Positions 1 through 64,000 of a stretch of DNA of 64,000 nt are shown here, piece by piece; positions within the stretch are counted from its first letter, which is position 1, and the number at the start of each line of letters is the position of its first letter. The notes beneath the pieces are model-generated. The model made no database searches. It had not been told where the DNA came from and saw only the letters and a list, made by a program, of their open reading frames with translations. The translations under genes and the position numbers were made by a program. Source of the stretch: a virus; IMG/VR virus record IMGVR_UViG_3300014613_000001, positions 113,774 to 177,773 of that record; one strand, 5' to 3'.

Positions 1-1
1 G

Positions 2-382
2 GACCAACCTTCTCAGATGGCACGTCCTGCAGAGGTCACCAGCCAGGAGAAGATGATCGCCTCGAACGAAGCGGCCATCGACTTCACCAAACGAGATGCC
101 AAGGCGGTACCGAAGAAGCGGATGGGAGAGGTTCTGGATGAACCCGCCCAGAGCAAGAGCGGAGACAGTGTGCTCCAAGATGCTCTGGGGTCGGACCTGG
201 TGAACCAGGCTGGGGCCAAAGTGGCTTCTGCTCTGGACGCCGTGCAGAAGATCGCAAGTGAAGGTTGCCAATGCGGCGGCCAAGGAGCTTGTAACTTCTG
301 CAAGATCGCTTCTCGAGTCGAGCAGAAGAGGCAGGGACTGGTTGGCTCCCGCGCCGTCGCTGCTCATGGTATGGGCCGGTAA
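2..382 (+). CDS. 5'-truncated head-associated/scaffold-like protein
   Basis: Frame is open to the window edge upstream of ATG 17; three K-[VI]-A-S motifs; sits two genes before the capsid gene. Confidence 0.6.
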   Translation, partial: DQPSQMARPAEVTSQEKMIASNEAAIDFTKRDAKAVPKKRMGEVLDEPAQSKSGDSVLQDALGSDLVNQAGAKVASALDAVQKIASEGCQCGGQGACNFCKIASRVEQKRQGLVGSRAVAAHGMGR

Positions 383-391
383 GGAGGACAC

Positions 392-754
392 ATGGAAAAG
401 CTCAGCGCAGACAAAGTCCTTGCCGTCTTCGGATCGGTTCCTTCGACGCTCAGAAAGCTGGCCTCGGAGCGGGACGCGGCACAGGTCGAAAACCTGGAGC
501 TCAAGCGTCAGCTTCGTGAACTCCGGCTGAATGAGCGTGTGGAGAAGATCGCTCAGGAGGTTCACGACAAGGGCATTCAGCAGGGCCGAACCGTGGAAGA
601 GACGAGAGAGTTCCTGCTTCAAAAGGCTGCTGCGGGGAAGCTCGACATCATCGAGCAGGCCGTCGACATGACGTCCCGTCAAGCAAGTCTTGGAATCCTT
701 GGGGATCTTCCCAAGGGTGGGGAGAGCTCTCTCGACGAATTCGTCGTCAGCTGA
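392..754 (+). CDS. Coiled-coil scaffold-like head protein
   Basis: AGGAGG RBS; coiled-coil LELKRQLRELRLNERVEKIAQE; position before capsid genes. Confidence 0.6.
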   Translation: MEKLSADKVLAVFGSVPSTLRKLASERDAAQVENLELKRQLRELRLNERVEKIAQEVHDKGIQQGRTVEETREFLLQKAAAGKLDIIEQAVDMTSRQASLGILGDLPKGGESSLDEFVVS

Positions 755-787
755 ACCGGTTCTCTGGCAAGGGTGAGGTGAAAGGCT

Positions 788-1261
788 ATGATTCAGACAT
801 TCAGAATCGTCGGTGAGTCGCACGCCAACCTACTCATCAGATCCTATCTCGTAGAGACGGCAGCGCTGTTGGACTTCAACAACGCCAACCCCCTCGAGAT
901 GGGCGAGTGGTTGACGATCAACGCGAGCAACCGGCTTGCGAGGGCCGCAAACCCAGGTGTCACTCCGGGACCCTTCGTGATGTACGCGGAGAAGGGCCGG
1001 TCGGATACCCAGGGTATCAGCGGCAGGGGCAAGGTCCCGATCATCATGGGCGGGGTCTATATCGGTGAGACGCTCATCTGGAATACAGGAGCGCCTCCGG
1101 TTCTCGGCGCTCGACTCGAGGTGGCGGACGTGACGTACGACGCCTTGACGAAGTCGGGACTTCAAACACACGCAGCTGGTGCGAACCCTCGGGTAGGCCA
1201 CGTCCTTCGGACGGGGGCTTCCAACGGCGGTTGGCTTCAGTTCCTGTCGGTGTGGGAGTAG
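788..1261 (+). CDS. Putative capsid decoration/stabilising protein
   Basis: 157 aa, beta-rich, immediately upstream of the major capsid gene (synteny inference). Confidence 0.55.
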   Translation: MIQTFRIVGESHANLLIRSYLVETAALLDFNNANPLEMGEWLTINASNRLARAANPGVTPGPFVMYAEKGRSDTQGISGRGKVPIIMGGVYIGETLIWNTGAPPVLGARLEVADVTYDALTKSGLQTHAAGANPRVGHVLRTGASNGGWLQFLSVWE

Positions 1262-1270
1262 GAGGAGATC

Positions 1271-2401
1271 ATGAACAACCTACCTGCAGAGGTGTGGAAC
1301 GGCATGTTCCTCGACAAACTCAACACCGCGGAGGGCAAGGAGAAAGTCGCCGAGTTCGGTGGCGAATACATCCGTGACCACCTGCGTGAGGTTGCGTTCT
1401 GTCGGAACATCATTCCGCCGGTCAACGTGACAAAGAGCGACGCCCGCGCGTCGATCCACCACGATACCCTCGTGATGGTCGAGGAGATCGAGCCTCAAAG
1501 CCGCGCGATGACGCTCAACTTCCGCGGCCAACCCGATGTCCGCATCATCCGTGCCGACAGATGCGAAGTTCCCTTCTTCATGATCAGCTCCGAGCGGTTC
1601 GAGAAGTGGGAAGAAGAGCTTCTCGTCTACCGGATGAAGATCACCAAGGTGATCGAAGACAACAGCATCAAGGACATCCAGGAGATCGAGGACCGCGAGT
1701 TCTTGATCCACTGCGAGGCGGCATGCCAGGCGCTCCAACAGGAAGCCAACGGCGGCGCCGTTACGTCTTTGCATCAGACCACCATCCTCGCCGGCACCGT
1801 CGTGGAGAGCTCCATCCGCAAGGGTGCGCTCGCCCGCGTCGATGCCAACAACGACAGCTTCGTCTGGCCGCTGCAACGCCAAGACATCATCAACGGCCAC
1901 AAGCTCCTGGATGGCAACCGTCTCCGCTGCGAGAAGGCTCTGCTCACCGAGTCGGACTTCGACGACGTGAACCAGTGGACAGTCGAGGACTTCGGCGACA
2001 AGCTCCAGTCCGAGACCGCCGTGGAGGGCTACAAGTACTCCACCCTGATCGGACGTGGGTTCGTCCGGACCATAAAGACGGACATCCTTCGCCCCGGGAA
2101 CGTGTACTTCTTCACGTCCCCGGACTTCCTGGGCCGGTTCTACATCTTGAACCAGGTCAAGTTCTACATCGACAAGGTGGTGAACTTGATCACGTGGCAG
2201 GCGTGGGAGACCATCGCAATGGCGATCCTCAACGTCGCCGCGGTTCGAAAGATCGAGCTGTACAGCGGTGATGCCACTGCCAACGACACCGACGGTATCG
2301 TGGCGGCGGGGACTGTCACACCGGTGGCCGAGGAGGATCTCGGGGCCATGAACAACCGAGTCGCGGACGAGGTGTTCTTCCCCGCGATACACTTCTTCTA
2401 G
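1271..2401 (+). CDS. Major capsid protein (HK97-fold expected)
   Basis: 376 aa, strong RBS, very biased C/G-ending codons, followed by an intrinsic terminator; size and position fit an MCP. Confidence 0.8.
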   Translation: MNNLPAEVWNGMFLDKLNTAEGKEKVAEFGGEYIRDHLREVAFCRNIIPPVNVTKSDARASIHHDTLVMVEEIEPQSRAMTLNFRGQPDVRIIRADRCEVPFFMISSERFEKWEEELLVYRMKITKVIEDNSIKDIQEIEDREFLIHCEAACQALQQEANGGAVTSLHQTTILAGTVVESSIRKGALARVDANNDSFVWPLQRQDIINGHKLLDGNRLRCEKALLTESDFDDVNQWTVEDFGDKLQSETAVEGYKYSTLIGRGFVRTIKTDILRPGNVYFFTSPDFLGRFYILNQVKFYIDKVVNLITWQAWETIAMAILNVAAVRKIELYSGDATANDTDGIVAAGTVTPVAEEDLGAMNNRVADEVFFPAIHFF

Positions 2402-2430
2402 GCCGAACTGGTCGACTGCACGCGCACAAC

Positions 2431-2466
2431 GGGCGCGGCGTCAACGCGGCGTCGCGCCCTTTTTTT
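2431..2466 (+). terminator. Rho-independent terminator after the capsid gene
   Basis: GGGCGCGGCG/CGTCGCGCCC stem followed by T7. Confidence 0.85.
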
Positions 2467-2477
2467 CGGAGGTAGCG

Positions 2478-2954
2478 ATGCCCAGAATCAGCAATCCAAT
2501 CATCATTCTCAGCACTGTTCGTCGTGTGCAGACACGTACGACCAGGATTCAGCAACCGACCAGGACGCCCTTCAAGCAGTATGTGTGCGGTGGTCGACAC
2601 CGTCTCGTGCGGAATCAGCATGTCGTGGTCACCGAAGAAGAGATTCTTGCACACCGTCCGGAGCTCGAGAACTTGATCTCGACCGGCGTTATCGAGATCC
2701 GAGTGGGTTCTCCTGTCGGTCCCCTCTACGAGTTTGCTACACTCGTGGAGGACCCAGAGGAGGATGAAACGAATCCGGAGCCTGCTATCGCTGAACTCGA
2801 GGAGTCGGACTCCGCGGTTGAGCGGCAGGACACACCGAATTTCCGCGCCATGGCGAAGGCCAAGCTGGTGGAGTACTTGGTCGAGCACACGGGAGAAGAT
2901 CCCGAGGTGCTGGCAGCTATGAAGAAATCCCAGCTGCTGGAGATCGTTGAATGA
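2478..2954 (+). CDS. Hypothetical protein with C-terminal Rho-N/HeH-like helical motif
   Basis: GGAGG RBS; C-terminus NFRAMAKAKLVEYL...MKKSQLLEIVE. Confidence 0.6.
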   Translation: MPRISNPIIILSTVRRVQTRTTRIQQPTRTPFKQYVCGGRHRLVRNQHVVVTEEEILAHRPELENLISTGVIEIRVGSPVGPLYEFATLVEDPEEDETNPEPAIAELEESDSAVERQDTPNFRAMAKAKLVEYLVEHTGEDPEVLAAMKKSQLLEIVE

Positions 2955-3247
2955 GGGTGTACAACCTTACGGATCAGAGACTCGGGCCTGGGAAACCTTT
3001 TCCGCAGGTTCTGAGGATCAGTGGATTCGAAATTCAACCCGGTGGCCACACGGATTTCCCGGACAGCTTCCCGCTCCACCGCATCTCAGGATGGATGCGC
3101 GCGATTTGGGTCAGTGTGGATCACCTTCCGACCTGGTACCAGCAAGCCAGACGGACTCCTCGGCCATCTTCGACTGTGGTTACTGACGCGCCGCTCGAAG
3201 AGGACGAGAAGCTGAAAAAGCAAAGGAAGCGGAAGAAGGATGACTAG
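2951..3247 (+). CDS. Hypothetical virion-module protein
   Basis: ATGA coupling to neighbours; Lys/Arg-rich tail. Confidence 0.6.
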   Translation: MRVYNLTDQRLGPGKPFPQVLRISGFEIQPGGHTDFPDSFPLHRISGWMRAIWVSVDHLPTWYQQARRTPRPSSTVVTDAPLEEDEKLKKQRKRKKDD

Positions 3248-3764
3248 GCTTCAGGGTCTGGATCAGCCGAATATCCCCGGCGCGACTGCCGTGTTCAACC
3301 ACTTCGTGGCGCGTGTTCGGCTCTTCATGAGGGACTACGCTGAGCTCAATCGGCTTGTCGAAGGGGAGGAGAGCAACGATCGTATGATCGCTTTCGCCGT
3401 CTACGACGCCCTGAGCGATTTCAATTCGACGCCTCCGTTCATTGGGACCTATGGCTTCACCGAGTTCATGACGAACAACTGGCACCACCCTCTCATGCTC
3501 AAGACCTGCGTCTGTTTGATGGAGTCCGTGGGGATATTGCAGACGAGAAATCATCTTCCGTTTTCAGATGGCGGCCTGAACGTGTCCGTATCCGACAAGA
3601 CACCGCTCCTCCAGTCCTGGATCCAGCTCTTCAACATGCGGTGGGAGCGGTTCAAATCACAGACAAAAATGGCGAAGAACATCGCGCTGCTCTTCTCTGA
3701 GCCCGGAGGGGTCTCCAGCGAGCTCTTCATCGTGAATGGGTATTGGAGCTCAGAGTACAGCTAG
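3240..3764 (+). CDS. Putative head-tail adaptor/neck protein
   Basis: 174-aa helical protein downstream of the capsid gene; position typical of adaptors. Confidence 0.5.
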   Translation: MTRLQGLDQPNIPGATAVFNHFVARVRLFMRDYAELNRLVEGEESNDRMIAFAVYDALSDFNSTPPFIGTYGFTEFMTNNWHHPLMLKTCVCLMESVGILQTRNHLPFSDGGLNVSVSDKTPLLQSWIQLFNMRWERFKSQTKMAKNIALLFSEPGGVSSELFIVNGYWSSEYS

Positions 3765-3772
3765 GAGACGAG

Positions 3773-4252
3773 ATGGCACATTGGACTGTGAGTCAGTTTT
3801 CCCGGGAGGAGGATCTTCAAGACTTCCTCAATGGGGCTATGATCGGTAACGTGAATCTCAACACTGCAGGGGCTGACGTCGACGGCAAGACGTTTATCGT
3901 CCACAACGGTACCGGCGACAAGACGACGACCTTCGCGCCGGCCAAGGGGCGGAACTGGACCCTCAACGAGATCTTGGACGCGATCAATGCCACTATCGGT
4001 CTCGAAGGGGTGGCGACTGCCAAAGTATTCCCATCTCAGGGTGCCGGGATTGTGGCCAAGCGGAAGCTCCGCATCATGGGTGATCCGTTTCACACCATCC
4101 GGGGCAACGGTACGGCGAACGCCGAGCTCGGTTTCACTGAAGGGGCCACGCCGGCAGATGACACGATTCAGACGATCTTCGCGATGACGACGATCAACAT
4201 ATATGCTCTGAGCGATCCGAATACGCAGTGGATCGTTGTTCGCTACGCATAA
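3773..4252 (+). CDS. Hypothetical structural protein
   Basis: AGGAG RBS before ATG 3773; resembles the beta-rich inserted segments of the sheath protein. Confidence 0.6.
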   Translation: MAHWTVSQFSREEDLQDFLNGAMIGNVNLNTAGADVDGKTFIVHNGTGDKTTTFAPAKGRNWTLNEILDAINATIGLEGVATAKVFPSQGAGIVAKRKLRIMGDPFHTIRGNGTANAELGFTEGATPADDTIQTIFAMTTINIYALSDPNTQWIVVRYA

Positions 4253-4264
4253 GAGGAGGCGCAG

Positions 4265-5530
4265 ATGTCCCTTGATGATTTTGTGACTGAGGGTACGGGC
4301 CTTCCGTGGGTAGAGGCGGCGGCCTTCTGGGTTGATCTTCATCGACCGTATAGACAACCAGTTTTGACAAAGAGCGCGGCTCTGGGGATGCTCAAGCTCG
4401 GGTACATCCGCAAGCGGGCCATAAGCGAAGAGGAAGCGATCAAGGAGCAGCAACGCGCTGCCATGACCGATCCGAACGTCGTCTCCGCTCTGGACTACCA
4501 GGAGCAGCAGGCGGAACGAGAAGAGCTGCAGATGGCCGTGCAGCAGCTTCAGCAGCAGCTCGAGCAGACTCAGCAATCCGCGGCTCAAGCCGATCAGATG
4601 GCGCAAGAGCAATCTGCTGCAAACCAGGAGCTGCAAGCACAGGTGCAGCAGGCAGCGGTCGCACAGCAGGCCGCAACAGAGCAGATGATCGCGGCCAAAG
4701 ATACGGCGATGCAGGAGCAGGTGACCAGCCAGCAGAACAGAGAGCAGCTCATGCAGGCGGCTGATCAGCTGGCGCTGCAGCTCAAGCAGGTCGCCGCCCA
4801 ACCTACGCAGTCCGAGCAGACTGCGACGGCTGAACAGCAGCAGATGCAGCAGCAGGCACAGGCCGCTGGTGCACCAGCAGAGGGTGAGCAGCCTCCGCCC
4901 TCCTCGCGTACTGAGAAAGAGGTCACAGAGGCTCAGAAGGCCCAGGAGCAGGCAGCACGGCAGACAGAGCAGGCCCAGCAGTCCGCAGCCCAGGACCAGG
5001 CCAAGGTCCAGGTCAACGTCGGCGGGGCACCTCAGCCTCCAACCACCGCCGCCAGTCCGGTGAAGACCGGATCGGATCGTTCTGTCGAGCTCATGGCCTT
5101 GCTCGATGGTCACGTGAAACAAGGTTTCGACAAGGTCCGAGCGGCCTATGCAGGAGGGGGCGCAGTTCTTGGTGCCGGTCAAGCGGGCCTCGAACAGATG
5201 CTCAATCGGCGGAAGCACGGGAAGGACGCGCCGTCTGACAAGGAGATTGATCTGTCGGCCAAGCTCCAGGCGGCGCAGACCAAAGTGAAAAGGGATCCGA
5301 CCTATGCGAACAAGGGGGTCGTCAGCGCACTCCGGTTCCGTCACGACCTTGCGCAATCTGGAAGAGAGCACCCTCTCGGTGCCATGGGTAGGGGTGCAGT
5401 GCAGGGAGCTGTCCTGGGTTCTATCGCCGGTCCAAGCGCCCATAGACTGGGAGGCTGGGTCAAGAAGCTCGTCCAGGCCCGGGGTGCAGCAGCCGCCGCC
5501 GCGAAGGCTGCCAAAGGAGCCGTGTCATGA
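4265..5530 (+). CDS. Gln/Ala-rich coiled-coil protein with C-terminal glycine zipper
   Basis: 421 aa; long Q/A coiled coil; GRGAVQGAVLGSIAG. Confidence 0.75.
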   Translation: MSLDDFVTEGTGLPWVEAAAFWVDLHRPYRQPVLTKSAALGMLKLGYIRKRAISEEEAIKEQQRAAMTDPNVVSALDYQEQQAEREELQMAVQQLQQQLEQTQQSAAQADQMAQEQSAANQELQAQVQQAAVAQQAATEQMIAAKDTAMQEQVTSQQNREQLMQAADQLALQLKQVAAQPTQSEQTATAEQQQMQQQAQAAGAPAEGEQPPPSSRTEKEVTEAQKAQEQAARQTEQAQQSAAQDQAKVQVNVGGAPQPPTTAASPVKTGSDRSVELMALLDGHVKQGFDKVRAAYAGGGAVLGAGQAGLEQMLNRRKHGKDAPSDKEIDLSAKLQAAQTKVKRDPTYANKGVVSALRFRHDLAQSGREHPLGAMGRGAVQGAVLGSIAGPSAHRLGGWVKKLVQARGAAAAAAKAAKGAVS

Positions 5531-6942
5531 ATGCGTTTGACCAAGAAATCGAGCTTTTGAGCTCACGAGAAACTGCCGGTGATCAGTTCCGTAAGCTGGC
5601 CGCGGAGATCGACACGGCGAACTTCATGAACAAGAAGAACCCTGTCACCGGTCATTCCGGTGTCGACGCCGCCTCTGTCGAGGAAGGTCTGGCTGCGGTC
5701 TTAGCCCGGAAGGGTAAGCGGAGCTTCGACGACACCATTCCGAAGGAGCGCAAAGAGTTCACCCCCCGATACGATGAGATGCCCATCATCACCCCGGCAC
5801 TGGGGGCACCCCTCGCTGGCAATCCCAAGGGCTCGGCTGTGGTCAAGACGGCCTTGGAGATGGAAAAGAAGGCGTGGTTTCACCTCAAGCGCGAGGGGGA
5901 TGTACAACGCCAACGGCTCACTATGGTCAGAGACCGCATCAGCGCCCCTGACTGGGATCGTGAAGTGGGCCGGAAGAAGATGGATCACTTCAACAACTTC
6001 CTGGCCATGGCCGAGCAGAGAAAGGGGAAGGCGCTCACCAAAGAAGAAGTAGACATCTTGATCACGTCCTATAACAAGGCGACGGGCACCAGCGTGCCAC
6101 TGACCGAGGATTGGCACGGTGGCAGCGTCCCCTATGAAGCCTTCGAGGGTTCGAAGACGAAGACCGCCGGAGGTATCCTGCGCCCTTTTGATCCTTCTTT
6201 TCTAAAAAAGTTGGGTGAAGAAGCGGAAAGGGCGACTGAGTTTCACATCCCCACCAAGTTCACCCCAAAGCAGAAGGCCGGTTTGATCGCGGGTGGAGCT
6301 CTTACGGCCGGAACCGGCCTCGGTCTCGGTGCACTCGGGGTTCATCGGGCCGCAAGAGCTGAGAAGGATGTTCGAGATCTTTCAAAGAAAACGATCGCCG
6401 CACTTGGCACCGCGGGGTCGGATGTCAGTAAAGAGGTGATGCGGGTAGGCGGAGCGATGGCGGGAGGTGCTGATAGTTTACGAGAGGCCAGTGAAAACGT
6501 GAACAAGGTCGTGAAACCGATCGCAGACACCGTAGAAAAGGTGCAAGGGGGGAAGAAGGCTATCGTCGATGCTGTCGAAAAGACACTGGCCAAGGCGCCG
6601 CAAGCTCAGAAAGTTGTGGCTGATACGGCTAGGAGTGGTGGAAGAGTCATTGCTAATGCCGCGCACGGCGGAAAACAGGCTATCGTCGATGCCGTTCACA
6701 GCGGGGGCAAAGCTGTGATCAGCAAAGCTCACAGTGGGAGAAAGGTTGTTTCGAACGTCGCCCGGGGTGGGAAACAGGCGGTCGTCAATACGGCTCAAGC
6801 TGCGAAAGCCGGGACGGGTAAAGCGCTGTTCCGTGTGCTCAGTCGCATAGCGAAGTACAGCCACGACACGAACTCCCGTGACATGTACATCAAGCTCGCC
6901 TCAGCGGGGCAGCTTAGGACTTTGGAGGGGTGGAACCAATGA
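5527..6942 (+). CDS. Low-complexity virion-associated protein with K-x-A motifs and glycine zipper
   Basis: 471 aa; RKLAA, VKTAL, TKTAG, IKLAS; internal repeat GGKQAIVDAV. Confidence 0.75.
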   Translation: MNAFDQEIELLSSRETAGDQFRKLAAEIDTANFMNKKNPVTGHSGVDAASVEEGLAAVLARKGKRSFDDTIPKERKEFTPRYDEMPIITPALGAPLAGNPKGSAVVKTALEMEKKAWFHLKREGDVQRQRLTMVRDRISAPDWDREVGRKKMDHFNNFLAMAEQRKGKALTKEEVDILITSYNKATGTSVPLTEDWHGGSVPYEAFEGSKTKTAGGILRPFDPSFLKKLGEEAERATEFHIPTKFTPKQKAGLIAGGALTAGTGLGLGALGVHRAARAEKDVRDLSKKTIAALGTAGSDVSKEVMRVGGAMAGGADSLREASENVNKVVKPIADTVEKVQGGKKAIVDAVEKTLAKAPQAQKVVADTARSGGRVIANAAHGGKQAIVDAVHSGGKAVISKAHSGRKVVSNVARGGKQAVVNTAQAAKAGTGKALFRVLSRIAKYSHDTNSRDMYIKLASAGQLRTLEGWNQ

Positions 6943-7316
6943 TCAGTTTTATCTCGTTCAGTGATGAGCTACAGAAGATCGCCGCGGAGGGTGCTGGGTA
7001 TCGAGCTCCCACCACTTGGGATCGTCTTGGCCCAGAAGGGTATCTTGGAGAGGCGATCCCTAACGATCCTGAAGAGCGTAAGCAGAGGTATCTTAGCCGA
7101 ACTAAATTTCTTCCCGTGACTTCGGGACTTCTTGGAGGAGCTGGTATGGCGCTTGCCGGGGGGTCGCATGCTGGGGGAAAGGGCGCGCTTATCGGCGGTG
7201 CTCTCGGAGCTGCAGCCGGTGCAGGAGGATCGCTTCTTGGTAGATATCTGGCAGGGAGACATATAAAGACCAAGGCAATGGAAGAAGCTCTGGTTCGAAA
7301 TACGAAGGCAAAGTAG
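6939..7316 (+). CDS. FSDELQKIA-family glycine-zipper protein 1
   Basis: MISFISFSDELQKIA start; GGxxG repeats. Confidence 0.8.
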   Translation: MISFISFSDELQKIAAEGAGYRAPTTWDRLGPEGYLGEAIPNDPEERKQRYLSRTKFLPVTSGLLGGAGMALAGGSHAGGKGALIGGALGAAAGAGGSLLGRYLAGRHIKTKAMEEALVRNTKAK

Positions 7317-8197
7317 TGCTCCGTGTCAAAAACCTCGTTGTGAAGTCCCTCGATGTTGATCACCTGGACTTGTTCTGGGAGATTGGGGACACCTATGCGG
7401 ACCCATACGACTACACGTTCGTCGTGGAACGGAGTGAGTCACCCGAGGGCCCGTGGGATCAACTGAGCGAGGCCTTCTCGGACAAGTATTTCTTCCGAGA
7501 TGTGATGACCCGGCAGTTTCACCGCCATCGGCAGCTCTGGTATCGGATCAAGATTACACGGCTGTCGGACAGCAACGTGGTCTACTCTGGTCCTTCGGCC
7601 CGACAGCCCCAGCCCGACCTCATCGCACAAGAAGTTCGTAGGCTGGAGTTCCTTTTGTTGAAGGAGCATGTCGGTCGGACCGTATGGCTCTTCCCAGTTC
7701 GAACATTTGGCCAGCGCTGCCGCGCATGCTACGATCCGGTCTCCAAGACGCGGACACGATCCAACTGTCTCACGTGCTACGACACAACCTACGTTCGCGG
7801 GTATCTTGATCCCATTGCACTTCCGATCCAGATCGACCCCTCGCCAAAGGTCACACAGCAGACGGCGATGATGGAGTCTCAAGAGCAGAATGTGACGGCG
7901 CGGACGTCGTATTACCCGCCCATCAAGCCACGTGATCTGATCGTCGAGGCCGAGAACATTCGGTGGCAGGTCTACTCGGTGTCAACGACACAGCGTCTCC
8001 GAGCTGTGTTGCACCAAGAGCTCACCATGCACCGGGTACCGGAGACGGACATCGAGTTCCGGCTTCCGATCAACATCGACAGTCTCCGGGATCTCCAGCC
8101 GAGCCCGGGGCGCACTTTTACGAATCCGCATCACCTCGAGTGCGAACGCGGGGCTGATCTACGCACGAGCATGTTGAAAGGACACGGTCATGATTAG
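7316..8197 (+). CDS. Putative neck/head-closure protein with FN3-like N-terminus and Cys4 motif
   Basis: 293 aa; CRAC...CLTC; position between head and tail genes. Confidence 0.55.
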   Translation: MLRVKNLVVKSLDVDHLDLFWEIGDTYADPYDYTFVVERSESPEGPWDQLSEAFSDKYFFRDVMTRQFHRHRQLWYRIKITRLSDSNVVYSGPSARQPQPDLIAQEVRRLEFLLLKEHVGRTVWLFPVRTFGQRCRACYDPVSKTRTRSNCLTCYDTTYVRGYLDPIALPIQIDPSPKVTQQTAMMESQEQNVTARTSYYPPIKPRDLIVEAENIRWQVYSVSTTQRLRAVLHQELTMHRVPETDIEFRLPINIDSLRDLQPSPGRTFTNPHHLECERGADLRTSMLKGHGHD

Positions 8198-8483
8198 TTT
8201 CACAGCATTCAGTGACGAGCTACAGAAGATCGCGCAGTACGACCAACAGTACGATCCCGACAAAGGGGCCAAGATAGTCGGTGCGCTGACAGGTATGGGT
8301 TTGGGGGCAGCCGGCGGAGCGAAGCTGGTAGGGAAGTCGTTGGGGGGCAAGGCACGCATCCCTGCTGCTGTTCTCGGAGCTCTTGTCGGTGGTCTCGGAG
8401 GACGAGAGGTCGGTGAGGGGGCGGCCACGGCAGGACGCGGTCTCCGCATGACGGCCGCGGGAACAAGGCAGGCGTTGAGGTGA
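8190..8483 (+). CDS. FSDELQKIA-family glycine-zipper protein 2
   Basis: MISFTAFSDELQKIA start; GALTGMGLGAAGG...GALVGGLGG. Confidence 0.8.
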   Translation: MISFTAFSDELQKIAQYDQQYDPDKGAKIVGALTGMGLGAAGGAKLVGKSLGGKARIPAAVLGALVGGLGGREVGEGAATAGRGLRMTAAGTRQALR

Positions 8484-8821
8484 TCGACTTCTCCTCATTC
8501 TCAGACGAGCTGCAGAAGATCGCGGCGGATACGGGGCCGACAAAGCCGATCAACAAAGAGCTCTTCATCCAGTTCTTGAAGAACACCGGGGCCATTGCTG
8601 CTGGTACGGGCCTCGGGTATGGGGCTGGGTCGCTTGCTCGAAATGCACTCAGTAGATATGCCGGACCCCGCTCGAGCTCGTGGAGAAAGCCGCTGGCTAT
8701 CGGTCTTCCGATCGCGGGTGGCATGGCTGCTATGCTGTACAAGAGTGTGCTCGATAAGAAGAAGAACGAGCTCTTGGACGAGGCGTACCAGCGGGGGCTG
8801 AAAGAACGAAGTGCCAAGTAA
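8480..8821 (+). CDS. FSDELQKIA-family glycine-zipper protein 3
   Basis: MIDFSSFSDELQKIA start (GTG); two hydrophobic Gly-rich segments. Confidence 0.8.
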   Translation: MIDFSSFSDELQKIAADTGPTKPINKELFIQFLKNTGAIAAGTGLGYGAGSLARNALSRYAGPRSSSWRKPLAIGLPIAGGMAAMLYKSVLDKKKNELLDEAYQRGLKERSAK

Positions 8822-9653
8822 GGTTCAAGTTTCGGACCCGACTCCGGGGACGCTGAGCAGCTGGGCGGACAGCCCTCTGCGCCACCTTATGCGCATTTGC
8901 ATCCTTTTTTTGCAGGCACTATACACGTCGGCCCCCAAGGGTCACTTCCATTGGTCGGACGACGATGAGCTCTCGGAGATCCTGATCACGAAAGAAGTGC
9001 CCATCGAATCAGATGTGGTTCACAAACGACCGGTCATCGTCTTGGTCCGTTCTCCAGTAGCGTGGCAGGGCCTTGGCCTTGATCAGTTAGATTCCGAAAG
9101 CATCAAGACCGGAGCACGTGATCACGTTGACATGCTCTCGGGTAATCTGACGTTCAACTGCCTGTCCGCAGTACCTGACGAGGCAGAGGTCATCGCATGG
9201 CTGACGGCGTCCCATACCTGGCTTCTGCGGCGTGTTCTGATGAAGCTGGGCTTTCACGACATCGGGCAGCGAATGCAGATCGGTTCACCTACACCTCCAG
9301 GGCAACTCGTTCGCGGGTCATCCAAGAGCGAGATCGTCAACGTCCCCGCGTTCACGACCTTCCAGTTTGGGTGGGGTGCCCGTGTGCTCGAAGAGGATGT
9401 CCCGGTTCTGCGGCAGATCGAGACAACTCTGGTCGCCTCCATGCTGCCAGCATTTCGGCCTACCAACACAATAATGGAGGGTGGGTGGGGCACAGGTCTG
9501 GTGCAGGTAGACGGCTCTCCTATAGAATTTGAGAACATGAAACGGCCGATTCGCTCTCCTACTGTCCGAGGGCGGCCGGCGACGGTTACGCAGGTGCTTG
9601 GGAATGATCCCAGCCCGTTGACACAGCGAATCATCATTGATGACAAGGGGTAA
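8811..9653 (+). CDS. Putative tail terminator/completion protein
   Basis: 280 aa directly upstream of the sheath gene; alpha/beta pattern. Confidence 0.5.
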   Translation: MPSKVQVSDPTPGTLSSWADSPLRHLMRICILFLQALYTSAPKGHFHWSDDDELSEILITKEVPIESDVVHKRPVIVLVRSPVAWQGLGLDQLDSESIKTGARDHVDMLSGNLTFNCLSAVPDEAEVIAWLTASHTWLLRRVLMKLGFHDIGQRMQIGSPTPPGQLVRGSSKSEIVNVPAFTTFQFGWGARVLEEDVPVLRQIETTLVASMLPAFRPTNTIMEGGWGTGLVQVDGSPIEFENMKRPIRSPTVRGRPATVTQVLGNDPSPLTQRIIIDDKG

Positions 9654-9656
9654 CCC

Positions 9657-12600
9657 ATGGCAGCCATCGCAGAGCTCCCGCAGCCGGGAGTCAAAGTCAT
9701 TCAGGAATACACGGCGTCGGCGCCGACCATTGTGGTACCGACACTGGCCCCGGTCATCGTTGGTGCGTGCTACGAGATCAACGAGCTGACCGATACAGAC
9801 GGGGCACTCAACGCTGAGATCCTCGTGTCGGGTCCCGCTATCGCCACAGCGCCGAACGATGATGCCAGTTATACGGCGATGTCGGCGAAGACTCTGCTGG
9901 TCAGGGTCAGCGGAGGTCCGATCCAGACCTTCACGATGCCGGCGACCGCGTCGCTCACGGCGACTCAGGTTGCGGCGGCCATCAACGGCGCCAGCGTGGC
10001 TCCGGTTGGGTTTGCTGCCTATGTCTACCAGGACGTTGCCTCGGATGATTTTCTCCAGCTGCGGACTACCGCTTCGGGCTCGAATGTCACTCTCACGATC
10101 GTGGGCGGGACACTGCTCGATGCTCCGAACCAACTCGGCTGGGGAAAGGGGTACACCTACTACGGACTCGGGACCTACATCCAAGATCAGGTCTACCTGA
10201 AGCAGGAGTCCTTCCCTGATCCACTGGATATCGGCGACGAGCGCGACATCATCGAGGCCTCTATCCGGGTGTTCGTGGACCTATCTACTGAGAGTCGGGA
10301 GATTCTGCGCACGGAGTCTTTTCTCCGGGGTGACAACTACAACGTCGCCCTCAACTACGGCGTCATGGCCGTGGACGACGGAGACGGGGATCAGACCACG
10401 CCGTACGTGAAGCTCCTCGGCACGGGCGGGGCGATCCCGAACCTCTTGGCAGCCCCCGGGTCAGCGGTCGTCACGAGCACGGTGGTCGACTACACCGCGG
10501 ACCTGCTGGACATCAACAACAAGACCCTGATCCTCCAGCTCAACGGATCCGGCAAGCAGACCGTGGTCTTTCAAGGTGACCCGGTCGTCTCCGAAGCGGT
10601 CGGCGCGCTCATCCCCTACACGGGGACGATCACCATGACCGTCAACGGGGTCACCGGTGTTGCCGTCAGTGTTGTGGCCGCGGGCTCTCTGGCTGCTCTC
10701 GTGACGGCCATCAACACGGATGCGGGTGTCGTTGCACTCGGTGTGGGGTCCATCGCCTTCGCCGCAGATGCCAATGGCAACGCGGGCGCCACACATCTCG
10801 GTCTCCTGGTGGGCGCTAACCCGCTGGCCCCCGTGGACAACAGTGACGTCAAGGTCACGGCCGAGACCGGAGCAGCATTGTTCTTGGCTCCGAGCCTACC
10901 CTACCAGCAGACACTGCAGATCGGTGGAGCCGGACCTCGAGATACAGCGTGGGGCCAGATCAACAACGTCATGGGCGTCACTCTCGGAGCGCTCTCCGCG
11001 ACGAACATGACGCTGACCAGCGCGACCTCGGGCTACGAGTCGAAGATCGAGATCGACTCGTTGAGCACGGCGCTGACTGCTCTCGGTCTGGCGGCTGGTT
11101 CGACCTATGGAGCTCCGTTCGTCACCCGTGTCGGTGACTACTTGTACGGAAACGGGACCTTGGTCGGCATGGTCACAGAGGTTCATGCCGGCGGTGTCTC
11201 GGGCAGACTGAAGTTGGATCGTGAGGTGCTGCTGACTCTCACGGCCAAGTTCTGGTACATCATCTCCAAGAACCTGGACACGGTGGTCTCGACCCAGTGG
11301 GGCGTTAGCGTCCCGATTCCTGATCTTCGCCTCGATACGAACGGGGATGTGCTGATCAAGCACGACTTCCTTCGCGACACCGGAGGTGCCCCTGTCGGGG
11401 TGACTTCGGTGAACGCCTACTGCATGTACAGCGCGCTGCGAACGGACGTGTCTCCTGCCGCAGCCAGCCCGGCGCTTCTCAGCTTCTCGGACTACGACGA
11501 CCTCGAGGCTGCGCTGCCTCCGGTCACCCCGGACAACCCGCTCTCCTACGGGCTCTACGTAGCCATGCAGAACTGTCCCGGGTGCGAGGTCTACGGAACC
11601 GGTGTCTCGGCGATCTCGGCTGACGCACCCTACGGAACCACGGCGGCGTTCTCTTCGGCCCTCGATTTCCTCGAGAGCAAAGAGGTCTATGGTATCGCCT
11701 GCATGACTTCCGAGCCCGACGTCGCCTCGATTCTCTACACTCATGTCGAGGCCATGAGCGAGCCCGATCAAAAGATGGAGCGCATCGGTGTCATCCATCT
11801 GGGCCTGCCGACCAGTGAGTTGAGCACGATCGTCATCTCCGGAAGCGATGGAGATTACGTGGCGGGTCCAGCCTTCGATACGAAGATGGCGTCCCTGTCT
11901 GCTGCTCTGTTGGCAGAGGGTATCGACCCGACCAACATCACGGTCTCGGATGGGGTCTTCCTCGACATCGCCGAAGACGACTACAAGTGGAACATCACAG
12001 GGCCGCTCATCACCGGTACTACGGTGTCGATCAACACGACTTTCGCAGCCGGTGAGAACGACGATGCCTACTACGCGACCGGCACATTCCCGATCACTCT
12101 GGTGAGCGAGACTTTCAGTGTGAGCATCCGTGGGGCAGCCATCACAACCAAGGCCAAGGAAGTGGAGACGGTCTACAACCGTGGTCAGAGCTTCTCCAGC
12201 CGCAGAATCTGGATGGTTCAGTGCGACGAGCTTCGAGCCAGTGTCGACGGAGTGGACTCGGCCATCGAAGGCTTCTACGGATGCGCCGCCAAGGTCGGCA
12301 TGGTTGCCGGCCTGAACCCCGCGCTGCCGATGACCAACAGAAGCATCGCGGTCTTCACCGGGGTCACCGGGACGAAGGATCGATACAAGAACAGCGAGCT
12401 CAACCAGATGGCTGCTGGCGGGGCTGACCTGATCATACAGGATTCGGCTGGCGCTTCTTGCTACTCGCGTATGCAGGTCACCACCAAGCTGACCAGCATC
12501 GCGGAGCGCGAGCAGAGTGTGGTGAAGGCCGTGGACTACTGCGCCAAGTTCTACCGTGCCACTCTGCGGCGCTACATCGGCAGCTACAACATCACCCAGT

Positions 12601-12791
12601 CCTTCCTCGATACCCTGTCGGCTGTCACCGAGGCCCTGAGCCGGTGGTTGGTCGAAGAGGGCAAGGTTGTGGCCGGTGCGAACATGAGCAACCTTCTGCA
12701 GGACAGCGTCCAGACAGACACGGTTCTCGCAGATATCAGTTTGACGATGTTGTACCCGAATAACTATTTGCAAATTACTTTGCTGATATAG
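9657..12791 (+). CDS. Contractile tail sheath protein with large insertion domains
   Basis: 1044 aa; N-terminal PGVKVIQE; C-terminal sheath-like domain (LRRYIGSYNIT...DISLTMLYPNNYLQITL). Confidence 0.85.
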   Translation: MAAIAELPQPGVKVIQEYTASAPTIVVPTLAPVIVGACYEINELTDTDGALNAEILVSGPAIATAPNDDASYTAMSAKTLLVRVSGGPIQTFTMPATASLTATQVAAAINGASVAPVGFAAYVYQDVASDDFLQLRTTASGSNVTLTIVGGTLLDAPNQLGWGKGYTYYGLGTYIQDQVYLKQESFPDPLDIGDERDIIEASIRVFVDLSTESREILRTESFLRGDNYNVALNYGVMAVDDGDGDQTTPYVKLLGTGGAIPNLLAAPGSAVVTSTVVDYTADLLDINNKTLILQLNGSGKQTVVFQGDPVVSEAVGALIPYTGTITMTVNGVTGVAVSVVAAGSLAALVTAINTDAGVVALGVGSIAFAADANGNAGATHLGLLVGANPLAPVDNSDVKVTAETGAALFLAPSLPYQQTLQIGGAGPRDTAWGQINNVMGVTLGALSATNMTLTSATSGYESKIEIDSLSTALTALGLAAGSTYGAPFVTRVGDYLYGNGTLVGMVTEVHAGGVSGRLKLDREVLLTLTAKFWYIISKNLDTVVSTQWGVSVPIPDLRLDTNGDVLIKHDFLRDTGGAPVGVTSVNAYCMYSALRTDVSPAAASPALLSFSDYDDLEAALPPVTPDNPLSYGLYVAMQNCPGCEVYGTGVSAISADAPYGTTAAFSSALDFLESKEVYGIACMTSEPDVASILYTHVEAMSEPDQKMERIGVIHLGLPTSELSTIVISGSDGDYVAGPAFDTKMASLSAALLAEGIDPTNITVSDGVFLDIAEDDYKWNITGPLITGTTVSINTTFAAGENDDAYYATGTFPITLVSETFSVSIRGAAITTKAKEVETVYNRGQSFSSRRIWMVQCDELRASVDGVDSAIEGFYGCAAKVGMVAGLNPALPMTNRSIAVFTGVTGTKDRYKNSELNQMAAGGADLIIQDSAGASCYSRMQVTTKLTSIAEREQSVVKAVDYCAKFYRATLRRYIGSYNITQSFLDTLSAVTEALSRWLVEEGKVVAGANMSNLLQDSVQTDTVLADISLTMLYPNNYLQITLLI

Positions 12792-12795
12792 CTAT

Positions 12796-12824
12796 TGCAA
12801 TACAGTTATCCTGTGTAGTATAAT
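12796..12824 (+). promoter_or_regulatory. Sigma70-like promoter for the HNH gene
   Basis: TTGCAA-18 nt-TATAAT in AT-rich intergenic DNA. Confidence 0.65.
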
Positions 12825-12861
12825 GCTCTTGTAGGCAAATTGTTGTCTGCAGGAGGATTAG

Positions 12862-13785
12862 ATGAAGGGTACCTGCAAAGTTGATGATTGCTCCAATCCT
12901 ATCCGGTATGGCTCGGGTTTCTGCGCCAAGCATCACGCTCAATTCCAAAACAAAATCCTAGATAAAGACGGTTTGCAGCTGCGTCCTCTTCGAAGGACAG
13001 TGCAGCAAGAGACGTGCATTGCTCTTGGATGCTCAGGCAGTCCAATATCAAGGCAATTTTGCAATGCGCACTACAAGCAGTGGCGCAACGGAATTATCGA
13101 CGAGAGTGGAGTGTCGATCCGGGAGGTGCAGGTAAAGCACATACAGATTGGGAGGTGCCTTGTTGCCGATTGCTCTGAAAAACAAAAATCAAGAGGGTTT
13201 TGTCGCAAGCATTACAGCCAGTGGAAGTACGGAATTATTGACGAAACGGGGAACCAGCTTAGGGAGCTAACTCGTGTTGGTACTTACGATGGCGCTTTGT
13301 GTAAGATTGATGGATGCAATGTCAATGCGAAGAGCCGAGGATTTTGTGAACGACATCATCAGCAGTTTCTACGGAGACGTATTGACATCGAGGGTAATGA
13401 GCTTCGAAAAAAGTGGGCTCGTCATCCGAGGAATGGATATAGATATGTTTCTGGAGGTTATGTAAAAATCATGGCTAAGAACCATCCAAACAAGGATAGA
13501 GACGGATATGTCTTTGAACATCGGCTTGTGATGGAAGAGCATCTCGAACGGCACCTTGATCCTACGGAACGGGTACACCACCTCAATGGGCAAAAAGATG
13601 ACAATCGACTTGAGAATCTTCAGTTGATGTCATCCATGCACGATCATCCTCCCTTCCTCGAGCATCTTGATGACATTGATTCTGCTGTGGATGTGCTCGA
13701 TCAACTGATCAACAAAAATGTTACCAATGGACCTGCGATCAAGGCTCGTTTGCAGAAGATAGCCAAGCGCTTGCCTACCAGATAG
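12862..13785 (+). CDS. HNH homing endonuclease with four N-terminal Cys/His Zn-finger repeats
   Basis: [10 protein letters not shown]...[16 protein letters not shown]; 4x C-x4-C-x9/10-C-x2-H; AT-richer than flanking genes. Confidence 0.85.
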
Positions 13786-13825
13786 AATGGAGGTTGTGCT
13801 AGTATACGAGAGGTAGGAGGCCACC

Positions 13826-14563
13826 ATGGCAGGACCGTTTGAGAGCTGGAACCCGATGAACCACTACGTCCAGAACGGGCTGACGGACGGTCGGTTCGTG
13901 GCGGGTGGGCTCACCATGATCGCTGCGGGGCCTCCGCGCCTCAAGCAGCTGGGAGGGGCGTCGGCGATCAGTCTCAGCGAGAATGATCGCGATATTGTCT
14001 ATCCAATCGGCGTCACACAGAACTTCAACCTGCAGCAGAACAAGCAGTTCATGCGGGTCTTCGAGCTTGGCAGCGAGCGTAGCTACTGGATCGGCGGTCG
14101 GGCGACCGGCAGTCTCCAGCTGTCTCGCGTGTACTACCACGGCATGTCTCTGCTTCGGATCCTGTATGCCTACTACCAGGATCTGGTAGGCGATGTGCAG
14201 GTTCCGTGGGTCTTCCCGAACCCTGGTGCCGACAACATGGACAACCCCCATGATGTCATCATCCCACCGGGGTACGAGAATTTGTTCTTGAACCTGGCGT
14301 CCGATCTGTTCAACCAGCCGATTGGGCTGCTGGTCTACATGAGGGACTCGAACCTCAACACGGTTGGCTCGATCTTCCTCGAGGGTGTGGTTATTCCGAA
14401 CCACTCGTTCGCCACAGATGCTCAGGGGACCATCGTTCAGGAGTCGGCCGGACTTCAGTTCGAGCGGATTGTGCCGGTCAACGTCGGCGGCCTGTCGCTG
14501 GTGAGCGGTCTCGTCGATGCTGTCGCCGGGATCGGAGCTGGTGCTGTTGGCCGCGCAGCATAG
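13826..14563 (+). CDS. Tail tube protein
   Basis: 245 aa after the sheath; IGVTQNFNLQQNKQFMRVFELGS pattern typical of contractile-tail tubes. Confidence 0.75.
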   Translation: MAGPFESWNPMNHYVQNGLTDGRFVAGGLTMIAAGPPRLKQLGGASAISLSENDRDIVYPIGVTQNFNLQQNKQFMRVFELGSERSYWIGGRATGSLQLSRVYYHGMSLLRILYAYYQDLVGDVQVPWVFPNPGADNMDNPHDVIIPPGYENLFLNLASDLFNQPIGLLVYMRDSNLNTVGSIFLEGVVIPNHSFATDAQGTIVQESAGLQFERIVPVNVGGLSLVSGLVDAVAGIGAGAVGRAA

Positions 14564-14571
14564 GGGCTGAC

Positions 14572-16266
14572 ATGGATCATCCTGCTACGATGGCGGAGCA
14601 CCTCGAGCTGATGAGCCGCCTCCACTTCCAGAAGCTCGCCTCGACCTCGGCGAGAACTGCTGGTGCCCTCGAGATGGGGGTCTTGCTGGCCCGCTCCCCC
14701 GGACTGTCGAAGGAGGCAGCCCTTGGAGTAGGCGCCGTGAAATCCGTTGTCGGGGCTGCAAAAGCTCTGGTGAAAGCACCCGCGGCCGCAGGTGCTGTGA
14801 AGTCTGTGGCGGGAGTCGCTCCGAAAGCTGTCGGAGCTGTGAAGTCCGTGGCACGGATGCCGGCAAAGACGCTGGCGACTGGACGTCCGGCTATGCCGGT
14901 TATGCCGGCAAAGACTATGAGCTCCGCGGCACCTACTGGAATGACGGGGCCCAGCCCTGCTGTTCGTCCCGCCGTTCGTCCAGCCCCGGCTCCGTCCGCA
15001 GCTGATGCCCATATCCAGACTCTTCGAGACGCTGGCGTATCCGAAGAGCGCATCGCTGCCCTGAGCATGGCCTCTCAAGGTAAGGCCGTTCCACTGTCTG
15101 CAGCACAGTCCAACCAGCTTCGAGGGATGGACGCGGCCGCAATGAAGGGATTCGGGAAGAACAAGATCCCCGCAGGCTCCTCGGCTTACAAGCAGAATCT
15201 TGGCCCCGTTCGTCCCAACGCTCCAGCAACGGTGAACGTAGCTCCTCCCAAAGCTCAACCGGCGAGACCTGTACCTCGGGACACCGTCTCGACTCCTCCT
15301 CAAACCATGGGGAGAGGAGCTCCACAAGCGGGGGCGGTTGCACCCACTCCACCTATGGCAGCCCCCAGTGCTGGGGTCGTAGCTCCTCCGGCTGCGCCAG
15401 CGCCACTTCCGATCAAAGCTCAACCGTCGCGGGTCATGCCTAGAGATACGATCACTACTCCTCCGCCGTCTGCGGTCGGTCCAGCTCCACAGGTTGCTGG
15501 CCCCCAGGCCGGCGCTGTCTCTCCCACTCCTTCGATGGCTACTCCTGGCGCTGGCGCTGTTGTGCCGCCGCCCGCCGCCCCAGTAGCAGCAGCTCCGGCT
15601 TCTGCGGTCATTCCTCCGGCCGCTGCCCCGGCCAACGTGAATATGCCGTCCCAGACTCCCACAATGCTTGGTCGACCAGGCCCAGGCACTGGCGTGGTCA
15701 TTCCTCCAGCCGCAGCGCCAGTGGCCGTAGCTCCTCCAGCTCAGGTAGTGCCGGCAGCGGCTGCTCCCGGGGCGGGGGCGGTAGCTCCTCCAGCTCGAGT
15801 GGTTCCGGCTAACGGGGGAGTTCCATCCCGCGTTGCCCCCGGATCAGCGAAGGCGAACAAGGGTGCGATGCAGAAGTACACTCCCGCGGAGGCGAAGAAG
15901 GTACGCGCTCAACTTCGTAAAGACATAGATGCAGATGTGGCCGCATCTGATCAACGCATGTTTGCCAGGACTGATCGGAACATTGCGGGTACAGCAGCTC
16001 CGGCAGCCCCGGCAGCCCCGGCAGCCCCAGCAGCTCCGAGTGCAGTTGTCCCTGCGGGTGAGGCGGCCGCGAAGCAGCCGTTTGGCAAGCGTGTCAACGC
16101 CATGATGCCCAACTTCGTGAAGTATCCGCTCTATGCTGGTGCTGCTGCTTTGGCGACTGCGCCAATGGCGGTAGGCATGGGGGCTCAAGCCCTCGCTCGG
16201 CCAACAGGACCGTACCAGTACGGGATGGGATCCTACATGCCCGGCAGCGTGGCCCAGCAGATGTAG
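14572..16266 (+). CDS. Pro/Ala-rich low-complexity protein with internal repeats
   Basis: 564 aa; QKLAS and SKEAA motifs; duplicated PRDT(V/I)(S/T)TPP blocks; APAAP repeats. Confidence 0.7.
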   Translation: MDHPATMAEHLELMSRLHFQKLASTSARTAGALEMGVLLARSPGLSKEAALGVGAVKSVVGAAKALVKAPAAAGAVKSVAGVAPKAVGAVKSVARMPAKTLATGRPAMPVMPAKTMSSAAPTGMTGPSPAVRPAVRPAPAPSAADAHIQTLRDAGVSEERIAALSMASQGKAVPLSAAQSNQLRGMDAAAMKGFGKNKIPAGSSAYKQNLGPVRPNAPATVNVAPPKAQPARPVPRDTVSTPPQTMGRGAPQAGAVAPTPPMAAPSAGVVAPPAAPAPLPIKAQPSRVMPRDTITTPPPSAVGPAPQVAGPQAGAVSPTPSMATPGAGAVVPPPAAPVAAAPASAVIPPAAAPANVNMPSQTPTMLGRPGPGTGVVIPPAAAPVAVAPPAQVVPAAAAPGAGAVAPPARVVPANGGVPSRVAPGSAKANKGAMQKYTPAEAKKVRAQLRKDIDADVAASDQRMFARTDRNIAGTAAPAAPAAPAAPAAPSAVVPAGEAAAKQPFGKRVNAMMPNFVKYPLYAGAAALATAPMAVGMGAQALARPTGPYQYGMGSYMPGSVAQQM

Positions 16267-16271
16267 TCCGC

Positions 16272-16748
16272 CTACTTCTTGTACCACTGACCGATATCGT
16301 CGAGACTTTTTAGCTGATCAAGATCGGGGAGTCGGAACTCCGAGGATCGCTGCGTGAATGAGAGCGGCTCAAGACCCTCATCGAGCTCTGAGGGGAGTTC
16401 GTCTTCGTGCCGAGCTACGGGAATGATGGGCTTCGTCCTGGCTCGTGGTCTCGAGGCGTACTCGTCGACCAGGTCTGACACGTCTGCGCCATCTCCGCTG
16501 GCCGCTTGGAGTAGTCTGGTCAGCTCATCCGCGTCCCAGAGGTCTGACTCTTGGAGAGCGAGCTCGGCGAACTCCTCATCCGTCAGACCGAGCGCGTTCT
16601 CCTGTCTCTTCTTTCGCACGATAGGCACTGGACCGCGTATCAGCGTCTCCATGATCTCTTCCTGTGTACGCGGCCTGATGTACTCCATGAGGCCTTCTAG
16701 ATCATCCGGTGGGGTTGGAGAGGTGAGGTAGCTGTCACTCTTCTTCAT
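16272..16748 (-). CDS. Hypothetical acidic protein
   Basis: 158-aa ORF converging on the structural module. Confidence 0.6.
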   Translation of the reverse strand: MKKSDSYLTSPTPPDDLEGLMEYIRPRTQEEIMETLIRGPVPIVRKKRQENALGLTDEEFAELALQESDLWDADELTRLLQAASGDGADVSDLVDEYASRPRARTKPIIPVARHEDELPSELDEGLEPLSFTQRSSEFRLPDLDQLKSLDDIGQWYKK

Positions 16749-16965
16749 CGGGCCGAAGCCTCCAAAACCACTCTACCATGACAGGTGTTTTTTCTGTCTC
16801 TGACATGGTGCGCAGCTTGGCCCGGTGCTGTTCGATAAGCCCTTGGACCAGCTCATCGAGTGTCACGTCGAGATTGTACTGTGCTTTGATCCGTGCTCGC
16901 TCCTTCTCGAGAGTCTGCTCGCACCGGCGGTCGAGTTTGATCGTTACATAGAAGCGCCGAGTCAT
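16735..16965 (-). CDS. Ribbon-helix-helix-like DNA-binding protein
   Basis: N-terminal strand FYVTIKL followed by two helices, second TLDELVQGLIE. Confidence 0.5.
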   Translation of the reverse strand: MTRRFYVTIKLDRRCEQTLEKERARIKAQYNLDVTLDELVQGLIEQHRAKLRTMSETEKTPVMVEWFWRLRPDEEE

Positions 16966-16968
16966 CGT

Positions 16969-17193
16969 CTACTGCTTGGGCGGCCGACCACGCCCGAAGA
17001 AGGTCGGCCCGGGCGGGACCGGCGTGTTCTTCTCATTCTTTATGATGCGTTCCCCCGCGGCGATCAGTGCGTCGGCCAAGTCGAAACACTGTTCGGGCCC
17101 ATGGAGGAAGAGACCGGTGTCGGCATTGCCTTGTGTACCAGAGATCAGAATGACGAGCGCGTTTGTGCCGAAAACCCTGACACGCTGCTTCAT
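16969..17193 (-). CDS. Hypothetical protein
   Basis: 74-aa ORF; first gene of the leftward unit; GGGA upstream. Confidence 0.5.
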   Translation of the reverse strand: MKQRVRVFGTNALVILISGTQGNADTGLFLHGPEQCFDLADALIAAGERIIKNEKNTPVPPGPTFFGRGRPPKQ

Positions 17194-17255
17194 ATTCCCA
17201 CTCCTTCTGCTGCTGCACTTGGACTATAGCACGATTTTGATCTTCGACTACCTGG

Positions 17256-17284
17256 TGCAAACGAATATGATCCGGGGGTATAAG
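17256..17284 (+). promoter_or_regulatory. Putative rightward promoter
   Basis: TGCAAA-17 nt-TATAAG in the divergent intergenic gap. Confidence 0.5.
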
Positions 17285-17318
17285 GGTCTGCGCCCGAGCA
17301 GAATCTAGGAGGTGATAT

Positions 17319-17624
17319 GTGATCGTGATGTGCGTCGCGTGCGGGGCTCAGATTTATCGGTGTACGGTGATCGAGACCAAGGCGTCTGGAGATGTCGTGG
17401 ACGCGTCAGATTTTGTGCCCATTGAGGAAGGAGTTCCACAACCAAAAGAAAATGACGAGATGCTGTGCCCTAAGTGTGATCAACCTTTTATGGGGAGATC
17501 GGGCGACGGCGGGTACGTGCTCAAGCTCGAAGGAGACCTATGGTGGCCCCATCCGCCGACATCCAAGTTGACATCGTCTGATGATCGTGATCAAACTAGA
17601 ACTGTTCTGAAGGAGGAACGATGA
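17319..17624 (+). CDS. Zn-ribbon protein
   Basis: CVAC...CPKC; AGGAGG RBS. Confidence 0.65.
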   Translation: MIVMCVACGAQIYRCTVIETKASGDVVDASDFVPIEEGVPQPKENDEMLCPKCDQPFMGRSGDGGYVLKLEGDLWWPHPPTSKLTSSDDRDQTRTVLKEER

Positions 17625-18283
17625 ACGACAGAAGTGCAGAACTGCGGGAGAAGTTGGAGCGGTCGAGGGGTCGGCTGTCAGCCGTCCGTCACAGTGGGGG
17701 ATCAAAGTCCGAGGAGGAAGAGGAGACGCCGCCGGGAGGGAACGGAAAGTCGACAGAGACCGTATCCGAGCTCATGCCGGAGGTCTCGACGAAGACCGAC
17801 GCGGTGACGCCGGCCAAGCGACGTGGTCCCTCGAAGAAGGATCCGAAACCGAAGAAGGATCCGAAGCCAAAGAAGGATCCGAAGCCAAAGAAGACCGCGG
17901 CTCGGCCTTTGAAAGCCCCGGCGAAGATCAAGAACCCTTCGAGCTCGGACATGACCGTGAAGCGTGAGGTCGAAATCGTCGAGGGCATCTCCGAGTTGGC
18001 GACTCGTCAAGATCGAGATGAGAAGACGGGCCTCACGTCCTTCCAGGTCGAGGTCGTGCGGCTGCTCGAGCAACACGGCGCGATTCACATCCAGAACCTT
18101 CTGCACATGATCTGGACCCCAGCTCAGGTCGCGCAGAAGAAGGGTGAGATCGACTGCATGCGGGTGCTGCGCAACGCAGTCCGTACCCCCGTGTCCACCG
18201 GTATGCTGGCTCGATGCGGGGCTGGCGTCTATCAGTTCGTGGGCTGGGGCACCGTCAAGCGGCGGCACGGTCGACAGAAGTAG
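17621..18283 (+). CDS. Lys/Pro-rich protein with C-terminal winged-helix-like domain
   Basis: KKDPKP x3 (18-bp tandem repeat); C-terminal VVRLLEQHGAIHIQNLL...GAGVYQF. Confidence 0.65.
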   Translation: MNDRSAELREKLERSRGRLSAVRHSGGSKSEEEEETPPGGNGKSTETVSELMPEVSTKTDAVTPAKRRGPSKKDPKPKKDPKPKKDPKPKKTAARPLKAPAKIKNPSSSDMTVKREVEIVEGISELATRQDRDEKTGLTSFQVEVVRLLEQHGAIHIQNLLHMIWTPAQVAQKKGEIDCMRVLRNAVRTPVSTGMLARCGAGVYQFVGWGTVKRRHGRQK

Positions 18284-18305
18284 CGCTGCCTGAACCAGGG
18301 TCGGT

Positions 18306-18323
18306 GGGCCGCTTCGGCGGCCC
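18306..18323 (+). terminator. GC hairpin with UUCG loop after gene end
   Basis: GGGCCGC-TTCG-GCGGCCC; no long U-tract. Confidence 0.45.
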
Positions 18324-18348
18324 CCGGCCTTCTCACCTGGGGTACGAA

Positions 18349-18705
18349 ATGAAGATTGCTAAACTCACAAAAGAAGAGATCGAGCAGATTGCGGTTATTC
18401 TCCAGATACGTGATTCGGTGTGGGGAGAGCTGGCGGGAGAGGTGGCTCGAATCGTCGACCGAAGTAACGAGGCGTATGGACAATCGACCATAAAGAGTGC
18501 GCAGCTTATGGCCATCCTTTGGCCCCACGGGATACCAATCGAGCAGTACCATGACGCTCGGTGCATCATCTCGATCCTGGACAAGATCGCCAGGGTTATA
18601 ACTGACAAGGATGCGTTCGGTGAGAGCCCGTGGCGCGACGTTATCGGATATGCGCTACTTGCTTACTACTACGACCTTCTTCGCAATACAAAGAGGGAAC
18701 GATGA
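18349..18705 (+). CDS. Nucleotide-modification-associated (DUF1599/Nmad1-like) protein
   Basis: AYG...LDKIARV...ESPWRDVIGYALL pattern. Confidence 0.5.
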   Translation: MKIAKLTKEEIEQIAVILQIRDSVWGELAGEVARIVDRSNEAYGQSTIKSAQLMAILWPHGIPIEQYHDARCIISILDKIARVITDKDAFGESPWRDVIGYALLAYYYDLLRNTKRER

Positions 18706-19142
18706 ACGAGTACAAACTCTATATCTGCCAAGAATGTGGTCACGCTATCCTCAGTACCGCTGATGAGCTGACCGCTAGGAGCTCTTGCCCAACGTGTTAT
18801 CCGGACGAGAAATTGGATGTCCGTAAATTCCAGGAAGAGGTCATTGTATGGGCAGACAAGAACTTTAGCGCGCAGCTCGAGTACTGGAAGCCGATGCTCG
18901 GCGTGGTGGAAGAGGTCGGTGAGCTGGCCCACGCTCTGCTCAAGATGGAGCAGGGCATCAGGGGCACAGAAGCAGAGCTCACGGATCAAGCCATGGACGC
19001 GATCGGTGACACGATCGTCTACATGGCTCATCTCTGCGGAAGACGAGGATGGAATCTCGAGGAGATCATCAAGGTGACCTGGGCGCGCGTCAGCAAGCGC
19101 GACTGGAAGAAGGATCCAAAAAGTGGAGGTGAAGAGGCATGA
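18702..19142 (+). CDS. MazG-like NTP pyrophosphohydrolase with N-terminal Zn ribbon
   Basis: VEEVGELAH...DAIGD acidic motif; CQEC...CPTC. Confidence 0.75.
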   Translation: MNEYKLYICQECGHAILSTADELTARSSCPTCYPDEKLDVRKFQEEVIVWADKNFSAQLEYWKPMLGVVEEVGELAHALLKMEQGIRGTEAELTDQAMDAIGDTIVYMAHLCGRRGWNLEEIIKVTWARVSKRDWKKDPKSGGEEA

Positions 19143-19450
19143 TTTTTGGGGTGCGGGTACCGCCGATGTTCGTTCGCGGCGCACCTCCTCGATGGGTGTG
19201 CAACGCGCGAAAGTGGCATGACAAGAGCGATGACGAATGTGCGTGCGTGGGCTGTGTTCACGCTGACAGCCCCGAGCTCGAACTCGGTGACCCGTTCCCT
19301 GTTCACGAAGCGTATCAGGATATTTGCTTGACGCATGTAGGCCTCTACAACCCAGAGGAGAAAGAGAGCACGAGTGGGGAAGAAGAACCCAGTGACGCCG
19401 GAGACGTCCAGCCCGATAGTACCGGAGGAGATGCAGAAGTGGATAGCTGA
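19139..19450 (+). CDS. Cys-rich hypothetical protein
   Basis: ATGA coupling; CACVGC; overlaps next ORF by 77 nt. Confidence 0.45.
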   Translation: MIFGVRVPPMFVRGAPPRWVCNARKWHDKSDDECACVGCVHADSPELELGDPFPVHEAYQDICLTHVGLYNPEEKESTSGEEEPSDAGDVQPDSTGGDAEVDS

Positions 19451-19817
19451 CGCCTTGTTCAACGCGAGCCAGGAGTTGCTGCGGCTCTATGTTGATCTCG
19501 CGGACAAGGATGTTCGTGGGGCACATTGGATCGAGCTCATGGCGCTGCTCTACGAGTGCGCGGCCGACGTGGTTGAGACCGGGGGGCGCGGCACCGGACC
19601 GGAGCTCACCCTGACTCAGGCAAAGATCGTTGCCGACGCGCACCTCGTTGTGCTTCGTGCGTGGCTGACTGCCGAGTCTCTTATTGGTGTACACAAGCTC
19701 GAACGGTACTCGAGGTTGTTCCACGCTACGCTGACGATCATTCCGACGGTAGATGAGATCCGTCCCCTCATACCGGCTTGGGCTTGGCAGGAGAACCTAC
19801 CGCTGAAAGGAAAGTAA
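19374..19817 (+). CDS. Hypothetical helical protein
   Basis: 147-aa ORF, purine-rich upstream sequence. Confidence 0.55.
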   Translation: MGKKNPVTPETSSPIVPEEMQKWIADALFNASQELLRLYVDLADKDVRGAHWIELMALLYECAADVVETGGRGTGPELTLTQAKIVADAHLVVLRAWLTAESLIGVHKLERYSRLFHATLTIIPTVDEIRPLIPAWAWQENLPLKGK

Positions 19818-19819
19818 CC

Positions 19820-20053
19820 ATGTCGGAAGGGTCTAAGCAGATCATTCTCAATTGGCTTCGAGCTCATCCAGGGTGGCACTCACCACACGAGGTCGGGATG
19901 AAGGCACTAAGGGCAGCAAGCCTGGGATCGGGGTTCAAGATGGCTGCTGGGCCGCTCAAGAAGCTCCTCATGGTACGACTCGTCGAGGTCCGGTACGAGG
20001 GACTGAAGATGTATAGAGCAACCCCCGCGGATCAGGCTCCTCATGGAGATTGA
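19820..20053 (+). CDS. Small winged-helix-like protein
   Basis: IILNWLRAHPGW.SPHEVG...LKKLLMVRLVEV. Confidence 0.5.
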   Translation: MSEGSKQIILNWLRAHPGWHSPHEVGMKALRAASLGSGFKMAAGPLKKLLMVRLVEVRYEGLKMYRATPADQAPHGD

Positions 20054-20786
20054 AAACGTAAAGGATCGTGATCTTGGGCCACTCTGCATGCAATGTGGTC
20101 TGTGCTGTCTGATGCTCAGTGCGGAAATCACCGAGGAGGAAACAGAGGTCATGTGCAGAGAGCAGCACATGGCGAGAGATCAATTCGTAGAGATCGAGAG
20201 CGTGGGCCCGCACAAGGACGGTCTCGTGCTCAAGATGCCGTGCACCTTTCTATTCGGACGGCCCACCTCCTATGTTCGCTGCACGGCGTACACTGCCTTC
20301 CGCCCCAAGGTCTGCCGGGTCTACCGCTGTCGGATCGCGGTGCAGTACCAGATAGGTGAGATCGAATGTGAGGAAGGTCTCAGGCTACTGCGTCGTGCGT
20401 TCACGACCGGCGACGCCAGCGTCTTCAACTGGGGCGCGGACAGGGCGTCGGACACGGCGCTCATAACTGCATCCATCATCCCGAAGCTGAGAGATCGAGC
20501 CAAAGAGCTCCATGAGCAGACAGGCGGAAAGACCGGGCTCTCGCAAGAGCAGCTCGAGACTCTGTTGATCGCTGAAGCAGCAACACCCACCTATGAGTTC
20601 AGCTCGGACATCACTCGCCTGTACTTCCAGATGCTCATGAATGTCTTCGACCGAGGGGATGTTGATCTCGAGGATGTCATCCCCCGAGCGATTGTCGAGC
20701 TGTACACAGTGGAGGAGCAGCTCTTTGCTCATGAGATTGTCGACACCGTACTATTCTACATCCGATCACATTTTCGTCTGCAGTAG
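20043..20786 (+). CDS. YkgJ-like Cys-cluster (Zn/Fe-S) protein
   Basis: CMQCGLCC...CTFL...C.AY..RPKVCRVYRC. Confidence 0.7.
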   Translation: MEIENVKDRDLGPLCMQCGLCCLMLSAEITEEETEVMCREQHMARDQFVEIESVGPHKDGLVLKMPCTFLFGRPTSYVRCTAYTAFRPKVCRVYRCRIAVQYQIGEIECEEGLRLLRRAFTTGDASVFNWGADRASDTALITASIIPKLRDRAKELHEQTGGKTGLSQEQLETLLIAEAATPTYEFSSDITRLYFQMLMNVFDRGDVDLEDVIPRAIVELYTVEEQLFAHEIVDTVLFYIRSHFRLQ

Positions 20787-20801
20787 CTGTCAGTTCTGGG
20801 C

Positions 20802-20830
20802 CGCAAAAACGTCTCTAAGTTAGTGATAAG
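20802..20830 (+). promoter_or_regulatory. Putative promoter
   Basis: CGCAAA-17 nt-GATAAG, same spacing as 17256 and 21819. Confidence 0.4.
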
Positions 20831-20883
20831 AATGATGAATGGATACAGTTCTAACGATCTGTATTCATCGAAAGGAGGCGCTT

Positions 20884-21762
20884 ATGATCATTGTGATCAG
20901 CAGCAACCCAAATTCCTTGGCGGAATACCTAGAAACGATCGATGGTGAAACCGGCACCATCGAGGCCGAATACGGGGACATCATGGTCCGCGGTTCGGCT
21001 TTTTCCCTGGGCCACCACGGCCCCCGGTCGGCCAACCAGCCCCCCTGTCTCGTGACTCCGTGGTCACTTCCAGTCGTGGAGTGCATCGGGCTCTCCCACG
21101 TGGATCTCGACGCTCTCATGGGCGTCGGGATCGCGATGGGACGATCCTACCCAGTGGGGTTCGCCCAGCTGGTGGGATTCGTGGACTGCTCAGGGGCGCA
21201 TCGCGCCCCGGAGCACCCGGAATGGGCGCGATGGGCCCCGGAGCTCCAGGCCTTCTGGGCCTGGAATGACGGGCACAGGGTGTACCCGCCGTCGGATGGC
21301 GGGGTCGCGGAGATTGCGGAGAGCGTAGAGCTAGCGCTCACCGCGCTGGACATCTGCCTTGTGGGAGATCCCGAACTTCTCGAGGCGGGCCGCGTCTGGG
21401 CCGCGGAGATTGCGGAGCTGAACAGGGCATCGTTCGTCCGGGCCTCGGGGCCTGGAGGTGTGTTGCTCCGGGTGGCGGACAGGTGGGTCAACCACCTGTA
21501 CCGCGGACCTGGCCCAGAGGGGGAGACTTACGAAGCTCTCGTCGGCTTGAACACGGCGAGAAATTCGATCACGGTCTCTTTCGCCTACCCGGAGAACTTC
21601 ACGGCCCCAGAGTTCAAAAACTGCCCAGCCCAGGCAGTCGTGCAAGCCCTCTGGGGCCCTGAGGCCGGAGGCGGCCCCGGCGCTGCCGGCTCCCCCAGAA
21701 ACCGCGTGATGACGATCGAAGATGCTGAGCTCGCGTATAACGAGCTCAAGCGCTACTTCTAG
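20884..21762 (+). CDS. Hypothetical protein with DHH-phosphoesterase-like SHxDxD motif
   Basis: GLSHVDLDALMG; GC-richer than neighbours; ends in AGGCC-TTCG-GGCCT hairpin (21761-21774). Confidence 0.6.
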   Translation: MIIVISSNPNSLAEYLETIDGETGTIEAEYGDIMVRGSAFSLGHHGPRSANQPPCLVTPWSLPVVECIGLSHVDLDALMGVGIAMGRSYPVGFAQLVGFVDCSGAHRAPEHPEWARWAPELQAFWAWNDGHRVYPPSDGGVAEIAESVELALTALDICLVGDPELLEAGRVWAAEIAELNRASFVRASGPGGVLLRVADRWVNHLYRGPGPEGETYEALVGLNTARNSITVSFAYPENFTAPEFKNCPAQAVVQALWGPEAGGGPGAAGSPRNRVMTIEDAELAYNELKRYF

Positions 21763-21818
21763 GCCTTCGGGCCTCCCACCTTTGCCGCGCTTCTGCGGCA
21801 TTCTCTTAGCTGGTCATC

Positions 21819-21847
21819 TGCAAGAAACACTCTTCTCGTGGCATAAG
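21819..21847 (+). promoter_or_regulatory. Putative promoter upstream of hairpin repeat A
   Basis: TGCAAG-17 nt-CATAAG. Confidence 0.4.
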
Positions 21848-21877
21848 GTCACTGGTAGGTGTACCGGTTTTGGCTAC

Positions 21878-21908
21878 TTACCTGCCGGAAGATTTAGTGA
21901 TCCCGGGT
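21878..21908 (+). repeat. 31-nt hairpin repeat, copy A (divergent)
   Basis: TTACCTG CCGGAA GATTTAGTGA TCCCGG GT. Confidence 0.7.
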
Positions 21909-21930
21909 ACTATACATGAGAGGAGTAGAG

Positions 21931-22455
21931 ATGAGACTGATTGCTGGAGTTGCCCAATCGCGTGACGGAAAATTCGCAACGATCCTGGTGATGGACGGGG
22001 ATCCGTTCTTCATCGGGCAAAGTGAGTCGAGGGAGAACGCGATCAACCGTGCCGATAAAATGAACGCTACGCTGGTCAAACTCGCAGACCTGGACGGGTT
22101 CAGTCCGAGTATAGACGCAAAGATGGAGAACCTTGCGCATCACACGGCCACAGTGCGACGGGCAGTAGGGCGTGGCGCGCTGCATACGTTCACCACTATG
22201 GTAGCTGCGGTAGGACGGATTGGAATGTGTGCCACGGGTGATGTGAAAGATGAGGATCATCATGGACTCTTCGATGCGTTTCTGCTGCTCACACTTGAAT
22301 CCCGGATCCTGCTACACCAACTGGGGTTTGATCATCGCCGGGTGATCGAACAAGGCCTAAGAGCTCTGGATAAGGTGCTACCCCTGATGGTGGCCGAGTC
22401 GGGAGTACCTGATCCTGGTAGTGATCCTGATAGTGATCCTGATAGTTTGAACTAA
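21931..22455 (+). CDS. Hypothetical protein
   Basis: AGGAG RBS; 12-bp tandem repeat at the 3' end (SDPD). Confidence 0.6.
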   Translation: MRLIAGVAQSRDGKFATILVMDGDPFFIGQSESRENAINRADKMNATLVKLADLDGFSPSIDAKMENLAHHTATVRRAVGRGALHTFTTMVAAVGRIGMCATGDVKDEDHHGLFDAFLLLTLESRILLHQLGFDHRRVIEQGLRALDKVLPLMVAESGVPDPGSDPDSDPDSLN

Positions 22456-22487
22456 GATCACGAGACGGGCTCTGAATGTATACAATA

Positions 22488-22556
22488 ACATCGAAAAGTA
22501 TAATAGAACGTTACTCATTTAGTATATGGGTAACGTTCTATTATACTTTTCGATGT
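22488..22556. repeat. AT-rich 27-bp perfect inverted repeat
   Basis: ACATCGAAAAGTATAATAGAACGTTAC (22488-22514) / exact reverse complement (22530-22556). Confidence 0.95.
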
Positions 22557-22573
22557 AATAGGAGGAGTAATCC

Positions 22574-23068
22574 GTGGAGGAGGAAGGGAAGATCAGTGAT
22601 CTTGCACAGGATCAATATAAAAATGAGATCAATTACTGGATAGGTGGGGCATTTTCGCTATCCGGAAGTTTCTTCATCGGACACGCAGGGCTCACCCCAT
22701 CCAGGAGGGTCAGATACAAAACAGCCGCACACATCATCACGTACACGAACAGGAGCAGCGCTCTGCTGCTGCTCCAGTATCACGTCGGAGGGAAAATCAG
22801 GCCCTACCGCGGGAGCCTGGCCAGATCACTATGGACGACGACGACTCAGAGGGAGCTCGAGAATCTATGTGAGATACTCGATCGTGTTCCTCTTCCAGTA
22901 CATCTGGAAAACCAATTGCGGATCATGAACAAATTCTTGGCCACGAGGCTTCCAGCTGGGAGGAAAGCCGAAGATCAGAAAGAACGTCTGGATCACATAT
23001 TCTGCGTTCAGGAGGAATTATGCCGTCAACTTCAACTGCTGAAGACGGAAGCACGACAGGGCATGTGA
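22574..23068 (+). CDS. Degenerate LAGLIDADG-like homing endonuclease/DNA-binding protein
   Basis: YWIGGAFSLSGSF aligns to the LAGLIDADG helix but has no acidic catalytic residue; LLLLQYHVGGKI and WT motifs follow. Confidence 0.5.
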   Translation: MEEEGKISDLAQDQYKNEINYWIGGAFSLSGSFFIGHAGLTPSRRVRYKTAAHIITYTNRSSALLLLQYHVGGKIRPYRGSLARSLWTTTTQRELENLCEILDRVPLPVHLENQLRIMNKFLATRLPAGRKAEDQKERLDHIFCVQEELCRQLQLLKTEARQGM

Positions 23069-23274
23069 GCACGGAACTCGTCCACCTTCTGGAAGCAGGG
23101 GGTGTCGAGGTAGAAGACATGGACGATCTCGTCCATGATCTTGCGAGTCAGATTGCAACAGCCGTGAATAACGGTGGTCTGAGCAGTCAAGTGGACTTCG
23201 TGTTGGAACAGCTCGGGGTGGCGGAGGGGCGCAGCGAGCTGATGACGATCGTGAAAGCGAAGAAGGACAAATAA
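23065..23274 (+). CDS. Hypothetical protein
   Basis: GTG coupled to previous stop; SQVDFVLEQLG. Confidence 0.55.
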   Translation: MSTELVHLLEAGGVEVEDMDDLVHDLASQIATAVNNGGLSSQVDFVLEQLGVAEGRSELMTIVKAKKDK

Positions 23275-23957
23275 TGGATTATGAATTGACTGAGAAAGGC
23301 TTCGTCCAAGAGCTCAAGGAGCTCACCGCCCCAGTGGTGCTCTCTTGTCAGTCGATAGCACCCTACTCGGGCTGCTGGGAGGAGCCAAACCACTGGCTAC
23401 TCAAAGATGGCCAGCTCTACCCACTGTACGTCAGCGGGGTGTTGTATGCCGTTCTGGGCTATGAGGGGCTAGCGGCACACGATGTCATCATGAAGGCGAC
23501 TCCACTCCAAGAGTTCATTGAGCAGGCGCTCGCACACCAGTCGAGGTACAGCGAGTGGCGGTGGGCCGGCACGGGTGAGGTTGATCTCGGAGAGAACTAC
23601 CACAACATAGTGACAGTGATCTTGGATCGGCACAATGTACCCACACCAAAATGGGTATGCGATACATGTGGTGACACCTACCAGGGTGTCGCTCATTTTC
23701 TCGGCTATAGGGGAAATGGTGGAATCGGTATCTTTCTCCGTGATTACTGCTGTGGGGATTGCCTGGGCTCTTCTGAGTATTGTAGTGTGTGTGATCATAA
23801 GACCGAAGCTGGGTGGTGTGAGCATTGTGAGGACGATGTTCGGACCTACGGGTCCGAGGATCAGGCCCCGCGGTTCGGGCTGGATGGGTCACAATTCCTG
23901 GGGCCAGGAGAAAGCCAAGGCCCGCCTCCAGTGATCGTGATCGCGGTGAGGGAGTAG
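23274..23957 (+). CDS. Cys-rich hypothetical protein
   Basis: Several CxxC pairs; coupled start. Confidence 0.6.
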   Translation: MDYELTEKGFVQELKELTAPVVLSCQSIAPYSGCWEEPNHWLLKDGQLYPLYVSGVLYAVLGYEGLAAHDVIMKATPLQEFIEQALAHQSRYSEWRWAGTGEVDLGENYHNIVTVILDRHNVPTPKWVCDTCGDTYQGVAHFLGYRGNGGIGIFLRDYCCGDCLGSSEYCSVCDHKTEAGWCEHCEDDVRTYGSEDQAPRFGLDGSQFLGPGESQGPPPVIVIAVRE

Positions 23958-23959
23958 GG

Positions 23960-24583
23960 ATGAATGCAAAGCTGGGCAAAAGGCTGCCTTTTGATTTGAC
24001 GGTGTTCGTTGAAACACGTCCGTACTTGCGAGATGAAGGGCTCGATTCGGAGAGGTTCCTCGGCCGAGATGTGCTGGATAAGATGTTCGATCTGATGGAG
24101 GAGTTTGACAATACGTCAGTAGTCCTCTCCTTTCCTGAGCGCTGGCTCAACATACTCGAGCAACAAGCCCTGATCAAACGTCTGGTGCAGTATGGGAAAA
24201 GGTTACAGCGCGTACAGATCCTGACCCACTCCACCTACATTCTTCAGAATTGCCCCAATGAATCTGTGCGCGGGTTTGTACAGGAGTGGGTGATCTGCGG
24301 TGATGATCGTGGGAAGTTGTACGCCCCGCCGCACTGTCGTTTTCTTCACCACAACAAGTTGAATGTGCTCGGAGGGAGCGTGTCTGGAGTTGGGGCTTCT
24401 GATGCGCCGGTTATCAATGACACGAGCCGCGTGTATCGTAAGGCCGCAGAAGAGATGCTAAAGACGATATGCGCTCGCAGTGATTTCGATATAGATCAAG
24501 ACGCCAAGGTATCCGAGAGCGACGATGGGGCATACGTTCAAGTGTGGGTCTGGATACCGAAAGAGGATGTGGAGGAGGAATAG
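23960..24583 (+). CDS. Hypothetical protein resembling the C-terminal half of an AAA_21/OLD-type ATPase
   Basis: FPERWLNILEQQALI...QILTHSTYILQ; no Walker A. Confidence 0.5.
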   Translation: MNAKLGKRLPFDLTVFVETRPYLRDEGLDSERFLGRDVLDKMFDLMEEFDNTSVVLSFPERWLNILEQQALIKRLVQYGKRLQRVQILTHSTYILQNCPNESVRGFVQEWVICGDDRGKLYAPPHCRFLHHNKLNVLGGSVSGVGASDAPVINDTSRVYRKAAEEMLKTICARSDFDIDQDAKVSESDDGAYVQVWVWIPKEDVEEE

Positions 24584-24584
24584 G

Positions 24585-25055
24585 ATGGGAAGAGAGCTGA
24601 GGCAGTGTGTGTTGTGTTCTAGTGTCAGGAAGGACAGGGACGAGATCACGAGCCAGGAGGACGCGACGCTGAATCATTGCTTCGCCGCGGGTCGTCGTCC
24701 AGCGTACCAACCGTACGCGGGAAACTCGCGAAAGATCAAAGTGACATGTCGGCACTTCGCGCACCTGCGCGTGGTGTCGACGACCCCGGGCAAGAAGATT
24801 GGCGTTCGTAAGCAGAGTGATGTGGGGTATCTCCGAGAAGAGGAAATGATGTGGATGACTGATTACATTCGAGAAATTCAAAGACAGCTGGTCGAGGTCT
24901 TCAACTTCGAAGCTCGCACCGATGTTCCCGAAGGCATGGTGATCCCGATCGCGGCACCGGATGGAACCTATGACATGACCATCGAAGGACGTGTGGATCA
25001 TGTGGTCATCGCAGACGGGAAGATCAATTGTGGCAACTTCGATGAGGAGAAGTGA
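24585..25055 (+). CDS. Hypothetical protein (possible two-gene fusion)
   Basis: Internal RBS-like GAGGAAATGATG. Confidence 0.45.
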   Translation: MGRELRQCVLCSSVRKDRDEITSQEDATLNHCFAAGRRPAYQPYAGNSRKIKVTCRHFAHLRVVSTTPGKKIGVRKQSDVGYLREEEMMWMTDYIREIQRQLVEVFNFEARTDVPEGMVIPIAAPDGTYDMTIEGRVDHVVIADGKINCGNFDEEK

Positions 25056-25546
25056 TGGCTGATTACTTTACGCAGTACAGTGTGCAGGTCGAGGCCCGGA
25101 GTGTGGAGGAGTTCGCGTGGTTCACGGCGCGTTGCGAGGAGATGTTCGGAGCTGCACCGGAAGAATGGTCTGAGACCGCACCATGGGCGGCCGACCTCGC
25201 TCGGGAGATTCTCGGTCTTGACCCGGAAGACCTCTGCGGAAATCCAGAATACAAGATGGAGGAGCCCCGGGAGTTGTATAAGTTTGGGTCGGTGTGGTTC
25301 CACGAAGATACGTCTGGATCCCCGATCATCGTGGCGTTGTTGATGGTGTACTACCTTCGAACCTTTCATCCGAAGGGGTGCTTCTCGATCATCTGGGCAG
25401 ACACATGCTCGAAGCCGCGGCTCGATGGCTTCGGTGGCGGAGCACACTTCGTCACCGCTGACGGAATCCAATCAATGAGCGTGTATGACTGGGTTGCGGA
25501 TCTCGAGAGAGAGCATAAGAGGAAGAGGTCAAATGAGCTTACCTAG
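25052..25546 (+). CDS. Hypothetical phage protein
   Basis: 164 aa; F.I.WADTCSKPR.D.FGGGA motif. Confidence 0.65.
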   Translation: MMADYFTQYSVQVEARSVEEFAWFTARCEEMFGAAPEEWSETAPWAADLAREILGLDPEDLCGNPEYKMEEPRELYKFGSVWFHEDTSGSPIIVALLMVYYLRTFHPKGCFSIIWADTCSKPRLDGFGGGAHFVTADGIQSMSVYDWVADLEREHKRKRSNELT

Positions 25547-25577
25547 TGCTAAGGATCAACATGAGAGAGGAGTAAAG

Positions 25578-25796
25578 ATGAAAATCCGTGCTGAGGACCA
25601 CGACATTATCCTTTCGGATGTGTTCAATGGCATCGGAATCGAGACTGATCAAGGGCGATTTGGCATCGCCCAACGAGACATGGGCATCGAGGTGATGCTC
25701 GACGGGAAATTGGTTTGGTCTTCGACGGAGCTCACCAAGGACCGGCCCGAGCGGGGTCAAGCAGAACAGTCTGCTGCGTGTGGGAGTGAGAAATGA
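25578..25796 (+). CDS. Hypothetical protein
   Basis: GAGGAG RBS before ATG 25578. Confidence 0.55.
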   Translation: MKIRAEDHDIILSDVFNGIGIETDQGRFGIAQRDMGIEVMLDGKLVWSSTELTKDRPERGQAEQSAACGSEK

Positions 25797-27607
25797 CGAA
25801 AGACGTTGATGGAATCGACACGAAAGTCGAGTCCATGTTGCTCAAGCTCATGACCCGGTCTCTGGTGACCGTGGTCCTCGAGACCGTGCATGACTACATG
25901 GCGACACATGCTGAGGGAACGATCAGGTTTATCGTGAAGAGGGTGACCCGTGAGCTGGGCATGGCTGATCGTTCATCCGAGGTCTTCTTCGATGCCAGTC
26001 GATGGTTTACGAGGCAGCAGATTGAGCAAGCGGCGCTGGAGCTCATGGCCAAGGAGGAAGACTCCTACGCGGCGCGGAGATGCGCTGAGACGTTCATTCG
26101 AAACGTCCACCCAACTGCCTCTACGAACGAGATAGAGGCCATCGTGAGGGCGCTGTATGACAGCGGTCGCGCCAACCCCTGCCAGCACTGTAACAGGGTG
26201 CCGGCGGACGGTGTGCTACACGGAGAGGGTCTCTGTGAGCGTTGTTGGAAGGCGGCTTTGGCGCCTGAGCCGACGTCGCCTATGTCGGTACTCGGCCCGC
26301 CGACATTCATGTCGGTTGACTGGGGAATACCGGAGGGTGACAAGAGTGTGGTGCTGCAAGGAGAGATGGTGCAGAAACAGGATGAGCCGGGGGTGGGAGA
26401 GTTCCCGGAGATGGTCTTCGTACTTACTGGCACATCTCAGGCTGAGGAGAGGGCGCTGAAGGAGCTGACGGAAGAGCCGGAGGAGCCGGAGTCTGATCTC
26501 AAACCGGAGCCGATGGTGCGTCCGCGCCAAACGGAATTTCACAAGTTGCTGAGCATGGCGGAGGAGCTGAGGGCGGTGGCGATGAGCATCCGCATCCCCA
26601 AGCCAACAAAGGCTGTTAGGGCTTTGAGCACGGAGCTGCAGTTGGCCGAGCGGGATGAGGCTGAACGTCTGACAATGGTCCGACGATTTGAAGCCCACAA
26701 GCCGCTCATCGACGTCGTACAGCAGCTGCCGAAAACGGAGCTCCTGGACCTCGCCGTAGCGGCGCTCGATCATCGAAAGGATTGGCCGTTGGACAAAAAC
26801 GGCCTTGCCCGCGGCAACCGGTGGACTGAGATCGTGATTAGCGAAAAGTACACGGAGGCAGCGCTGGTTCACACGATCGTCTCGGCGCTGTCATCCAAGG
26901 AATACACCAACCACATGTTCAACAGCATCTGGCCGGTTGACTTCTGGTCGAGTCCTGATCAGATCAGAGCAGAAGTCAATCACATGTTGCGGTTGAAGCG
27001 CTGTTTCGCTCCACGGTCGTTGAAGTACGACGTGTACTTCAGGACCCTGGGTGAGATCGGGTGGCGCCCCTACTCTTGGTCGGTGACTACTAGCGAAATG
27101 ATTCAATCCGGGGAGCTTGTTCCTGTACATGTGGATCCGAACGCGAGCGCTAAAACCAAGAAACCTATGAAGGCGATTCTTGGTCTCTTTCGCGGTCCAA
27201 ACGTGCTTGTGAATGATCCCCGGCGCCAGAGGCAGTACGGGAGCATACTGAGCGTGCGCGGCAGCAGCATGAACATGTTCCATCGGACACTGGCCAAGGG
27301 TACGGTGCGATATGGCGAGGCTGCCGTACTGGAGCTCACTGGTATGATGTTTTCGCAGCTCCTGGAGTGTCTCGGTGAGTCGGAGATGCTGGCTCCGGCA
27401 ACAGAGGTACGCACATTCGAGATCGCGGACGGCATCGCGCGCTTTATCGAGGAGCAGCACAGGAAAGAGGACGGCTGGTGTCGGATCCATGGTTTCCCTG
27501 TGCAGCACGATAACGAGGTATGGACGTTCATCCAAAAGGATTGGTTGTTTCGTTGCGTACTTCGATCCGTTTACAGGGTTTCTGGAGTTAGCCCGCAACT
27601 GTGGTGA
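25793..27607 (+). CDS. Large mosaic hypothetical protein
   Basis: 604 aa; central CxxC...CxxC finger; acidic linker. Confidence 0.7.
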   Translation: MTKDVDGIDTKVESMLLKLMTRSLVTVVLETVHDYMATHAEGTIRFIVKRVTRELGMADRSSEVFFDASRWFTRQQIEQAALELMAKEEDSYAARRCAETFIRNVHPTASTNEIEAIVRALYDSGRANPCQHCNRVPADGVLHGEGLCERCWKAALAPEPTSPMSVLGPPTFMSVDWGIPEGDKSVVLQGEMVQKQDEPGVGEFPEMVFVLTGTSQAEERALKELTEEPEEPESDLKPEPMVRPRQTEFHKLLSMAEELRAVAMSIRIPKPTKAVRALSTELQLAERDEAERLTMVRRFEAHKPLIDVVQQLPKTELLDLAVAALDHRKDWPLDKNGLARGNRWTEIVISEKYTEAALVHTIVSALSSKEYTNHMFNSIWPVDFWSSPDQIRAEVNHMLRLKRCFAPRSLKYDVYFRTLGEIGWRPYSWSVTTSEMIQSGELVPVHVDPNASAKTKKPMKAILGLFRGPNVLVNDPRRQRQYGSILSVRGSSMNMFHRTLAKGTVRYGEAAVLELTGMMFSQLLECLGESEMLAPATEVRTFEIADGIARFIEEQHRKEDGWCRIHGFPVQHDNEVWTFIQKDWLFRCVLRSVYRVSGVSPQLW

Positions 27608-27620
27608 AGGAGGTTGTCCA

Positions 27621-27941
27621 ATGAGCGTGAAGAACGAGGTGAAGCTGTGTGGGTATGTGGGCGAGTACGTTCGCTTACCGACGAGGAGGGGGGACCCCGC
27701 AAGGTTTGACATACTGACCCCTGACAAGGTCAAGACGACGGACGGTCAGGTAATAACGCTGCAGAATTGGCATACGATACAGACCGATGACATCGACTTC
27801 GTGAGGGATCATGCAGAGCCGAGAGCCGAGATCTTAGTCACGGGTCGTTTGGTGTGCCGCCAGACACAAGCTGGCAAAGAGGTGGAAATCGTGGCCAAGC
27901 GCCTCGAGATCATTCAAACAGCTGAAGAACGTCGCCGGTAA
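27621..27941 (+). CDS. ssb: Single-stranded DNA-binding protein (OB fold, no acidic tail)
   Basis: NEVKLCGYVG...NWH.I...ILVTGRL...EIVAKRLEII. Confidence 0.75.
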   Translation: MSVKNEVKLCGYVGEYVRLPTRRGDPARFDILTPDKVKTTDGQVITLQNWHTIQTDDIDFVRDHAEPRAEILVTGRLVCRQTQAGKEVEIVAKRLEIIQTAEERRR

Positions 27942-27954
27942 TCCAGCCAAATAT

Positions 27955-27982
27955 GGGGTGCCCGGCGTCATCCGGGCACCCC
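27955..27982. terminator. 11-bp GC hairpin, possibly bidirectional terminator
   Basis: GGGGTGCCCGG-CGTCAT-CCGGGCACCCC with A/T-rich flanks. Confidence 0.55.
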
Positions 27983-28009
27983 CGTCACTATTTGATCTCC
28001 AGGAGCACC

Positions 28010-28354
28010 ATGCAAGAGATTCTGATCATCGCATTCGGCTCAGTCGGATTCGATTCGACGATCATTGGACATATCAGAGACGGGATCGTTGACCATCTCA
28101 TGAATGTCGAAGGTTGGAGTAGCACGTACATTCTGGATCAGCTTGGCGTGGACACCTTTGAGCATGAGGGGAAGATCCTTATCTGGGAGGGTGAGGTAGC
28201 TTGGGAACGTGATCTAGGTTCCGAGTTCAACGGTGAGCTCCGGGAGCCGATGATGGACGAGTGGAACATGCTGATCGAGCACAGCCAGGTCGAAAATGAT
28301 CCGGATCTGCCCGATGATAATGACTTCGAGGATTCGGAGTATTACGGGAGCTGA
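28010..28354 (+). CDS. Acidic hypothetical protein
   Basis: AGGAG RBS. Confidence 0.6.
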   Translation: MQEILIIAFGSVGFDSTIIGHIRDGIVDHLMNVEGWSSTYILDQLGVDTFEHEGKILIWEGEVAWERDLGSEFNGELREPMMDEWNMLIEHSQVENDPDLPDDNDFEDSEYYGS

Positions 28355-28378
28355 TGAGAGGAGATGTGGCACTATGAG

Positions 28379-28409
28379 GTCTGAGATCAGTAAGCCTCTC
28401 AGCTGGCAT
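28379..28409 (-). repeat. 31-nt hairpin repeat, copy B
   Basis: Reverse strand ATGCCAG CTGAGA GGCTTACTGA TCTCAG AC. Confidence 0.9.
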
Positions 28410-28426
28410 TAGCAAATCCTGATCAG

Positions 28427-28461
28427 AGCTTATGCTCGTCAGGTACATTGTCAATAAAAAA
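28427..28461 (-). promoter_or_regulatory. Leftward sigma70-like promoter feeding repeat B
   Basis: Reverse strand T-tract, TTGACA (28454-28449), 16 nt, TAAGCT (28432-28427). Confidence 0.65.
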
Positions 28462-28477
28462 GGCAAGGAGCAGAAGG

Positions 28478-28915
28478 ATGAGTGAAAATTGGCGGGAGAA
28501 GATTGCAGAACTCGAGCTCAAGGTCAAAGAACTCGAGCTCCAGCTTTCTACCGAGAAGGACAACGCCGCGGTGGACGCACTCGACGCCATCGTCCAGCTC
28601 TGCGGCCAAGGTGGGTGGGAGTACCCCGGTCAGGTTGTGAGAGACGTCGCAGCGTTGGTGGAGGAGCGCGACACGGCGCGCAAACGTTCGCACCTGAGGC
28701 GCGGGCAGCTCGGCCAATACGTGATGGCAGGTGAGCTGTACCGCGCACTCTACACACACCTGTACGTAGTGTACAAAGAGTGCGGAACGATTGTGGAGAA
28801 AGGCTCCTCCGCCAACACGGGCGAATACGCAGTGGCTATCCAGGAGATCGTGGCGCTGGTCTTGCGTGCTCTCGAGCAGGAGTATGACCGCGACCGGTCA
28901 AATCGAGATCAGTAA
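28478..28915 (+). CDS. Coiled-coil hypothetical protein
   Basis: AAGGAG RBS; contains W.YPGQVVRDV motif. Confidence 0.65.
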   Translation: MSENWREKIAELELKVKELELQLSTEKDNAAVDALDAIVQLCGQGGWEYPGQVVRDVAALVEERDTARKRSHLRRGQLGQYVMAGELYRALYTHLYVVYKECGTIVEKGSSANTGEYAVAIQEIVALVLRALEQEYDRDRSNRDQ

Positions 28916-28974
28916 GTCTCCTTGTCTTTAGGACGAGGAGTAAGGATCGTCTCCGAGATAATTGATCTGTTCTC

Positions 28975-29005
28975 ATACCAGCTGGGAGGTTTAGTGATCT
29001 CAGAC
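28975..29005 (+). repeat. 31-nt hairpin repeat, copy C
   Basis: ATACCAG CTGGGA GGTTTAGTGA TCTCAG AC. Confidence 0.9.
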
Positions 29006-29085
29006 GGAACCCAATACAGTCTAATTCTTGGGTATAAGGTGAACGAATTTGGAGACAGACTAAGCTCCTCAAGAAAGGTAGAAAA

Positions 29086-29532
29086 GTGGAAACTACGCAG
29101 TATCCAAGACCACGAGAGTTGTCGTTGAGTGGTGGCCAGAAGAGCGGCAAGACGCATGCCGCATTACTACTGGCCTGGGGGTATTCCCAGGTCGGCTACA
29201 CCGTGGCAGTGTTGTCTGCTAACGGTTCTCGCGGGGCGGCCACGCTGAGGAAGCTACCGAGGCTATCGGTTCCGGAGATACTCCTCAGCATCAAGCATCG
29301 TTGGCTGCTCAATGTCGCGCTGAAGCTGCTGAAGAGCGTCAAACTCGGAAACGTTCTTATCTTTTCGGGTGATCTTGCCCATCAGATGGCGCGCATCCTC
29401 CAGCGAGACTCACTCGACGTCCTGGTCGTCGATGTGGACTACCCCACCGATGAACTGATAGACCTGGTCACGATAGCCAGGAAGCAGTTCCAAGGTCTCT
29501 CGGTTATATGGACAACGGTGCAGTTCCGATGA
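29086..29532 (+). CDS. Small P-loop NTPase-like protein
   Basis: LSGGQKSGKTH Walker A; DVLVVD Walker B. Confidence 0.6.
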   Translation: METTQYPRPRELSLSGGQKSGKTHAALLLAWGYSQVGYTVAVLSANGSRGAATLRKLPRLSVPEILLSIKHRWLLNVALKLLKSVKLGNVLIFSGDLAHQMARILQRDSLDVLVVDVDYPTDELIDLVTIARKQFQGLSVIWTTVQFR

Positions 29533-29634
29533 TTATAGGATCAGTAAAGGCCAGCGAGCTTGATCCAAAATCGCTGCGTGCAGAAGACTATCTGTTCAAC
29601 CCTGACGAAGAGGCGCGCAAACTGGTAGGGTGTC

Positions 29635-29862
29635 ATGAGCAGGTTCACGGAGCAGGAGGTGGAGATCACTGTTGGACCTGTTACAGCTTGGGTACGCCAG
29701 ACGAAATCTCTGGGGGCCGAGATCGACCTGAGCGATCGTGGGATTCACGACGTGATTGTGATCCCAGAAAACCGGATGGTTGCCTACGCGGATGTGTTCG
29801 ATCTTCTATCGAAGGTACTCGGCGCGTGGCAGAGGGGAGGCAAGGAGCAGACGGATGGGTGA
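29635..29862 (+). CDS. Hypothetical protein
   Basis: 75-aa ORF coupled to the next gene. Confidence 0.5.
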   Translation: MSRFTEQEVEITVGPVTAWVRQTKSLGAEIDLSDRGIHDVIVIPENRMVAYADVFDLLSKVLGAWQRGGKEQTDG

Positions 29863-30334
29863 GAATTGGCGCGCGAAGCGCTGCCACGATTGCGGGTGCG
29901 GGCACGATGAGATTCACGAGCTTGGGTGTGATATGGAGCGTTGTCCATACTGCCTGGGACAACTGATCTCCTGTGATTGCGCCTACGAGCTGTTGGGATT
30001 GGTGGATCACGACGAGTATCCAGACACCGGAGGGCTTCCACCCAAGATATATCGCGGTGGCCTGTCCTCGGAGCAGGGAGAAAAGTGGCTTCAATTGATC
30101 AATGTAAGGGGTCGCATCCCCTATCAGAGCCCGGGGCAGCCGGGGATCGCGGACAACGTCTGGTCGGAGTTCGTCCATCCAGACGGCCACTGCTCCCTCT
30201 GTGGGAACTCAGGTGTCATTGACACACGAGGGCACGTAGAGACCGCAGCTGGTTGGAAGGTGGGGGCGAGGTGCTTCTGCATCTGCCCAAACGGGAGGGC
30301 GTGGAAGACCAGTACCGGTAACCCATCTCAATAG
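29855..30334 (+). CDS. Cys-rich hypothetical protein
   Basis: CHDC...H..GCD.ERCP.C.GQLISCDC and C-terminal C.LCGNSG.ID...C.CPNG. Confidence 0.65.
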   Translation: MGENWRAKRCHDCGCGHDEIHELGCDMERCPYCLGQLISCDCAYELLGLVDHDEYPDTGGLPPKIYRGGLSSEQGEKWLQLINVRGRIPYQSPGQPGIADNVWSEFVHPDGHCSLCGNSGVIDTRGHVETAAGWKVGARCFCICPNGRAWKTSTGNPSQ

Positions 30335-30349
30335 GGAAGCTGGATTAGA

Positions 30350-30736
30350 GTGATTGAATACTGGGCAGGCGAAGAGCCGGCCCAGCTCCACCGAGTCGGA
30401 ATCCTCTGGTGGTCAGAGGCCGACGGGCGGCTCATCGCCCGAGGGGGCTTCGACATGGCCGAAGGCTCGGCCGTTACGCTGACCGTGGTCTCCGACTCCC
30501 TCTCCGGGGAGAGGCGTTTCGACGGATCCGTCCACCCCGACCAGGTGGACGAGCTCCTTGACGCCCCGGAGGGCTACCCCCTCCGCATCGAAGAAAACTG
30601 CGGCCAGGCAGGCGAGACGTGGGCAGTCGCTGGGCCAGTCCCCCCGGAGTTTTCCTCGATTCCCCCCGGGTGGAGAATCGAGGAAAAGTGGGTGCACGGG
30701 CACCCGAGTTCATACTACGTAGTGAAGGCGATCTAG
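30350..30736 (+). CDS. Hypothetical protein, first gene of GC-rich island
   Basis: 128-aa ORF; GC-rich codon usage. Confidence 0.55.
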   Translation: MIEYWAGEEPAQLHRVGILWWSEADGRLIARGGFDMAEGSAVTLTVVSDSLSGERRFDGSVHPDQVDELLDAPEGYPLRIEENCGQAGETWAVAGPVPPEFSSIPPGWRIEEKWVHGHPSSYYVVKAI

Positions 30737-30773
30737 GTGCGTTGAGAGGGCCGAGAGGCCCAAGGAGATTGAG

Positions 30774-31137
30774 ATGAATTTTGCGAACCTGACCCCCCAC
30801 GCCATCGTCGTCCGCACGTCGGACGGCGACATCACGCTCGAGCCGACGACCCCGCCGGCTCGAGTCCAGAACACTGCAGGAAATTTCCTGCGGGAGATCG
30901 ACGGCGTCCCGATCTTCTCGGCTGACGTGCCCGGCAAGATTGAGGGGATCCCCCCCCTCACAAGAGGGCACGATGTATGTCGTGTCAGTCGTCGTGGCGG
31001 GGGCGCTGTCGCCCGAGCGACGCGTCGTGGGGGACGTAGTGGTCCCCGCCACCGGCCCGGCGGACGGGGCGATCCGATATTCAGATGGCCCGCGCCGGGG
31101 CCAGATCGAGGCCGTCACGCGGCTGAAGTTGGCGTGA
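30774..31137 (+). pseudogene. NLTPH-family phage protein frameshifted at a C8 run
   Basis: ORF 30774 N-half plus ORF 30940 C-half join as IEGIPPSQEGTMYVVS if one C is removed from 30950-30957. Confidence 0.7.
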
Positions 31138-31242
31138 CGACCGGCCCTGAGCACGGCCGAAAAAAACTGCTCATCTCGTCGCCGGTCAGATTGCTCGCGG
31201 CGGCGGGACCAAGGAAGGGCTAAGAGCCCAGAAGGAAGAGAG

Positions 31243-32523
31243 ATGACGAGGTACGTGGACCTAGACGCTGCGGCGTCCACATCCCCGCTGCCAGCAGTGG
31301 AGGATGCTGTTCGAGCCTTCCTCGCCGAGTACGGTAGTGTCCACCGGGGGAGTGGGCGCCACAGTAAATTGTCCACGGACGCCTATGACCACGCTCGTCG
31401 CGTGATCAGGCGTTTCGTGGGCGCCGGGGAGGAGGACTACGTCCTCTTCACCGGCAACACAACGGGGGCGATGAACGTCATCGCCCACCACCTCTCCTTC
31501 CTTCGGGGAGGGGTGGCGGTCAGCAGCCTGGAGCACAGCTCCTCGTTGCTGCCCTTCGTGAAAGCGGAGGGCGAGCGGGCGGTGCAAGGCCGCCAATTCG
31601 CACTGGAAGAGCTGGACTCTGTTGCCGAGCAGATCCAGCTCGCGGGTCGAAAGAATGTACACAAGTACATCATCGACCCGTTCCGCGGGATCGACCTGGA
31701 GAGCCTGGAAACTCTCCTGTCGACCCATAAGACGAAGGCGGTCGTCCTGACCGCGTCGTCGAACCTCACGGGGTACTGCCCCCCAATCCGTGAGGTTGCG
31801 CGCCTGGCTCACAGCCACGGTGCGCTGTTGGTCCTGGACGGATGCCAGTTCGTCCAGCACCACGTCCTCAACATGGAGGCTGAGGGCGTGGACTTCGTGG
31901 CCGCATCGGGCCACAAGTTCTATGCCCCCTACGGGGGTGGGTTTCTGGTAGGGCCGAAGTGGTTCTTCGACCGCTTCTTGCCCTACCAAATCGGTGGAGG
32001 CAACCTCCCGTACATCACGGGAGATGGCGAGTTTCTTCGGTTCAAGATCGAGCTTGCCCATGACCCCGGTACCCCGAACGCAGTCGGGGCCGTGGCCATG
32101 GCCGCCGCCCTCGAGGAGATGGAGAAGATCGGACTGGACCGGATCTTCTCGCACGAGAAGGCCCTCGCCATGCGGGCGCATGAGGGTCTCAGTTCCATCC
32201 CAGGAGTGGAGCTGTACGTAGAACGGGAGCGGTTGGGCACCGTCGTCCCGTTCAATCTCCGAGGGCAAGACCCCAAAGAGGTTGCCGAAATCCTCTCGAC
32301 GCAGTTTGACATCGGCGTTCGCGCCGGATCGTTCTGTGTCTATGAGGGCGTGCGGCAACTTCTCGGGATCACCCCCGAGGAGGACGCCCGAATCGCCGAG
32401 AGGGTTCGCCTCGGTGATACCAGCAGCATCCCGGGGCTCATCCGAGCCTCGGTGTGCTGGCACACGCGGACCGAGGACGTGGACCGTCTCATCGAGGCGG
32501 TTCGCGTGGTGGCAGGAGGATGA
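31243..32523 (+). CDS. Cysteine desulfurase-like PLP enzyme (aminotransferase class V, SufS-like)
   Basis: YVDLDAAAST; SGHK PLP lysine; GTPN; GVRAGSFC catalytic-Cys loop; IRAS. Confidence 0.85.
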   Translation: MTRYVDLDAAASTSPLPAVEDAVRAFLAEYGSVHRGSGRHSKLSTDAYDHARRVIRRFVGAGEEDYVLFTGNTTGAMNVIAHHLSFLRGGVAVSSLEHSSSLLPFVKAEGERAVQGRQFALEELDSVAEQIQLAGRKNVHKYIIDPFRGIDLESLETLLSTHKTKAVVLTASSNLTGYCPPIREVARLAHSHGALLVLDGCQFVQHHVLNMEAEGVDFVAASGHKFYAPYGGGFLVGPKWFFDRFLPYQIGGGNLPYITGDGEFLRFKIELAHDPGTPNAVGAVAMAAALEEMEKIGLDRIFSHEKALAMRAHEGLSSIPGVELYVERERLGTVVPFNLRGQDPKEVAEILSTQFDIGVRAGSFCVYEGVRQLLGITPEEDARIAERVRLGDTSSIPGLIRASVCWHTRTEDVDRLIEAVRVVAGG

Positions 32524-33662
32524 GTGCCGTCCTCAAGGCGCTGCGGGCCATGCCCGTGAGCGTCAACTGCTACCACGGTGACCCCACCCTCCAGTGGGGC
32601 AACACCGTTCAAAAATTGGAGGATCTCGCTGCCGAAGGCCACACGGGCCCGGTCAGCGTAATCACCAAGGGTGCCCTCGGCCCGGCGAGAGGTAGGAAGC
32701 TCGCTGAGCTGAAGGGGAGACTCCCGGGCCTGCTGGTGATGGTTTCCATCAGCGGACTAGGGAGGGAGTTCGAGAAGGCGGGACACGACCACCGGTACCG
32801 AGCTCTCGCCACCCTGCGGGAGGTGGGGGTCCCCGCCTTCGCGGCTGTCAGGCCGCTGACCCCTCCGTATAACACCACTCCAGAGGTGTTGTACGAGATC
32901 TTCTCTCGACTGCAAGCTGTCGGCTGCGAGACAGCTTGTGTGTCGGGGTTCCGAGGGGACTCATCCCTGATCGAGGCTATGGAGCCGTCGGCAGGGATCG
33001 AGTGGGTCTTGCGGGTGAAGCAGATGACGGGGTTCGACCTCGTCAAGCGGATCGCCGATCAATGCGGCGTCCGCCTGTTCACCCGTGTGTCCTGTTGTGC
33101 GTCCTACCTCACTGGGAGGACTGGGACGTACAACCCCTATTGGGGGTCGCCCCAGTTGGTTCGTTGCGAGGAGATCGGCTGTCCGCTGGTCGACTTCTGT
33201 GGACCAGTGGCCCCTGACCCAGAGGTCGTGTCCTGGCTTGAAAGAGTTGGATACGACCTTCGGGTGGAGCAGCGCTGCCAGGAGCGCTGCCGGTTCAGCG
33301 CGGACAACCGCCTGAACTGTAAGAGCTGCTGTACGACCTGCTTCGTGCAGCCGCAGCCCCGGGTGATTGTGCGCAACGCACGAACTCTCGGGGATTTGGC
33401 CTTCGTCAGGTTCGTTCTCGGCGGGACCCTTGCGGTCAAGCCGGGCATGATTGACGGAGGGGATCGAGACGTTGGGCGAGTCTCGGTTCTGAGTGAGCTC
33501 CTTGGGCAGGAGCTCCACTGCATCAATTCCTGGTGGGTGTGGGCCACCCGCAAGGAGTCCTGCTTCGGGTGCAGGTACTGTATCAGTACCCTCTACCCGG
33601 GGCAGGGCACGGTCGGCTGCCCCCCGGCTGACCTGGCCGACATGGTGGATAGTCATGTTTGA
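32520..33662 (+). CDS. Radical-SAM-like TIM-barrel protein lacking the N-terminal CX3CX2C, with Cys-rich C-terminus
   Basis: HGDP and VITKG segments parallel the neighbour's ITDP and LVTKW; C-terminal CKSCCTTC and CFGCRYC. Confidence 0.6.
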   Translation: MSAVLKALRAMPVSVNCYHGDPTLQWGNTVQKLEDLAAEGHTGPVSVITKGALGPARGRKLAELKGRLPGLLVMVSISGLGREFEKAGHDHRYRALATLREVGVPAFAAVRPLTPPYNTTPEVLYEIFSRLQAVGCETACVSGFRGDSSLIEAMEPSAGIEWVLRVKQMTGFDLVKRIADQCGVRLFTRVSCCASYLTGRTGTYNPYWGSPQLVRCEEIGCPLVDFCGPVAPDPEVVSWLERVGYDLRVEQRCQERCRFSADNRLNCKSCCTTCFVQPQPRVIVRNARTLGDLAFVRFVLGGTLAVKPGMIDGGDRDVGRVSVLSELLGQELHCINSWWVWATRKESCFGCRYCISTLYPGQGTVGCPPADLADMVDSHV

Positions 33663-34530
33663 ACCAGGAAAGCCGGCATGCCCTATCGCATGCCAGTATT
33701 GCTTCATCACGGAGCATGATACCCGGCGCGCGGTGTGGAACCGCGCTTCCATGGCGGGTGTGAACAAGGCGTGTACCTACGTCAATGTCCCGCCCTGGAT
33801 TCGCGAGGACGCCGATGCCCAGCGACGCTTTTCGGTGTTTCCCTGGGACCTGCTCAAAGGTGATGTGGTCGGTTTCACCGCGATCACCGATCCTTGCTGG
33901 CCCCGGCTGGAGCCACAACTCCGGGAATTCTTGGAGCGGGCCGGGACAGCGGCCAAAATGGTGACGCTCGTCACCAAATGGCCGCTGTCTCGCCGACAGG
34001 TTCGGTTCCTGTCCGATGTTCCGAATCTGTTCCTGGTGATCTCGATCACCGGGAACCCACCCCCAATAGAGGGGGTTCCCGTCTCCAAACACCTCGAAAC
34101 CCTTGAGAGGTGCAAAGATGCAGGGATCCCCTCACTCCCGATCGTGCACCCCTACATCAGTGGGGTGAGCGATCTGGGTTTTCTCCCCAACCTGATTGAG
34201 TTGGGGTACGACCAGGTAGGGGTAAAAGGCATCCGGTACTGCGACGCGCACATGGCGTCGTGGATGCCTTCCCTCTCCAGGGGGGCCTACCGTGGTCGTG
34301 AGGACGAGGAGGTGCTGCCAGAAGACGGCTGGCGCCAGCTCGTCGAGGACGCAGGGTTCACCCTGCGTTCTCCCAAGGATTGGTACCTCGAGCAGGTGTC
34401 AACCCTTGGTCCTCACCTAGAACGAGGTGAAGCGGAGAACCTGGTAGATCAGGTCTTCCGTCTCGCCAACGTGACATCATCGTCGGACGACGCTTCTGTC
34501 TGGGAAGCGGCCATTCGACGAAGGATGTAG
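33655..34530 (+). CDS. Radical SAM protein (spore photoproduct lyase-like architecture)
   Basis: CPIACQYC motif at the N-terminus; TDP, VTK, P.I.GVSD segments. Confidence 0.8.
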   Translation: MFEPGKPACPIACQYCFITEHDTRRAVWNRASMAGVNKACTYVNVPPWIREDADAQRRFSVFPWDLLKGDVVGFTAITDPCWPRLEPQLREFLERAGTAAKMVTLVTKWPLSRRQVRFLSDVPNLFLVISITGNPPPIEGVPVSKHLETLERCKDAGIPSLPIVHPYISGVSDLGFLPNLIELGYDQVGVKGIRYCDAHMASWMPSLSRGAYRGREDEEVLPEDGWRQLVEDAGFTLRSPKDWYLEQVSTLGPHLERGEAENLVDQVFRLANVTSSSDDASVWEAAIRRRM

Positions 34531-34572
34531 CTCTGGTACTGAGGTGAGCCGGGGAGACGGGGGGCAGACCCC

Positions 34573-34620
34573 CGCCCCCGCTCCTCGGGGGCTCGGGGCA
34601 GTGAGAGGGCCTGAAGGCCC
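34573..34620 (+). repeat. GC-rich two-hairpin leader element, copy 1
   Basis: 36-nt match (1 mismatch) to 35829-35864, then GGGCC-TGAA-GGCCC before the RBS. Confidence 0.85.
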
Positions 34621-34632
34621 GGAGGAGATGTC

Positions 34633-34878
34633 ATGAAAATAACGTTGAGAAATTCACTCCACAACACGTCCGTCCGCGTCGTCGCTCCCGAGAGCCTCGT
34701 GCTCTCTAAGAGCCAGGTCGCCAGGGCGCGCCGCGCCCTCTGCGGGATGCCCGGGTGCAAGTGCGCGAGCACGGCTCTCGGAACCTACGGCGAGAGTCCC
34801 GAGGGATCAGACGGCACCTTCTATGGTGTCGAGGACCTCTATGACGGTCGCGTTGAGCTGGTCGAGGTGACACGATGA
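34633..34878 (+). CDS. Hypothetical protein
   Basis: GGAGGAG RBS; TLRNSLHNTSV...RRALCGMPGCKC. Confidence 0.65.
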   Translation: MKITLRNSLHNTSVRVVAPESLVLSKSQVARARRALCGMPGCKCASTALGTYGESPEGSDGTFYGVEDLYDGRVELVEVTR

Positions 34879-35075
34879 CCACGACGGACCTGCAAGAGGC
34901 GGCCCTTGCCGCCCTGGCCCGAGCCCAGGAAGCAGAAGCCGCGTTGGCCCGGCTGGTGGCGGAGCACCAGCAGCTCGAGCGCCTGGTGCGCGAGCACTGG
35001 GATGCGTCTCGGCGGGCTGGTATCAGGCCCCACGACGAGCAGCTCCACGCTGGCTATCTCCGGCTGGAGCAGTAG
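34875..35075 (+). CDS. Coiled-coil hypothetical protein
   Basis: ATGA coupling. Confidence 0.55.
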   Translation: MTTTDLQEAALAALARAQEAEAALARLVAEHQQLERLVREHWDASRRAGIRPHDEQLHAGYLRLEQ

Positions 35076-35126
35076 GCCGAAACCGGGGCAACCCGGTCCG
35101 GGCGTAGGGCGCCCGCTGACGAGGCC
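35075..35126 (+). ncRNA. Type II hammerhead ribozyme
   Basis: GGCC-GAAA-CCGGG(GCAA)CCCGG-TC-CGGGCG(TAGGG)CGCCCG-CTGACGA-GGCC: full catalytic core with GUC cleavage triplet. Confidence 0.9.
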
Positions 35127-35148
35127 GTCAGAGCAAGGAGAAGAGAAA

Positions 35149-35616
35149 ATGAACGATCAGAATGAAGCCATCGAAACCACCGGCCGTATTCCTCGGATCG
35201 TCGGCCCCGACGGGGCAGAGGCAGTCGCCACCGAGGTCGGGATCTGCGCCGACTGCGGTTGCGCCGGCCTGGTGTCCGACTGGCCGGGACGCGGCGCGCT
35301 ATGCGCCGCAGCGGATGATGGCCGGCTGATCTGTGACGACTGCGCCGAGCTCGAGGCCGAGCCCGAGCCCATCCCGGAGCCCGTCCCGTGCACGAACGGG
35401 ATAGGCTACGACTGCCACTCGGGGGGCTATCTCCCCGAGTGGTTGATCGCGGCGGTGGCCTCAGCGATAGCCGAGGCCCACGACGACGGAGTGTCGTCGT
35501 GCGGCGGGGGCGCCCCCCTCGCCAACTGGGACCTCGACTGTCCCCTCTGGTCGTCGGAGGGGGAGCGTTCGGCCCGCCATCGGGCCGTCGAGGCCCTGAA
35601 GAAGGGGGTGAAGTGA
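35149..35616 (+). CDS. Cys-rich hypothetical protein downstream of the ribozyme
   Basis: AAGGAG RBS; CADC...CDDC. Confidence 0.6.
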   Translation: MNDQNEAIETTGRIPRIVGPDGAEAVATEVGICADCGCAGLVSDWPGRGALCAAADDGRLICDDCAELEAEPEPIPEPVPCTNGIGYDCHSGGYLPEWLIAAVASAIAEAHDDGVSSCGGGAPLANWDLDCPLWSSEGERSARHRAVEALKKGVK

Positions 35617-35807
35617 TGTATGTAGTTCTGTGTGATCTCGATGAAGGAGCTCATATCTCCTCCTGCCACGAGACGCGGGAGGAGGGGGAGGCGGCACTAG
35701 CCGCCGTCCCGCTCCGAGGAATAACACACGATTGGGCCTCGCTCGTCGAGGTCCATCCGGGGGTGCCCCCGCGGATGGTCGCGGGAAGATGCCCCGACGG
35801 AGAGTAG
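35616..35807 (+). CDS. Hypothetical protein
   Basis: Coupled start; HETREEGEAAL. Confidence 0.55.
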   Translation: MYVVLCDLDEGAHISSCHETREEGEAALAAVPLRGITHDWASLVEVHPGVPPRMVAGRCPDGE

Positions 35808-35828
35808 ACCTCTCCCGTCCCTGGTCAC

Positions 35829-35875
35829 CGCCCCCGCTTCTCGGGGGCTCGGGGCAGTGAGAGGCCGAGAGGCCC
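35829..35875 (+). repeat. GC-rich two-hairpin leader element, copy 2
   Basis: CGCCCCCGCTTCTCGGGGGCTCGGGGCAGTGAGAGG then GGCC-GAGA-GGCC. Confidence 0.85.
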
Positions 35876-35985
35876 AAGAGGAGCTGATATGGCAAGCAAA
35901 AGTGGTCTCCTCATCCCGATGGAGACTCGATCATCTTGCATGATCCACAACATGGTTCGCCAGATACCGAAGTGGGAGAGTCACA

Positions 35986-36492
35986 ATGAGCAGCAAGTAC
36001 GAGAGCATTGGTCGGGGAACGACGAGAGCGATTCTGCGTCGTCACGCTAGCAGCGAGGAACAAAGTTTGCAAAGTCCGCAGGATGAAACGAGTGATCAGC
36101 TTCGTGAGGAGATGAACTACATATACGCTGCACTGGATGAAATCATATCGGCGAATGCCCGGGCCCGGCACGAGGGTCGCGACTCAGCTGTGACGCAGCA
36201 TATGACCGTGCTGGCTCGAGGTGGTTTTGCCGCGCTCGAGTACGCCCGGACGTATTTCATGCTCCTCAACGATACTCGGATCGATTCCGAGAGGCAAAAG
36301 TCCGAACAGGTCAAGAAGGACCGTCTGCTTCATCAAGCGATGGGCCTTCTGGTCACTGTTTGTGGAAAGGAGCGCGTGCCAGCTGAGTGGAGAAGGGATC
36401 TGGCGGCATTCATTGACGAACACGCCGTCGTCAAGTCAGAGGATTTCATTGACGAACACGCCGTCGTCAAGTCAGAGGATGCCGATGCCTGA
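35986..36492 (+). CDS. Hypothetical protein with exact 36-bp tandem duplication
   Basis: FIDEHAVVKSED x2 (36409-36480). Confidence 0.6.
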   Translation: MSSKYESIGRGTTRAILRRHASSEEQSLQSPQDETSDQLREEMNYIYAALDEIISANARARHEGRDSAVTQHMTVLARGGFAALEYARTYFMLLNDTRIDSERQKSEQVKKDRLLHQAMGLLVTVCGKERVPAEWRRDLAAFIDEHAVVKSEDFIDEHAVVKSEDADA

Positions 36493-36925
36493 CTTGGTAG
36501 TGAGGGTTGAAAGTCCTGGCCAGCCCAAGGAGAGCTACCGGGACAGTCCGTTGACCCAAGAATTATCGTCCATGGATCAGCTTCGGGTAGATGTCGACGA
36601 CCTGCGGAAGAAGAACGGAAGTCTCACGCTGAGAGTTGCTAAACTCGAGAGCCGAACCTCAGGACTGGGCGAAGACATACTGCGCCTATCTGGTTCCCGG
36701 GTGCAGTCTCCGATAGGCCGAGCGATATTCCTGCTCGTCAGCGTGATTGTCATGGCGGTCTGCATGATCGTCATGGAGATCGCGCTTCTTTTCGCGTTCA
36801 GTAGAATCGACTGGGAGGGTTCGGGCGGCTTTGAGTACATCGTCTACACTATCTGCGGAGCAAGCTGTCTTGCACTCTCCATAGCCGCATGGACCAAGCT
36901 CCACGACATGCTCGCAAAGCGCTAG
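36485..36925 (+). CDS. Coiled-coil plus two-TM membrane protein
   Basis: Two hydrophobic helices in the C-terminal half. Confidence 0.6.
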   Translation: MPDLVVRVESPGQPKESYRDSPLTQELSSMDQLRVDVDDLRKKNGSLTLRVAKLESRTSGLGEDILRLSGSRVQSPIGRAIFLLVSVIVMAVCMIVMEIALLFAFSRIDWEGSGGFEYIVYTICGASCLALSIAAWTKLHDMLAKR

Positions 36926-36940
36926 ATCAGCAGGTGCAAT

Positions 36941-37633
36941 GTGACGAACGAGAATTGTCTGAGGGGATTCGAGTGCCCTGAGTGTGGTCACACCGATAAG
37001 TTCTACATCGAATGCACTGTCGTCATGGCTGTGTATGATGACGGGGCCAATGAGACGACGAGTGATGTGGAGTGGAACGATACGTCATACTGTCGTTGTG
37101 CACTGTGCGACCACTTTTCTACAGTACGCGAGTTCGTTGAAAAGGAGGAGAAGGATGAGCTCGCAGAGTATGACAACTTCGAGGAGTGCGATGGGGATGA
37201 CGTGTGGTGTGAGGAAGGTACTCATAGCGTCATCGGAGAGGCTGATGACGATGAGCAGCTCCCAACATACGTTCTGACATCAGACGGCGTGTCGTTCAAG
37301 CCAGGTAAGATCATTACCGAACGCTGGGACCTCCCACCCTCACTCACTGTGTCGAAATGTCTTACCATTCGACCGGAGGCCCGTACCTACCTGTGTGAGC
37401 ACGACATAGACATCCCTCCGCAGGCTGAGGTCTATGTGTGGCGTGAGCACGGGAGTAGCCGTAGGCTGGACTCTGGCGACATCTATGACTCGATGGAGCG
37501 TAGAGTGTTTCTGGCCGGGACGAAGGGTGAGTTCTACTTCGTCGATCTTGAACCACATGCGAACTGGGCGCACCCTTGCTTGTACGTTTTTGTGGAGGAG
37601 GATCACGATGGCAACAAAGACAACCGGAGCTGA
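36941..37633 (+). CDS. Zn-finger acidic hypothetical protein
   Basis: CPEC...CALC; DLEPHANWAHPCLYVFV. Confidence 0.6.
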   Translation: MTNENCLRGFECPECGHTDKFYIECTVVMAVYDDGANETTSDVEWNDTSYCRCALCDHFSTVREFVEKEEKDELAEYDNFEECDGDDVWCEEGTHSVIGEADDDEQLPTYVLTSDGVSFKPGKIITERWDLPPSLTVSKCLTIRPEARTYLCEHDIDIPPQAEVYVWREHGSSRRLDSGDIYDSMERRVFLAGTKGEFYFVDLEPHANWAHPCLYVFVEEDHDGNKDNRS

Positions 37634-37961
37634 GTTCAAACGCTGGTACACCGGACCCTACTGGGAAGGCAACGGGATGTGGCATGAAGAGGAAATAATC
37701 ACAGTCAACGGCGGGGAAGTGGGAGAGCTCGACTCCGATTTGAACAGTGTAGAGGACACAGATGTGCTCACGATCTCAGGGGGGATCATCTATGACGATG
37801 ACGCCATCCCTTATGACCCTGAAAACTCCAAGGACTTCGAGAAGGAGTTTCGAAAATGGAGGAAGCAGCAGAATTTCGTGATCCTGCTGGTGCAAGTGCC
37901 GAAGAGCTTCGAGGGTGAGCTGAGAGACTACTTGAAGACTCTGAAAGGGAAAGTGCTATGA
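37608..37961 (+). CDS. Hypothetical protein
   Basis: GGAGGAG RBS. Confidence 0.6.
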   Translation: MATKTTGAEFKRWYTGPYWEGNGMWHEEEIITVNGGEVGELDSDLNSVEDTDVLTISGGIIYDDDAIPYDPENSKDFEKEFRKWRKQQNFVILLVQVPKSFEGELRDYLKTLKGKVL

Positions 37962-38200
37962 CGGACAACGAAAGGGCACAGGAGTACGCCAACGGAAACG
38001 AGGAGTTCGCTGAGTGGTTGGACGAGCTTGACAAGTTGGTCTCAGACAGGATCACGGTCGGCTTGTTTGATCTCGAGGACATGTGCCTCTGGGATGAGTG
38101 GGAGGCAGGGAGTTCCCCCGAGGACACGATGCGCGAGCTCGTTGCTCCAACGGTCGATCAGAACTACGGGGTCGAGTACGGGGATTTGCTGAGGAGCTGA
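37958..38200 (+). CDS. Hypothetical acidic protein
   Basis: ATGA coupling. Confidence 0.6.
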   Translation: MTDNERAQEYANGNEEFAEWLDELDKLVSDRITVGLFDLEDMCLWDEWEAGSSPEDTMRELVAPTVDQNYGVEYGDLLRS

Positions 38201-38207
38201 GAACGGA

Positions 38208-38633
38208 GTGATCATGTACGAAGTTAGGTCGTTTTCAAGTGCCGAAGAGTTGTTTGAGGAACTCAGGAAAAACAAAGAGCAGTCTGACAGTCTGATTGTC
38301 CCATGGCAGCGGGAGGTCAAGCCCGGTGACCGTGTGATCAGATACGAAGAGGGTCTGGTCATCTACGGCCGGATTACCGACCCCGTGGAGGAGGACAGGA
38401 AGTATTATTCCGACCCGGATCATGATCCGGAGTTTCTGAGTATTAGGGCGTACTTCACGTCTCCTTCTTGGACAGGGTCCTACCGGTACGGCTGGTTCTA
38501 CTCGGCGATGTGTCCAGAGGGAGAGCCCGGCTCCATTCCTCTCGCGACCATAGCTAAGGTGATCGACGAAGCGACCTTTGAAGCAGCGAAGGAGGCTGGC
38601 TGGCCGAGCACGCCGCCTGCGGGCAGAGCATGA
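38208..38633 (+). CDS. Hypothetical phage protein
   Basis: YRYGWFYSAMCPEGEPG motif. Confidence 0.65.
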   Translation: MIMYEVRSFSSAEELFEELRKNKEQSDSLIVPWQREVKPGDRVIRYEEGLVIYGRITDPVEEDRKYYSDPDHDPEFLSIRAYFTSPSWTGSYRYGWFYSAMCPEGEPGSIPLATIAKVIDEATFEAAKEAGWPSTPPAGRA

Positions 38634-38875
38634 CCCGCTTTGTCGTGTGCATCGACTTCTACGGCGTCGACGGTGTAGGAGAGGCATACCGGCGGCTCCG
38701 AAAGGTCATGGAGGCCGGGCACAAACAAGGTTTACAGTTCGAGTGGGAGACTTCAGACGAGGCGTACTACGACACCGGAGATCGTATCGACGAAGACGAG
38801 CTTCAGCAGGCTATCGTCGAGGTACTGGACGAAGAAGGTGTAGACGAGGAGTGTGCACCGATCCTTGAGGAGTAG
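38630..38875 (+). CDS. Hypothetical acidic protein
   Basis: ATGA coupling. Confidence 0.6.
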   Translation: MTRFVVCIDFYGVDGVGEAYRRLRKVMEAGHKQGLQFEWETSDEAYYDTGDRIDEDELQQAIVEVLDEEGVDEECAPILEE

Positions 38876-39175
38876 GTGATGGGCTATCAGAGTTGTGCAT
38901 GCCCGGGCTGCTTCGAGATCGTGATCAGCAGCGGAGGTCTCGATTTCTGTGATGAGTGCGGCGAGGCAGGCTGTGCTGATCGGTGGGCACTAAATGGCGA
39001 TCCCGAAGATCACCCAGAGATGTGGGTGTCAGATGATGGCACGCTGTTCAACATCGAAAAGTACACTCAGCAGCTCGAAGAAGATCAGGGGGCGGAGTGC
39101 TTGATCGAACGGTGTGCGTGTGGTGGAAACCTGAGTAGGGGAGAGTGTTACTGCGAGGAGGTCTGTTGGCCATGA
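38876..39175 (+). CDS. Cys-rich hypothetical protein
   Basis: Multiple CxC/CxxC motifs. Confidence 0.55.
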   Translation: MMGYQSCACPGCFEIVISSGGLDFCDECGEAGCADRWALNGDPEDHPEMWVSDDGTLFNIEKYTQQLEEDQGAECLIERCACGGNLSRGECYCEEVCWP

Positions 39176-39221
39176 TGGTGCGCCGCAGGCACTGAAGAGA
39201 GCAGCTGAGGAGCGAGAGAAG

Positions 39222-39467
39222 ATGAGAGTGCTGAAAAAGGGGCGTACTCAGACGGGTTGGTCCAAGAAGGCAAAGTGTACTGGGTGTGGAAATGGCGGCG
39301 GAGGATGCGGCGCGGAGCTCCTCGTGTCAGCGGGTGATCTGTACTATACGTACAGTCATGCTCGAGATGAGACTGATCAGTACACGACCTTCCGCTGTCC
39401 CGACTGCGGCGTACAAACGGATATGGTGGGGGTACCAGGATCAGTAGAGGTCAGGAACAAAGAATGA
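39222..39467 (+). CDS. Zn-ribbon protein
   Basis: CTGCGNGGGGCGAEL...CPDC. Confidence 0.65.
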   Translation: MRVLKKGRTQTGWSKKAKCTGCGNGGGGCGAELLVSAGDLYYTYSHARDETDQYTTFRCPDCGVQTDMVGVPGSVEVRNKE

Positions 39468-39745
39468 CAGTGTGTGTGAGGTGCGGCTTAGTAACGGACG
39501 GTGTTTCACTATGCACACCGTGTATGGACGTCATCAAGAACGAGAGGTATGAGGAACGGTGGGTCGACAATATCATCTACGGCCTGCGGATCATGCAGCG
39601 ACATGGTGACGTCGATATAGGGGCGGCGCACGATGTGCTCTTCGCTGGGATAGCGGATGCCGAGGGCATTCCGGAGGCGGATCAAAAGATACTGAGAAAG
39701 CTGAACTGGAGGACGGAGCTCGAGGGCTGGGCAGTCTACCTGTAG
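39464..39745 (+). CDS. Hypothetical protein
   Basis: CVRC...CTPC; coupled start. Confidence 0.6.
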   Translation: MTVCVRCGLVTDGVSLCTPCMDVIKNERYEERWVDNIIYGLRIMQRHGDVDIGAAHDVLFAGIADAEGIPEADQKILRKLNWRTELEGWAVYL

Positions 39746-39755
39746 GAGAAGACAG

Positions 39756-40451
39756 ATGGGATGTGACATTCACTGCTACGTTGAGGTACGCGGCAGCGAC
39801 GGAAAATGGCAGTTCACGGACGACGGGTACTTTGCACGGCGACCAGATTATGGAGCAAATGATATAGGCACCCTCAAGGCGTGATGGAATGACAGGCCGA
39901 AGTATCTCTATGAAGGGAGAAACTATAATCTCTTCTCCATCTTGGCAAATGTACGGAACGGGTATGGTTTTGCCGGCTTCAGGACCGGAGATGGGTTTGT
40001 GCCAATCTTCAATCCCCGCGGCGTGCCCGAGGACGCAAGCCCTGAGTTTGTGGAGATCTCGGACGGGTGGGGTGGCGATGGGCACAGTCACAGCTACCTT
40101 ACCGTTCGGGAGTTGCTCGACTATGATTGGGATCAACAAACCCGGCTATGTGGCTGGGTTGGCGAGGAAGAATACGTCAAGTGGCGTGATAAAGGATCAC
40201 CGAGCAGCTGGGTCGGTGGCATTTCTGGCCAATGTGTCAAGCACGTAACAAACGAGGAGATGGAACAGCATATCTGCGAGAAGCAGGCTCACGTACCTCA
40301 GGCTCACAGTGCCGACGCTGTGTTTACAGAGGTCTCCTGGGGTACCTCGTATCGGGAGTGTGCTTCTGTGTTCTTGGAAGAGACCCTGCCCGCCCTCCAA
40401 GAACTCGGTCCGTCCAAAGATGTACGGATCGTTTTCTTCTTCGACAATTGA
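39756..40451 (+). pseudogene. MGCDIH-family phage protein interrupted by one in-frame TGA (39882-39884)
   Basis: MGCDIHCYVE... continues in frame through TGA into GRNYNLFSILANVRN...HSHSYLTVRELLDYDW. Confidence 0.75.
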
Positions 40452-40460
40452 TCTGTTCTC

Positions 40461-40491
40461 ATACCAGCTGGGAGGTTTAGTGATCCTAGAC
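40461..40491 (+). repeat. 31-nt hairpin repeat, copy D
   Basis: ATACCAG CTGGGA GGTTTAGTGA TCCTAG AC. Confidence 0.9.
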
Positions 40492-40540
40492 CCCACGCCA
40501 CGACACCTACCCTCGTTCATCACCAACAAAGGAGAAAATC

Positions 40541-42550
40541 ATGTTCAAAGAATTCAAGATTGCCATAGAGCGACAGTTCGAGTTGATGAAGGGTCATCAG
40601 CTCTTCCGCACAGAAGTGGAGAAAGAACTCCTGTGGCTCACCTACCTCGAGAGCTTCCCTCCGGGAACCAATCCACAGTACAAAGAACGCACCGAGTACG
40701 ACTGCCAGGCGTGCAAGAGCTTCATCCGCGCCGTGGGCAGCATGGTTGCCGTCATCGACGGTGAGCTGGTCTCCCTGTGGGACGTGGAGGTGAACCGCCC
40801 CTACGACAAGGTGGCCGCGGAGTTGTCGGAGCTTGCGAAGAGCGCTCCGATCAAGAACATCCTACTTCACGATTCCGCTTTGGTCGGTGTCGACAAGAAC
40901 TTTCAGGATCTCGATGGGGAGATACTGACCTGGGAGCACTTCTACCTCAAGCTCCCACCGTCCTGTGTCAATAATGATCGTGGAGCCGTTTACGCGGACA
41001 AGCGATCGCAGAAGGATGTCTTCGCTCGGTCGCTTCAAGAGATCACTATCGACGCCCTCGAGACCGTGGTCGATCTCATCGGGCAGAACTCGCTCTATCG
41101 GGGGGAGGAGCATCTGCACTCGGTGCAATCGTTCCAGAAGGAGAAGAAGGCCTACGACAAGCTCGAGACCCCTCGGGCACAAGAGCTCTTCTGCTGGCGG
41201 CAGGATCTGGGCCCGGCAGTTACGAGGATCCGTAGCTCTGCCATCGGCACGTTGCTGGTTGACCTCTCGGAGGGCGAGGATTTGGACGCCGCGGTACGGA
41301 TGTTCGAGTCCAAGGTGGCTCCCTCCAACTACAAGCGTCCCAAGTCTATCGTGACCAAAGCCATGATCGAGCGCGCTCGTAAGACCGTGGAGGAGCTTGG
41401 CTATGGTACGGCCCTCGGTCGTCGGTTCGCGGTCATTGACGACATCACGGTTGACAACGTGCTGTTCGCGAATCGCAACGCGCGGATCAGTATGAGCACC
41501 GACGTCTTTGACGATATGATCTCCGAGACGCCTGGGGATACGAAGCACCTCGACAGGGTCGAAAAGGTCGACATCAACGTCTTCCTCGAGAACATCCTCC
41601 CGAAGGCGACCTCGGTCGAGCTGCTGCTCGAGGGTCGTCACAGCGGCAACTTGGTGAACCTGGTCGCCCCGAGCGATCCAGAGTCCAAGCTGCTCTTCAA
41701 GTGGACCAACAACTTTTCATGGGCCTACGCGGGGGATCTGGCTGATTCGATCAAGGAAAGAGTCAAAGCGCGGGGCGGCAGTGTGACTGGCGATTTCCGC
41801 GCTTCGCTGGCGTGGTTCAACTCTGACGACCTGGATCTTCACCTGATTGAGCCTAGTGGATTCCGCATCTACTTCGGAAACAAAGGCTCCCCCGCAACGG
41901 GCGGTACACTAGATGTAGACATGAACGTCTACGCGTCGGGTCTAGGGTTCTCCCGAAACGCTGTCGAGAATATCACCTACGAATCCCGGAGCAGGATGCG
42001 CAGCGGAGTGTACAAGCTCATTGTCAACAACTACACGCATCGAGAACACATCGACGTGGGGTTCGAGGTCGAGCTCGAGTTCGACGGTCGGATCACGACT
42101 TTCGCCTGTAACCGAGAGGTCCGTTATAAGGAGGACGTGGTGGTGGCGGTCTTCTCCTATTCACCGAGCGAGGGCATCAAGATTCTGCAGTCTCTGCCGA
42201 TGCAGAGCGTCTCGAGGACGCTGTGGAATCTACCGACCGAGAAGTTCCACCCCGTCACCATCGCTCTGCTGTCGCCCAACCACTGGGATAACCGTCCCAC
42301 CGGCAACAAGCACTACTTCTTCATGTTGCAGGATTGCAAACGGGAAGGAAGCTCGAGGGGCTTCTTCAATGAGCAGCTCTCGGATGATCTTCGAGAACAT
42401 AGAAAGGTGTTCGAGATTCTCGGGGCCAAGATGAGGACAGAGGAGGAGGGCGAGCAGCTCAGCGGGCTCGGCTTCTCTTCAACACAGCGGAGCAGCGTGT
42501 ACGCCAAGGTGACTGGTTCGTTCACCCGAATCGTCAATGTCACGTTCTAG
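40541..42550 (+). CDS. Large conserved phage protein with YfaP/DUF2135-like C-terminal domain
   Basis: 669 aa; YDCQACKSFIR; WFNSDDLDLHLIEP...GGTLDVDMN...AVENI. Confidence 0.75.
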   Translation: MFKEFKIAIERQFELMKGHQLFRTEVEKELLWLTYLESFPPGTNPQYKERTEYDCQACKSFIRAVGSMVAVIDGELVSLWDVEVNRPYDKVAAELSELAKSAPIKNILLHDSALVGVDKNFQDLDGEILTWEHFYLKLPPSCVNNDRGAVYADKRSQKDVFARSLQEITIDALETVVDLIGQNSLYRGEEHLHSVQSFQKEKKAYDKLETPRAQELFCWRQDLGPAVTRIRSSAIGTLLVDLSEGEDLDAAVRMFESKVAPSNYKRPKSIVTKAMIERARKTVEELGYGTALGRRFAVIDDITVDNVLFANRNARISMSTDVFDDMISETPGDTKHLDRVEKVDINVFLENILPKATSVELLLEGRHSGNLVNLVAPSDPESKLLFKWTNNFSWAYAGDLADSIKERVKARGGSVTGDFRASLAWFNSDDLDLHLIEPSGFRIYFGNKGSPATGGTLDVDMNVYASGLGFSRNAVENITYESRSRMRSGVYKLIVNNYTHREHIDVGFEVELEFDGRITTFACNREVRYKEDVVVAVFSYSPSEGIKILQSLPMQSVSRTLWNLPTEKFHPVTIALLSPNHWDNRPTGNKHYFFMLQDCKREGSSRGFFNEQLSDDLREHRKVFEILGAKMRTEEEGEQLSGLGFSSTQRSSVYAKVTGSFTRIVNVTF

Positions 42551-42580
42551 TCTGAGATCAATAAGCCTCTCAGCTGGCAT
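42550..42580 (-). repeat. 31-nt hairpin repeat, copy E
   Basis: Reverse strand ATGCCAG CTGAGA GGCTTATTGA TCTCAG AC; overlaps the preceding TAG. Confidence 0.9.
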
Positions 42581-42597
42581 TAGCAAATCCTGATCAG

Positions 42598-42632
42598 AGC
42601 TTATGCTCGTCAGGTACATTGTCAATAAAAAA
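42598..42632 (-). promoter_or_regulatory. Leftward sigma70-like promoter feeding repeat E
   Basis: Identical to 28427-28461: TTGACA-16 nt-TAAGCT. Confidence 0.65.
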
Positions 42633-42637
42633 CATGT

Positions 42638-42668
42638 ATGCCTGCTGGGAGGCTTAGTGATCCCAGAC
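42638..42668 (+). repeat. 31-nt hairpin repeat, copy F
   Basis: ATGCCTG CTGGGA GGCTTAGTGA TCCCAG AC. Confidence 0.9.
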
Positions 42669-42714
42669 TATAGGAGAAAACGCGTGTGTCTGAGACCAGA
42701 AGGAGAGAGAGAAC

Positions 42715-42936
42715 ATGAGTGAACGTGCGCCAGATGGCATGAGCAGGGAAACATGGGAAGCCGTCGTCTCAGACGGGTTTGGTGTGGCGATCAAGAATGA
42801 TGCCGGGCAGTGGGTGAGGGTCGATCCGAAGTCGGTCTTCATCTACGATGCTCGTCAGGAGGAGCCCCACTTCTATGGCGATGACGGACCACCCGGCCGG
42901 GTAATCAGGGACAGGAGCTGGGGAGGAACCGAGTAG
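42715..42936 (+). CDS. Hypothetical protein
   Basis: AAGGAG RBS. Confidence 0.55.
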   Translation: MSERAPDGMSRETWEAVVSDGFGVAIKNDAGQWVRVDPKSVFIYDARQEEPHFYGDDGPPGRVIRDRSWGGTE

Positions 42937-42952
42937 ATTCCCCAGCAGAGAA

Positions 42953-42974
42953 AGAGAGAGAGAGAGAGAGAGAG
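42953..42974 (+). repeat. (AG)11 simple sequence repeat in a ribosome-binding region
   Basis: Directly upstream of ATG 42978. Confidence 0.9.
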
Positions 42975-42977
42975 AAC

Positions 42978-43499
42978 ATGAGTGAAGAGATCAGCCCGAT
43001 TGGACCGATGAGAGTGCAACTAGAGAAGGACGATTATACGTTCCCCCTGAAAAACGTTGTCCCGTGGGAGGACTGGAAGAAGATCACGGAGACCATTCCC
43101 GAGGATATGTGCTGGCGTAAATCAGCACTGCGTCAGAATGGGGTGTTCGACAGCTTGAAGCTCGGTAACGCTGTTGCGTGTTCGAGTCACACATCCAAGA
43201 GCTGCAAGCTGCCCGTGGTTCGAGGGGTCGTGGCGCCCGGGGTCGTCGTGATCATCCGGGGTAATTTCTATGACTGGAAAGTTAGTGTCATCAGCGATCA
43301 TCCTCTCCCGGGGATCGACGACACCTACCTCTTCGAACCAGAGACGCATCACAGGTCCGTCTACTTCGAGGGCTTCGATAATGCCTGGTGCTTCGGCAGC
43401 TACAAGAACAATCAGCAGCAGTTCTCGGTAGAGCTCGAGTATGACCCACTGCGGCTGTACACTTTCGTTCGAGAACTGCGCCGCGTCAGTACCCGCTGA
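42978..43499 (+). CDS. Hypothetical phage protein
   Basis: VVGxHTSKS-like segment (ACSSHTSKSCKLPV); RGNFYDWKVSV; YFEGF. Confidence 0.65.
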   Translation: MSEEISPIGPMRVQLEKDDYTFPLKNVVPWEDWKKITETIPEDMCWRKSALRQNGVFDSLKLGNAVACSSHTSKSCKLPVVRGVVAPGVVVIIRGNFYDWKVSVISDHPLPGIDDTYLFEPETHHRSVYFEGFDNAWCFGSYKNNQQQFSVELEYDPLRLYTFVRELRRVSTR

Positions 43500-43508
43500 C
43501 CAACGCGT

Positions 43509-43539
43509 ATGCCAGCTGGGAGGCTTAGTGATCCCAGAC
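43509..43539 (+). repeat. 31-nt hairpin repeat, copy G
   Basis: ATGCCAG CTGGGA GGCTTAGTGA TCCCAG AC. Confidence 0.9.
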
Positions 43540-43597
43540 GGGACCCCGCAGTCGGCCTCCGCCCTACCTAAATAGTGATCGGGAGGTACCGTGAACA

Positions 43598-43984
43598 ATG
43601 GAAGATAAATACCGGGACTGGATCGACGCGAATGTAGACGACGATGGGTTCGGGCTCTGCCAAGAGTATGCAGAGTTGATGGCAGGGGAATTCCCTGAGC
43701 TCAGGGCCGTCTATGGATACTACAATATCGATGACCGGTCGTTTCCGCACTGCTGGTGTGTGGACACAGACGGAAATGTCATAGATCCGACCGTAGAGCA
43801 GTTTGGAACCGGCGGCCAGTATGTACAGAAGAGGAACATCACCGACATACCAGATCAACTGCGTAAGATCGCTCACGAGGCGGCCAAGCTCATCGTGAGC
43901 GAAGATAAAGCAGGAACTGTGTACGAGGCATGGCTCGTGCTCTGCATCATCCGGAATTTCGAGAAATTGATCGCGCGAGAGTAG
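43598..43984 (+). CDS. Small protein with Cys...His-x-Trp (papain/transglutaminase-like) pattern
   Basis: GLC...PHCWC...IDPTVEQF. Confidence 0.55.
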   Translation: MEDKYRDWIDANVDDDGFGLCQEYAELMAGEFPELRAVYGYYNIDDRSFPHCWCVDTDGNVIDPTVEQFGTGGQYVQKRNITDIPDQLRKIAHEAAKLIVSEDKAGTVYEAWLVLCIIRNFEKLIARE

Positions 43985-43994
43985 ACCGTGTGAT

Positions 43995-44025
43995 CTCTGA
44001 GATCGATAAGCCCCTCAGATGGCAT
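43995..44025 (-). repeat. 31-nt hairpin repeat, copy H
   Basis: Reverse strand ATGCCAT CTGAGG GGCTTATCGA TCTCAG AG. Confidence 0.85.
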
Positions 44026-44042
44026 TAGCAAATCTTGATCAG

Positions 44043-44076
44043 AGCTTACACGCGTCAGGTGCGTTGTCAACAAAAA
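44043..44076 (-). promoter_or_regulatory. Leftward sigma70-like promoter feeding repeat H
   Basis: TTGACA (44070-44065), 16 nt, TAAGCT (44048-44043); spacer diverged from B/E while both boxes are kept. Confidence 0.65.
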
Positions 44077-44087
44077 GGGAGAAGAAC

Positions 44088-44480
44088 ATGTTCGAGAAAG
44101 CAGCACGATTGAAGTTGCGGTACGACACCGGTCGTGGCCGCCTAAGCGTTGAAGATCTGTGGGACCTGCCCCTGCTCAGCAATAAGCACGGCGTCGTGTG
44201 CTTGGACGATGTAGCCAAGGAACTCCATCGTGAGATGAAGGACAGCGACGAAGAGAGCTTCGTGATCCAGACATCTGAGCCTAACGAGGAGCTCAAGCTC
44301 AAGTTCGAGATCGTCAAGCACATCATCCGCGTTCGGCTCGCCGAGGAGGCAGCCAAGAAGAACGCCGCACTGATCGCGGAGAAGAAGCAGCAGATCATGG
44401 CGATCATGGTCGAGAAAGAGACGGAGACCCTGAAGGGGTCGAGCCTCGAGGAGCTTCGAGCTCTTCTCGCAGCCCTGTAG
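44088..44480 (+). CDS. Conserved phage protein (MFEKAARLKLRY...SVEDLWDL family)
   Basis: Recognisable N-terminal motif; C-terminal coiled coil. Confidence 0.7.
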   Translation: MFEKAARLKLRYDTGRGRLSVEDLWDLPLLSNKHGVVCLDDVAKELHREMKDSDEESFVIQTSEPNEELKLKFEIVKHIIRVRLAEEAAKKNAALIAEKKQQIMAIMVEKETETLKGSSLEELRALLAAL

Positions 44481-44496
44481 GCCTGAAACTTCATCC

Positions 44497-44539
44497 GGGG
44501 CACAGCTCTTCTGACAGCCGGTCAGGGGGGCTGTGCCCC
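44497..44539. other. Long intergenic hairpin before the methyltransferase gene
   Basis: GGGGCACAGC-TCTT-CTGAC / GTCAG-GGGG-GCTGTGCCCC. Confidence 0.7.
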
Positions 44540-44559
44540 ATCGTCCCGTAGGAGATCAA

Positions 44560-46236
44560 GTGCTAAATAAACAAACCCATGGCGCGATATTCACGGCGTT
44601 CTTTCCGTTCTGCGGGTTGGGTGCCGGTGCGTTGGGTTTTCTTGACGCTCGGGTTACCGTCCTTGGTCGTCCCGCCAAGTTCGTCAGTCTCGGTGGGATC
44701 GACATTGATCAAGAAGCGTGTCAGGACTTCGAACGACTCACAGGAAGCCCTGCTCTCTGCGCTGATATGCACGACCTCACAGCTCATGACATCAGGAGCT
44801 TCGTTGGTCAGCGCGCTCCTGATGTCGTATTCAGCTCGCCGCCCTGTAAATCATTCAGCGCGTTGCTCTCCGACAAGATCGCGTCGCAAGAGAAATATCA
44901 GAAACTCAGTCGTCTGGTCATTCGGTGGGTGGAGCTCATGATCCACACCTGGTCTGATGAGCCTCCACGCCTGATCATCATGGAGAACGTTCCGCGCATC
45001 ACCTCGAGGGGCAGGAGATTCCTCGAGGAAGTACACGCGATTCTGGAAAATGCGGGGTACTGTATCCACGAGGGTTTTCACGATTGCGGAGAGATTGGCG
45101 GCTTGGCGCAGCATCGTCGACGGTTTCTCATGGTCGCCCGTCTACCCCGTCGCTGTCCCCCCTTCCTCTATAAGCCGCAGCGCCTACGGGTCCGCGGGTG
45201 CGGTGAAGTCCTCGAGAAGTTGCCCGTCCCAGGTACTTTGGAGGCGGCTCACTTTGGTAAGTTGCATCACTTACCGGGGATCAGTTGGATCAACTGGGTA
45301 CGCTTGGCGCTGATCCCGGCCGGCGGCGATTGGAGAGATCTCCCGCGTGTGCTGGAGTCTCAACTTGGGAGCATGGTAGACAACCCCAACAGGTACACGA
45401 ACAAGTATCGTGTGGAGGACTGGAGTGCTCCGGCCAAGACCGTCATCGGAGCGACTCGACCCGGGTCCGGGGCAGCCTGTGTTGCTGACCCTAGAACCGC
45501 AGAGTGGCATTCTGGAGTCCTCGGGGTACGTGAGTGGAACAAACCGGCCGGAGCCGTTACCAGCCGCTCAGGGCCCAGCAATGGGGAGTTCTCCGTCGCT
45601 GACCCGAGGCTCACCTGTAGCCCTTGGGGCGGTGCATACGGTGTCAGCGGATGGGAGGATCCTGCTCCGACCGTGACCGGGGGCCGTCTGGACAATTCCG
45701 GGGTCTCGGTGGCCGACATCCGGGTGAAACAAGCCTTCGATCATGGGTATAAGGTACTCAGATGGACTGATCCTAGTTTCACCGTCGCCGGGCAGACCTC
45801 GTGTGGTTATGGAGCGTTCCAGGTAGCAGATCCCCGCGTAGATCAAGCTGTAGGGCGCCGTATTGTGTTCGAACAGCTTCTATCTGTTTGGGATGGCGAC
45901 CCCAAAAAAGCTCCGCCCTTCATACCAGTGATCGTCTGCCCCGATAATTGCTGGCATCGCCCAATGACGCCGATGGAGCTGGCGATTTTACAAGGCTTAC
46001 CGACGGAGCTGGATGGGCGCCCCCTCGGGCTGTCGGGCAACTCCGTGAGTCGATGGAGAGAAAGAATAGGGAACGCGGTCCCGGTGCAGACCGCTGAAGC
46101 TGTAGCCACAAAGATGCTGATCGCGTTGCTGGAAACAGAGCTCTACGGTGCCGATCCTGTCCGTCGCGGTGAGGAGAGGTGGGTCGAGGAGCTCTTTGGA
46201 GGATCAAATGGTAGACGAGGAACATGTGGAGCCTGA
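44560..46236 (+). CDS. C5 cytosine DNA methyltransferase
   Basis: Motif I FCGLGAG; IV SPPCKSFS; VI MENVP; VIII QHRRR; X RIGNAVP; long repeated variable region. Confidence 0.9.
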   Translation: MLNKQTHGAIFTAFFPFCGLGAGALGFLDARVTVLGRPAKFVSLGGIDIDQEACQDFERLTGSPALCADMHDLTAHDIRSFVGQRAPDVVFSSPPCKSFSALLSDKIASQEKYQKLSRLVIRWVELMIHTWSDEPPRLIIMENVPRITSRGRRFLEEVHAILENAGYCIHEGFHDCGEIGGLAQHRRRFLMVARLPRRCPPFLYKPQRLRVRGCGEVLEKLPVPGTLEAAHFGKLHHLPGISWINWVRLALIPAGGDWRDLPRVLESQLGSMVDNPNRYTNKYRVEDWSAPAKTVIGATRPGSGAACVADPRTAEWHSGVLGVREWNKPAGAVTSRSGPSNGEFSVADPRLTCSPWGGAYGVSGWEDPAPTVTGGRLDNSGVSVADIRVKQAFDHGYKVLRWTDPSFTVAGQTSCGYGAFQVADPRVDQAVGRRIVFEQLLSVWDGDPKKAPPFIPVIVCPDNCWHRPMTPMELAILQGLPTELDGRPLGLSGNSVSRWRERIGNAVPVQTAEAVATKMLIALLETELYGADPVRRGEERWVEELFGGSNGRRGTCGA

Positions 46237-46531
46237 AGAAGAGGGTAGCGAACTTCCCGAGAATTGGGAGGGGGAGCCGGACACTCCTCCGCCTGCCTGG
46301 TGGAGATTCCATCATGCTGATTGCGGGATAGCGTACCGAGGGTGTTCGCCCGAATGTCCGAAGGACGTCTACGAGAAAACAGGGAAATGGATTGGCCCCT
46401 CGCGCACGAGGGTCTACATCCATGATCAACTGGTCAATCAGGCTGCGAGATTCCTGAATGGAGAGGAGTCGGCGCCTCTGGAGCCTCTGCAGCACGTCGG
46501 ACCGCTATCCGAGAAGAGGAGGGTCAAGTGA
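46208..46531 (+). CDS. Hypothetical protein
   Basis: GGAGG RBS; HHADC.I...C...CP. Confidence 0.55.
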   Translation: MVDEEHVEPEEEGSELPENWEGEPDTPPPAWWRFHHADCGIAYRGCSPECPKDVYEKTGKWIGPSRTRVYIHDQLVNQAARFLNGEESAPLEPLQHVGPLSEKRRVK

Positions 46532-46962
46532 TCGAGCTGAACAAGGAATGGAATCTTCGAGTCGCGTGGGCCGAGGTGTGCTCCGGGTCCGGGTGGCGCA
46601 ATGAGATCATCTATGCCGTGGTCAGTCGAGCTGGTGTCAACCAGCCAGAATTGATCGTCTTGCAGTCTGACGAGCAGACCGAGGAGATCCGTGTGCTGTT
46701 TGACGTCTCCGCGGTCGTCGCTCAAGATATGACCCGGTTGGCCGCTGACGCGGTCCGGCAAAAGTTGGAGGCTGCGGGGGGCTGTACGGTGTGCACGTGC
46801 GGTAAAACTCTGCCGCTGCACCTGCTCGGTCTCAACATCACGAAGCATGTCTGCTCGTGTGGCAAGGAGTACAGGGATGAAGGCGAGGTCTTTGTATGCC
46901 GCGGGATGGGTTTCAACCCATCTACCGGTATGGGTGACCCCGAGAAAAGAAAGGTCAAATGA
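46528..46962 (+). CDS. Hypothetical protein with C-terminal Cys motifs
   Basis: CTCG...CSCG. Confidence 0.55.
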   Translation: MIELNKEWNLRVAWAEVCSGSGWRNEIIYAVVSRAGVNQPELIVLQSDEQTEEIRVLFDVSAVVAQDMTRLAADAVRQKLEAAGGCTVCTCGKTLPLHLLGLNITKHVCSCGKEYRDEGEVFVCRGMGFNPSTGMGDPEKRKVK

Positions 46963-47189
46963 TTCAGTTTCATGAGACGGTCATGGGCAATAGGTTTTTC
47001 TCAAAGCACATGCCAGAGTTGATCAAGGTTCTGGGGAGAATTGCTTGTGCGTTGGAGGAGTCGAATCTGTACGCGAGAGCTGAGCCGCCTGAGATCGATA
47101 AGCCTCTCAGCGGGCAGGTGCGTTGTCAGCAAAAAAGGAGATCAGATGCGGAAGGTCGTGACGAGGGAGCCGAACCAGATCCAATGTGA
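46959..47189 (+). CDS. Small hypothetical protein whose 3' end runs through repeat I
   Basis: FHETVMGNRFF...MPELIK. Confidence 0.55.
   Translation: MIQFHETVMGNRFFSKHMPELIKVLGRIACALEESNLYARAEPPEIDKPLSGQVRCQQKRRSDAEGRDEGAEPDPM
47087..47117 (-). repeat. 31-nt hairpin repeat, copy I (promoter partly deleted)
   Basis: Reverse strand CTGCCCG CTGAGA GGCTTATCGA TCTCAG GC; 33 nt missing relative to H. Confidence 0.85.
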
Positions 47190-47460
47190 GGTCGAGGAGC
47201 AGCTTGAGGCCGAACGGCAGTTCTATCAGGCTCTGACACCCGACGAAGTACAGGAGGAAGAGGAAGAGAGACAGATCATCTACGATATGCTGGATCTCGT
47301 GGAGGATGAGCTGGAGGATGAGCGCTGGCTTGACGATGAACGCGAGAGGCTAGAATCGGACGACTTGGTGAACTGGTGGGAGGACATTGATGATGACCCG
47401 GATCTTCGGGACGAAGACGCCTATGGTCAGTTGGAGGACAAATGTGCCCGCACTGTATGA
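47146..47460 (+). CDS. Very acidic hypothetical protein
   Basis: AAGGAG RBS; Asp/Glu-rich. Confidence 0.6.
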   Translation: MRKVVTREPNQIQCEVEEQLEAERQFYQALTPDEVQEEEEERQIIYDMLDLVEDELEDERWLDDERERLESDDLVNWWEDIDDDPDLRDEDAYGQLEDKCARTV

Positions 47461-47644
47461 TGGTGATCTTAGAGATCATCCTGGGTGTGTTCGTTAGCGT
47501 ACCCGTCGTAGGCATCTTGGCTGTTCGCGCCAAGAGCTGGATCAGTAAGCGAACACGCAAGCACCATTGGCCTAACGCGTGCAGACCAGCACCAACCAGA
47601 CGCCCCCGGCTGGTGCTGGCCCCGCCCTCAGATAGGAAAAGATC

Positions 47645-48403
47645 ATGATCGCGAACCTCGAGCAGCTCTCGTCTGCTATCGGCGCAAACTGGCCTACCAT
47701 CAAATCGGTAGCTCGGCGCGTTTTCAAGGACACGGAGTGTGGGGCGTGGGTCGAGCTTATCGAACCACGTCCAGCGAAGATACTCAAACAGCGGTGGGTG
47801 GCCTACATCCGCCGTTCGCTCGCCGGTGTCACGGTCGTCGGGATACGCCCTCCTCACGGCAAGACTATTCATCCTGACCCATCGTATGATGGCAAGGTCC
47901 CTGAGCGGGTGCTGGAATATCTTGGGGTGGAAGACGGGCGTGTCCACATGACGCTGCACAGCGTAGAACTGCATGACAGACGACACGAAGCCGCGGTGCT
48001 CTGGAACTTTATCAAGACGGCAGAGCCACTCCAGCGAGTAACAAATTGGTCTGGCGACACACTCCAGCGAGTAACAAATTGGATTTGGCAGGAGAACTCT
48101 GGCGGCACGTGGTCGAAGCGTGTCGAATTCCAGGTCGAGGTGCCGAGTCTCCGTATGAATCACGGAGGGGTCAGGATTGGCTCGATCGTCGAGGGGGTGG
48201 AGCAGTGTGCTGAACCGGTTGAGTTGATGTTCCCCTTTACTGAAGACGACTGGGATAACGCAATACGGAGTGTAGAGGACGAGGTGCATGAGATTTGGAT
48301 GGAAACACACGGCTGCGAAGATTGCGCTACGGATGACATCGGCTGGGGTAAGCCCGTGGATCCCGATTGCAAGACCTGCAGAGGGCATGGGTGCGCTATA
48401 TGA
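47645..48403 (+). CDS. Hypothetical phage protein
   Basis: RRVFKDTECGAW; GSIVEG; 33-bp-period duplication LQRVTNW. Confidence 0.65.
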   Translation: MIANLEQLSSAIGANWPTIKSVARRVFKDTECGAWVELIEPRPAKILKQRWVAYIRRSLAGVTVVGIRPPHGKTIHPDPSYDGKVPERVLEYLGVEDGRVHMTLHSVELHDRRHEAAVLWNFIKTAEPLQRVTNWSGDTLQRVTNWIWQENSGGTWSKRVEFQVEVPSLRMNHGGVRIGSIVEGVEQCAEPVELMFPFTEDDWDNAIRSVEDEVHEIWMETHGCEDCATDDIGWGKPVDPDCKTCRGHGCAI

Positions 48404-48693
48404 TCACGTATGAGGAGCTGACGAAGAAGTACGGTTGGGCCGATGTAGACATTCTGCGGACGCCACTCACGTCACTGAGGACGACGGACAGGTTGCTGCT
48501 ATATCAAAACAAAAACTTTGACAGCAGCGCGTTTGGGGCTCTGTCGCTCGTCATCGTCGGTCCAGGGAGGACCATCACGATGGAGAGTGCTCCCCCTGAG
48601 TGGATCAAAGATGTTCCGAGCCAGCGGCAGCAGTACATGGGGGAGGTGGATGTCAAGAATCTGCGAGAGGAGCTCGGCGATGTCGAAAATTGA
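48400..48693 (+). CDS. Hypothetical protein
   Basis: LYQNKNFDSSAFG...PSQRQQY. Confidence 0.6.
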   Translation: MITYEELTKKYGWADVDILRTPLTSLRTTDRLLLYQNKNFDSSAFGALSLVIVGPGRTITMESAPPEWIKDVPSQRQQYMGEVDVKNLREELGDVEN

Positions 48694-48841
48694 GGAGCTG
48701 CGGCGGCTGGGGTTTGACAAGTCCTCGTACAGCTCAAAGAGCAAATCCTGGCGTGTAGCGTGCTCTCGGTGTGCAGCCGCCGTGATCAATAGCGTTCCGT
48801 GTCACGAGACGGGATGCCCGAATAGACCACGGCCGAAGTGA
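48680..48841 (+). CDS. Small Cys/His protein
   Basis: CSRCAAAVIN.VPCHETGCPN. Confidence 0.6.
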   Translation: MSKIEELRRLGFDKSSYSSKSKSWRVACSRCAAAVINSVPCHETGCPNRPRPK

Positions 48842-49182
48842 TGCGCATCGTGCATACGTCTATTCCGCTGTTGGCCCAGGATGCAGATGTCCCTGATTGG
48901 GAGGAGGGTGCGGAGAGTGGTCTTCGCCCACTTGAAGACGTAGCTGGTGAGCTCGGGGACTTCCTGGGCCAACATCAGGCGCACGTGCTGGTCTGCTGGA
49001 AGCGGGATGAAACGCTCTGTGTGCTGGCCCAGTGCGCGCGGGACGAGCCTGTTGTGCTCGGCGACGATCAAGAGGAGGCGGCATGGGCGGGACCAAAGAC
49101 GCCGGAGAAGCTGATAACACCTGCTCGGACATCGAGAAATCAGAGGCGGAAGGATTGGCCCCCTCCGAGGAGAAAACGGTAA
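48838..49182 (+). CDS. Hypothetical protein
   Basis: Coupled GTG start. Confidence 0.45.
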   Translation: MMRIVHTSIPLLAQDADVPDWEEGAESGLRPLEDVAGELGDFLGQHQAHVLVCWKRDETLCVLAQCARDEPVVLGDDQEEAAWAGPKTPEKLITPARTSRNQRRKDWPPPRRKR

Positions 49183-49299
49183 ATCCTGCATCTTCGAAGC
49201 GAAACCGGCCAAAACGACCGGCTCGAGCGTCAATTGGCAGCCGTGGTCCGGTAGATTTCGGTGTTTATGGACACTGGAGACGGGTAGAGGAGGAACAAG

Positions 49300-49695
49300 A
49301 TGATAGAGATCAACGAGGAGACGCAGAGGCAACTCGACCTCGTCCGAAAAAAGTGCGAGGAGCTTGACGTGACACACCCGGGGATAGAGCTCGTCGACAA
49401 GCTGGACAAGGCGCTGGATTATGCTGCTCGGTACGCCGACAAGGATCTCGAAGGAAAAACGATCGCGGTGCTCACACCTGATTCATACCTGCCAGTCAAA
49501 CTTCCAGAGGATTTTGAACTGCTGCCTCGGCACTTCTCGTTCATGGTGACGCTCTATAAGCCGGGTAAGGAAGGAAATCGAAAGTATTGGTTTGTGATGG
49601 GCATGATCTACCACAACGGAGCAGGTGTAAATGATGGATCAGGATCGGTCGAGCTTAACCCAGAAGCCGGTCCACACTGGTCGTTCCACAGTTAG
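49300..49695 (+). CDS. Hypothetical protein
   Basis: GAGGAGG RBS; GMIYH...WSFHS. Confidence 0.6.
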   Translation: MIEINEETQRQLDLVRKKCEELDVTHPGIELVDKLDKALDYAARYADKDLEGKTIAVLTPDSYLPVKLPEDFELLPRHFSFMVTLYKPGKEGNRKYWFVMGMIYHNGAGVNDGSGSVELNPEAGPHWSFHS

Positions 49696-49703
49696 AGGGC
49701 ACC

Positions 49704-49847
49704 GTGTTCAAGATCGTAGGCCGGTATAGGTATAAACGGACTGAGGAGATTGACAGTTTTGACACCAGAGAGGAGGCTGAGGCTACGCTGATCGAATACC
49801 AGCTGGCTTTCGGGGCTGGTTGGTCTCTGTGGATTGAGGAGGAATAG
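49704..49847 (+). CDS. 47-aa protein below the ORF-track cutoff
   Basis: MFKIVGRYRYKRTEEIDSFDTREEAEATLIEYQLAFGAGWSLWIEEE. Confidence 0.55.
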   Translation: MFKIVGRYRYKRTEEIDSFDTREEAEATLIEYQLAFGAGWSLWIEEE

Positions 49848-50356
49848 TGCTACATACGGTGAATCTCACTCAGATTAGTGCACAATACTTCTGTGTACGT
49901 CTCAACCTCTTTGGGTTTACATTCACAACCGAGCCGCTGCCGTACACAACTGCGTATGATTTGGCGGACCGTGTAAGCGCCCTTATCGGGGTGCAAAAAG
50001 AAGAAACTGTCGAGCATGTTGAGTTGCTGATTCCTGCGTTCAAGGTCATTCCCTCTAATCAGGGGGGCACCGTGACTAATATCATACTTGATATTGACAT
50101 GGAGGGCTGGAGTTGCAGGAGTTGGGATCACAAGAGTTTTCTAGATAGGCTTCACGCCGAGTTCTTGCCTATGGTTCTGGATAATGAGAACGTGAAGCGC
50201 TTATGTCGTGCCGTCGTGACCGAGCTCGAAAGAGCCGTGGCATGTCGAGAAATCTACAAGTTGCCCAAGTCGGTAAGTCGATTAGGAGATAGTATGAGTT
50301 ACACGACGATGTTTGTAGTCCACGCTGACGGTAGCGTTAGGACTTGGGAAGAGTAG
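49847..50356 (+). CDS. Hypothetical protein
   Basis: Coupled GTG start. Confidence 0.5.
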   Translation: MLHTVNLTQISAQYFCVRLNLFGFTFTTEPLPYTTAYDLADRVSALIGVQKEETVEHVELLIPAFKVIPSNQGGTVTNIILDIDMEGWSCRSWDHKSFLDRLHAEFLPMVLDNENVKRLCRAVVTELERAVACREIYKLPKSVSRLGDSMSYTTMFVVHADGSVRTWEE

Positions 50357-50496
50357 TGAACATACATGCGCTCATGGGGTCCTAGAGCCGAATAGATGTG
50401 CGGAATGTGAGCTGGCCGCCGCTGAGTCCATGATAGTACTGCTGAGAGCTGATCTCGAGTGCACTATCGCGTCATTGGAGGAAGAACGTAGGCGGC

Positions 50497-51000
50497 ATGA
50501 AATCCGAAAAGAGGAGGGTGATGATGAGTGATCGATGTGCATCTTGCGGTCATGAATGCGTGGCCGCGATCACTGCGAAGTGTACTGGGCTCTTCGGGAT
50601 CAGATGGCCGGGTGGCCGGGTTGATCGAGGAAGCGTTCTACCACACGAACTTATCGGCTTGAGAGAGAAGGGAGCCAGTAACGACTACTTGAACTTCAGC
50701 CTGTGCCTGGTCTGCGGGAAAGTACAGGGCAGGTGGCCCGTCAAAGGAGCGGATCGCTACTTTCGGGAGTTCGCCAAGCCGAAGTACTGGGAGGCGATCG
50801 TCTGTTTTGAGCTGCCCACTCGTTTTGAGAAGCCACGGAATGAGTGGGCCAGCTTGTTCTTCCGGTCTAAGACCATTGAAGCCGTAGAGTATCGGATGGA
50901 ACTCATGGCGGCGCAGAAGTCCTACCACGTCGCACGCTGGTTCGTACGCCCCTTGCGGGATGGCGATACCGTACCGAAAGACTTTGAAGTCATTGAATAG
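50497..51000 (+). CDS. Cys-containing hypothetical protein
   Basis: CASCG...DYLNFSLCLVCGKVQGRWP. Confidence 0.55.
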   Translation: MKSEKRRVMMSDRCASCGHECVAAITAKCTGLFGIRWPGGRVDRGSVLPHELIGLREKGASNDYLNFSLCLVCGKVQGRWPVKGADRYFREFAKPKYWEAIVCFELPTRFEKPRNEWASLFFRSKTIEAVEYRMELMAAQKSYHVARWFVRPLRDGDTVPKDFEVIE

Positions 51001-51011
51001 GAAGCAGAAAC

Positions 51012-51515
51012 ATGGGCTATACAACTGACTTTGAGGGTCACTTCGCCATCACGCCACCACTCACTCCAGAACACCGCTGCTATCTGTTGGCATTCTCGGG
51101 AACTCGACGGATGCAACGTGAGGCCCACCTCGTGGAGAAATACCGAGATCGCGATCGTTCGCTAGTCGGTCTTCCTGTTGGCCTGGAGGGCGGATACTTC
51201 GTCGGAGGAGGCGGGTACGCCGGGCAAGCGAATGATGCGTCGATTATCGACTACAACCACCCCCCAACAGGTCAACCAGGACTCTGGTGCCAGTGGGTAC
51301 CGAATGACGATGGAAGCCGGCTCGAGTGGAATGGGGCTGAGAAGTTCTACTATTATGTCGAGTGGTTGGAGTATCTCATAGAGCACTTTTTCACGCCATG
51401 GGGCTATGTCCTAAACGGTGTTGTCAGATGGAGGGGGGAGGACTTCGACGACATCGGGCGGCTCATCGTTGATCACAATGTTGTGTCGTTCGGTGGCCAG
51501 CTCAGACTCTGGTGA
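51012..51515 (+). CDS. Conserved phage protein (MGYTTDFEG family)
   Basis: QPGLWCQW...WNGAEKFYYYVEWLEYLI. Confidence 0.7.
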   Translation: MGYTTDFEGHFAITPPLTPEHRCYLLAFSGTRRMQREAHLVEKYRDRDRSLVGLPVGLEGGYFVGGGGYAGQANDASIIDYNHPPTGQPGLWCQWVPNDDGSRLEWNGAEKFYYYVEWLEYLIEHFFTPWGYVLNGVVRWRGEDFDDIGRLIVDHNVVSFGGQLRLW

Positions 51516-51712
51516 CCCCGACACCGAGGATGCACTGCAAGAAGCGCATGAGCGGATCGCCCTCCTCGAGAAGATAGTGATCGCACTGGCTGAAGACTAT
51601 GACTACAAGGTAAACCCCTATGACGTCTTGACGCCTGAGCAGCATGAAGAGATCAAAGCGTTGTGTGGGGCGGAGGCGTTCGATGAAAGAGAGGAAGCGA
51701 AAGAGAGGAAAA

Positions 51713-52147
51713 GTGAGTGAGTGTAGTTGTGCCATTGATACGTGTGATGATGACTTTGTTCCGCTCCTAAGAAAGGCCCTGGTCAGAGCACGGAAGGTTC
51801 ATGTGTGCGCCGAGTGTGCTCGCGATATTCTTGCCGGTGAGAGCTACGATCTTCGGGTGTATGTTGATGACCGCTCAAGGTATGACCTCGAGAAGCATGA
51901 GTATGTCGCCCACCGGTGTGTCGTAAGGCACAAAACATGCTTGGATTGTGCTTCGGTACGCGAGGCGCTGTTCTGCACGTGGCACCACGGAATGCTCTGG
52001 GAGGAGCTGGACGAGGAGATCAACTCTTCTGGTGGCACGCTGTTTTCCTCCTCCTGTATGCGTCTTCTGACACCGCGTGCTCGTGATCTGGTCTGCGATT
52101 CTATCCAAGAGTACTGGGAGTCAGAAGAGGAGGGTGAGGATGAGTAG
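51713..52147 (+). CDS. Zn-finger hypothetical protein
   Basis: ARKVHVCAEC...HKTCLDC. Confidence 0.6.
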   Translation: MSECSCAIDTCDDDFVPLLRKALVRARKVHVCAECARDILAGESYDLRVYVDDRSRYDLEKHEYVAHRCVVRHKTCLDCASVREALFCTWHHGMLWEELDEEINSSGGTLFSSSCMRLLTPRARDLVCDSIQEYWESEEEGEDE

Positions 52148-54149
52148 CTACATTGACGACGTGTTTGGGCCAGGTGGCGTTTTCGATACCGAGCTCGACA
52201 ACTATGAGATGCGCCCTGGGCAGGTGGAGCTCGCCCGGGCGTTCGATCGCGCAATCAACGAGAAAAGGGATCTGGTGGCAGAAGGTCCGACAGGATCCGG
52301 AAAGACTTTCGCGTACTCAGTGGCTGCGATCAAGTTCGCGCACGACAACAAGGAGAAGGTGGTCATCGCTACGGCCGGCATCGCATTGCAAGAGCAGTTG
52401 ATCTCGAAGGATCTACCATTTCTTGCGCGAGTCCTGCCGTGGAAATTCAGCTACGGATTGCTCAAGGGCCGGTCCAACTATCTGTGCCGCATCAAGCATG
52501 AGAAGCTCATAGGCCAGCTCGCACCGAGGTGGGCAAACCCTGCATACGACTGGGAGCAGCCCCATCCATACACGAACCACATGGATGCAGTGCGCTCGTA
52601 TATGGAGTGGGTCGCGAAGACAACAAGTGGTGACCGGTCGGACCTGGACATTGAGTTTGGTCTCTGGGGTCGGGCGAGCAGCTCTGCGGATGAGTGTCTG
52701 GGCGGCGTGTGCCCGAATAAGGATCGATGCTTCGCGAACATTGCCAGGCGAACAGCTGTCAGGTCAGACATCATTGTGATGAACTACCACATCTGCTTCG
52801 TGGGCGAGGGCGCGAACATGCCGGATCATTCTGTGATGATCTGTGATGAGGCGCATGAGATCCCGCACATTGCTCGAGACTTCCTTGGTTGGACCCTAAC
52901 TCCAAGTTTGATCAACCGCATCTCCGCATGGATGAGGAGGAAGGCCCCCCGATCAAGTCAAGACTCTGTTCTCGCCAAGGAGTGGACACGGACAGAGCAA
53001 AACATCATCCGGTTTACGGGTGCTTTCTTCGAAGCCGTCTCCAATAAGATCAAGAATCGAGAGATTCATCGTCTCTATACCGGAGGGTGGGTCGACGCAG
53101 CTCCGTTGTCGGCGGCTCTCCAGGCAGCGTGTCATCTGTGTGAGAGTCGTGCGGCTGATTTCAAGTTGCAAGGAGCCGCAGTCGCGGCCAAGAGAGCGAC
53201 TCAGATAGAAAAATTTGCCTGCATTCTCTCAATACATGTCCAGCAGGCCGCAGAAGTGGACGAGCCAAATTGGATCTACTGGCTGACGCAGAACAAGGAG
53301 AAGGGTTGGTACGGGGTAGAAGCCAGACCTCTGCGCGTAGGAGAGCTGCTCGAGGGGATCTTGTTCAACAAGAGATCCACAGGTCTGATCAGCGCAACGA
53401 TGACGACCGGTGGCTCATTCGGTTTTGTTCGTGAGGAGATCGGGGTGCCAGAGGAGGCTGGCGAAATCATAGCCCCCTCTCCGTTCGATCTGGCCAAGCA
53501 GGGTATCTTGATCATCCCGTCTGACATAACTGCTCCTCCGAAGAGCGGAGATCACCGTGCGATGGTGACATGGCAGGCCGAGGTCGCAGGCTGCGCAGCA
53601 AGCCTGATTGAGATGTGCGGCGGCCGTACACTTCTGCTGTTCACGAGCTGGCAGAACTTGAATTATGTGGCACGGGCGCTTCGAACATTCAAACACTTAG
53701 ACGGCTTCAGGATCATGAAGCAGGGAGACATGCCTCGAACAAAGCTGCTTGAGGAGTTCGAGAATGATGAGAAGTCCGTGCTCTTAGGCGTGGACAGTTT
53801 TCGGACTGGAGTCAACGTCCCTGGCCGAGCCTTGACCGGATTGCTGCTCGACAAGATCCCATTTCCTGTACCAACTGATCCGATCAACAAGGCGATGGAG
53901 GAGTACCTGATCGCCAATGGTCGGAACTCGTTCATGGAGTACACGGTCCCTCGAGCAACTATCGCTCTTCGTCAAGGGACTGGTCGGCTCATACGAAGCA
54001 GAACCGACATCGGGGTCGTGGTCATCACTGATCGACGGCTCTTGGACCAACCATACGGAACTTCTATTCGAAAGAGCCTGCCGCCCTTCAGAACCTCCTC
54101 GGACCTCGAGGATGGCTATGCGTTCATGGAGGCACAAGGATGGGTGTGA
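52140..54149 (+). CDS. dinG: DinG/YoaA-family SF2 helicase with Fe-S cysteines
   Basis: EMRPGQ; EGPTGSGKT; LKGRSNYLC; CDEAH; SAT; KIPF; RQGTGRLIRSRTD. Confidence 0.9.
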   Translation: MSSYIDDVFGPGGVFDTELDNYEMRPGQVELARAFDRAINEKRDLVAEGPTGSGKTFAYSVAAIKFAHDNKEKVVIATAGIALQEQLISKDLPFLARVLPWKFSYGLLKGRSNYLCRIKHEKLIGQLAPRWANPAYDWEQPHPYTNHMDAVRSYMEWVAKTTSGDRSDLDIEFGLWGRASSSADECLGGVCPNKDRCFANIARRTAVRSDIIVMNYHICFVGEGANMPDHSVMICDEAHEIPHIARDFLGWTLTPSLINRISAWMRRKAPRSSQDSVLAKEWTRTEQNIIRFTGAFFEAVSNKIKNREIHRLYTGGWVDAAPLSAALQAACHLCESRAADFKLQGAAVAAKRATQIEKFACILSIHVQQAAEVDEPNWIYWLTQNKEKGWYGVEARPLRVGELLEGILFNKRSTGLISATMTTGGSFGFVREEIGVPEEAGEIIAPSPFDLAKQGILIIPSDITAPPKSGDHRAMVTWQAEVAGCAASLIEMCGGRTLLLFTSWQNLNYVARALRTFKHLDGFRIMKQGDMPRTKLLEEFENDEKSVLLGVDSFRTGVNVPGRALTGLLLDKIPFPVPTDPINKAMEEYLIANGRNSFMEYTVPRATIALRQGTGRLIRSRTDIGVVVITDRRLLDQPYGTSIRKSLPPFRTSSDLEDGYAFMEAQGWV

Positions 54150-54228
54150 AGCCGTCGTCGGCAGGCTCAACGCGATAGGAGACGATGGGACGCCGCCGTG
54201 TGCTACGATCTGATTAGGGGCTGTTTTC

Positions 54229-54276
54229 ATGCCCGCTGAGAGGCTTATTATCTCAGATATCTCAGATATCTCAGAC
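54229..54276 (+). repeat. 31-nt hairpin repeat, copy L, with tandemly triplicated 3' arm
   Basis: ATGCCCG CTGAGA GGCTTATTA TCTCAG AT, then ATCTCAGAT and ATCTCAGAC. Confidence 0.8.
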
Positions 54277-54309
54277 CAGAGTTGCTCCTTGACGAGGAAG
54301 GGTGAGCAG

Positions 54310-55011
54310 ATGGACGGCAGAGTTGTGCTGGTTTTGGGAACGATCGGTTCGGGTAAGACGAGCATGTGCAGAGAGTTGGCTGCCGAGCTCGGCACCGAGC
54401 CTCTGATCGAGATGGCACAGGAGGATGGTAACCCGTATCTCGAGGATTTCTATCTGGACATGAAGCGCTACTCAGCGATTCTTCAGATAGATCAACTGAC
54501 CCGTCGATTTTCACAACACAAGCTCGCGCAGAACAAAGTGATGGCCGGGCTCGGTCACGCTGTTCTGGATGGTGGGTTCTGGCTCGATACTTGTTTCGCC
54601 AGGTTGATCTATAAGTCTGGGATGATGGAGGATCGTGAGTACGACACCTATCGTCGTCTCTTCGCCGAGATGACGATGTTCGTCGGGTACCCGCACATCA
54701 TCATCCGGTTGTCCGCGCTGCCTGCGGTGGCCTACGAGCGGGTTCAGCGGCGTGCCACGGAGAAACCGGAGAGGCGCGGCGAAGCGGTAAAGGTGACTCG
54801 GGAGTACCTCGGCGCTCTTGACCAGGAGATCGAAGCCTTGTGCCGTGAGATGGCAAAGATGGGTGTGGAGGTGATCACTACGTTCTGGGACGAGGACCGA
54901 AACACCCCTGCTCAGAGACAGCAGGCTGTGCAGGGTCTGGCACAGCGGGTTCGGGCGTGTAAGCCCCCCGATCCGTTTCTGGCTAACTGGAGGAGAAGTA
55001 TCGAACCATGA
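54310..55011 (+). CDS. Deoxynucleoside kinase (dNK family)
   Basis: GTIGSGKTS; E.......NPYLEDFY; RR..RGE-type lid. Confidence 0.85.
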   Translation: MDGRVVLVLGTIGSGKTSMCRELAAELGTEPLIEMAQEDGNPYLEDFYLDMKRYSAILQIDQLTRRFSQHKLAQNKVMAGLGHAVLDGGFWLDTCFARLIYKSGMMEDREYDTYRRLFAEMTMFVGYPHIIIRLSALPAVAYERVQRRATEKPERRGEAVKVTREYLGALDQEIEALCREMAKMGVEVITTFWDEDRNTPAQRQQAVQGLAQRVRACKPPDPFLANWRRSIEP

Positions 55012-55343
55012 AGAAGATGATTTACGTTGCCGGTCCGCTGACCGTCTCGGGCAACCACATCGCCAACATTCGTTTGGCTGTCCTGGCAGGCTTTCATCTG
55101 AAGACCCTTGGGTACATCCCGTACATCCCGCACCTGACGAGCTTCGCCAACATGGTGGAGATCCGGTCCGATGAGTACTGGATGCAATGGTGCTACGACA
55201 TGCTGCAACACTGTGACGTACTGCTCCGTCTGCCGGGGGAGAGCCCGGGCTCGGACAAAGAAGTGAAGTGGGCAGCAAAATTAGGGATTCCCGTGTTCTA
55301 CTCGGTAGAAGAGCTCTTGAGGGAGGTTCCTCGTGATTCATGA
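55008..55343 (+). CDS. DUF4406/nucleoside 2-deoxyribosyltransferase-like protein
   Basis: IYVAGP...PYIPHL...CDVLLRLPGESPGSDKEV..A..LGIPVF. Confidence 0.7.
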   Translation: MKKMIYVAGPLTVSGNHIANIRLAVLAGFHLKTLGYIPYIPHLTSFANMVEIRSDEYWMQWCYDMLQHCDVLLRLPGESPGSDKEVKWAAKLGIPVFYSVEELLREVPRDS

Positions 55344-63521: not shown

Positions 63522-64000
63522 AGAAAACACGTTGGATCAATTTTGCGCTGGCCCTACCCTACACGCTGCTGGTCTCGTACCCGCTTATTCTAATCCTGTG
63601 CATCTTCGCTGCCCGCGGGCTTCGTATGGAACGGGACGGAACTTTGACGGCCGAGTGGCGACACTGGGTTGTCTGCAAGCGCGACGGGAAGAAGCCGCTG
63701 TGGCGATGGTCGACCACCGTCGGCCACATTATCGTCTTCCAGCCCGGGCTGCGCCTGATCACCCAATCTCTTGAGGCAACCTCAGTCCGGGATCATGAGG
63801 GGGTTCACGTACTCCAGACTGAAGACCTCATGGCGATTGCCTTCCTGATCGGGGTCGTGGTCACCGTGGTTACCGGCAACTGGATTCTGGGGCTGTCTCT
63901 CTGGGCAAGCGGTGGCCTGTGGCAGTCCGTATGGTTCCTGACGTCCGGTTTGCGCTACGGATGGACGCTCGAGGGTGTCTACCGTCAGAGTGAGCACGAG
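63518..64000 (+). CDS. 3'-truncated membrane protein with HExxH metallopeptidase motif
   Basis: Open to the window end (absent from the ORF track); TM, STTVGHII, DHEGVHVLQTE, TM. Confidence 0.65.
   Translation, partial: MKKTRWINFALALPYTLLVSYPLILILCIFAARGLRMERDGTLTAEWRHWVVCKRDGKKPLWRWSTTVGHIIVFQPGLRLITQSLEATSVRDHEGVHVLQTEDLMAIAFLIGVVVTVVTGNWILGLSLWASGGLWQSVWFLTSGLRYGWTLEGVYRQSEHE

Follow-up and report, generated by a model that had tools for sequence, protein, structure and literature searches.

What is the module of 80 to 90 bases that recurs between genes of this phage, and why do its intact copies face against the genes around them? The window analyzed here is a 64,000-nt stretch (positions 113,774 to 177,773) of IMG/VR record IMGVR_UViG_3300014613_000001, a phage genome of 177,773 bp, and an initial annotation had proposed that inverted copies of the module carry a leftward promoter followed by a hairpin acting as RNA. 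The repeated module is real, as observed directly in the genome, and sequence comparison identifies it as a bacterial-type promoter-like site joined to one full type V-M (Cas12m) CRISPR repeat.

Copies and anatomy of the module

Within the window are three full modules (B, E, and H), a derivative with a 33-nt deletion (K), and one decayed remnant in sense orientation, and the same genome has two further full modules outside the window, at genome positions 1838 to 1928 (minus strand) and 16815 to 16905 (plus strand). The unit measures 91 nt and is present five times in the genome; the hairpin pattern has seven matches in the window versus none in 100 shuffles. The near identity of two copies 14 kb apart was confirmed (28379 to 28461 versus 42550 to 42632, 99% over 83 nt, with one loop difference), as were the divergence of the third (43995 to 44077, 84% identical) and, by MAFFT alignment, the deletion in the fourth (Table 1). 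Three copies are nearly identical (1 to 2 differences per 91 nt), and the module subfamilies are distinguished by four fixed spacer differences plus one position that varies within one subfamily, with no differences in the boxes.

On its own strand, the order in each full copy is T-tract, TTGACA, 16 nt, TAAGCT, 11 nt, and then a 37-nt element with a GAC end. The same order had been described with 17 nt between TAAGCT and the hairpin repeat (31 nt as measured here), which holds as a reading of the letters, but the “short leader” postulated before the hairpin is the 5′ part of the full-length 36- to 37-nt V-M repeat.

All five intact modules are placed after a stop codon and ahead of the ribosome-binding site that comes next. 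In modules E and H, the conserved unit stops exactly at the repeat, and the repeat of E abuts the TAG stop codon of a phrog_1735 gene (40541 to 42550). The proteins flanking the modules are mutually unrelated, which indicates a sharply bounded unit that is maintained in its own right. The modules that have lost a box (K and the sense remnant) also have a damaged repeat.

Table 1. Module features, numbered from the first base of the window
Feature	Position	Strand	Description
Module B repeat	28379–28415	−	Full-length 37-nt type V-M CRISPR repeat; covariance model positions 1–36, 19 bits, E 0.028
Module B repeat parts			5′ UUGCUAAUGCCAG, 6-bp stem CUGAGA/UCUCAG, 10-nt loop, 3′ AC
Module B promoter-like site	28427–28454	−	−35 TTGACA 28449–28454, 16-nt spacer, −10 TAAGCT 28427–28432
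Module B T-tract	28455–28461	−	Predicted start near 28420
Module B “guide” position	28359–28378	−	20 nt 3′ of repeat; intergenic
Module E repeat	42550–42586	−	Full-length V-M repeat; covariance model 19.1 bits, E 0.026
Module E promoter-like site	42598–42625	−	−35 42620–42625, −10 42598–42603
Module E T-tract	42626–42632	−	Predicted start near 42591
Module E “guide” position	42530–42549	−	Antisense to final codons of gene 40541–42550
Sense repeat adjoining module E	42636–42668	+	Covariance model 16.2 bits; forms inverted pair with module E
Module H repeat	43995–44031	−	Variant: U for otherwise invariant G before stem, G·U closing pair, 3′ AG instead of AC; fold has a 7th pair, U-A
Module H promoter-like site	44043–44070	−	−35 44065–44070, −10 44043–44048; predicted start near 44036
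Module K	47087–47144	−	Deletion derivative, nhmmer E 3e-5; hairpin 47089–47110 retained; 33 nt gone, including −10 box and 5′ part of repeat; −35 CTGACA (47124–47129); 3′ end GC instead of AC
Degenerate sense-oriented module remnant	54204–54267	+	nhmmer E 4e-5; covariance model 16.1 bits; −10-box-to-repeat stretch recognizable, without −35; loop 1 nt shorter; 3′ arm triplicated

Identity of the repeat

A canonical 10-repeat array is present in the closest relative (55% identity), with a 36-nt repeat of GTCGCAATGCCAG-CCGAAC-GGCTTGGAA-GTTCGG-AC, to be compared with TTGCTAATGCCAG-CTGAGA-GGCTTACTGA-TCTCAG-AC in the module, and seven other Cas12m loci have the same repeat plan. A covariance model trained solely on the repeats of these eight foreign loci gave 21 matches in 92 kb, 19 of them phage copies, which were all in the repeat sense. 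Modules B and E and the module at 16.8 kb matched over model positions 1 to 36 with moderate significance (19 bits, E of ∼0.03); the best sense copies reached an E of 6e-4, also moderate. The architecture is that of the solved Cas12m2 crRNA, with G(−23):A(−2), a 6-bp stem, and C(−1) (PMC10442227).

The proposal that the hairpin acts as RNA had missed its CRISPR identity, but the wobble pairs favor an RNA in the repeat sense (minus strand in modules B, E, and H): taken in that sense, all stems together have 10 G·U pairs and four mismatches, versus three G·U pairs and 11 mismatches when read as the reverse complement. The stability of the hairpin is unexceptional (z of −0.3 to −0.8). No regular array with unique spacers was found, as the modules are solitary, and the repeat clusters that lie on both sides of the phage cas12m gene have periods of 39 to 55 nt and similar “spacers,” compared to periods of 72 to 73 nt in relatives.

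A phage-encoded Cas12m

Cas12m is known to bind DNA and to silence genes without cleaving them. The phage encodes a full-length homologue of 615 amino acids (genome positions 3458 to 5305), which matches a solved Cas12m (PDB 23vw_A) over residues 11 to 574 with an E of 6e-40 and Cas12m2 with an E of 1.5e-14. RuvC motif I of the phage protein has Asn; judged by this residue, the protein probably binds DNA and processes RNA instead of cutting. Neither cas1 nor cas2 was found in the phage.

Promoter-like site and orientation

Genes around the modules lie on the plus strand, as had been stated: PHROG matches support three of them (40541 to 42550, E of 8e-256; 44088 to 44480, E of 2e-42; and 44533 to 46236), and codon-usage gene calls place 100 of 106 window genes there. 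Among 37 repeat copies, none of the 31 in the sense of the local genes has this promoter-like site, versus five of the six antisense copies (Fisher P of ∼1e-5), so that the confinement of the boxes to inverted copies stood up to a count. In those five copies, TTGACA-16-TAAGCT stands at one fixed distance; all five intact modules are antisense to genes and none is in sense. They account for five of the nine strict TTGACN-16/18-TANNNT sites in the whole genome.

Against the sigma-70 consensus, the −35 box matches at six of six positions, the spacer is 16 nt, and the −10 box TAAGCT matches at three of six (T1, A2, and T6). A standard promoter scan with a rule of 4/6 per hexamer did not call the module site, and the rest of this phage shows no enrichment of sigma-70-like sites; the probability of such a promoter-like site in a 90-nt unit by chance, calculated from base composition, is ∼1e-3. 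The observation that the spacer of H has diverged while both boxes stayed intact is correct (5/16 spacer and 0/12 box positions differ from B/E). At ∼9% divergence between subfamilies, box conservation alone is not significant (P of ∼0.33); only the clustering of the subfamily changes in the spacer reaches significance (P of ∼0.02). The spacer changes also preserve a small inverted repeat, which could reflect another constraint.

Taking the start as the seventh nucleotide past the −10 box, ∼5 nt ahead of the repeat, the predicted starts near 28420, 42591, and 44036 agree with those given initially (28418, 42590, and 44034), and further starts are predicted near genome positions 1879 and 16864. 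A leftward promoter with a hairpin acting as RNA is therefore plausible.

Sequences at the guide position

The sequence 3′ of the repeat would occupy the position of a guide. The expectation of RNA antisense to the 3′ end of the upstream gene applies to E, where it covers the last codons, but not to B, where the 20 nt directly 3′ of the repeat lie between genes, beginning 4 nt past a stop codon (28352 to 28354). The first 12 nt of the B “guide” are common to the module at 16.8 kb. No “guide” has a match with ≤4 mismatches in 18 nt in the phage genome, the E “guide” has no second match there, and exact seed matches occur at the level of mock guides; the only 13-nt seed match could well arise by chance. 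Next to the template locus stands GAC in place of a T/C-rich PAM. Searches of phage and plasmid collections gave no target for any “guide,” and no related phage with the module was found. The repeat is also absent from bacterial genomes of 185,579 species, leaving no known host array to mimic.

Possible function of the modules

The modules probably make small Cas12m-binding RNAs, judging from their composition. In the reading that we prefer, which has about an even chance of being correct, each module is a stand-alone small-RNA gene with its promoter against the genes and an RNA bound and trimmed by the phage Cas12m; an active promoter, binding by Cas12m, and any task of the resulting particle are inferred. 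The sigma-70-type promoter (T-tract, TTGACA, 16 nt, and TAAGCT) would fire opposite to the surrounding genes, and transcription would begin ∼5 nt before the full-length type V-M repeat. The transcript would open with a complete Cas12m handle (G or U, 6-bp stem, 10-nt loop, and AC) and continue into sequence complementary to the upstream gene's end or 3′ flank, and binding and trimming by phage Cas12m would yield a crRNA-like particle. The 31 sense repeats would be transcribed within mRNAs, and antisense repeats alone would carry a promoter because mRNA transcription cannot produce them. The particle might exert antisense control in cis or cut the operon mRNA between two genes, titrate Cas12m, or target DNA outside the genome. 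A more elaborate version, which we consider unlikely, is an internal CRISPR-derived circuit in which host RNA polymerase makes five antisense crRNAs and a nuclease-dead Cas12m loaded with them acts on the phage's own operons at gene boundaries, the 31 sense repeats being Cas12m processing sites in mRNAs; such particles may base pair with the 3′ end of the mRNA or, bound to DNA, form a programmable roadblock or insulator.

The modules could instead be inert relics, i.e., copies of a leader-repeat junction scattered by repeat recombination and now decaying, with boxes derived from a former array leader or from chance. Recombination readily yields standalone repeats (10.1101/2023.03.03.530964), the near identity of three copies suggests recent copying, two copies (K and the sense remnant) have decayed, and box conservation by itself falls short of significance. 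We nevertheless judge this unlikely, since a compact phage genome has kept five copies, all antisense and all placed between a stop codon and a ribosome-binding site, and the repeat and both boxes, exactly 16 nt apart, persist in each of two diverged subfamilies. An RNA anti-CRISPR would use the same transcription unit, with RNAs that soak up a V-M Cas12m of the host or a resident plasmid and with irrelevant downstream antisense sequence; the exact end of the conserved unit at the repeat in E and H, the want of “guide” targets in the phage genome and the phage and plasmid collections, and the enrichment of subtype V-M on plasmids would all suit it. However, the phage has its own cognate cas12m and 31 further repeats inside mRNAs, in conflict with the “no cas gene” trait by which solitary repeat units are defined, and no bacterial genome among the 185,579 species offers an array to mimic, which makes this explanation improbable.

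Quite improbable, too, is a module that acts in the gene direction, as an mRNA-strand “anti-repeat” or hairpin after the upstream gene with a weak rightward promoter (in B, E, and the 16.8-kb copy) and an A-rich leader with a ribosome-binding site. The rightward TTAGCA-16-TATGCT, noted initially in B and E and correctly reported as missing from H, matches the consensus at 8 of 12 positions and stands 37 nt ahead of the sense repeat adjoining E; in five of six copies, the A-tract leads straight into GGAG and a start codon within 10 to 20 nt, and PeSLs provide a precedent for repeated intergenic promoter-plus-stem-loop cassettes (PMC2839356 and PMC4122927). Yet two of five full copies have lost the rightward −10 box (it reads TACACG), while all five keep both leftward boxes, the A2k/H hairpin has an A·C mismatch in the gene sense where the other strand has G·U, no U-tract follows the hairpin, which is thus not an intrinsic terminator, and the downstream genes are unrelated. 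Finally, the inverted pair at E resembles an IS630/mariner-type MITE in its arms (27/31 complementary) and in the TA outside both ends. This origin is extremely improbable: each arm is a Cas12m CRISPR repeat and occurs singly >30 times without a partner, the left “arm” belongs to the 91-nt unit occurring five times, other modules lack a second arm and TA flanks, and no 119-bp unit with target-site duplications was found at other loci or in other genomes.

One complete phage genome thus combines solo repeats with promoter-like sites, Cas12m, and dozens of operon-embedded repeats. The promoter-bearing copies are the most testable piece, as they predict discrete small RNAs, defined 5′ ends, a protein partner, and an orientation rule. 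If the preferred reading, a stand-alone small-RNA gene, is true, a domesticated CRISPR effector receives guide-like RNAs from a virus, and the promoter, handle, and effector are compact natural parts with which to study Cas12m loading; if the control circuit is true, the virus uses a CRISPR effector for its own gene regulation, not for defence. Even with inactive boxes, the modules would mark the spread and decay of CRISPR repeats within a viral genome.

Comparison with known systems

The closest known systems are the solitary repeat units of phages (RNA anti-CRISPRs [Racr]) and crRNA-like regulators. In phages, units of one promoter and one repeat are known to serve as decoys for the CRISPR systems of the host (PMC10651486): the viral genome has a lone CRISPR-like repeat, with a predicted promoter just upstream and no cas genes, that mimics the host repeat. 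The module likewise has a single repeat with a promoter, predicted only, just upstream. Unlike those units, it occurs in five copies, antisense to genes and flush with the upstream stop codon, in a phage that encodes the cognate Cas12m and 31 more repeats in operons and for which no host array is known. The crRNA-like regulators (CreA/CreR, tracr-L, scaRNA, and regulatory mini-arrays) also join a standalone repeat to adjacent sequence that recruits an effector for a nonimmune task, but their guides have partial, PAM-flanked complementarity to a promoter, usually that of a cas gene (10.1101/2023.03.03.530964), and no PAM-flanked promoter match was found in the phage genome for the module “guides.”

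With the type V-M systems MmCas12m2, GoCas12m, and MsCas12m (PMC10442227 and PMC11013384), the phage shares a homologous effector, a repeat of 36 to 37 nt with AAUGCCWG, a 6-bp stem, a GGCUU loop, and a 3′ GAC, and independence from a tracrRNA; processing within the repeat would put the handle 5′ of the guide. It differs in having no regular array, cas1, or cas2, in its single repeats scattered between genes, in a repeat loop of 10 rather than 9 nt, in the predicted promoter ∼5 nt before the module repeat, and in having no known protospacer. Myxophage MV-1 (bioRxiv 10.64898/2026.09.14.751636) similarly carries Cas12m without an adaptation module and without spacer targets found, but it has a conventional array (one consensus repeat and eight spacers) by the gene and a D-E-D RuvC, in contrast to dispersed solo repeats with promoter-like sites and Asn at RuvC motif I. 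The PeSL cassettes of T4-type phages are likewise repeated intergenic units of ∼70 to 90 nt, with a host-type promoter and a stem-loop, in variable regions of a large phage. PeSLs, however, act in the gene sense (terminator plus early promoter), whereas the intact boxes of the module face against the genes in five of five copies and its stem-loop is a CRISPR repeat.

Module copies and their anatomy

The virus record has direct terminal repeats and is rated complete (177,773 bp). The window covers its bases 113,774-177,773, and adding 113,773 to a window coordinate gives the genome coordinate. On the minus strand, each full module copy in the window (B, E, and H) reads T-tract, TTGACA, 16 nt, TAAGCT, 11 nt, and a 37-nt element with a hairpin and then AC at its end. 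The initial annotation had described B and E as identical except for one loop base, H as a diverged third copy, and K as a fourth copy with a 33-nt loss that removed the -10 box; alignment of all copies bore out this description, and two further full copies, A2k and M16k, lie outside the window. Two subfamilies can be distinguished, M16k/B/E and A2k/H. In a decayed, sense-oriented remnant, which came up in the same searches as A2k and M16k, the loop is short by 1 base, and the 3' arm, ATCTCAG, is triplicated.

Module copies and other sequence features (window coordinates unless marked as genome)
Feature	Coordinates	Strand	Description
Module B	28379-28461	-	1 loop-base difference from E in 83 nt
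Module E	42550-42632	-	1 loop-base difference from B in 83 nt
Module H	43995-44077	-	84% identical to B and E
K	47087-47144	-	33 nt gone, including -10 box and 5' part of repeat; -35 box CTGACA (alignment of all copies)
A2k	genome 1838-1928	-	Full copy outside window (strict box search and nhmmer profile)
M16k	genome 16815-16905	+	Full copy outside window (strict box search and nhmmer profile)
Decayed remnant, sense oriented	54204-54267	+	-10-to-repeat stretch recognizable; no -35 box
AT-rich palindrome	22485-22559		37-nt arms, 92% complementary, 1 nt between
GC-rich intergenic repeat	34572-34635 and 35828-35891		Different 64-nt repeat, copies 83% identical, ATG at end
AG-dinucleotide run	42949-42986		Immediately 5' of ATG at 42978; final 26 nt similar to stretch before ATG at 42715

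What is conserved is the promoter together with the repeat, and this unit is sharply bordered. An origin as part of a duplicated gene cassette was rejected because there is no paralogy among the flanking genes, and no mutual relationship was found among the flanking proteins. A MITE reading of the module E inverted pair was likewise rejected.

Orientation relative to genes

PHROG matches fix the plus orientation of 40541-42550, 44088-44480, and 44533-46236, and a codon-usage gene caller trained on long open reading frames (ORFs) placed 100 of the 106 window genes on that strand, in agreement with the initial annotation; by the same caller, M16k sits in a block of minus-strand genes. Relative to local genes, 31 of the 37 repeat copies are sense and six are antisense. 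A promoter-like site matching at 9 of 12 positions, always 24 nt from the hairpin, accompanies five of the six antisense copies, the exception being the deletion derivative K, while no sense copy scores higher than 8 of 12 (5/6 versus 0/31; Fisher's exact test, P ~1e-5). The earlier observation that only inverted copies carry the promoter-like boxes is thus supported. Repeat copies occur at genome positions 1.8 to 17 kb, 67 kb, and 135 to 177 kb, with none at 18 to 66 kb or 68 to 134 kb; through the terminal repeat, both repeat-bearing ends of the genome join into a single uninterrupted block of ~60 kb.

The repeat as a type V-M CRISPR repeat

The phage encodes a Cas12m homologue (genome 3458-5305, outside the window) whose product of 615 amino acids gives end-to-end alignments with solved Cas12m structures (23vw_A, E = 6e-40; Cas12m2, E = 1.5e-14). 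Its RuvC domain has Asn at motif I (AINCGWR), Glu at motif II, and Asp at motif III, and all five of its closest relatives share the motif I Asn. A 9.3-kb viral contig encodes the closest of these (55% identity) and carries a normal array in which a 36-nt repeat occurs ten times. This repeat can be aligned with the module through its 5' portion, its stem, GGCUU at the start of the loop, and the terminal AC. The same repeat plan is found at seven more Cas12m loci, always with GAC at the end. The solved Cas12m2 crRNA (PMC10442227) has the same layout: G(-23):A(-2), six Watson-Crick pairs, C(-1), and the guide 3'.

A covariance model was built from only eight foreign Cas12m-locus repeats and searched against 92 kb of the phage. 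It gave 21 matches, 19 of them repeat copies, every one in the repeat sense. For B, E, and M16k the match covers all 36 positions (19 bits, E about 0.03); E is as low as 6e-4 for the best sense copies. The hairpin thus belongs to a full-length V-M repeat, so that the "17-nt leader" described earlier is correct in its spacing, but not as a separate leader, since most of it is the repeat's 5' part. The AUG within AAUGCC was considered as the start of a small protein and rejected, as the consensus repeat of other Cas12m arrays includes it.

Neither cas1 nor cas2 was found in the phage, and Rfam gave no family at the gathering threshold, with chance-level matches only. When the repeat or the module was searched for as an exact pattern, nothing related turned up in viral contigs, in metagenome contigs, or in the genomes of 185,579 species; the single match in viral contigs (L003) was rejected as a chance match inside a gene. 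In a metagenomic relative, a solitary V-M repeat lies ~95 nt upstream of that relative's own cas12m start (L019 9861-9897; covariance model, 17.9 bits); members of this clade may often have solo repeats ahead of cas12m.

Acting strand and hairpin

Across all copies, the six stem pairs read in the repeat sense comprise 208 Watson-Crick pairs, 10 G·U pairs, and 4 mismatches; read as the reverse complement, they comprise 208, 3, and 11, respectively. Compensated variants of the stem are CTGGGA/TCCCAG (n = 17), CTGAGA/TCTCAG (n = 7), and CCGGGA/TCCCGG (n = 2). The closing pair of A2k and H is G·U on the minus strand and would be A·C on the gene strand, and in the same two copies a U, predicted by folding to be able to pair with A(-2), replaces the otherwise invariant G before the stem. 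Hairpin stability is not unusual (z of -0.3 to -0.8); it is covariation and homology, not energy, that establish the hairpin as real.

On the gene strand, a 12-codon frame (MRSEI.KPL.WH*) spans the anti-repeat of A2k (genome 1826-1876), B (window 28362-28417), and M16k (genome 16867-16922). As a candidate mini-ORF it was rejected, being present in three of five copies; its absence from E and H makes it probably incidental.

The promoter-like site

In both subfamilies the -35 box is perfect, the spacer is exactly 16 nt, the T-tract abuts the -35 box, and the site lies right before the repeat. The -10 box, TAAGCT, has T1, A2, and T6, i.e., three of six positions. The predicted start is the 7th nucleotide after TAAGCT, about 5 nt before the repeat. 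Genome-wide, nine strict sites (TTGACN, 16 to 18 nt, TANNNT) were found, about the number expected from base composition, and five of the nine are modules. Four of the seven fixed differences between subfamilies fall in the spacer and none in the boxes (binomial P about 0.02); intact boxes taken alone are not significant (P about 0.33). In K and the sense remnant, boxes and repeat have decayed together.

A standard promoter scan did not call the module site, and sigma-70-like sites elsewhere in the phage are at chance level only. The leader of the closest relative's Cas12m array has no similarity to the module promoter. A Caulobacter-type promoter consensus fitted poorly and was rejected.

The weaker rightward TTAGCA-16-TATGCT that had been noted in B and E, but not H, is indeed present in B, E, and M16k, whereas A2k and H read TACACG there. 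If either direction is conserved, the copies point to the leftward one. The spacer (in E, within the site at window 42598-42625) also contains a 4-bp inverted repeat, ATGY-N9-GCAT in B/E/M16k versus ACGC-N9-GTGT in A2k/H, preserved through changes on both sides. Its wobble pairs occur on the repeat-sense strand only, although two or three variants are too few to judge. This inverted repeat could be a second constraint, e.g., an operator or a structure.

Sequence 3' of the repeat

The 20 nt directly 3' of the repeat would be the guide. The E and A2k repeats abut or overlap the stop codon, which makes their guides antisense to the final codons; the H repeat is about 10 nt past the stop, and the B guide is intergenic. 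The first 12 guide nucleotides are common to B and M16k. No guide has a second match in the phage genome, exact seed matches are no more frequent there than for mock guides, and phage and plasmid collections yielded chance-level targets only (E of 1 or more). The A2k guide has one exact match of its first 13 nt, at window 25553-25565 (minus strand; 5' flank TCT), in the region where a small gene has its ribosome-binding site and ATG. This is compatible with chance, as mock guides give 0.024 such matches each, or ~0.9 expected over 37 guides. No intrinsic terminator downstream of the modules was consistent across copies.

Known Cas12m protospacer-adjacent motifs (PAMs) are T/C rich (TTN for Cas12m2), whereas the template locus has the flank GAC. 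Self-binding at this locus is therefore not expected, presuming a PAM as in other Cas12m proteins. Among the PAM-contacting residues of Cas12m2, W152 and Q197 are conserved in the phage protein and Y141 and N156 are not.

Interpretation

Our best reading, held with as much doubt as confidence, is that the module is a stand-alone, promoter-driven solo CRISPR repeat serving as a transcription unit for the phage's own Cas12m. Such a unit would be a small-RNA gene, and its product would have the Cas12m handle 5' and be tailed by antisense sequence. The resulting Cas12m-RNA particle could act as a cis-antisense RNA on operon mRNA, titrate Cas12m, serve as a decoy for a V-M system of the host, or target DNA outside this genome. 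Compared with known promoter-driven solo-repeat units, this phage is set apart by the presence of the cognate effector and by the occurrence of the same repeat 31 times in its own operons.

Follow-up and report, generated by a model that had tools for sequence, protein, structure and literature searches.

Organization of the locus

The virus record is a complete phage genome of 177,773 bases (177.8 kb), the first 30 bases of which are repeated about 120 bases before its end. The window, i.e., the whole stretch of 64,000 nucleotides analyzed, is phage DNA, as indicated by PHROG matches to major head, tail sheath, HNH, methyltransferase and helicase families. The features considered below are a cassette of three genes, referred to as g1, g2 and g3, and the compositional island in which it is embedded:

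30001–36000, strand not applicable: GC-rich island enclosing the cassette, defined by G+C composition
31243–32523, + strand: g1, type II (SufS/CsdA-like) PLP cysteine desulfurase, 426 aa
32520–33662, + strand: g2, circularly permuted protein of the radical SAM superfamily, 380 aa
33655–34530, + strand: g3, canonical radical SAM protein, 291 aa

The island shows 61–68% G+C, compared to 52–58% on both sides and 57.2% genome-wide. The three overlapping + strand genes of the preliminary description were recovered at the same coordinates. The TGA stop codon of g1 (32521–32523) and the ATG of g2 at 32520 form an ATGA overlap, with a GGAGG just 5′ of that ATG, and the ATG of g3 (33655) lies 8 nt ahead of the g2 stop codon (33660–33662). 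The ATG at 32520 was taken as the start of g2, rather than the GTG upstream at 32454, according to the fit of homologue N-termini. Concerning the surroundings, the open reading frames across 27953–31223 and 34906–37633 gave no Pfam match and a single weak PHROG match, those at 36221–36925 (P-loop) and 34906–35616 had no relatives in the PDB, and no kinase homologue was detectable near the cassette in this window.

Conservation and spread of the cassette

In a set of 114 related loci, fetched independently and coming from IMG/VR viral contigs, contigs of gut metagenomes and Patescibacteria MAGs, 88 show all three genes side by side, which is far beyond chance, and contig ends account for most of the loci missing a cassette gene. 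The order is g1-g2-g3 in 61 of the 114 loci and g2-g3-g1 in 26; g3 is always the cassette gene that directly follows g2, with a kinase gene between the two in some of the kinase-bearing loci. The flanking genes are unrelated and differ from locus to locus, the pairwise identities of the three proteins correlate with each other (rho 0.77–0.84; 59 loci), and natural fusions occur between g1 and g2 (P0190 and P0195) and between g2 and g3 (P0197). Adjacency, unrelated flanks, fusions and correlated divergence together sustain the earlier proposal of a self-contained, co-conserved module, and the neighborhood analysis maps it to no characterized housekeeping cluster. There are two departures from this pattern. 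The viral subgroup L029–L034 carries g2 and g3 with a cupin gene in place of g1, and no g1 within approximately 4–10 kb (the downstream flank being shorter in some cases), while the members of a more distant clade, represented by P0224, have neither g3 nor g1 beside them.

An even sampling of 399 Patescibacteria genomes contained full-length g2 in 3 (about 1%), so the cassette is not a housekeeping one; a pattern scan of 185,579 species genomes detected it in 27. The bacterial hosts have genomes of 0.8–1.7 Mb, and relatives also occur on viral contigs as long as 425 kb. The cassette of the closest relatives is richer in G+C than its flanks (e.g., 0.515 versus 0.404 in L002 and 0.554 versus 0.353 in L036), which suggests recent horizontal transfer. 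Judging from this distribution, the three genes move together between phages and bacteria with tiny genomes. The designation of the operon as phage-borne holds thus for this genome, but not in general, as the cassette resides in bacterial chromosomes as well.

Comparison of the operon, of g2 and g3, and of the sister-clade protein P0224, with 50,697 phage records by blastn and tblastn returned nothing, and g1 gave only generic desulfurase matches; megablast with the related loci L092 and L071 returned nothing either. Two loci (L112 and L114) contain fragmented open reading frames. An alternative genetic code was rejected as the reason, since each + frame over the trio contains all three stop codons, and the pieces look like the product of frameshifts. 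The trio corresponds to no system described in Pfam, NCBIfam, PHROGs, PADLOC, PDB sequences or the literature searched, in keeping with what had been supposed at the outset. Literature searches on the desulfurase/radical SAM/phage theme and on permutation yielded no paper on the trio or on a permuted radical SAM enzyme, and nothing was found in support of the anti-restriction role contemplated in the preliminary description.

The desulfurase encoded by g1

The g1 protein matched Pfam Aminotran_5 (PF00266) with an E-value of 1.6e-69 and the NCBIfam SufS model with 4.7e-67, and its best PDB sequence matches were SufS/CsdA structures (1e-46 to 1e-33). Against TIGR01979 (SufS) it scored 226.6 bits, under the cut-off of 475.1, which places it, on sequence grounds, in a divergent branch and not as an equivalog of SufS or CsdA. 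Its fold is that of class V aminotransferases, and K225 of the motif SGHK, the lysine that binds PLP, is invariant across 73 sequences. The motif RAGSFC (residues 360–365) contains the catalytic cysteine C365, aligned with the Cys of the SufS motif RAGHHC in the C-terminal loop. Residues H98, N174, D199, Q202, H224, K225, R360, C365 and R401, which include the persulfide cysteine and the His and Arg contacts to substrate and PLP, are at least 95% conserved among 73 cassette-linked homologues. So, g1 is a genuine desulfurase-type enzyme, as first described; this full catalytic set favors a desulfurase over a C–S lyase, which would not need that cysteine. No dedicated sulfur acceptor (SufE, SufU or CsdE) appears among the neighbors, of which only g2 and g3 are conserved, and the g1+g2 fusions suggest that g2 may be the acceptor of g1 sulfur.

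The permuted protein encoded by g2

No match to g2 was found in Pfam, NCBIfam, PHROG or PADLOC, and its profile gave only chance-level matches against PDB sequences. The AF2 model (pLDDT 86, pTM 0.88) shows, in residues 1–190, a partial (beta/alpha) barrel that begins at the equivalent of beta2. This is followed by a Cys-rich middle region (C192, C216, C221, C227, C257, C267, C270, C271 and C274) and by a C-terminal strand with an invariant C348-X2-C351-X2-C354. The 12 invariant cysteines are thus grouped 3 + 9, and the N-terminus carries neither the CX3CX2C typical of radical SAM proteins nor any other Cys motif. The membership of g2 in the superfamily is supported by its barrel, aligned by VIA-align to radical SAM barrels with Z 9–11 over 155–210 residues, and by its homology to g3, itself a clear member (hhalign probability 94%, E 1e-7). 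The alignment to PFL-AE starts at residue 60 and that to SPL at residue 124, and a GDP motif of g2 aligns with TDP of g3, in the place of the SAM-binding GGE motif. The earlier view of g2 as a Cys-rich barrel related to g3 is therefore upheld, and g2 is, by sequence comparison, a paralogue of g3.

The protein is circularly permuted, with the CX2CX2C motif shifted to the C-terminus. The decisive test was provided by the sister clade, in which the same motif is N-terminal, approximately 45 residues ahead of the barrel, i.e., at the canonical position. The permutation test against g3 alone extended the alignment from 189 to 222 columns with the score unchanged. The non-permuted sister clade has lost some of the auxiliary cysteines. 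Foldseek searches with the g2 and g3 models brought only weak matches, of a generic radical SAM or TIM-barrel kind. The arrangements C216-X4-C221-X5-C227 and C267-X2-C270-C271-X2-C274 differ from the SPASM motif: neither the SPASM/twitch pattern (CX9-15GX4C ... CX2CX5CX3C ... C) nor Pfam SPASM was found in g2, and the SPASM/twitch proteins SuiB, SkfB, PqqE and anSME were only tied structural matches.

The radical SAM protein encoded by g3

The sequence C9-X3-C13-X2-C16 of g3 is invariant in 32 homologues, in which no further Cys is invariant, and the CX3CX2C first noticed in this protein is confirmed. The database gene call (P0065, 259 aa) starts too late and would lose the motif. The match to Pfam Radical_SAM (PF04055) had an E-value of 6e-6 and 27.0 bits, slightly under the cut-off of 29.5, and some homologues carry PF04055 in precomputed data. 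In the AF2 model (pLDDT 92), the Cys motif follows beta1 of a partial TIM barrel that aligns with many structures at Z 10–12; the values for NifB, PFL-AE, SkfB, viperin and SPL were 10.5–11.8, from the cluster loop onward. The g3 profile gave only chance-level matches against PDB sequences, and no fusions of g3 above 510 aa were seen.

The initial description of g3 as SPL-like stands only in part. Its nearest named language-model neighbors are clusters of "SPL family radical SAM protein", and several homologues bear the JGI name "DNA repair photolyase". On the other hand, g3 matched no SPL model in Pfam or NCBIfam, and in structure SPL (Z 10.5 over 214 residues) ties with NifB, PFL-AE, SkfB and viperin, within the range of 10.3–11.8 obtained for other radical SAM enzymes.

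An adenylate-kinase-like partner

A gene for an adenylate-kinase-like protein (Pfam ADK, 8e-12; PDB adenylate kinases, 1e-17) adjoins g3, or separates it from g2, in loci L014, L026, L029, L034, L047, L050 and L052, and a domain of this kind is fused to g3 in P0102 and P0109. The g3-fused kinase resembles that of viperin-kinase fusions. This recurrent partner gives a hint of a (purine) nucleotide substrate. Against it counts that only a minority of the loci have the kinase, which in CPR genomes could simply be the usual adk gene.

A proposed dedicated system for sulfur insertion

We consider, with a probability of about 45%, that the trio constitutes one dedicated radical SAM system for sulfur insertion, possibly acting on a nucleotide. 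The g1 protein would take sulfur off cysteine as a persulfide on C365 and hand it directly to g2; the g1+g2 fusions argue for such a direct hand-over. In g2, the CX2CX2C would be the SAM-type three-Cys site of a [4Fe-4S] cluster, and the nine other invariant cysteines would be enough for two auxiliary clusters, which would provide or carry the sulfur in the manner of BioB, LipA, MiaB or AbmM. The g3 protein, with a predicted single cluster, would pair with g2, probably as a heterodimer, and take hydrogen from the substrate, so that two radical sites could serve two C–H activations, as with LipS1/LipS2. As there is no conserved fourth gene, the substrate must be something that all hosts have; it would be a small compound present in every host, such as a nucleotide. 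There is a precedent for chemistry of this kind, as radical SAM enzymes with an Fe-S cluster as sulfur donor make 4′-thionucleosides and are encoded beside a nucleoside kinase (PMC12691670).

Sulfur insertion is supported by the coherence of the cassette (adjacency, fusions and correlated identities), by the full catalytic set of g1, by the 3 + 9 invariant cysteines of g2, by its radical SAM barrel and by the alignment of the GDP and TDP motifs. Several observations count against it: the loss of auxiliary cysteines in the sister clade, the absence of g1 from L029–L034 and the lone P0224-like clade. So does the fact that radical SAM enzymes with auxiliary clusters (SPASM/twitch) often act without sulfur chemistry.

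An extended version of this proposal would make the cassette a portable three-enzyme factory, in which a heterodimer of a normal and a permuted radical SAM protein, with its own desulfurase, produces an undescribed sulfur-containing nucleotide or marks DNA or RNA with sulfur, which phages would use against host defences or rival phages, and ultra-small bacteria as an accessory trait. In this full form it is a speculative proposal, improbable rather than probable. If sulfur insertion were confirmed, the trio would be a new enzyme system for biological C–S bond formation, and many uncultured phages (gut, groundwater and huge ones) and CPR bacteria would make an undescribed sulfur metabolite or nucleic-acid mark. 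The g2 protein would be, as far as found, the first clear example of circular permutation in a radical SAM protein, with a CX2CX2C cluster motif in addition; the search strategy for such enzymes would change, as g2 escapes all current family models. Being small and self-contained, the cassette is directly testable by expression in E. coli.

Alternative interpretations

The first alternative is that g1 supplies clusters only: it would serve to assemble or mend the Fe-S clusters of its two partner proteins, which would carry out non-sulfur radical chemistry (DNA lesion repair of the SPL type, or nucleotide rearrangement or dehydration like MoaA or viperin). Radical SAM proteins do require [4Fe-4S], and both phage-infected cells and hosts with such small genomes may have too little assembly capacity. 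The SPL-family neighbors and JGI names of g3, the presence of viperin and MoaA among the structural matches, and the viral subgroup that does without g1 point in the same direction. However, general assembly also needs a scaffold (IscU, SufU or SufBCD), none of which is in the cassette, and a g1+g2 fusion is more typical of a stoichiometric sulfur relay. Moreover, no SPL model of Pfam or NCBIfam was matched, and SPL is no nearer in structure than unrelated radical SAM enzymes. On balance, it seems unlikely that cluster supply is the whole function of g1.

It is less likely still that the trio thiolates or otherwise modifies a DNA or RNA polymer, as restriction protection in phages or as an epigenetic or tRNA mark in bacteria. 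Every host offers DNA and RNA as substrates, in agreement with the lack of a conserved partner of the cassette, SPL-family relatives work on DNA, and DNA-modification modules are common in phages. PADLOC matched g1 to SspA (1.2e-23) and DndA (7e-22), but these matches reflect generic desulfurase similarity. Genes of defence type (GmrSD_N, RT, Cas12f/TnpB and Csx3) are present, as raw occurrences, in some flanks. Nevertheless, none of DndC/D/E and SspB/C/D accompanies the trio in a conserved manner, nor does any restriction partner or domain binding DNA or RNA, and the association with adenylate kinase, including its fusion, favors a free nucleotide.

A role in the maturation of a metallocluster or cofactor, in which g2 would fuse or remodel clusters for some client protein (cf. 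NifB with NifS, or HydE/HydG), is very improbable. NifB is the top or second structural match of g2 (Z 10.5) and g3 (Z 11.8), the three predicted clusters of g2 recall RS, K1 and K2 of NifB, and two paralogous radical SAM proteins recall HydE/HydG. These Z-scores, however, are matched by many other members of the superfamily, the neighborhood contains no conserved gene for a client, scaffold or GTPase, and such a role would be of little evident use to phages of unrelated hosts.

Finally, that this phage picked up by chance an ordinary bacterial housekeeping cluster is hardly credible: many loci do lie in bacterial MAG contigs among genes for aaRS, PBP, MreB, CTP synthase, GroEL, RuvB and FtsH, but g2 is as rare as stated above, the flanks vary everywhere, the cassette deviates in G+C from its surroundings in the closest bacterial hosts, and it is found on viral contigs too.

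Comparison with known systems

The preferred reading, sulfur insertion, invites comparison with BioB, LipA and MiaB/RimO working with IscS/SufS. In these sulfur-inserting enzymes an auxiliary cluster is sacrificed or acts as carrier; they share with the trio the radical SAM barrel, extra Fe-S cysteines and, as predicted for the trio, cysteine-derived sulfur. Structure comparison retrieved BioB and LipA with g2 as well as with g3; neither protein belongs by sequence to the BioB, LipA or MiaB/RimO families (Pfam, NCBIfam and PDB profiles). Those enzymes are single proteins with an N-terminal CX3CX2C, served by a general desulfurase encoded elsewhere, whereas the trio has two paralogous radical SAM proteins, one of them permuted and with CX2CX2C, and a private, sometimes fused, desulfurase. 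Two radical SAM proteins also cooperate in LipS1/LipS2, the two-protein lipoyl synthase of Thermococcus, where each protein makes one C–S bond on one substrate. The substrate of the LipS pair is an octanoyl-protein, and its two members carry annotations as biotin-synthase-like; the trio differs in having no such annotation and, in its loci, no lipoyl-domain partner.

SPL and COG1533 "DNA repair photolyase" resemble g3 in language-model neighbors, JGI names and structural alignment, but SPL acts alone on DNA, without auxiliary clusters or a desulfurase partner. NifB with NifS is similar in combining a multi-cluster radical SAM protein (the clusters of the trio being predicted) with a dedicated desulfurase, while the trio has no NifU, NifEN, NifX or nitrogenase context. 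With the Dnd/Ssp systems of phosphorothioation the match is limited to g1, neither g2 nor g3 giving a PADLOC match and no partners being conserved.

The systems that act on nucleotides are AbmM, of albomycin, and ThmA-ThmB-ThmC, of 4′-thiothymidine, in which an Fe-S cluster is the sulfur donor, in a small, mobile three-gene cluster with a kinase (PMC12691670). The AbmM structure (8wm2) ranked 38 for g3, with Z 7.9, the homology going no further than the superfamily. The AbmM/Thm clusters contain one radical SAM gene, no desulfurase and a dCK/AbmG-like kinase (PMC12691670), whereas the trio has its own desulfurase, two radical SAM genes and, where a kinase is present, one that is adenylate-kinase-like.

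Gene Layout and Phage Genome

The three cassette genes, coding for a desulfurase (g1), a radical-SAM-like protein (g2) and a radical SAM protein (g3), are located in a GC-rich island of the window:

31243-32523, + strand: g1, 426 aa
32520-33662, + strand: g2, 380 aa
33655-34530, + strand: g3, 291 aa
30.0-36.0 kb: GC-rich island with the trio, 61-68% G+C versus 52-58% around it

The three overlapping genes of the preliminary description were confirmed and the overlaps further defined: g1 ends and g2 begins within a shared ATGA preceded by GGAGG, and the g2 stop lies 8 nt past the g3 ATG. Gaps between the genes upstream of the trio are just 19 and 37 nt, and no promoter-like site or convincing terminator was found breaking up the stretch. 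In the database version of this genome, g3 is a 259-aa protein (P0065) whose start lies past the CX3CX2C motif. Since all homologues agree with the ATG at 33655, this deposited start was probably misplaced.

The source virus record comprises 177,773 bases with a G+C content of 57.2%, and tRNA genes are lacking. Its opening 30 bases are repeated about 120 bases from its end, which is what a complete, circularly assembled genome should show, and a tailed phage is confirmed by PHROG matches to major head, tail sheath, HNH endonuclease, DNA methyltransferase and helicase.

Other features were observed near the cassette:

28379-28461, 42550-42632 and 43995-44077: 83-nt dispersed intergenic repeat, three copies, 84-99% identical
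28957-29005, 40443-40491, 42620-42668 and 43491-43539: 49-nt dispersed intergenic repeat, four copies
34572-34635 and 35828-35891: 64-nt GC-rich repeat, two copies, 83% identical
35075-35133, + strand: type II hammerhead ribozyme, Rfam match below threshold
36409-36480: perfect 36-nt tandem duplication (12-codon repeat) within ORF 36221-36925

The 83-nt and 49-nt families bracket the region holding the cassette (28-44 kb). Each 64-nt copy finishes in GGAGGAG, followed after a few bases by ATG, the first copy beginning 42 nt past the g3 stop and running into ORF 34633-34878; the repeat may be a shared hairpin and ribosome-binding module. The hammerhead match, about 550 nt downstream of g3 amid small ORFs, covers the full model (1-66) with 28 bits versus a gathering score of 37; its E value was 0.0036 in a 1.5-kb search, and it was absent from a 10-kb search at E ≤ 0.01. 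ORF 36221-36925 encodes a P-loop protein of 234 aa that lacks relatives in Pfam, PHROG and PDB.

The Desulfurase and the Radical SAM Protein

The fold of g1 is that of class V aminotransferases, with SufS and CsdA as the nearest models and structures (Pfam, 1.6e-69; NCBIfam SufS, 4.7e-67, under that model's cut-off; SufS structures in the PDB, best 1e-46). Among 73 non-identical cassette-linked homologues, conservation was at least 95% for the PLP lysine K225, the cofactor-holding aspartate D199 and glutamine Q202, H98, H224, R360, R401 and the loop cysteine C365, in agreement with the SufS-like PLP enzyme with a catalytic cysteine proposed earlier. The retention of the persulfide cysteine marks g1 as a desulfurase rather than a C-S lyase.

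Concerning g3, its sole invariant cysteines in 32 homologues are C9-X3-C13-X2-C16, and its AF2 model (pLDDT 92) matched many radical SAM structures with Z 10-12. The SPL-like character once attributed to it holds loosely at most: language-model neighbours and some JGI names carry the labels "SPL family" or "DNA repair photolyase", but no SPL model of Pfam or NCBIfam was matched, and SPL was structurally tied with NifB, PFL-AE, SkfB and viperin.

Circular Permutation of g2

No match to g2 was found across Pfam, NCBIfam, PHROGs, PADLOC or PDB sequences. Its barrel core is homologous to g3 (hhalign 94%, E 1e-7), and its model (pLDDT 86, pTM 0.88) fits radical SAM barrels with Z 9-11, superposing only from their second strand on (from residue 60 of PFL-AE and 124 of SPL). 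Across 28 sequences, with identities as low as 34%, twelve cysteines never vary (C192, C216, C221, C227, C257, C267, C270, C271, C274, C348, C351 and C354), which bears out its description as a related, Cys-rich barrel.

Among 1.84 billion representative proteins, a profile search retrieved 444 relatives, 41 of them at E < 1e-30. A sister clade (P0200, P0204, P0210, P0212, P0215, P0224, P0225 and P0230) is devoid of the C-terminal segment of g2 and carries the same strand-plus-motif at the N-terminus: an aromatic-rich strand, then C-x-x-C-x-Y-C, about 45 residues ahead of the NN-x-F-G-D-P barrel start, which is the place of the cluster loop in radical SAM enzymes. When g2 columns 328-380 were shifted to the front, the hhalign alignment with this clade went from score 419, E 8e-58 and 304 columns in native order to score 474, E 2e-65 and 343 columns, in a single collinear alignment. 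In the natural g2+g3 fusion P0197, residues 51-116 correspond by BLAST to g2 288-355 and lie upstream of the part matching g2 2-301. From these comparisons, g2 is circularly permuted, and the motif position, the hhalign gain and the P0197 order together argue that its CX2CX2C triad is the predicted SAM-cluster site, relocated through the permutation. The nine other cysteines would be enough for two predicted auxiliary clusters. The literature searched contained no description of a radical SAM enzyme with such a permutation.

Non-permuted, P0224-like CX2CX2C radical-SAM-like proteins of the sister clade also occur in IMG/VR contigs of 55 to 425 kb (L117, L119-L125, L127), where they stand alone, and neither g3 nor g1 lies within 8 kb.

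Conservation and Mobility of the Trio

With g2 or g3 as the seed, pattern scans retrieved 114 loci (27 in genome contigs, 7 in viral contigs and 80 in metagenome contigs). The trio was adjacent in 88 of them, ordered g1-g2-g3 (61), g2-g3-g1 (26) or with g3 inverted (1), g3 being always directly after g2. Most incomplete loci are truncated at the edge of their contig; the real exceptions are six IMG/VR contigs (L029-L034) with g2 and g3, no g1, and a cupin gene in front. No other gene was widely conserved among the loci, the rest being lineage-specific, with a TrmB-like HTH gene recurrent in 12. Fusions of g1 with g2 (P0190, P0195) and of a kinase with g3 (P0102, P0109) also occur. Adjacency, non-conserved flanks and fusions support the self-contained module initially proposed. 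Pairwise identities of g1, g2 and g3 correlate (rho 0.77-0.84, 59 loci), which common ancestry alone would also give.

Only a few of the other 200-odd ORFs of the phage match any locus, nearly all of them in L108 (Ga0180008_1000045, 128 kb), the sole fetched locus with further genes in common: homologues of four large proteins at 26-39 kb of G000 and of another at 6 kb. L108, which is distantly related to the phage, has the order g2-g3-g1, with the shared large genes directly upstream of the trio on the opposite strand. In two other contigs, L112 and L114 (406 and 484 kb), all of the cassette is fragmented; an alternative genetic code was rejected, as all three stop codons occur in every + frame over the trio, and the breaks look like frameshift errors from long-read assembly.

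MAG contigs with labels such as Patescibacteria and Saccharibacteria account for many loci; their flanks are plainly cellular (TyrRS/TrpRS, PBP, MreB, CTP synthase, GroEL, RuvB, FtsH), and the trio-bearing bacterial genomes measure 0.8-1.7 Mb. Other loci come from IMG/VR viral contigs (L001, L029-L034) and from contigs of 90 kb and 170-180 kb in gut metagenomes, and most ESM Atlas members with a taxon carry a viral label. The cassette was detected in 27 of 185,579 species genomes by pattern scan, and in an even sample of 399 genomes from the phylum, 3 had full-length g2. In the window and in its closest clade (63-68% identity) the G+C content of the cassette exceeds that of its flanks, which points to a recent transfer from a GC-rich source. 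Its occurrence in bacteria and viruses, rarity and GC deviation therefore make the trio a mobile accessory cassette, not the housekeeping cluster weighed against the preliminary description.

Possible Function and Comparison with Known Systems

The trio fits no described family, as had been surmised for phage systems; its parts come from known superfamilies, and the permuted radical SAM component is unusual. An anti-restriction role found no support. That the desulfurase supplies only the trio's own clusters is less favoured than sulfur insertion, because g1+g2 fusions exist, the persulfide machinery is intact without any scaffold protein, and two auxiliary clusters are predicted. We give sulfur insertion by the trio a probability of roughly 0.45.

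With regard to the substrate, seven loci of several lineages, a minority, also encode a protein resembling adenylate kinase (Pfam ADK, 8e-12; PDB adenylate kinases, best 1e-17), its gene standing either immediately behind g3 or between g2 and g3; the window lacks it. A homologous domain forms the N-terminal part of the g3 fusions P0102 and P0109; this fused domain contains the NMP-kinase motifs G-D-L-x-R and D-G-F-P-R and also matches in PADLOC the kinase of viperin-kinase fusions (8e-9). As the only recurrent functional partner, the kinase suggests a free nucleotide as the substrate, a lead that we consider rather improbable as yet.

AbmM, a radical SAM enzyme of a 4'-thionucleoside pathway, displays no specific homology to g3 (Z 7.9, rank 38). 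In such pathways, described only recently, a radical SAM enzyme takes sulfur from an Fe-S cluster and a nucleoside kinase is encoded beside it (PMC12691670). These pathways offer an analogy for the trio, with a radical SAM enzyme and a neighbouring kinase there, and a kinase near g3 in some loci here.

Follow-up and report, generated by a model that had tools for sequence, protein, structure and literature searches.

What is the GC-rich segment that separates two co-directional genes of a large phage, and what might it do in the message that carries it? The segment lies within the window, by which we mean the whole 64-kb stretch of DNA analysed, which forms the final 64 kb of a phage record from IMG/VR that is 177,773 bp long and bears direct terminal repeats; the DNA runs that contain the phage stretch are of groundwater origin. 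An initial annotation, made from the letters alone, had described the segment as a canonical type II hammerhead ribozyme that splits a polycistronic mRNA and gives the downstream message a 5'-OH end. The structural part of this description is confirmed here: positions 35075-35126 are a genuine type II hammerhead motif between two phage genes. The functional part had already been put forward in 2011, when Perreault et al. proposed that phage hammerheads process long transcripts into mRNAs of single-gene or operon length (PMC3088659). Several prophage-type hammerheads cut in vitro and in E. coli (PMC3088659), three type II hammerheads of Desulfovibrio vulgaris are active in vivo as judged by cyPhyRNA-seq (PMC8782182), and the biological purpose of bacterial and phage hammerheads is still called open in reviews (PMC6765202, PMC6155905).

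Anatomy of the element

The element reads GGCC-GAAA-CCGGG-GCAA-CCCGG-UC-CGGGCG-UAGGG-CGCCCG-CUGACGA-GGCC on the plus strand (52 nt), and the segment coordinates of the initial annotation proved exact, base for base (Table 1). The core strand C3 U4 G5 A6 N7 G8 A9 is found as CUGACGA, G12 A13 A14 lie within GAAA, A35082-U35097 forms the A15.1-U16.1 pair, and C35098 is H17. Watson-Crick pairs next to the core, which Perreault et al. used as a rejection criterion (PMC3088659), are present at G35123-C35078 (10.1-11.1), C35099-G35115 (1.1-2.1) and A35082-U35097 (15.1-16.1). Folded in isolation, the 52-mer adopts exactly the hammerhead three-way junction, and because stems I and III are capped while stem II is open, the permutation is type II; by eye, the flanks offer no extension of stem II past 4 bp. 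The identification thus stands, with every sequence and topology feature of the class in place and with membership of a covarying phage family, described below.

The element had also been said to begin at the upstream TAG, and the G of that codon is indeed the first G of stem II. Its distance from the ribosome-binding site needs correction: it does not end about 20 nt before it, but 8 nt before AAGGAG and 22 nt before the ATG at 35149.

Table 1 Features of the hammerhead locus, in window coordinates.
Feature	Position	Strand	Basis or remark
SufS-like PLP enzyme	31243-32523
380-aa protein, without Pfam match	32520-33662
Weak radical SAM match	33493-34530
Upstream 66-aa ORF, stop TAG 35073-35075	34875-35075	+	TAG supplies A35074 and the first stem II G
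Sole block shared with contig L005, 78.8% identity	35073-35366	+	blastn and tblastx, L005 against the whole phage
Conserved A 5' of stem II	35074	+	A in 105/105 family members among the matches listed
Stem II 3'-side strand GGCC (positions 11.4-11.1)	35075-35078	+	pairs with 35123-35126 in the 52-mer fold
Core box GAAA (G12 A13 A14 A15.1)	35079-35082	+	RF02276 core alignment
Stem III hairpin: A-U and CCGGG/CCCGG, loop GCAA	35082-35097	+	sequence, 52-mer fold
Stem III parts: CCGGG, GCAA, CCCGG	35083-35087, 35088-35091, 35092-35096	+	sequence
Cleavage triplet GUC	35096-35098	+	predicted scissile bond C35098/C35099, from hammerhead numbering
Stem I hairpin, 6 bp and 5-nt U...G loop	35099-35115	+	sequence, family layout
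Stem I parts: CGGGCG, UAGGG, CGCCCG	35099-35104, 35105-35109, 35110-35115	+
Core box CUGACGA (C3-A9, N7 = C)	35116-35122	+	sequence, RF02276 alignment
Stem II 5'-side strand GGCC (positions 10.1-10.4)	35123-35126	+	sequence, 52-mer fold
Competing self-masking hairpin CUGACG-AGGC-CGUCAG	35116-35131	+	core box, stem II and tail GUCAG (35127-35131)
Shine-Dalgarno AAGGAG (35135-35140) and ATG 35149 of the downstream gene	35135-35151	+	both kept in L005
Downstream 155-aa Cys-rich orphan gene	35149-35616	+

Gene context

Upstream, on what would be the same mRNA, lie a SufS-like gene, two radical-SAM-like genes and ORFs of 81 and 66 aa; downstream, a 64-aa ORF begins within the 155-aa ORF. Pfam and PHROGs returned no match for the small flanking ORFs, the 155-aa gene included. 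Neither a promoter-like nor a terminator-like site was found between the flanking genes, from which we infer that they are co-transcribed. A reading of the hairpins as a terminator was ruled out, since a U tract is missing and no terminator-like site is present.

Several further observations concern the neighbourhood. The 155-aa protein, with its paired Cys motifs (CADCGC ... CDDC), probably binds zinc; a protein atlas gave only weak zinc-ribbon-like leads. The region 30000-36000 has a G+C content of 0.63-0.65, compared with 0.53-0.63, mostly 0.54-0.60, in the rest of the window. A 64-nt direct repeat (34572-34635 and 35828-35891, 83% identical), which consists of two GC-rich hairpins followed by GGAGGAG and ATG, brackets a 1.26-kb four-gene cassette with the hammerhead inside. 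Other contigs of a groundwater run carry the first 37 nt of this repeat with different flanks, so that it occurs in other contexts too. Further downstream, a perfect 36-nt tandem duplication (36409-36480) in a 168-aa ORF (35986-36492) repeats the peptide FIDEHAVVKSED.

A covarying family of phage hammerheads

The Rfam Hammerhead_II model (RF02276), the check that the initial annotation had named, aligns to the element end to end and gives it 28.0 bits, with E = 7e-4 when 301 nt are searched and 0.16 for the entire window. This is below the gathering cut-off of 37 bits, which is a curation threshold and not a biological feature. Apart from the hammerhead, Rfam hits in the window at E<=5 are noise, and no match to other ribozyme classes or to tRNAs reaches gathering level anywhere in the phage. 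The Rfam score alone leaves the element undecided; three further tests settle it.

The 177,773-bp phage has 198 CTGANGA boxes, counting both strands, and of these a type II descriptor picks out the window element alone. A relaxed descriptor gave 0.27 hits per genome in 150 dinucleotide-preserving genome shuffles, and a descriptor demanding at least 5, 3 and 5 pairs in stems I, II and III gave none in the same number of shuffles, even though these thresholds are looser than the 7, 4 and 6 pairs that it counts at the real site.

A family pattern, GGCCGAAAC-N(8-24)-GTC-N(12-30)-CTGANGAGGCC, was then searched in IMG/VR. At least 120 stretches match this narrow pattern, compared with about three expected by chance from a rough hand calculation, and many of the contigs among the matches listed have 2-7 copies, spaced by a few hundred bases. 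Applied to the family loci, RF02276 gave 21 matches in 14 loci at 26-41.7 bits; seven of these exceed the cut-off, which places the window copy in the sub-threshold tail of a recognised family. Among the matches listed, a stem I layout of 17 nt (6 bp and a 5-nt loop) is shared by 91 of 105 members, and in these the first base of loop I is always U (91/91) and the last usually G (79/91); the window element has all three features. The search pattern demands none of them, nor the A immediately 5' of stem II (Table 1). By analogy with the loop-loop contacts of natural hammerheads, invariant A35074 and the loop I U likely form a tertiary contact.

The stems covary. In a set of 30 equal-length members, picked by length only, 99.8% of the cells pair, and 86 cells are changed on both sides compared with 20 in shuffles; such both-side changes occur in 9 of 16 pairs, and pairing drops to 33-43% when the 3' partners are slid by 1-3 columns. 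A family covariance model built from 28 members, with the window element and its closest homologue (L005, below) left out, scores the window at 66 bits and L005 at 74.7, the next best score in the whole phage being 15. About 22 bases match the family by construction, because the search pattern was derived from the window element; the remainder of the 66-bit score is independent.

Family members also share a genomic position. Among 116 non-redundant members with enough flank in the matches listed, 111 have a same-strand ORF (at least 40 codons) ending within 20 nt upstream, 44 share the G of a TAG with GGCC as the window element does, and 87 are followed by a Shine-Dalgarno sequence and a start codon at a median distance of 28 nt (22 nt in the window). 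The typical place of a family member is immediately downstream of a stop codon and about 20-30 nt ahead of the following start. The window element has this arrangement too, and Perreault et al. described it for prophages (PMC3088659).

Homologous copies ahead of related genes

Among 5.8 billion proteins, the 155-aa protein has a single relative, encoded on a 2,660-bp MAG contig (L005), and this gene too is preceded by the ribozyme. The L005 copy is identical except in stem III, which reads CCGCC-UUCG-GGCGG in place of CCGGG-GCAA-CCCGG, that is, two compensatory pairs and a new tetraloop. A 151-nt groundwater contig matches 35115-35169 with six differences, and its 5' part (...GCC-UUCG-GGCGG-UC-CUCGCG-UGAUG-CGCGA(G)) represents a third variant: its stem I differs by two compensatory pairs, and its loop keeps the U...G; its stem III also reads UUCG-GGCGG, as in L005.

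Similarity between the phage and L005 is confined to one block (Table 1), which spans the TA of the stop codon, the ribozyme, the leader and the 5' part of the gene. It begins 2 nt before the 5' edge of the ribozyme and stops inside the downstream gene, and the upstream ORFs of the two are unrelated. From this single block it follows that ribozyme, leader and the first ~72 codons travel together, and a homology block that starts at the ribozyme edge suggests that ribozyme, leader and gene start are a travelling unit. In the proteins, only the first ~66 residues are shared (80% identity), and the C-terminal halves differ.

Searches elsewhere returned little. The region 33500-36500 had no blastn match in cultured phages, neither the 155-aa gene nor the radical SAM gene had a relative in IMG/VR, metagenome contigs yielded no relative of the 155-aa gene, stem I plus core had no exact counterpart in either collection, and Pfam and PHROGs gave nothing for the L005 genes. 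A separate observation in L005 (395-402) and in many family members (L033, L038, L041, L079) is that GCC-TAG ahead of the hammerhead creates the palindrome GCCUAGGC across stop codon and stem II, for which we identified neither a pairing partner nor a role.

A 3' tail that masks the catalytic core

Most, though not all, type II hammerheads form a pseudoknot of at least four pairs between loop I and the 3' tail, which matters for speed at 0.5 mM Mg2+ (PMC3088659). The window element does not have one: UAGGG and the 22-nt tail share at most 2 bp of continuous complementarity, and across the family the variable loop I bases show no covariation with either flank. On these two grounds a pseudoknot of loop I with either flank was ruled out.

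The tail pairs with the core instead. GUCAG (35127-35131) is complementary to CUGAC, and C35126 pairs with G8, which yields a 6-bp hairpin that is incompatible with stem II and has the catalytic strand buried in it. With the tail included, the minimum-free-energy fold is this masking hairpin, although at -30.9 kcal/mol compared with -29.0 kcal/mol for the hammerhead fold, both without tertiary terms, the two are nearly isoenergetic. It is complete only 5 nt after stem II. The 3' product of cleavage is predicted to fold from its first base into two adjacent hairpins (-20.2 kcal/mol) that end 3 nt before the Shine-Dalgarno sequence.

Across the family, tail and core change in concert. In 137 non-redundant members among the matches listed, 42 of the 77 with N7 = C carry GUCAG and none carries AUCAG, and 18 of the 51 with N7 = U carry AUCAG and none GUCAG. 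The tally of 42 C/G and 18 U/A combinations includes no mismatched case (Fisher p = 1e-15, a value that ignores relatedness), and the tail carriers comprise 46 distinct stem combinations. Since N7 is the sole free base of the core strand and the first tail position is its strongest mutual-information partner, the masking hairpin appears to be selected and not accidental. A full-text search found no published description of a self-masking tail or of N7 covariation, which does not prove that none exists.

We tentatively regard the 3' tail, at somewhat under even odds, as a selected add-on of ~40% of this phage hammerhead subfamily that acts either as a product trap and 5' cap or as a translation-coupled switch. 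As a trap or cap it would make the cut irreversible, and the downstream mRNA would start with two hairpins; as a switch it would make cutting depend on translation of the upstream ORF, the stop codon of which overlaps stem II.

A second conserved 3' tail, AGCAGUCUC / AGCACGUCUCACAC, occurs in L007, L010, L039, L051 and L105. It is independent of N7 and not complementary to the core box, and a short loop I pseudoknot (GAG/CUC) may exist in some copies, inconsistently.

Proposed mechanism and alternative readings

Judged from its sequence, the element is probably (at a rough probability of 0.78) a functional type II hammerhead that would cut within a plus-strand, multi-gene mRNA of this large phage; a stabilising role specifically is less certain than a genuine cutting hammerhead. 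In the proposed sequence of events, GGCC at 35075-35078 would pair with 35123-35126 and the junction would form transiently, helped by the A/U contact, whereupon the RNA would cut itself between C35098 and C35099. Because only the four GGCC pairs hold the cut products together, these would separate. With stem II lost, the 3' product would refold, CUGACG pairing with the tail CGUCAG and locking the core strand, and this would block re-ligation and shield the new 5' end. The upstream message (SufS-like, two radical-SAM-like and two small ORFs) would then terminate with the stem III hairpin and carry a 2',3'-cyclic phosphate, and the downstream message, from the 155-aa gene onward, would start with a structured 5'-OH end. 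We propose that the cut and the locked 5' end uncouple expression of the 155-aa gene from the upstream operon. Cutting in vivo and any consequence for message stability or translation are what we infer from this arrangement.

The same data allow a conditional reading, in which two things could jointly hold the cut back, the masking hairpin and ribosomes that end translation at the overlapping TAG. A real hammerhead might then be largely silenced, acting as a conditional or slow switch for untranslated or stalled messages or persisting as a decaying relic, and not as a constitutive processing site. Since the masking hairpin exceeds the active fold in stability by ~2 kcal/mol and is complete only 5 nt past stem II, a large part of the RNA may be inactive. 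The element lacks a pseudoknot that could speed its folding, its masking tail is under selection, and the stop codon overlaps stem II in the window and in 44 of 116 relatives, where a terminating ribosome would be expected to unwind it. Set against this, tertiary contacts could make up a difference of 2 kcal/mol, and the perfectly canonical core and the compensatory changes by which the stems keep pairing in three homologous copies argue for ongoing selection on the active fold. Cleavage being irreversible once the products have parted, even a minority active state would still drain the pool. We therefore consider silencing unlikely, though it is the strongest competitor of the cutting hammerhead.

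A poorer account of the locus is that the ribozyme mainly marks a junction of exchangeable gene modules, a phage recombination site at which RNA cutting is secondary. The abrupt start of the L005 similarity 2 nt before the ribozyme, its end in the downstream gene and the unrelated upstream genes would fit such a site, as would the arrays of copies that separate small non-conserved genes and the GC-rich cassette, bracketed by another repeat, in which the element lies. This account draws on one boundary, however, and a recombination site needs neither a catalytic core nor compensatory stem changes nor invariant bases of a tertiary contact. A junction is also compatible with RNA processing, so the two are not exclusive and may well coexist; as the main explanation it is improbable.

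Weakest of all, and very hard to credit, is a chance look-alike in which GC-rich hairpins happen to carry GAAA and CUGACGA: many stretches of DNA were screened, the Rfam score lies under the cut-off with E = 0.16 for the window, and Perreault et al. warned of accidental consensus matches in large databases (PMC3088659), but no shuffle in 150 reaches the quality of the real site, an independent family model gives 66 bits, the invariant A(-1) and the loop U are both present, and the same element with compensatory changes precedes a homologous gene in two other contigs.

Comparison with known hammerheads

The cutting hammerhead proposed here resembles the type II elements of Perreault et al. (PMC3088659, RF02276) in its identical catalytic core, in its capped stems I and III and open stem II, in its position between co-directional phage genes and in the transcript processing proposed for both; its relatives likewise form arrays flanking single small genes. 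Unlike typical type II elements, it has a 4-bp GGCC stem II, a score of 28 bits and no pseudoknot joining loop I to the 3' tail; what it has instead is the invariant A before stem II, the U...G loop I and a 3' tail that pairs with the core. Unlike clustered prophage hammerheads, it stands alone: the 177,773-bp phage has no second copy. The Desulfovibrio vulgaris trio belongs to the same class and also lies near hypothetical or phage-like genes; those ribozymes come from another organism and have different sequences, and cutting in cells was demonstrated for them, whereas for the window copy it is predicted.

RiboJ, an engineered ribozyme insulator, consists of a hammerhead followed by a hairpin ahead of the ribosome-binding site, a layout that fixes the 5' end of the downstream gene regardless of the upstream sequence. 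The window shows the same order of ribozyme, hairpin and Shine-Dalgarno sequence, in an element that, unlike RiboJ, is natural and of the type II permutation. Because its hairpin is built from the core strand of the ribozyme itself, hairpin and active fold are mutually exclusive. Viroid hammerheads offer a further parallel: there too the catalytic fold faces competition from another pairing, and such alternative folds tune self-cleavage. The setting differs, since viroid ribozymes serve rolling-circle replication of circular RNAs and the context of the window element is the mRNA of a DNA phage.

The window element is a clean new example of a class known in phages since 2011 and, as one singly placed copy, matters little on its own. 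Three aspects reach further, one of them the apparent travelling unit of ribozyme, leader and gene start. Another is that many phage relatives, like the window copy itself, fall below the Rfam cut-off, and routine annotation therefore undercounts phage hammerheads. The self-masking tail with its N7 covariation, for its part, offers a concrete handle on the purpose and regulation of the cut in bacterial and phage hammerheads.

Among the matches listed, arrays of IMG/VR relatives reach seven pattern copies, and Rfam added three further copies in one contig. This contig (L013, IMGVR_UViG_3300038412_000035) carries at least ten type II hammerheads within 5 kb on the minus strand (~160-5160), seven detected by the pattern and three by Rfam, roughly one per small gene, with scores some of which lie above and some below the Rfam cut-off.
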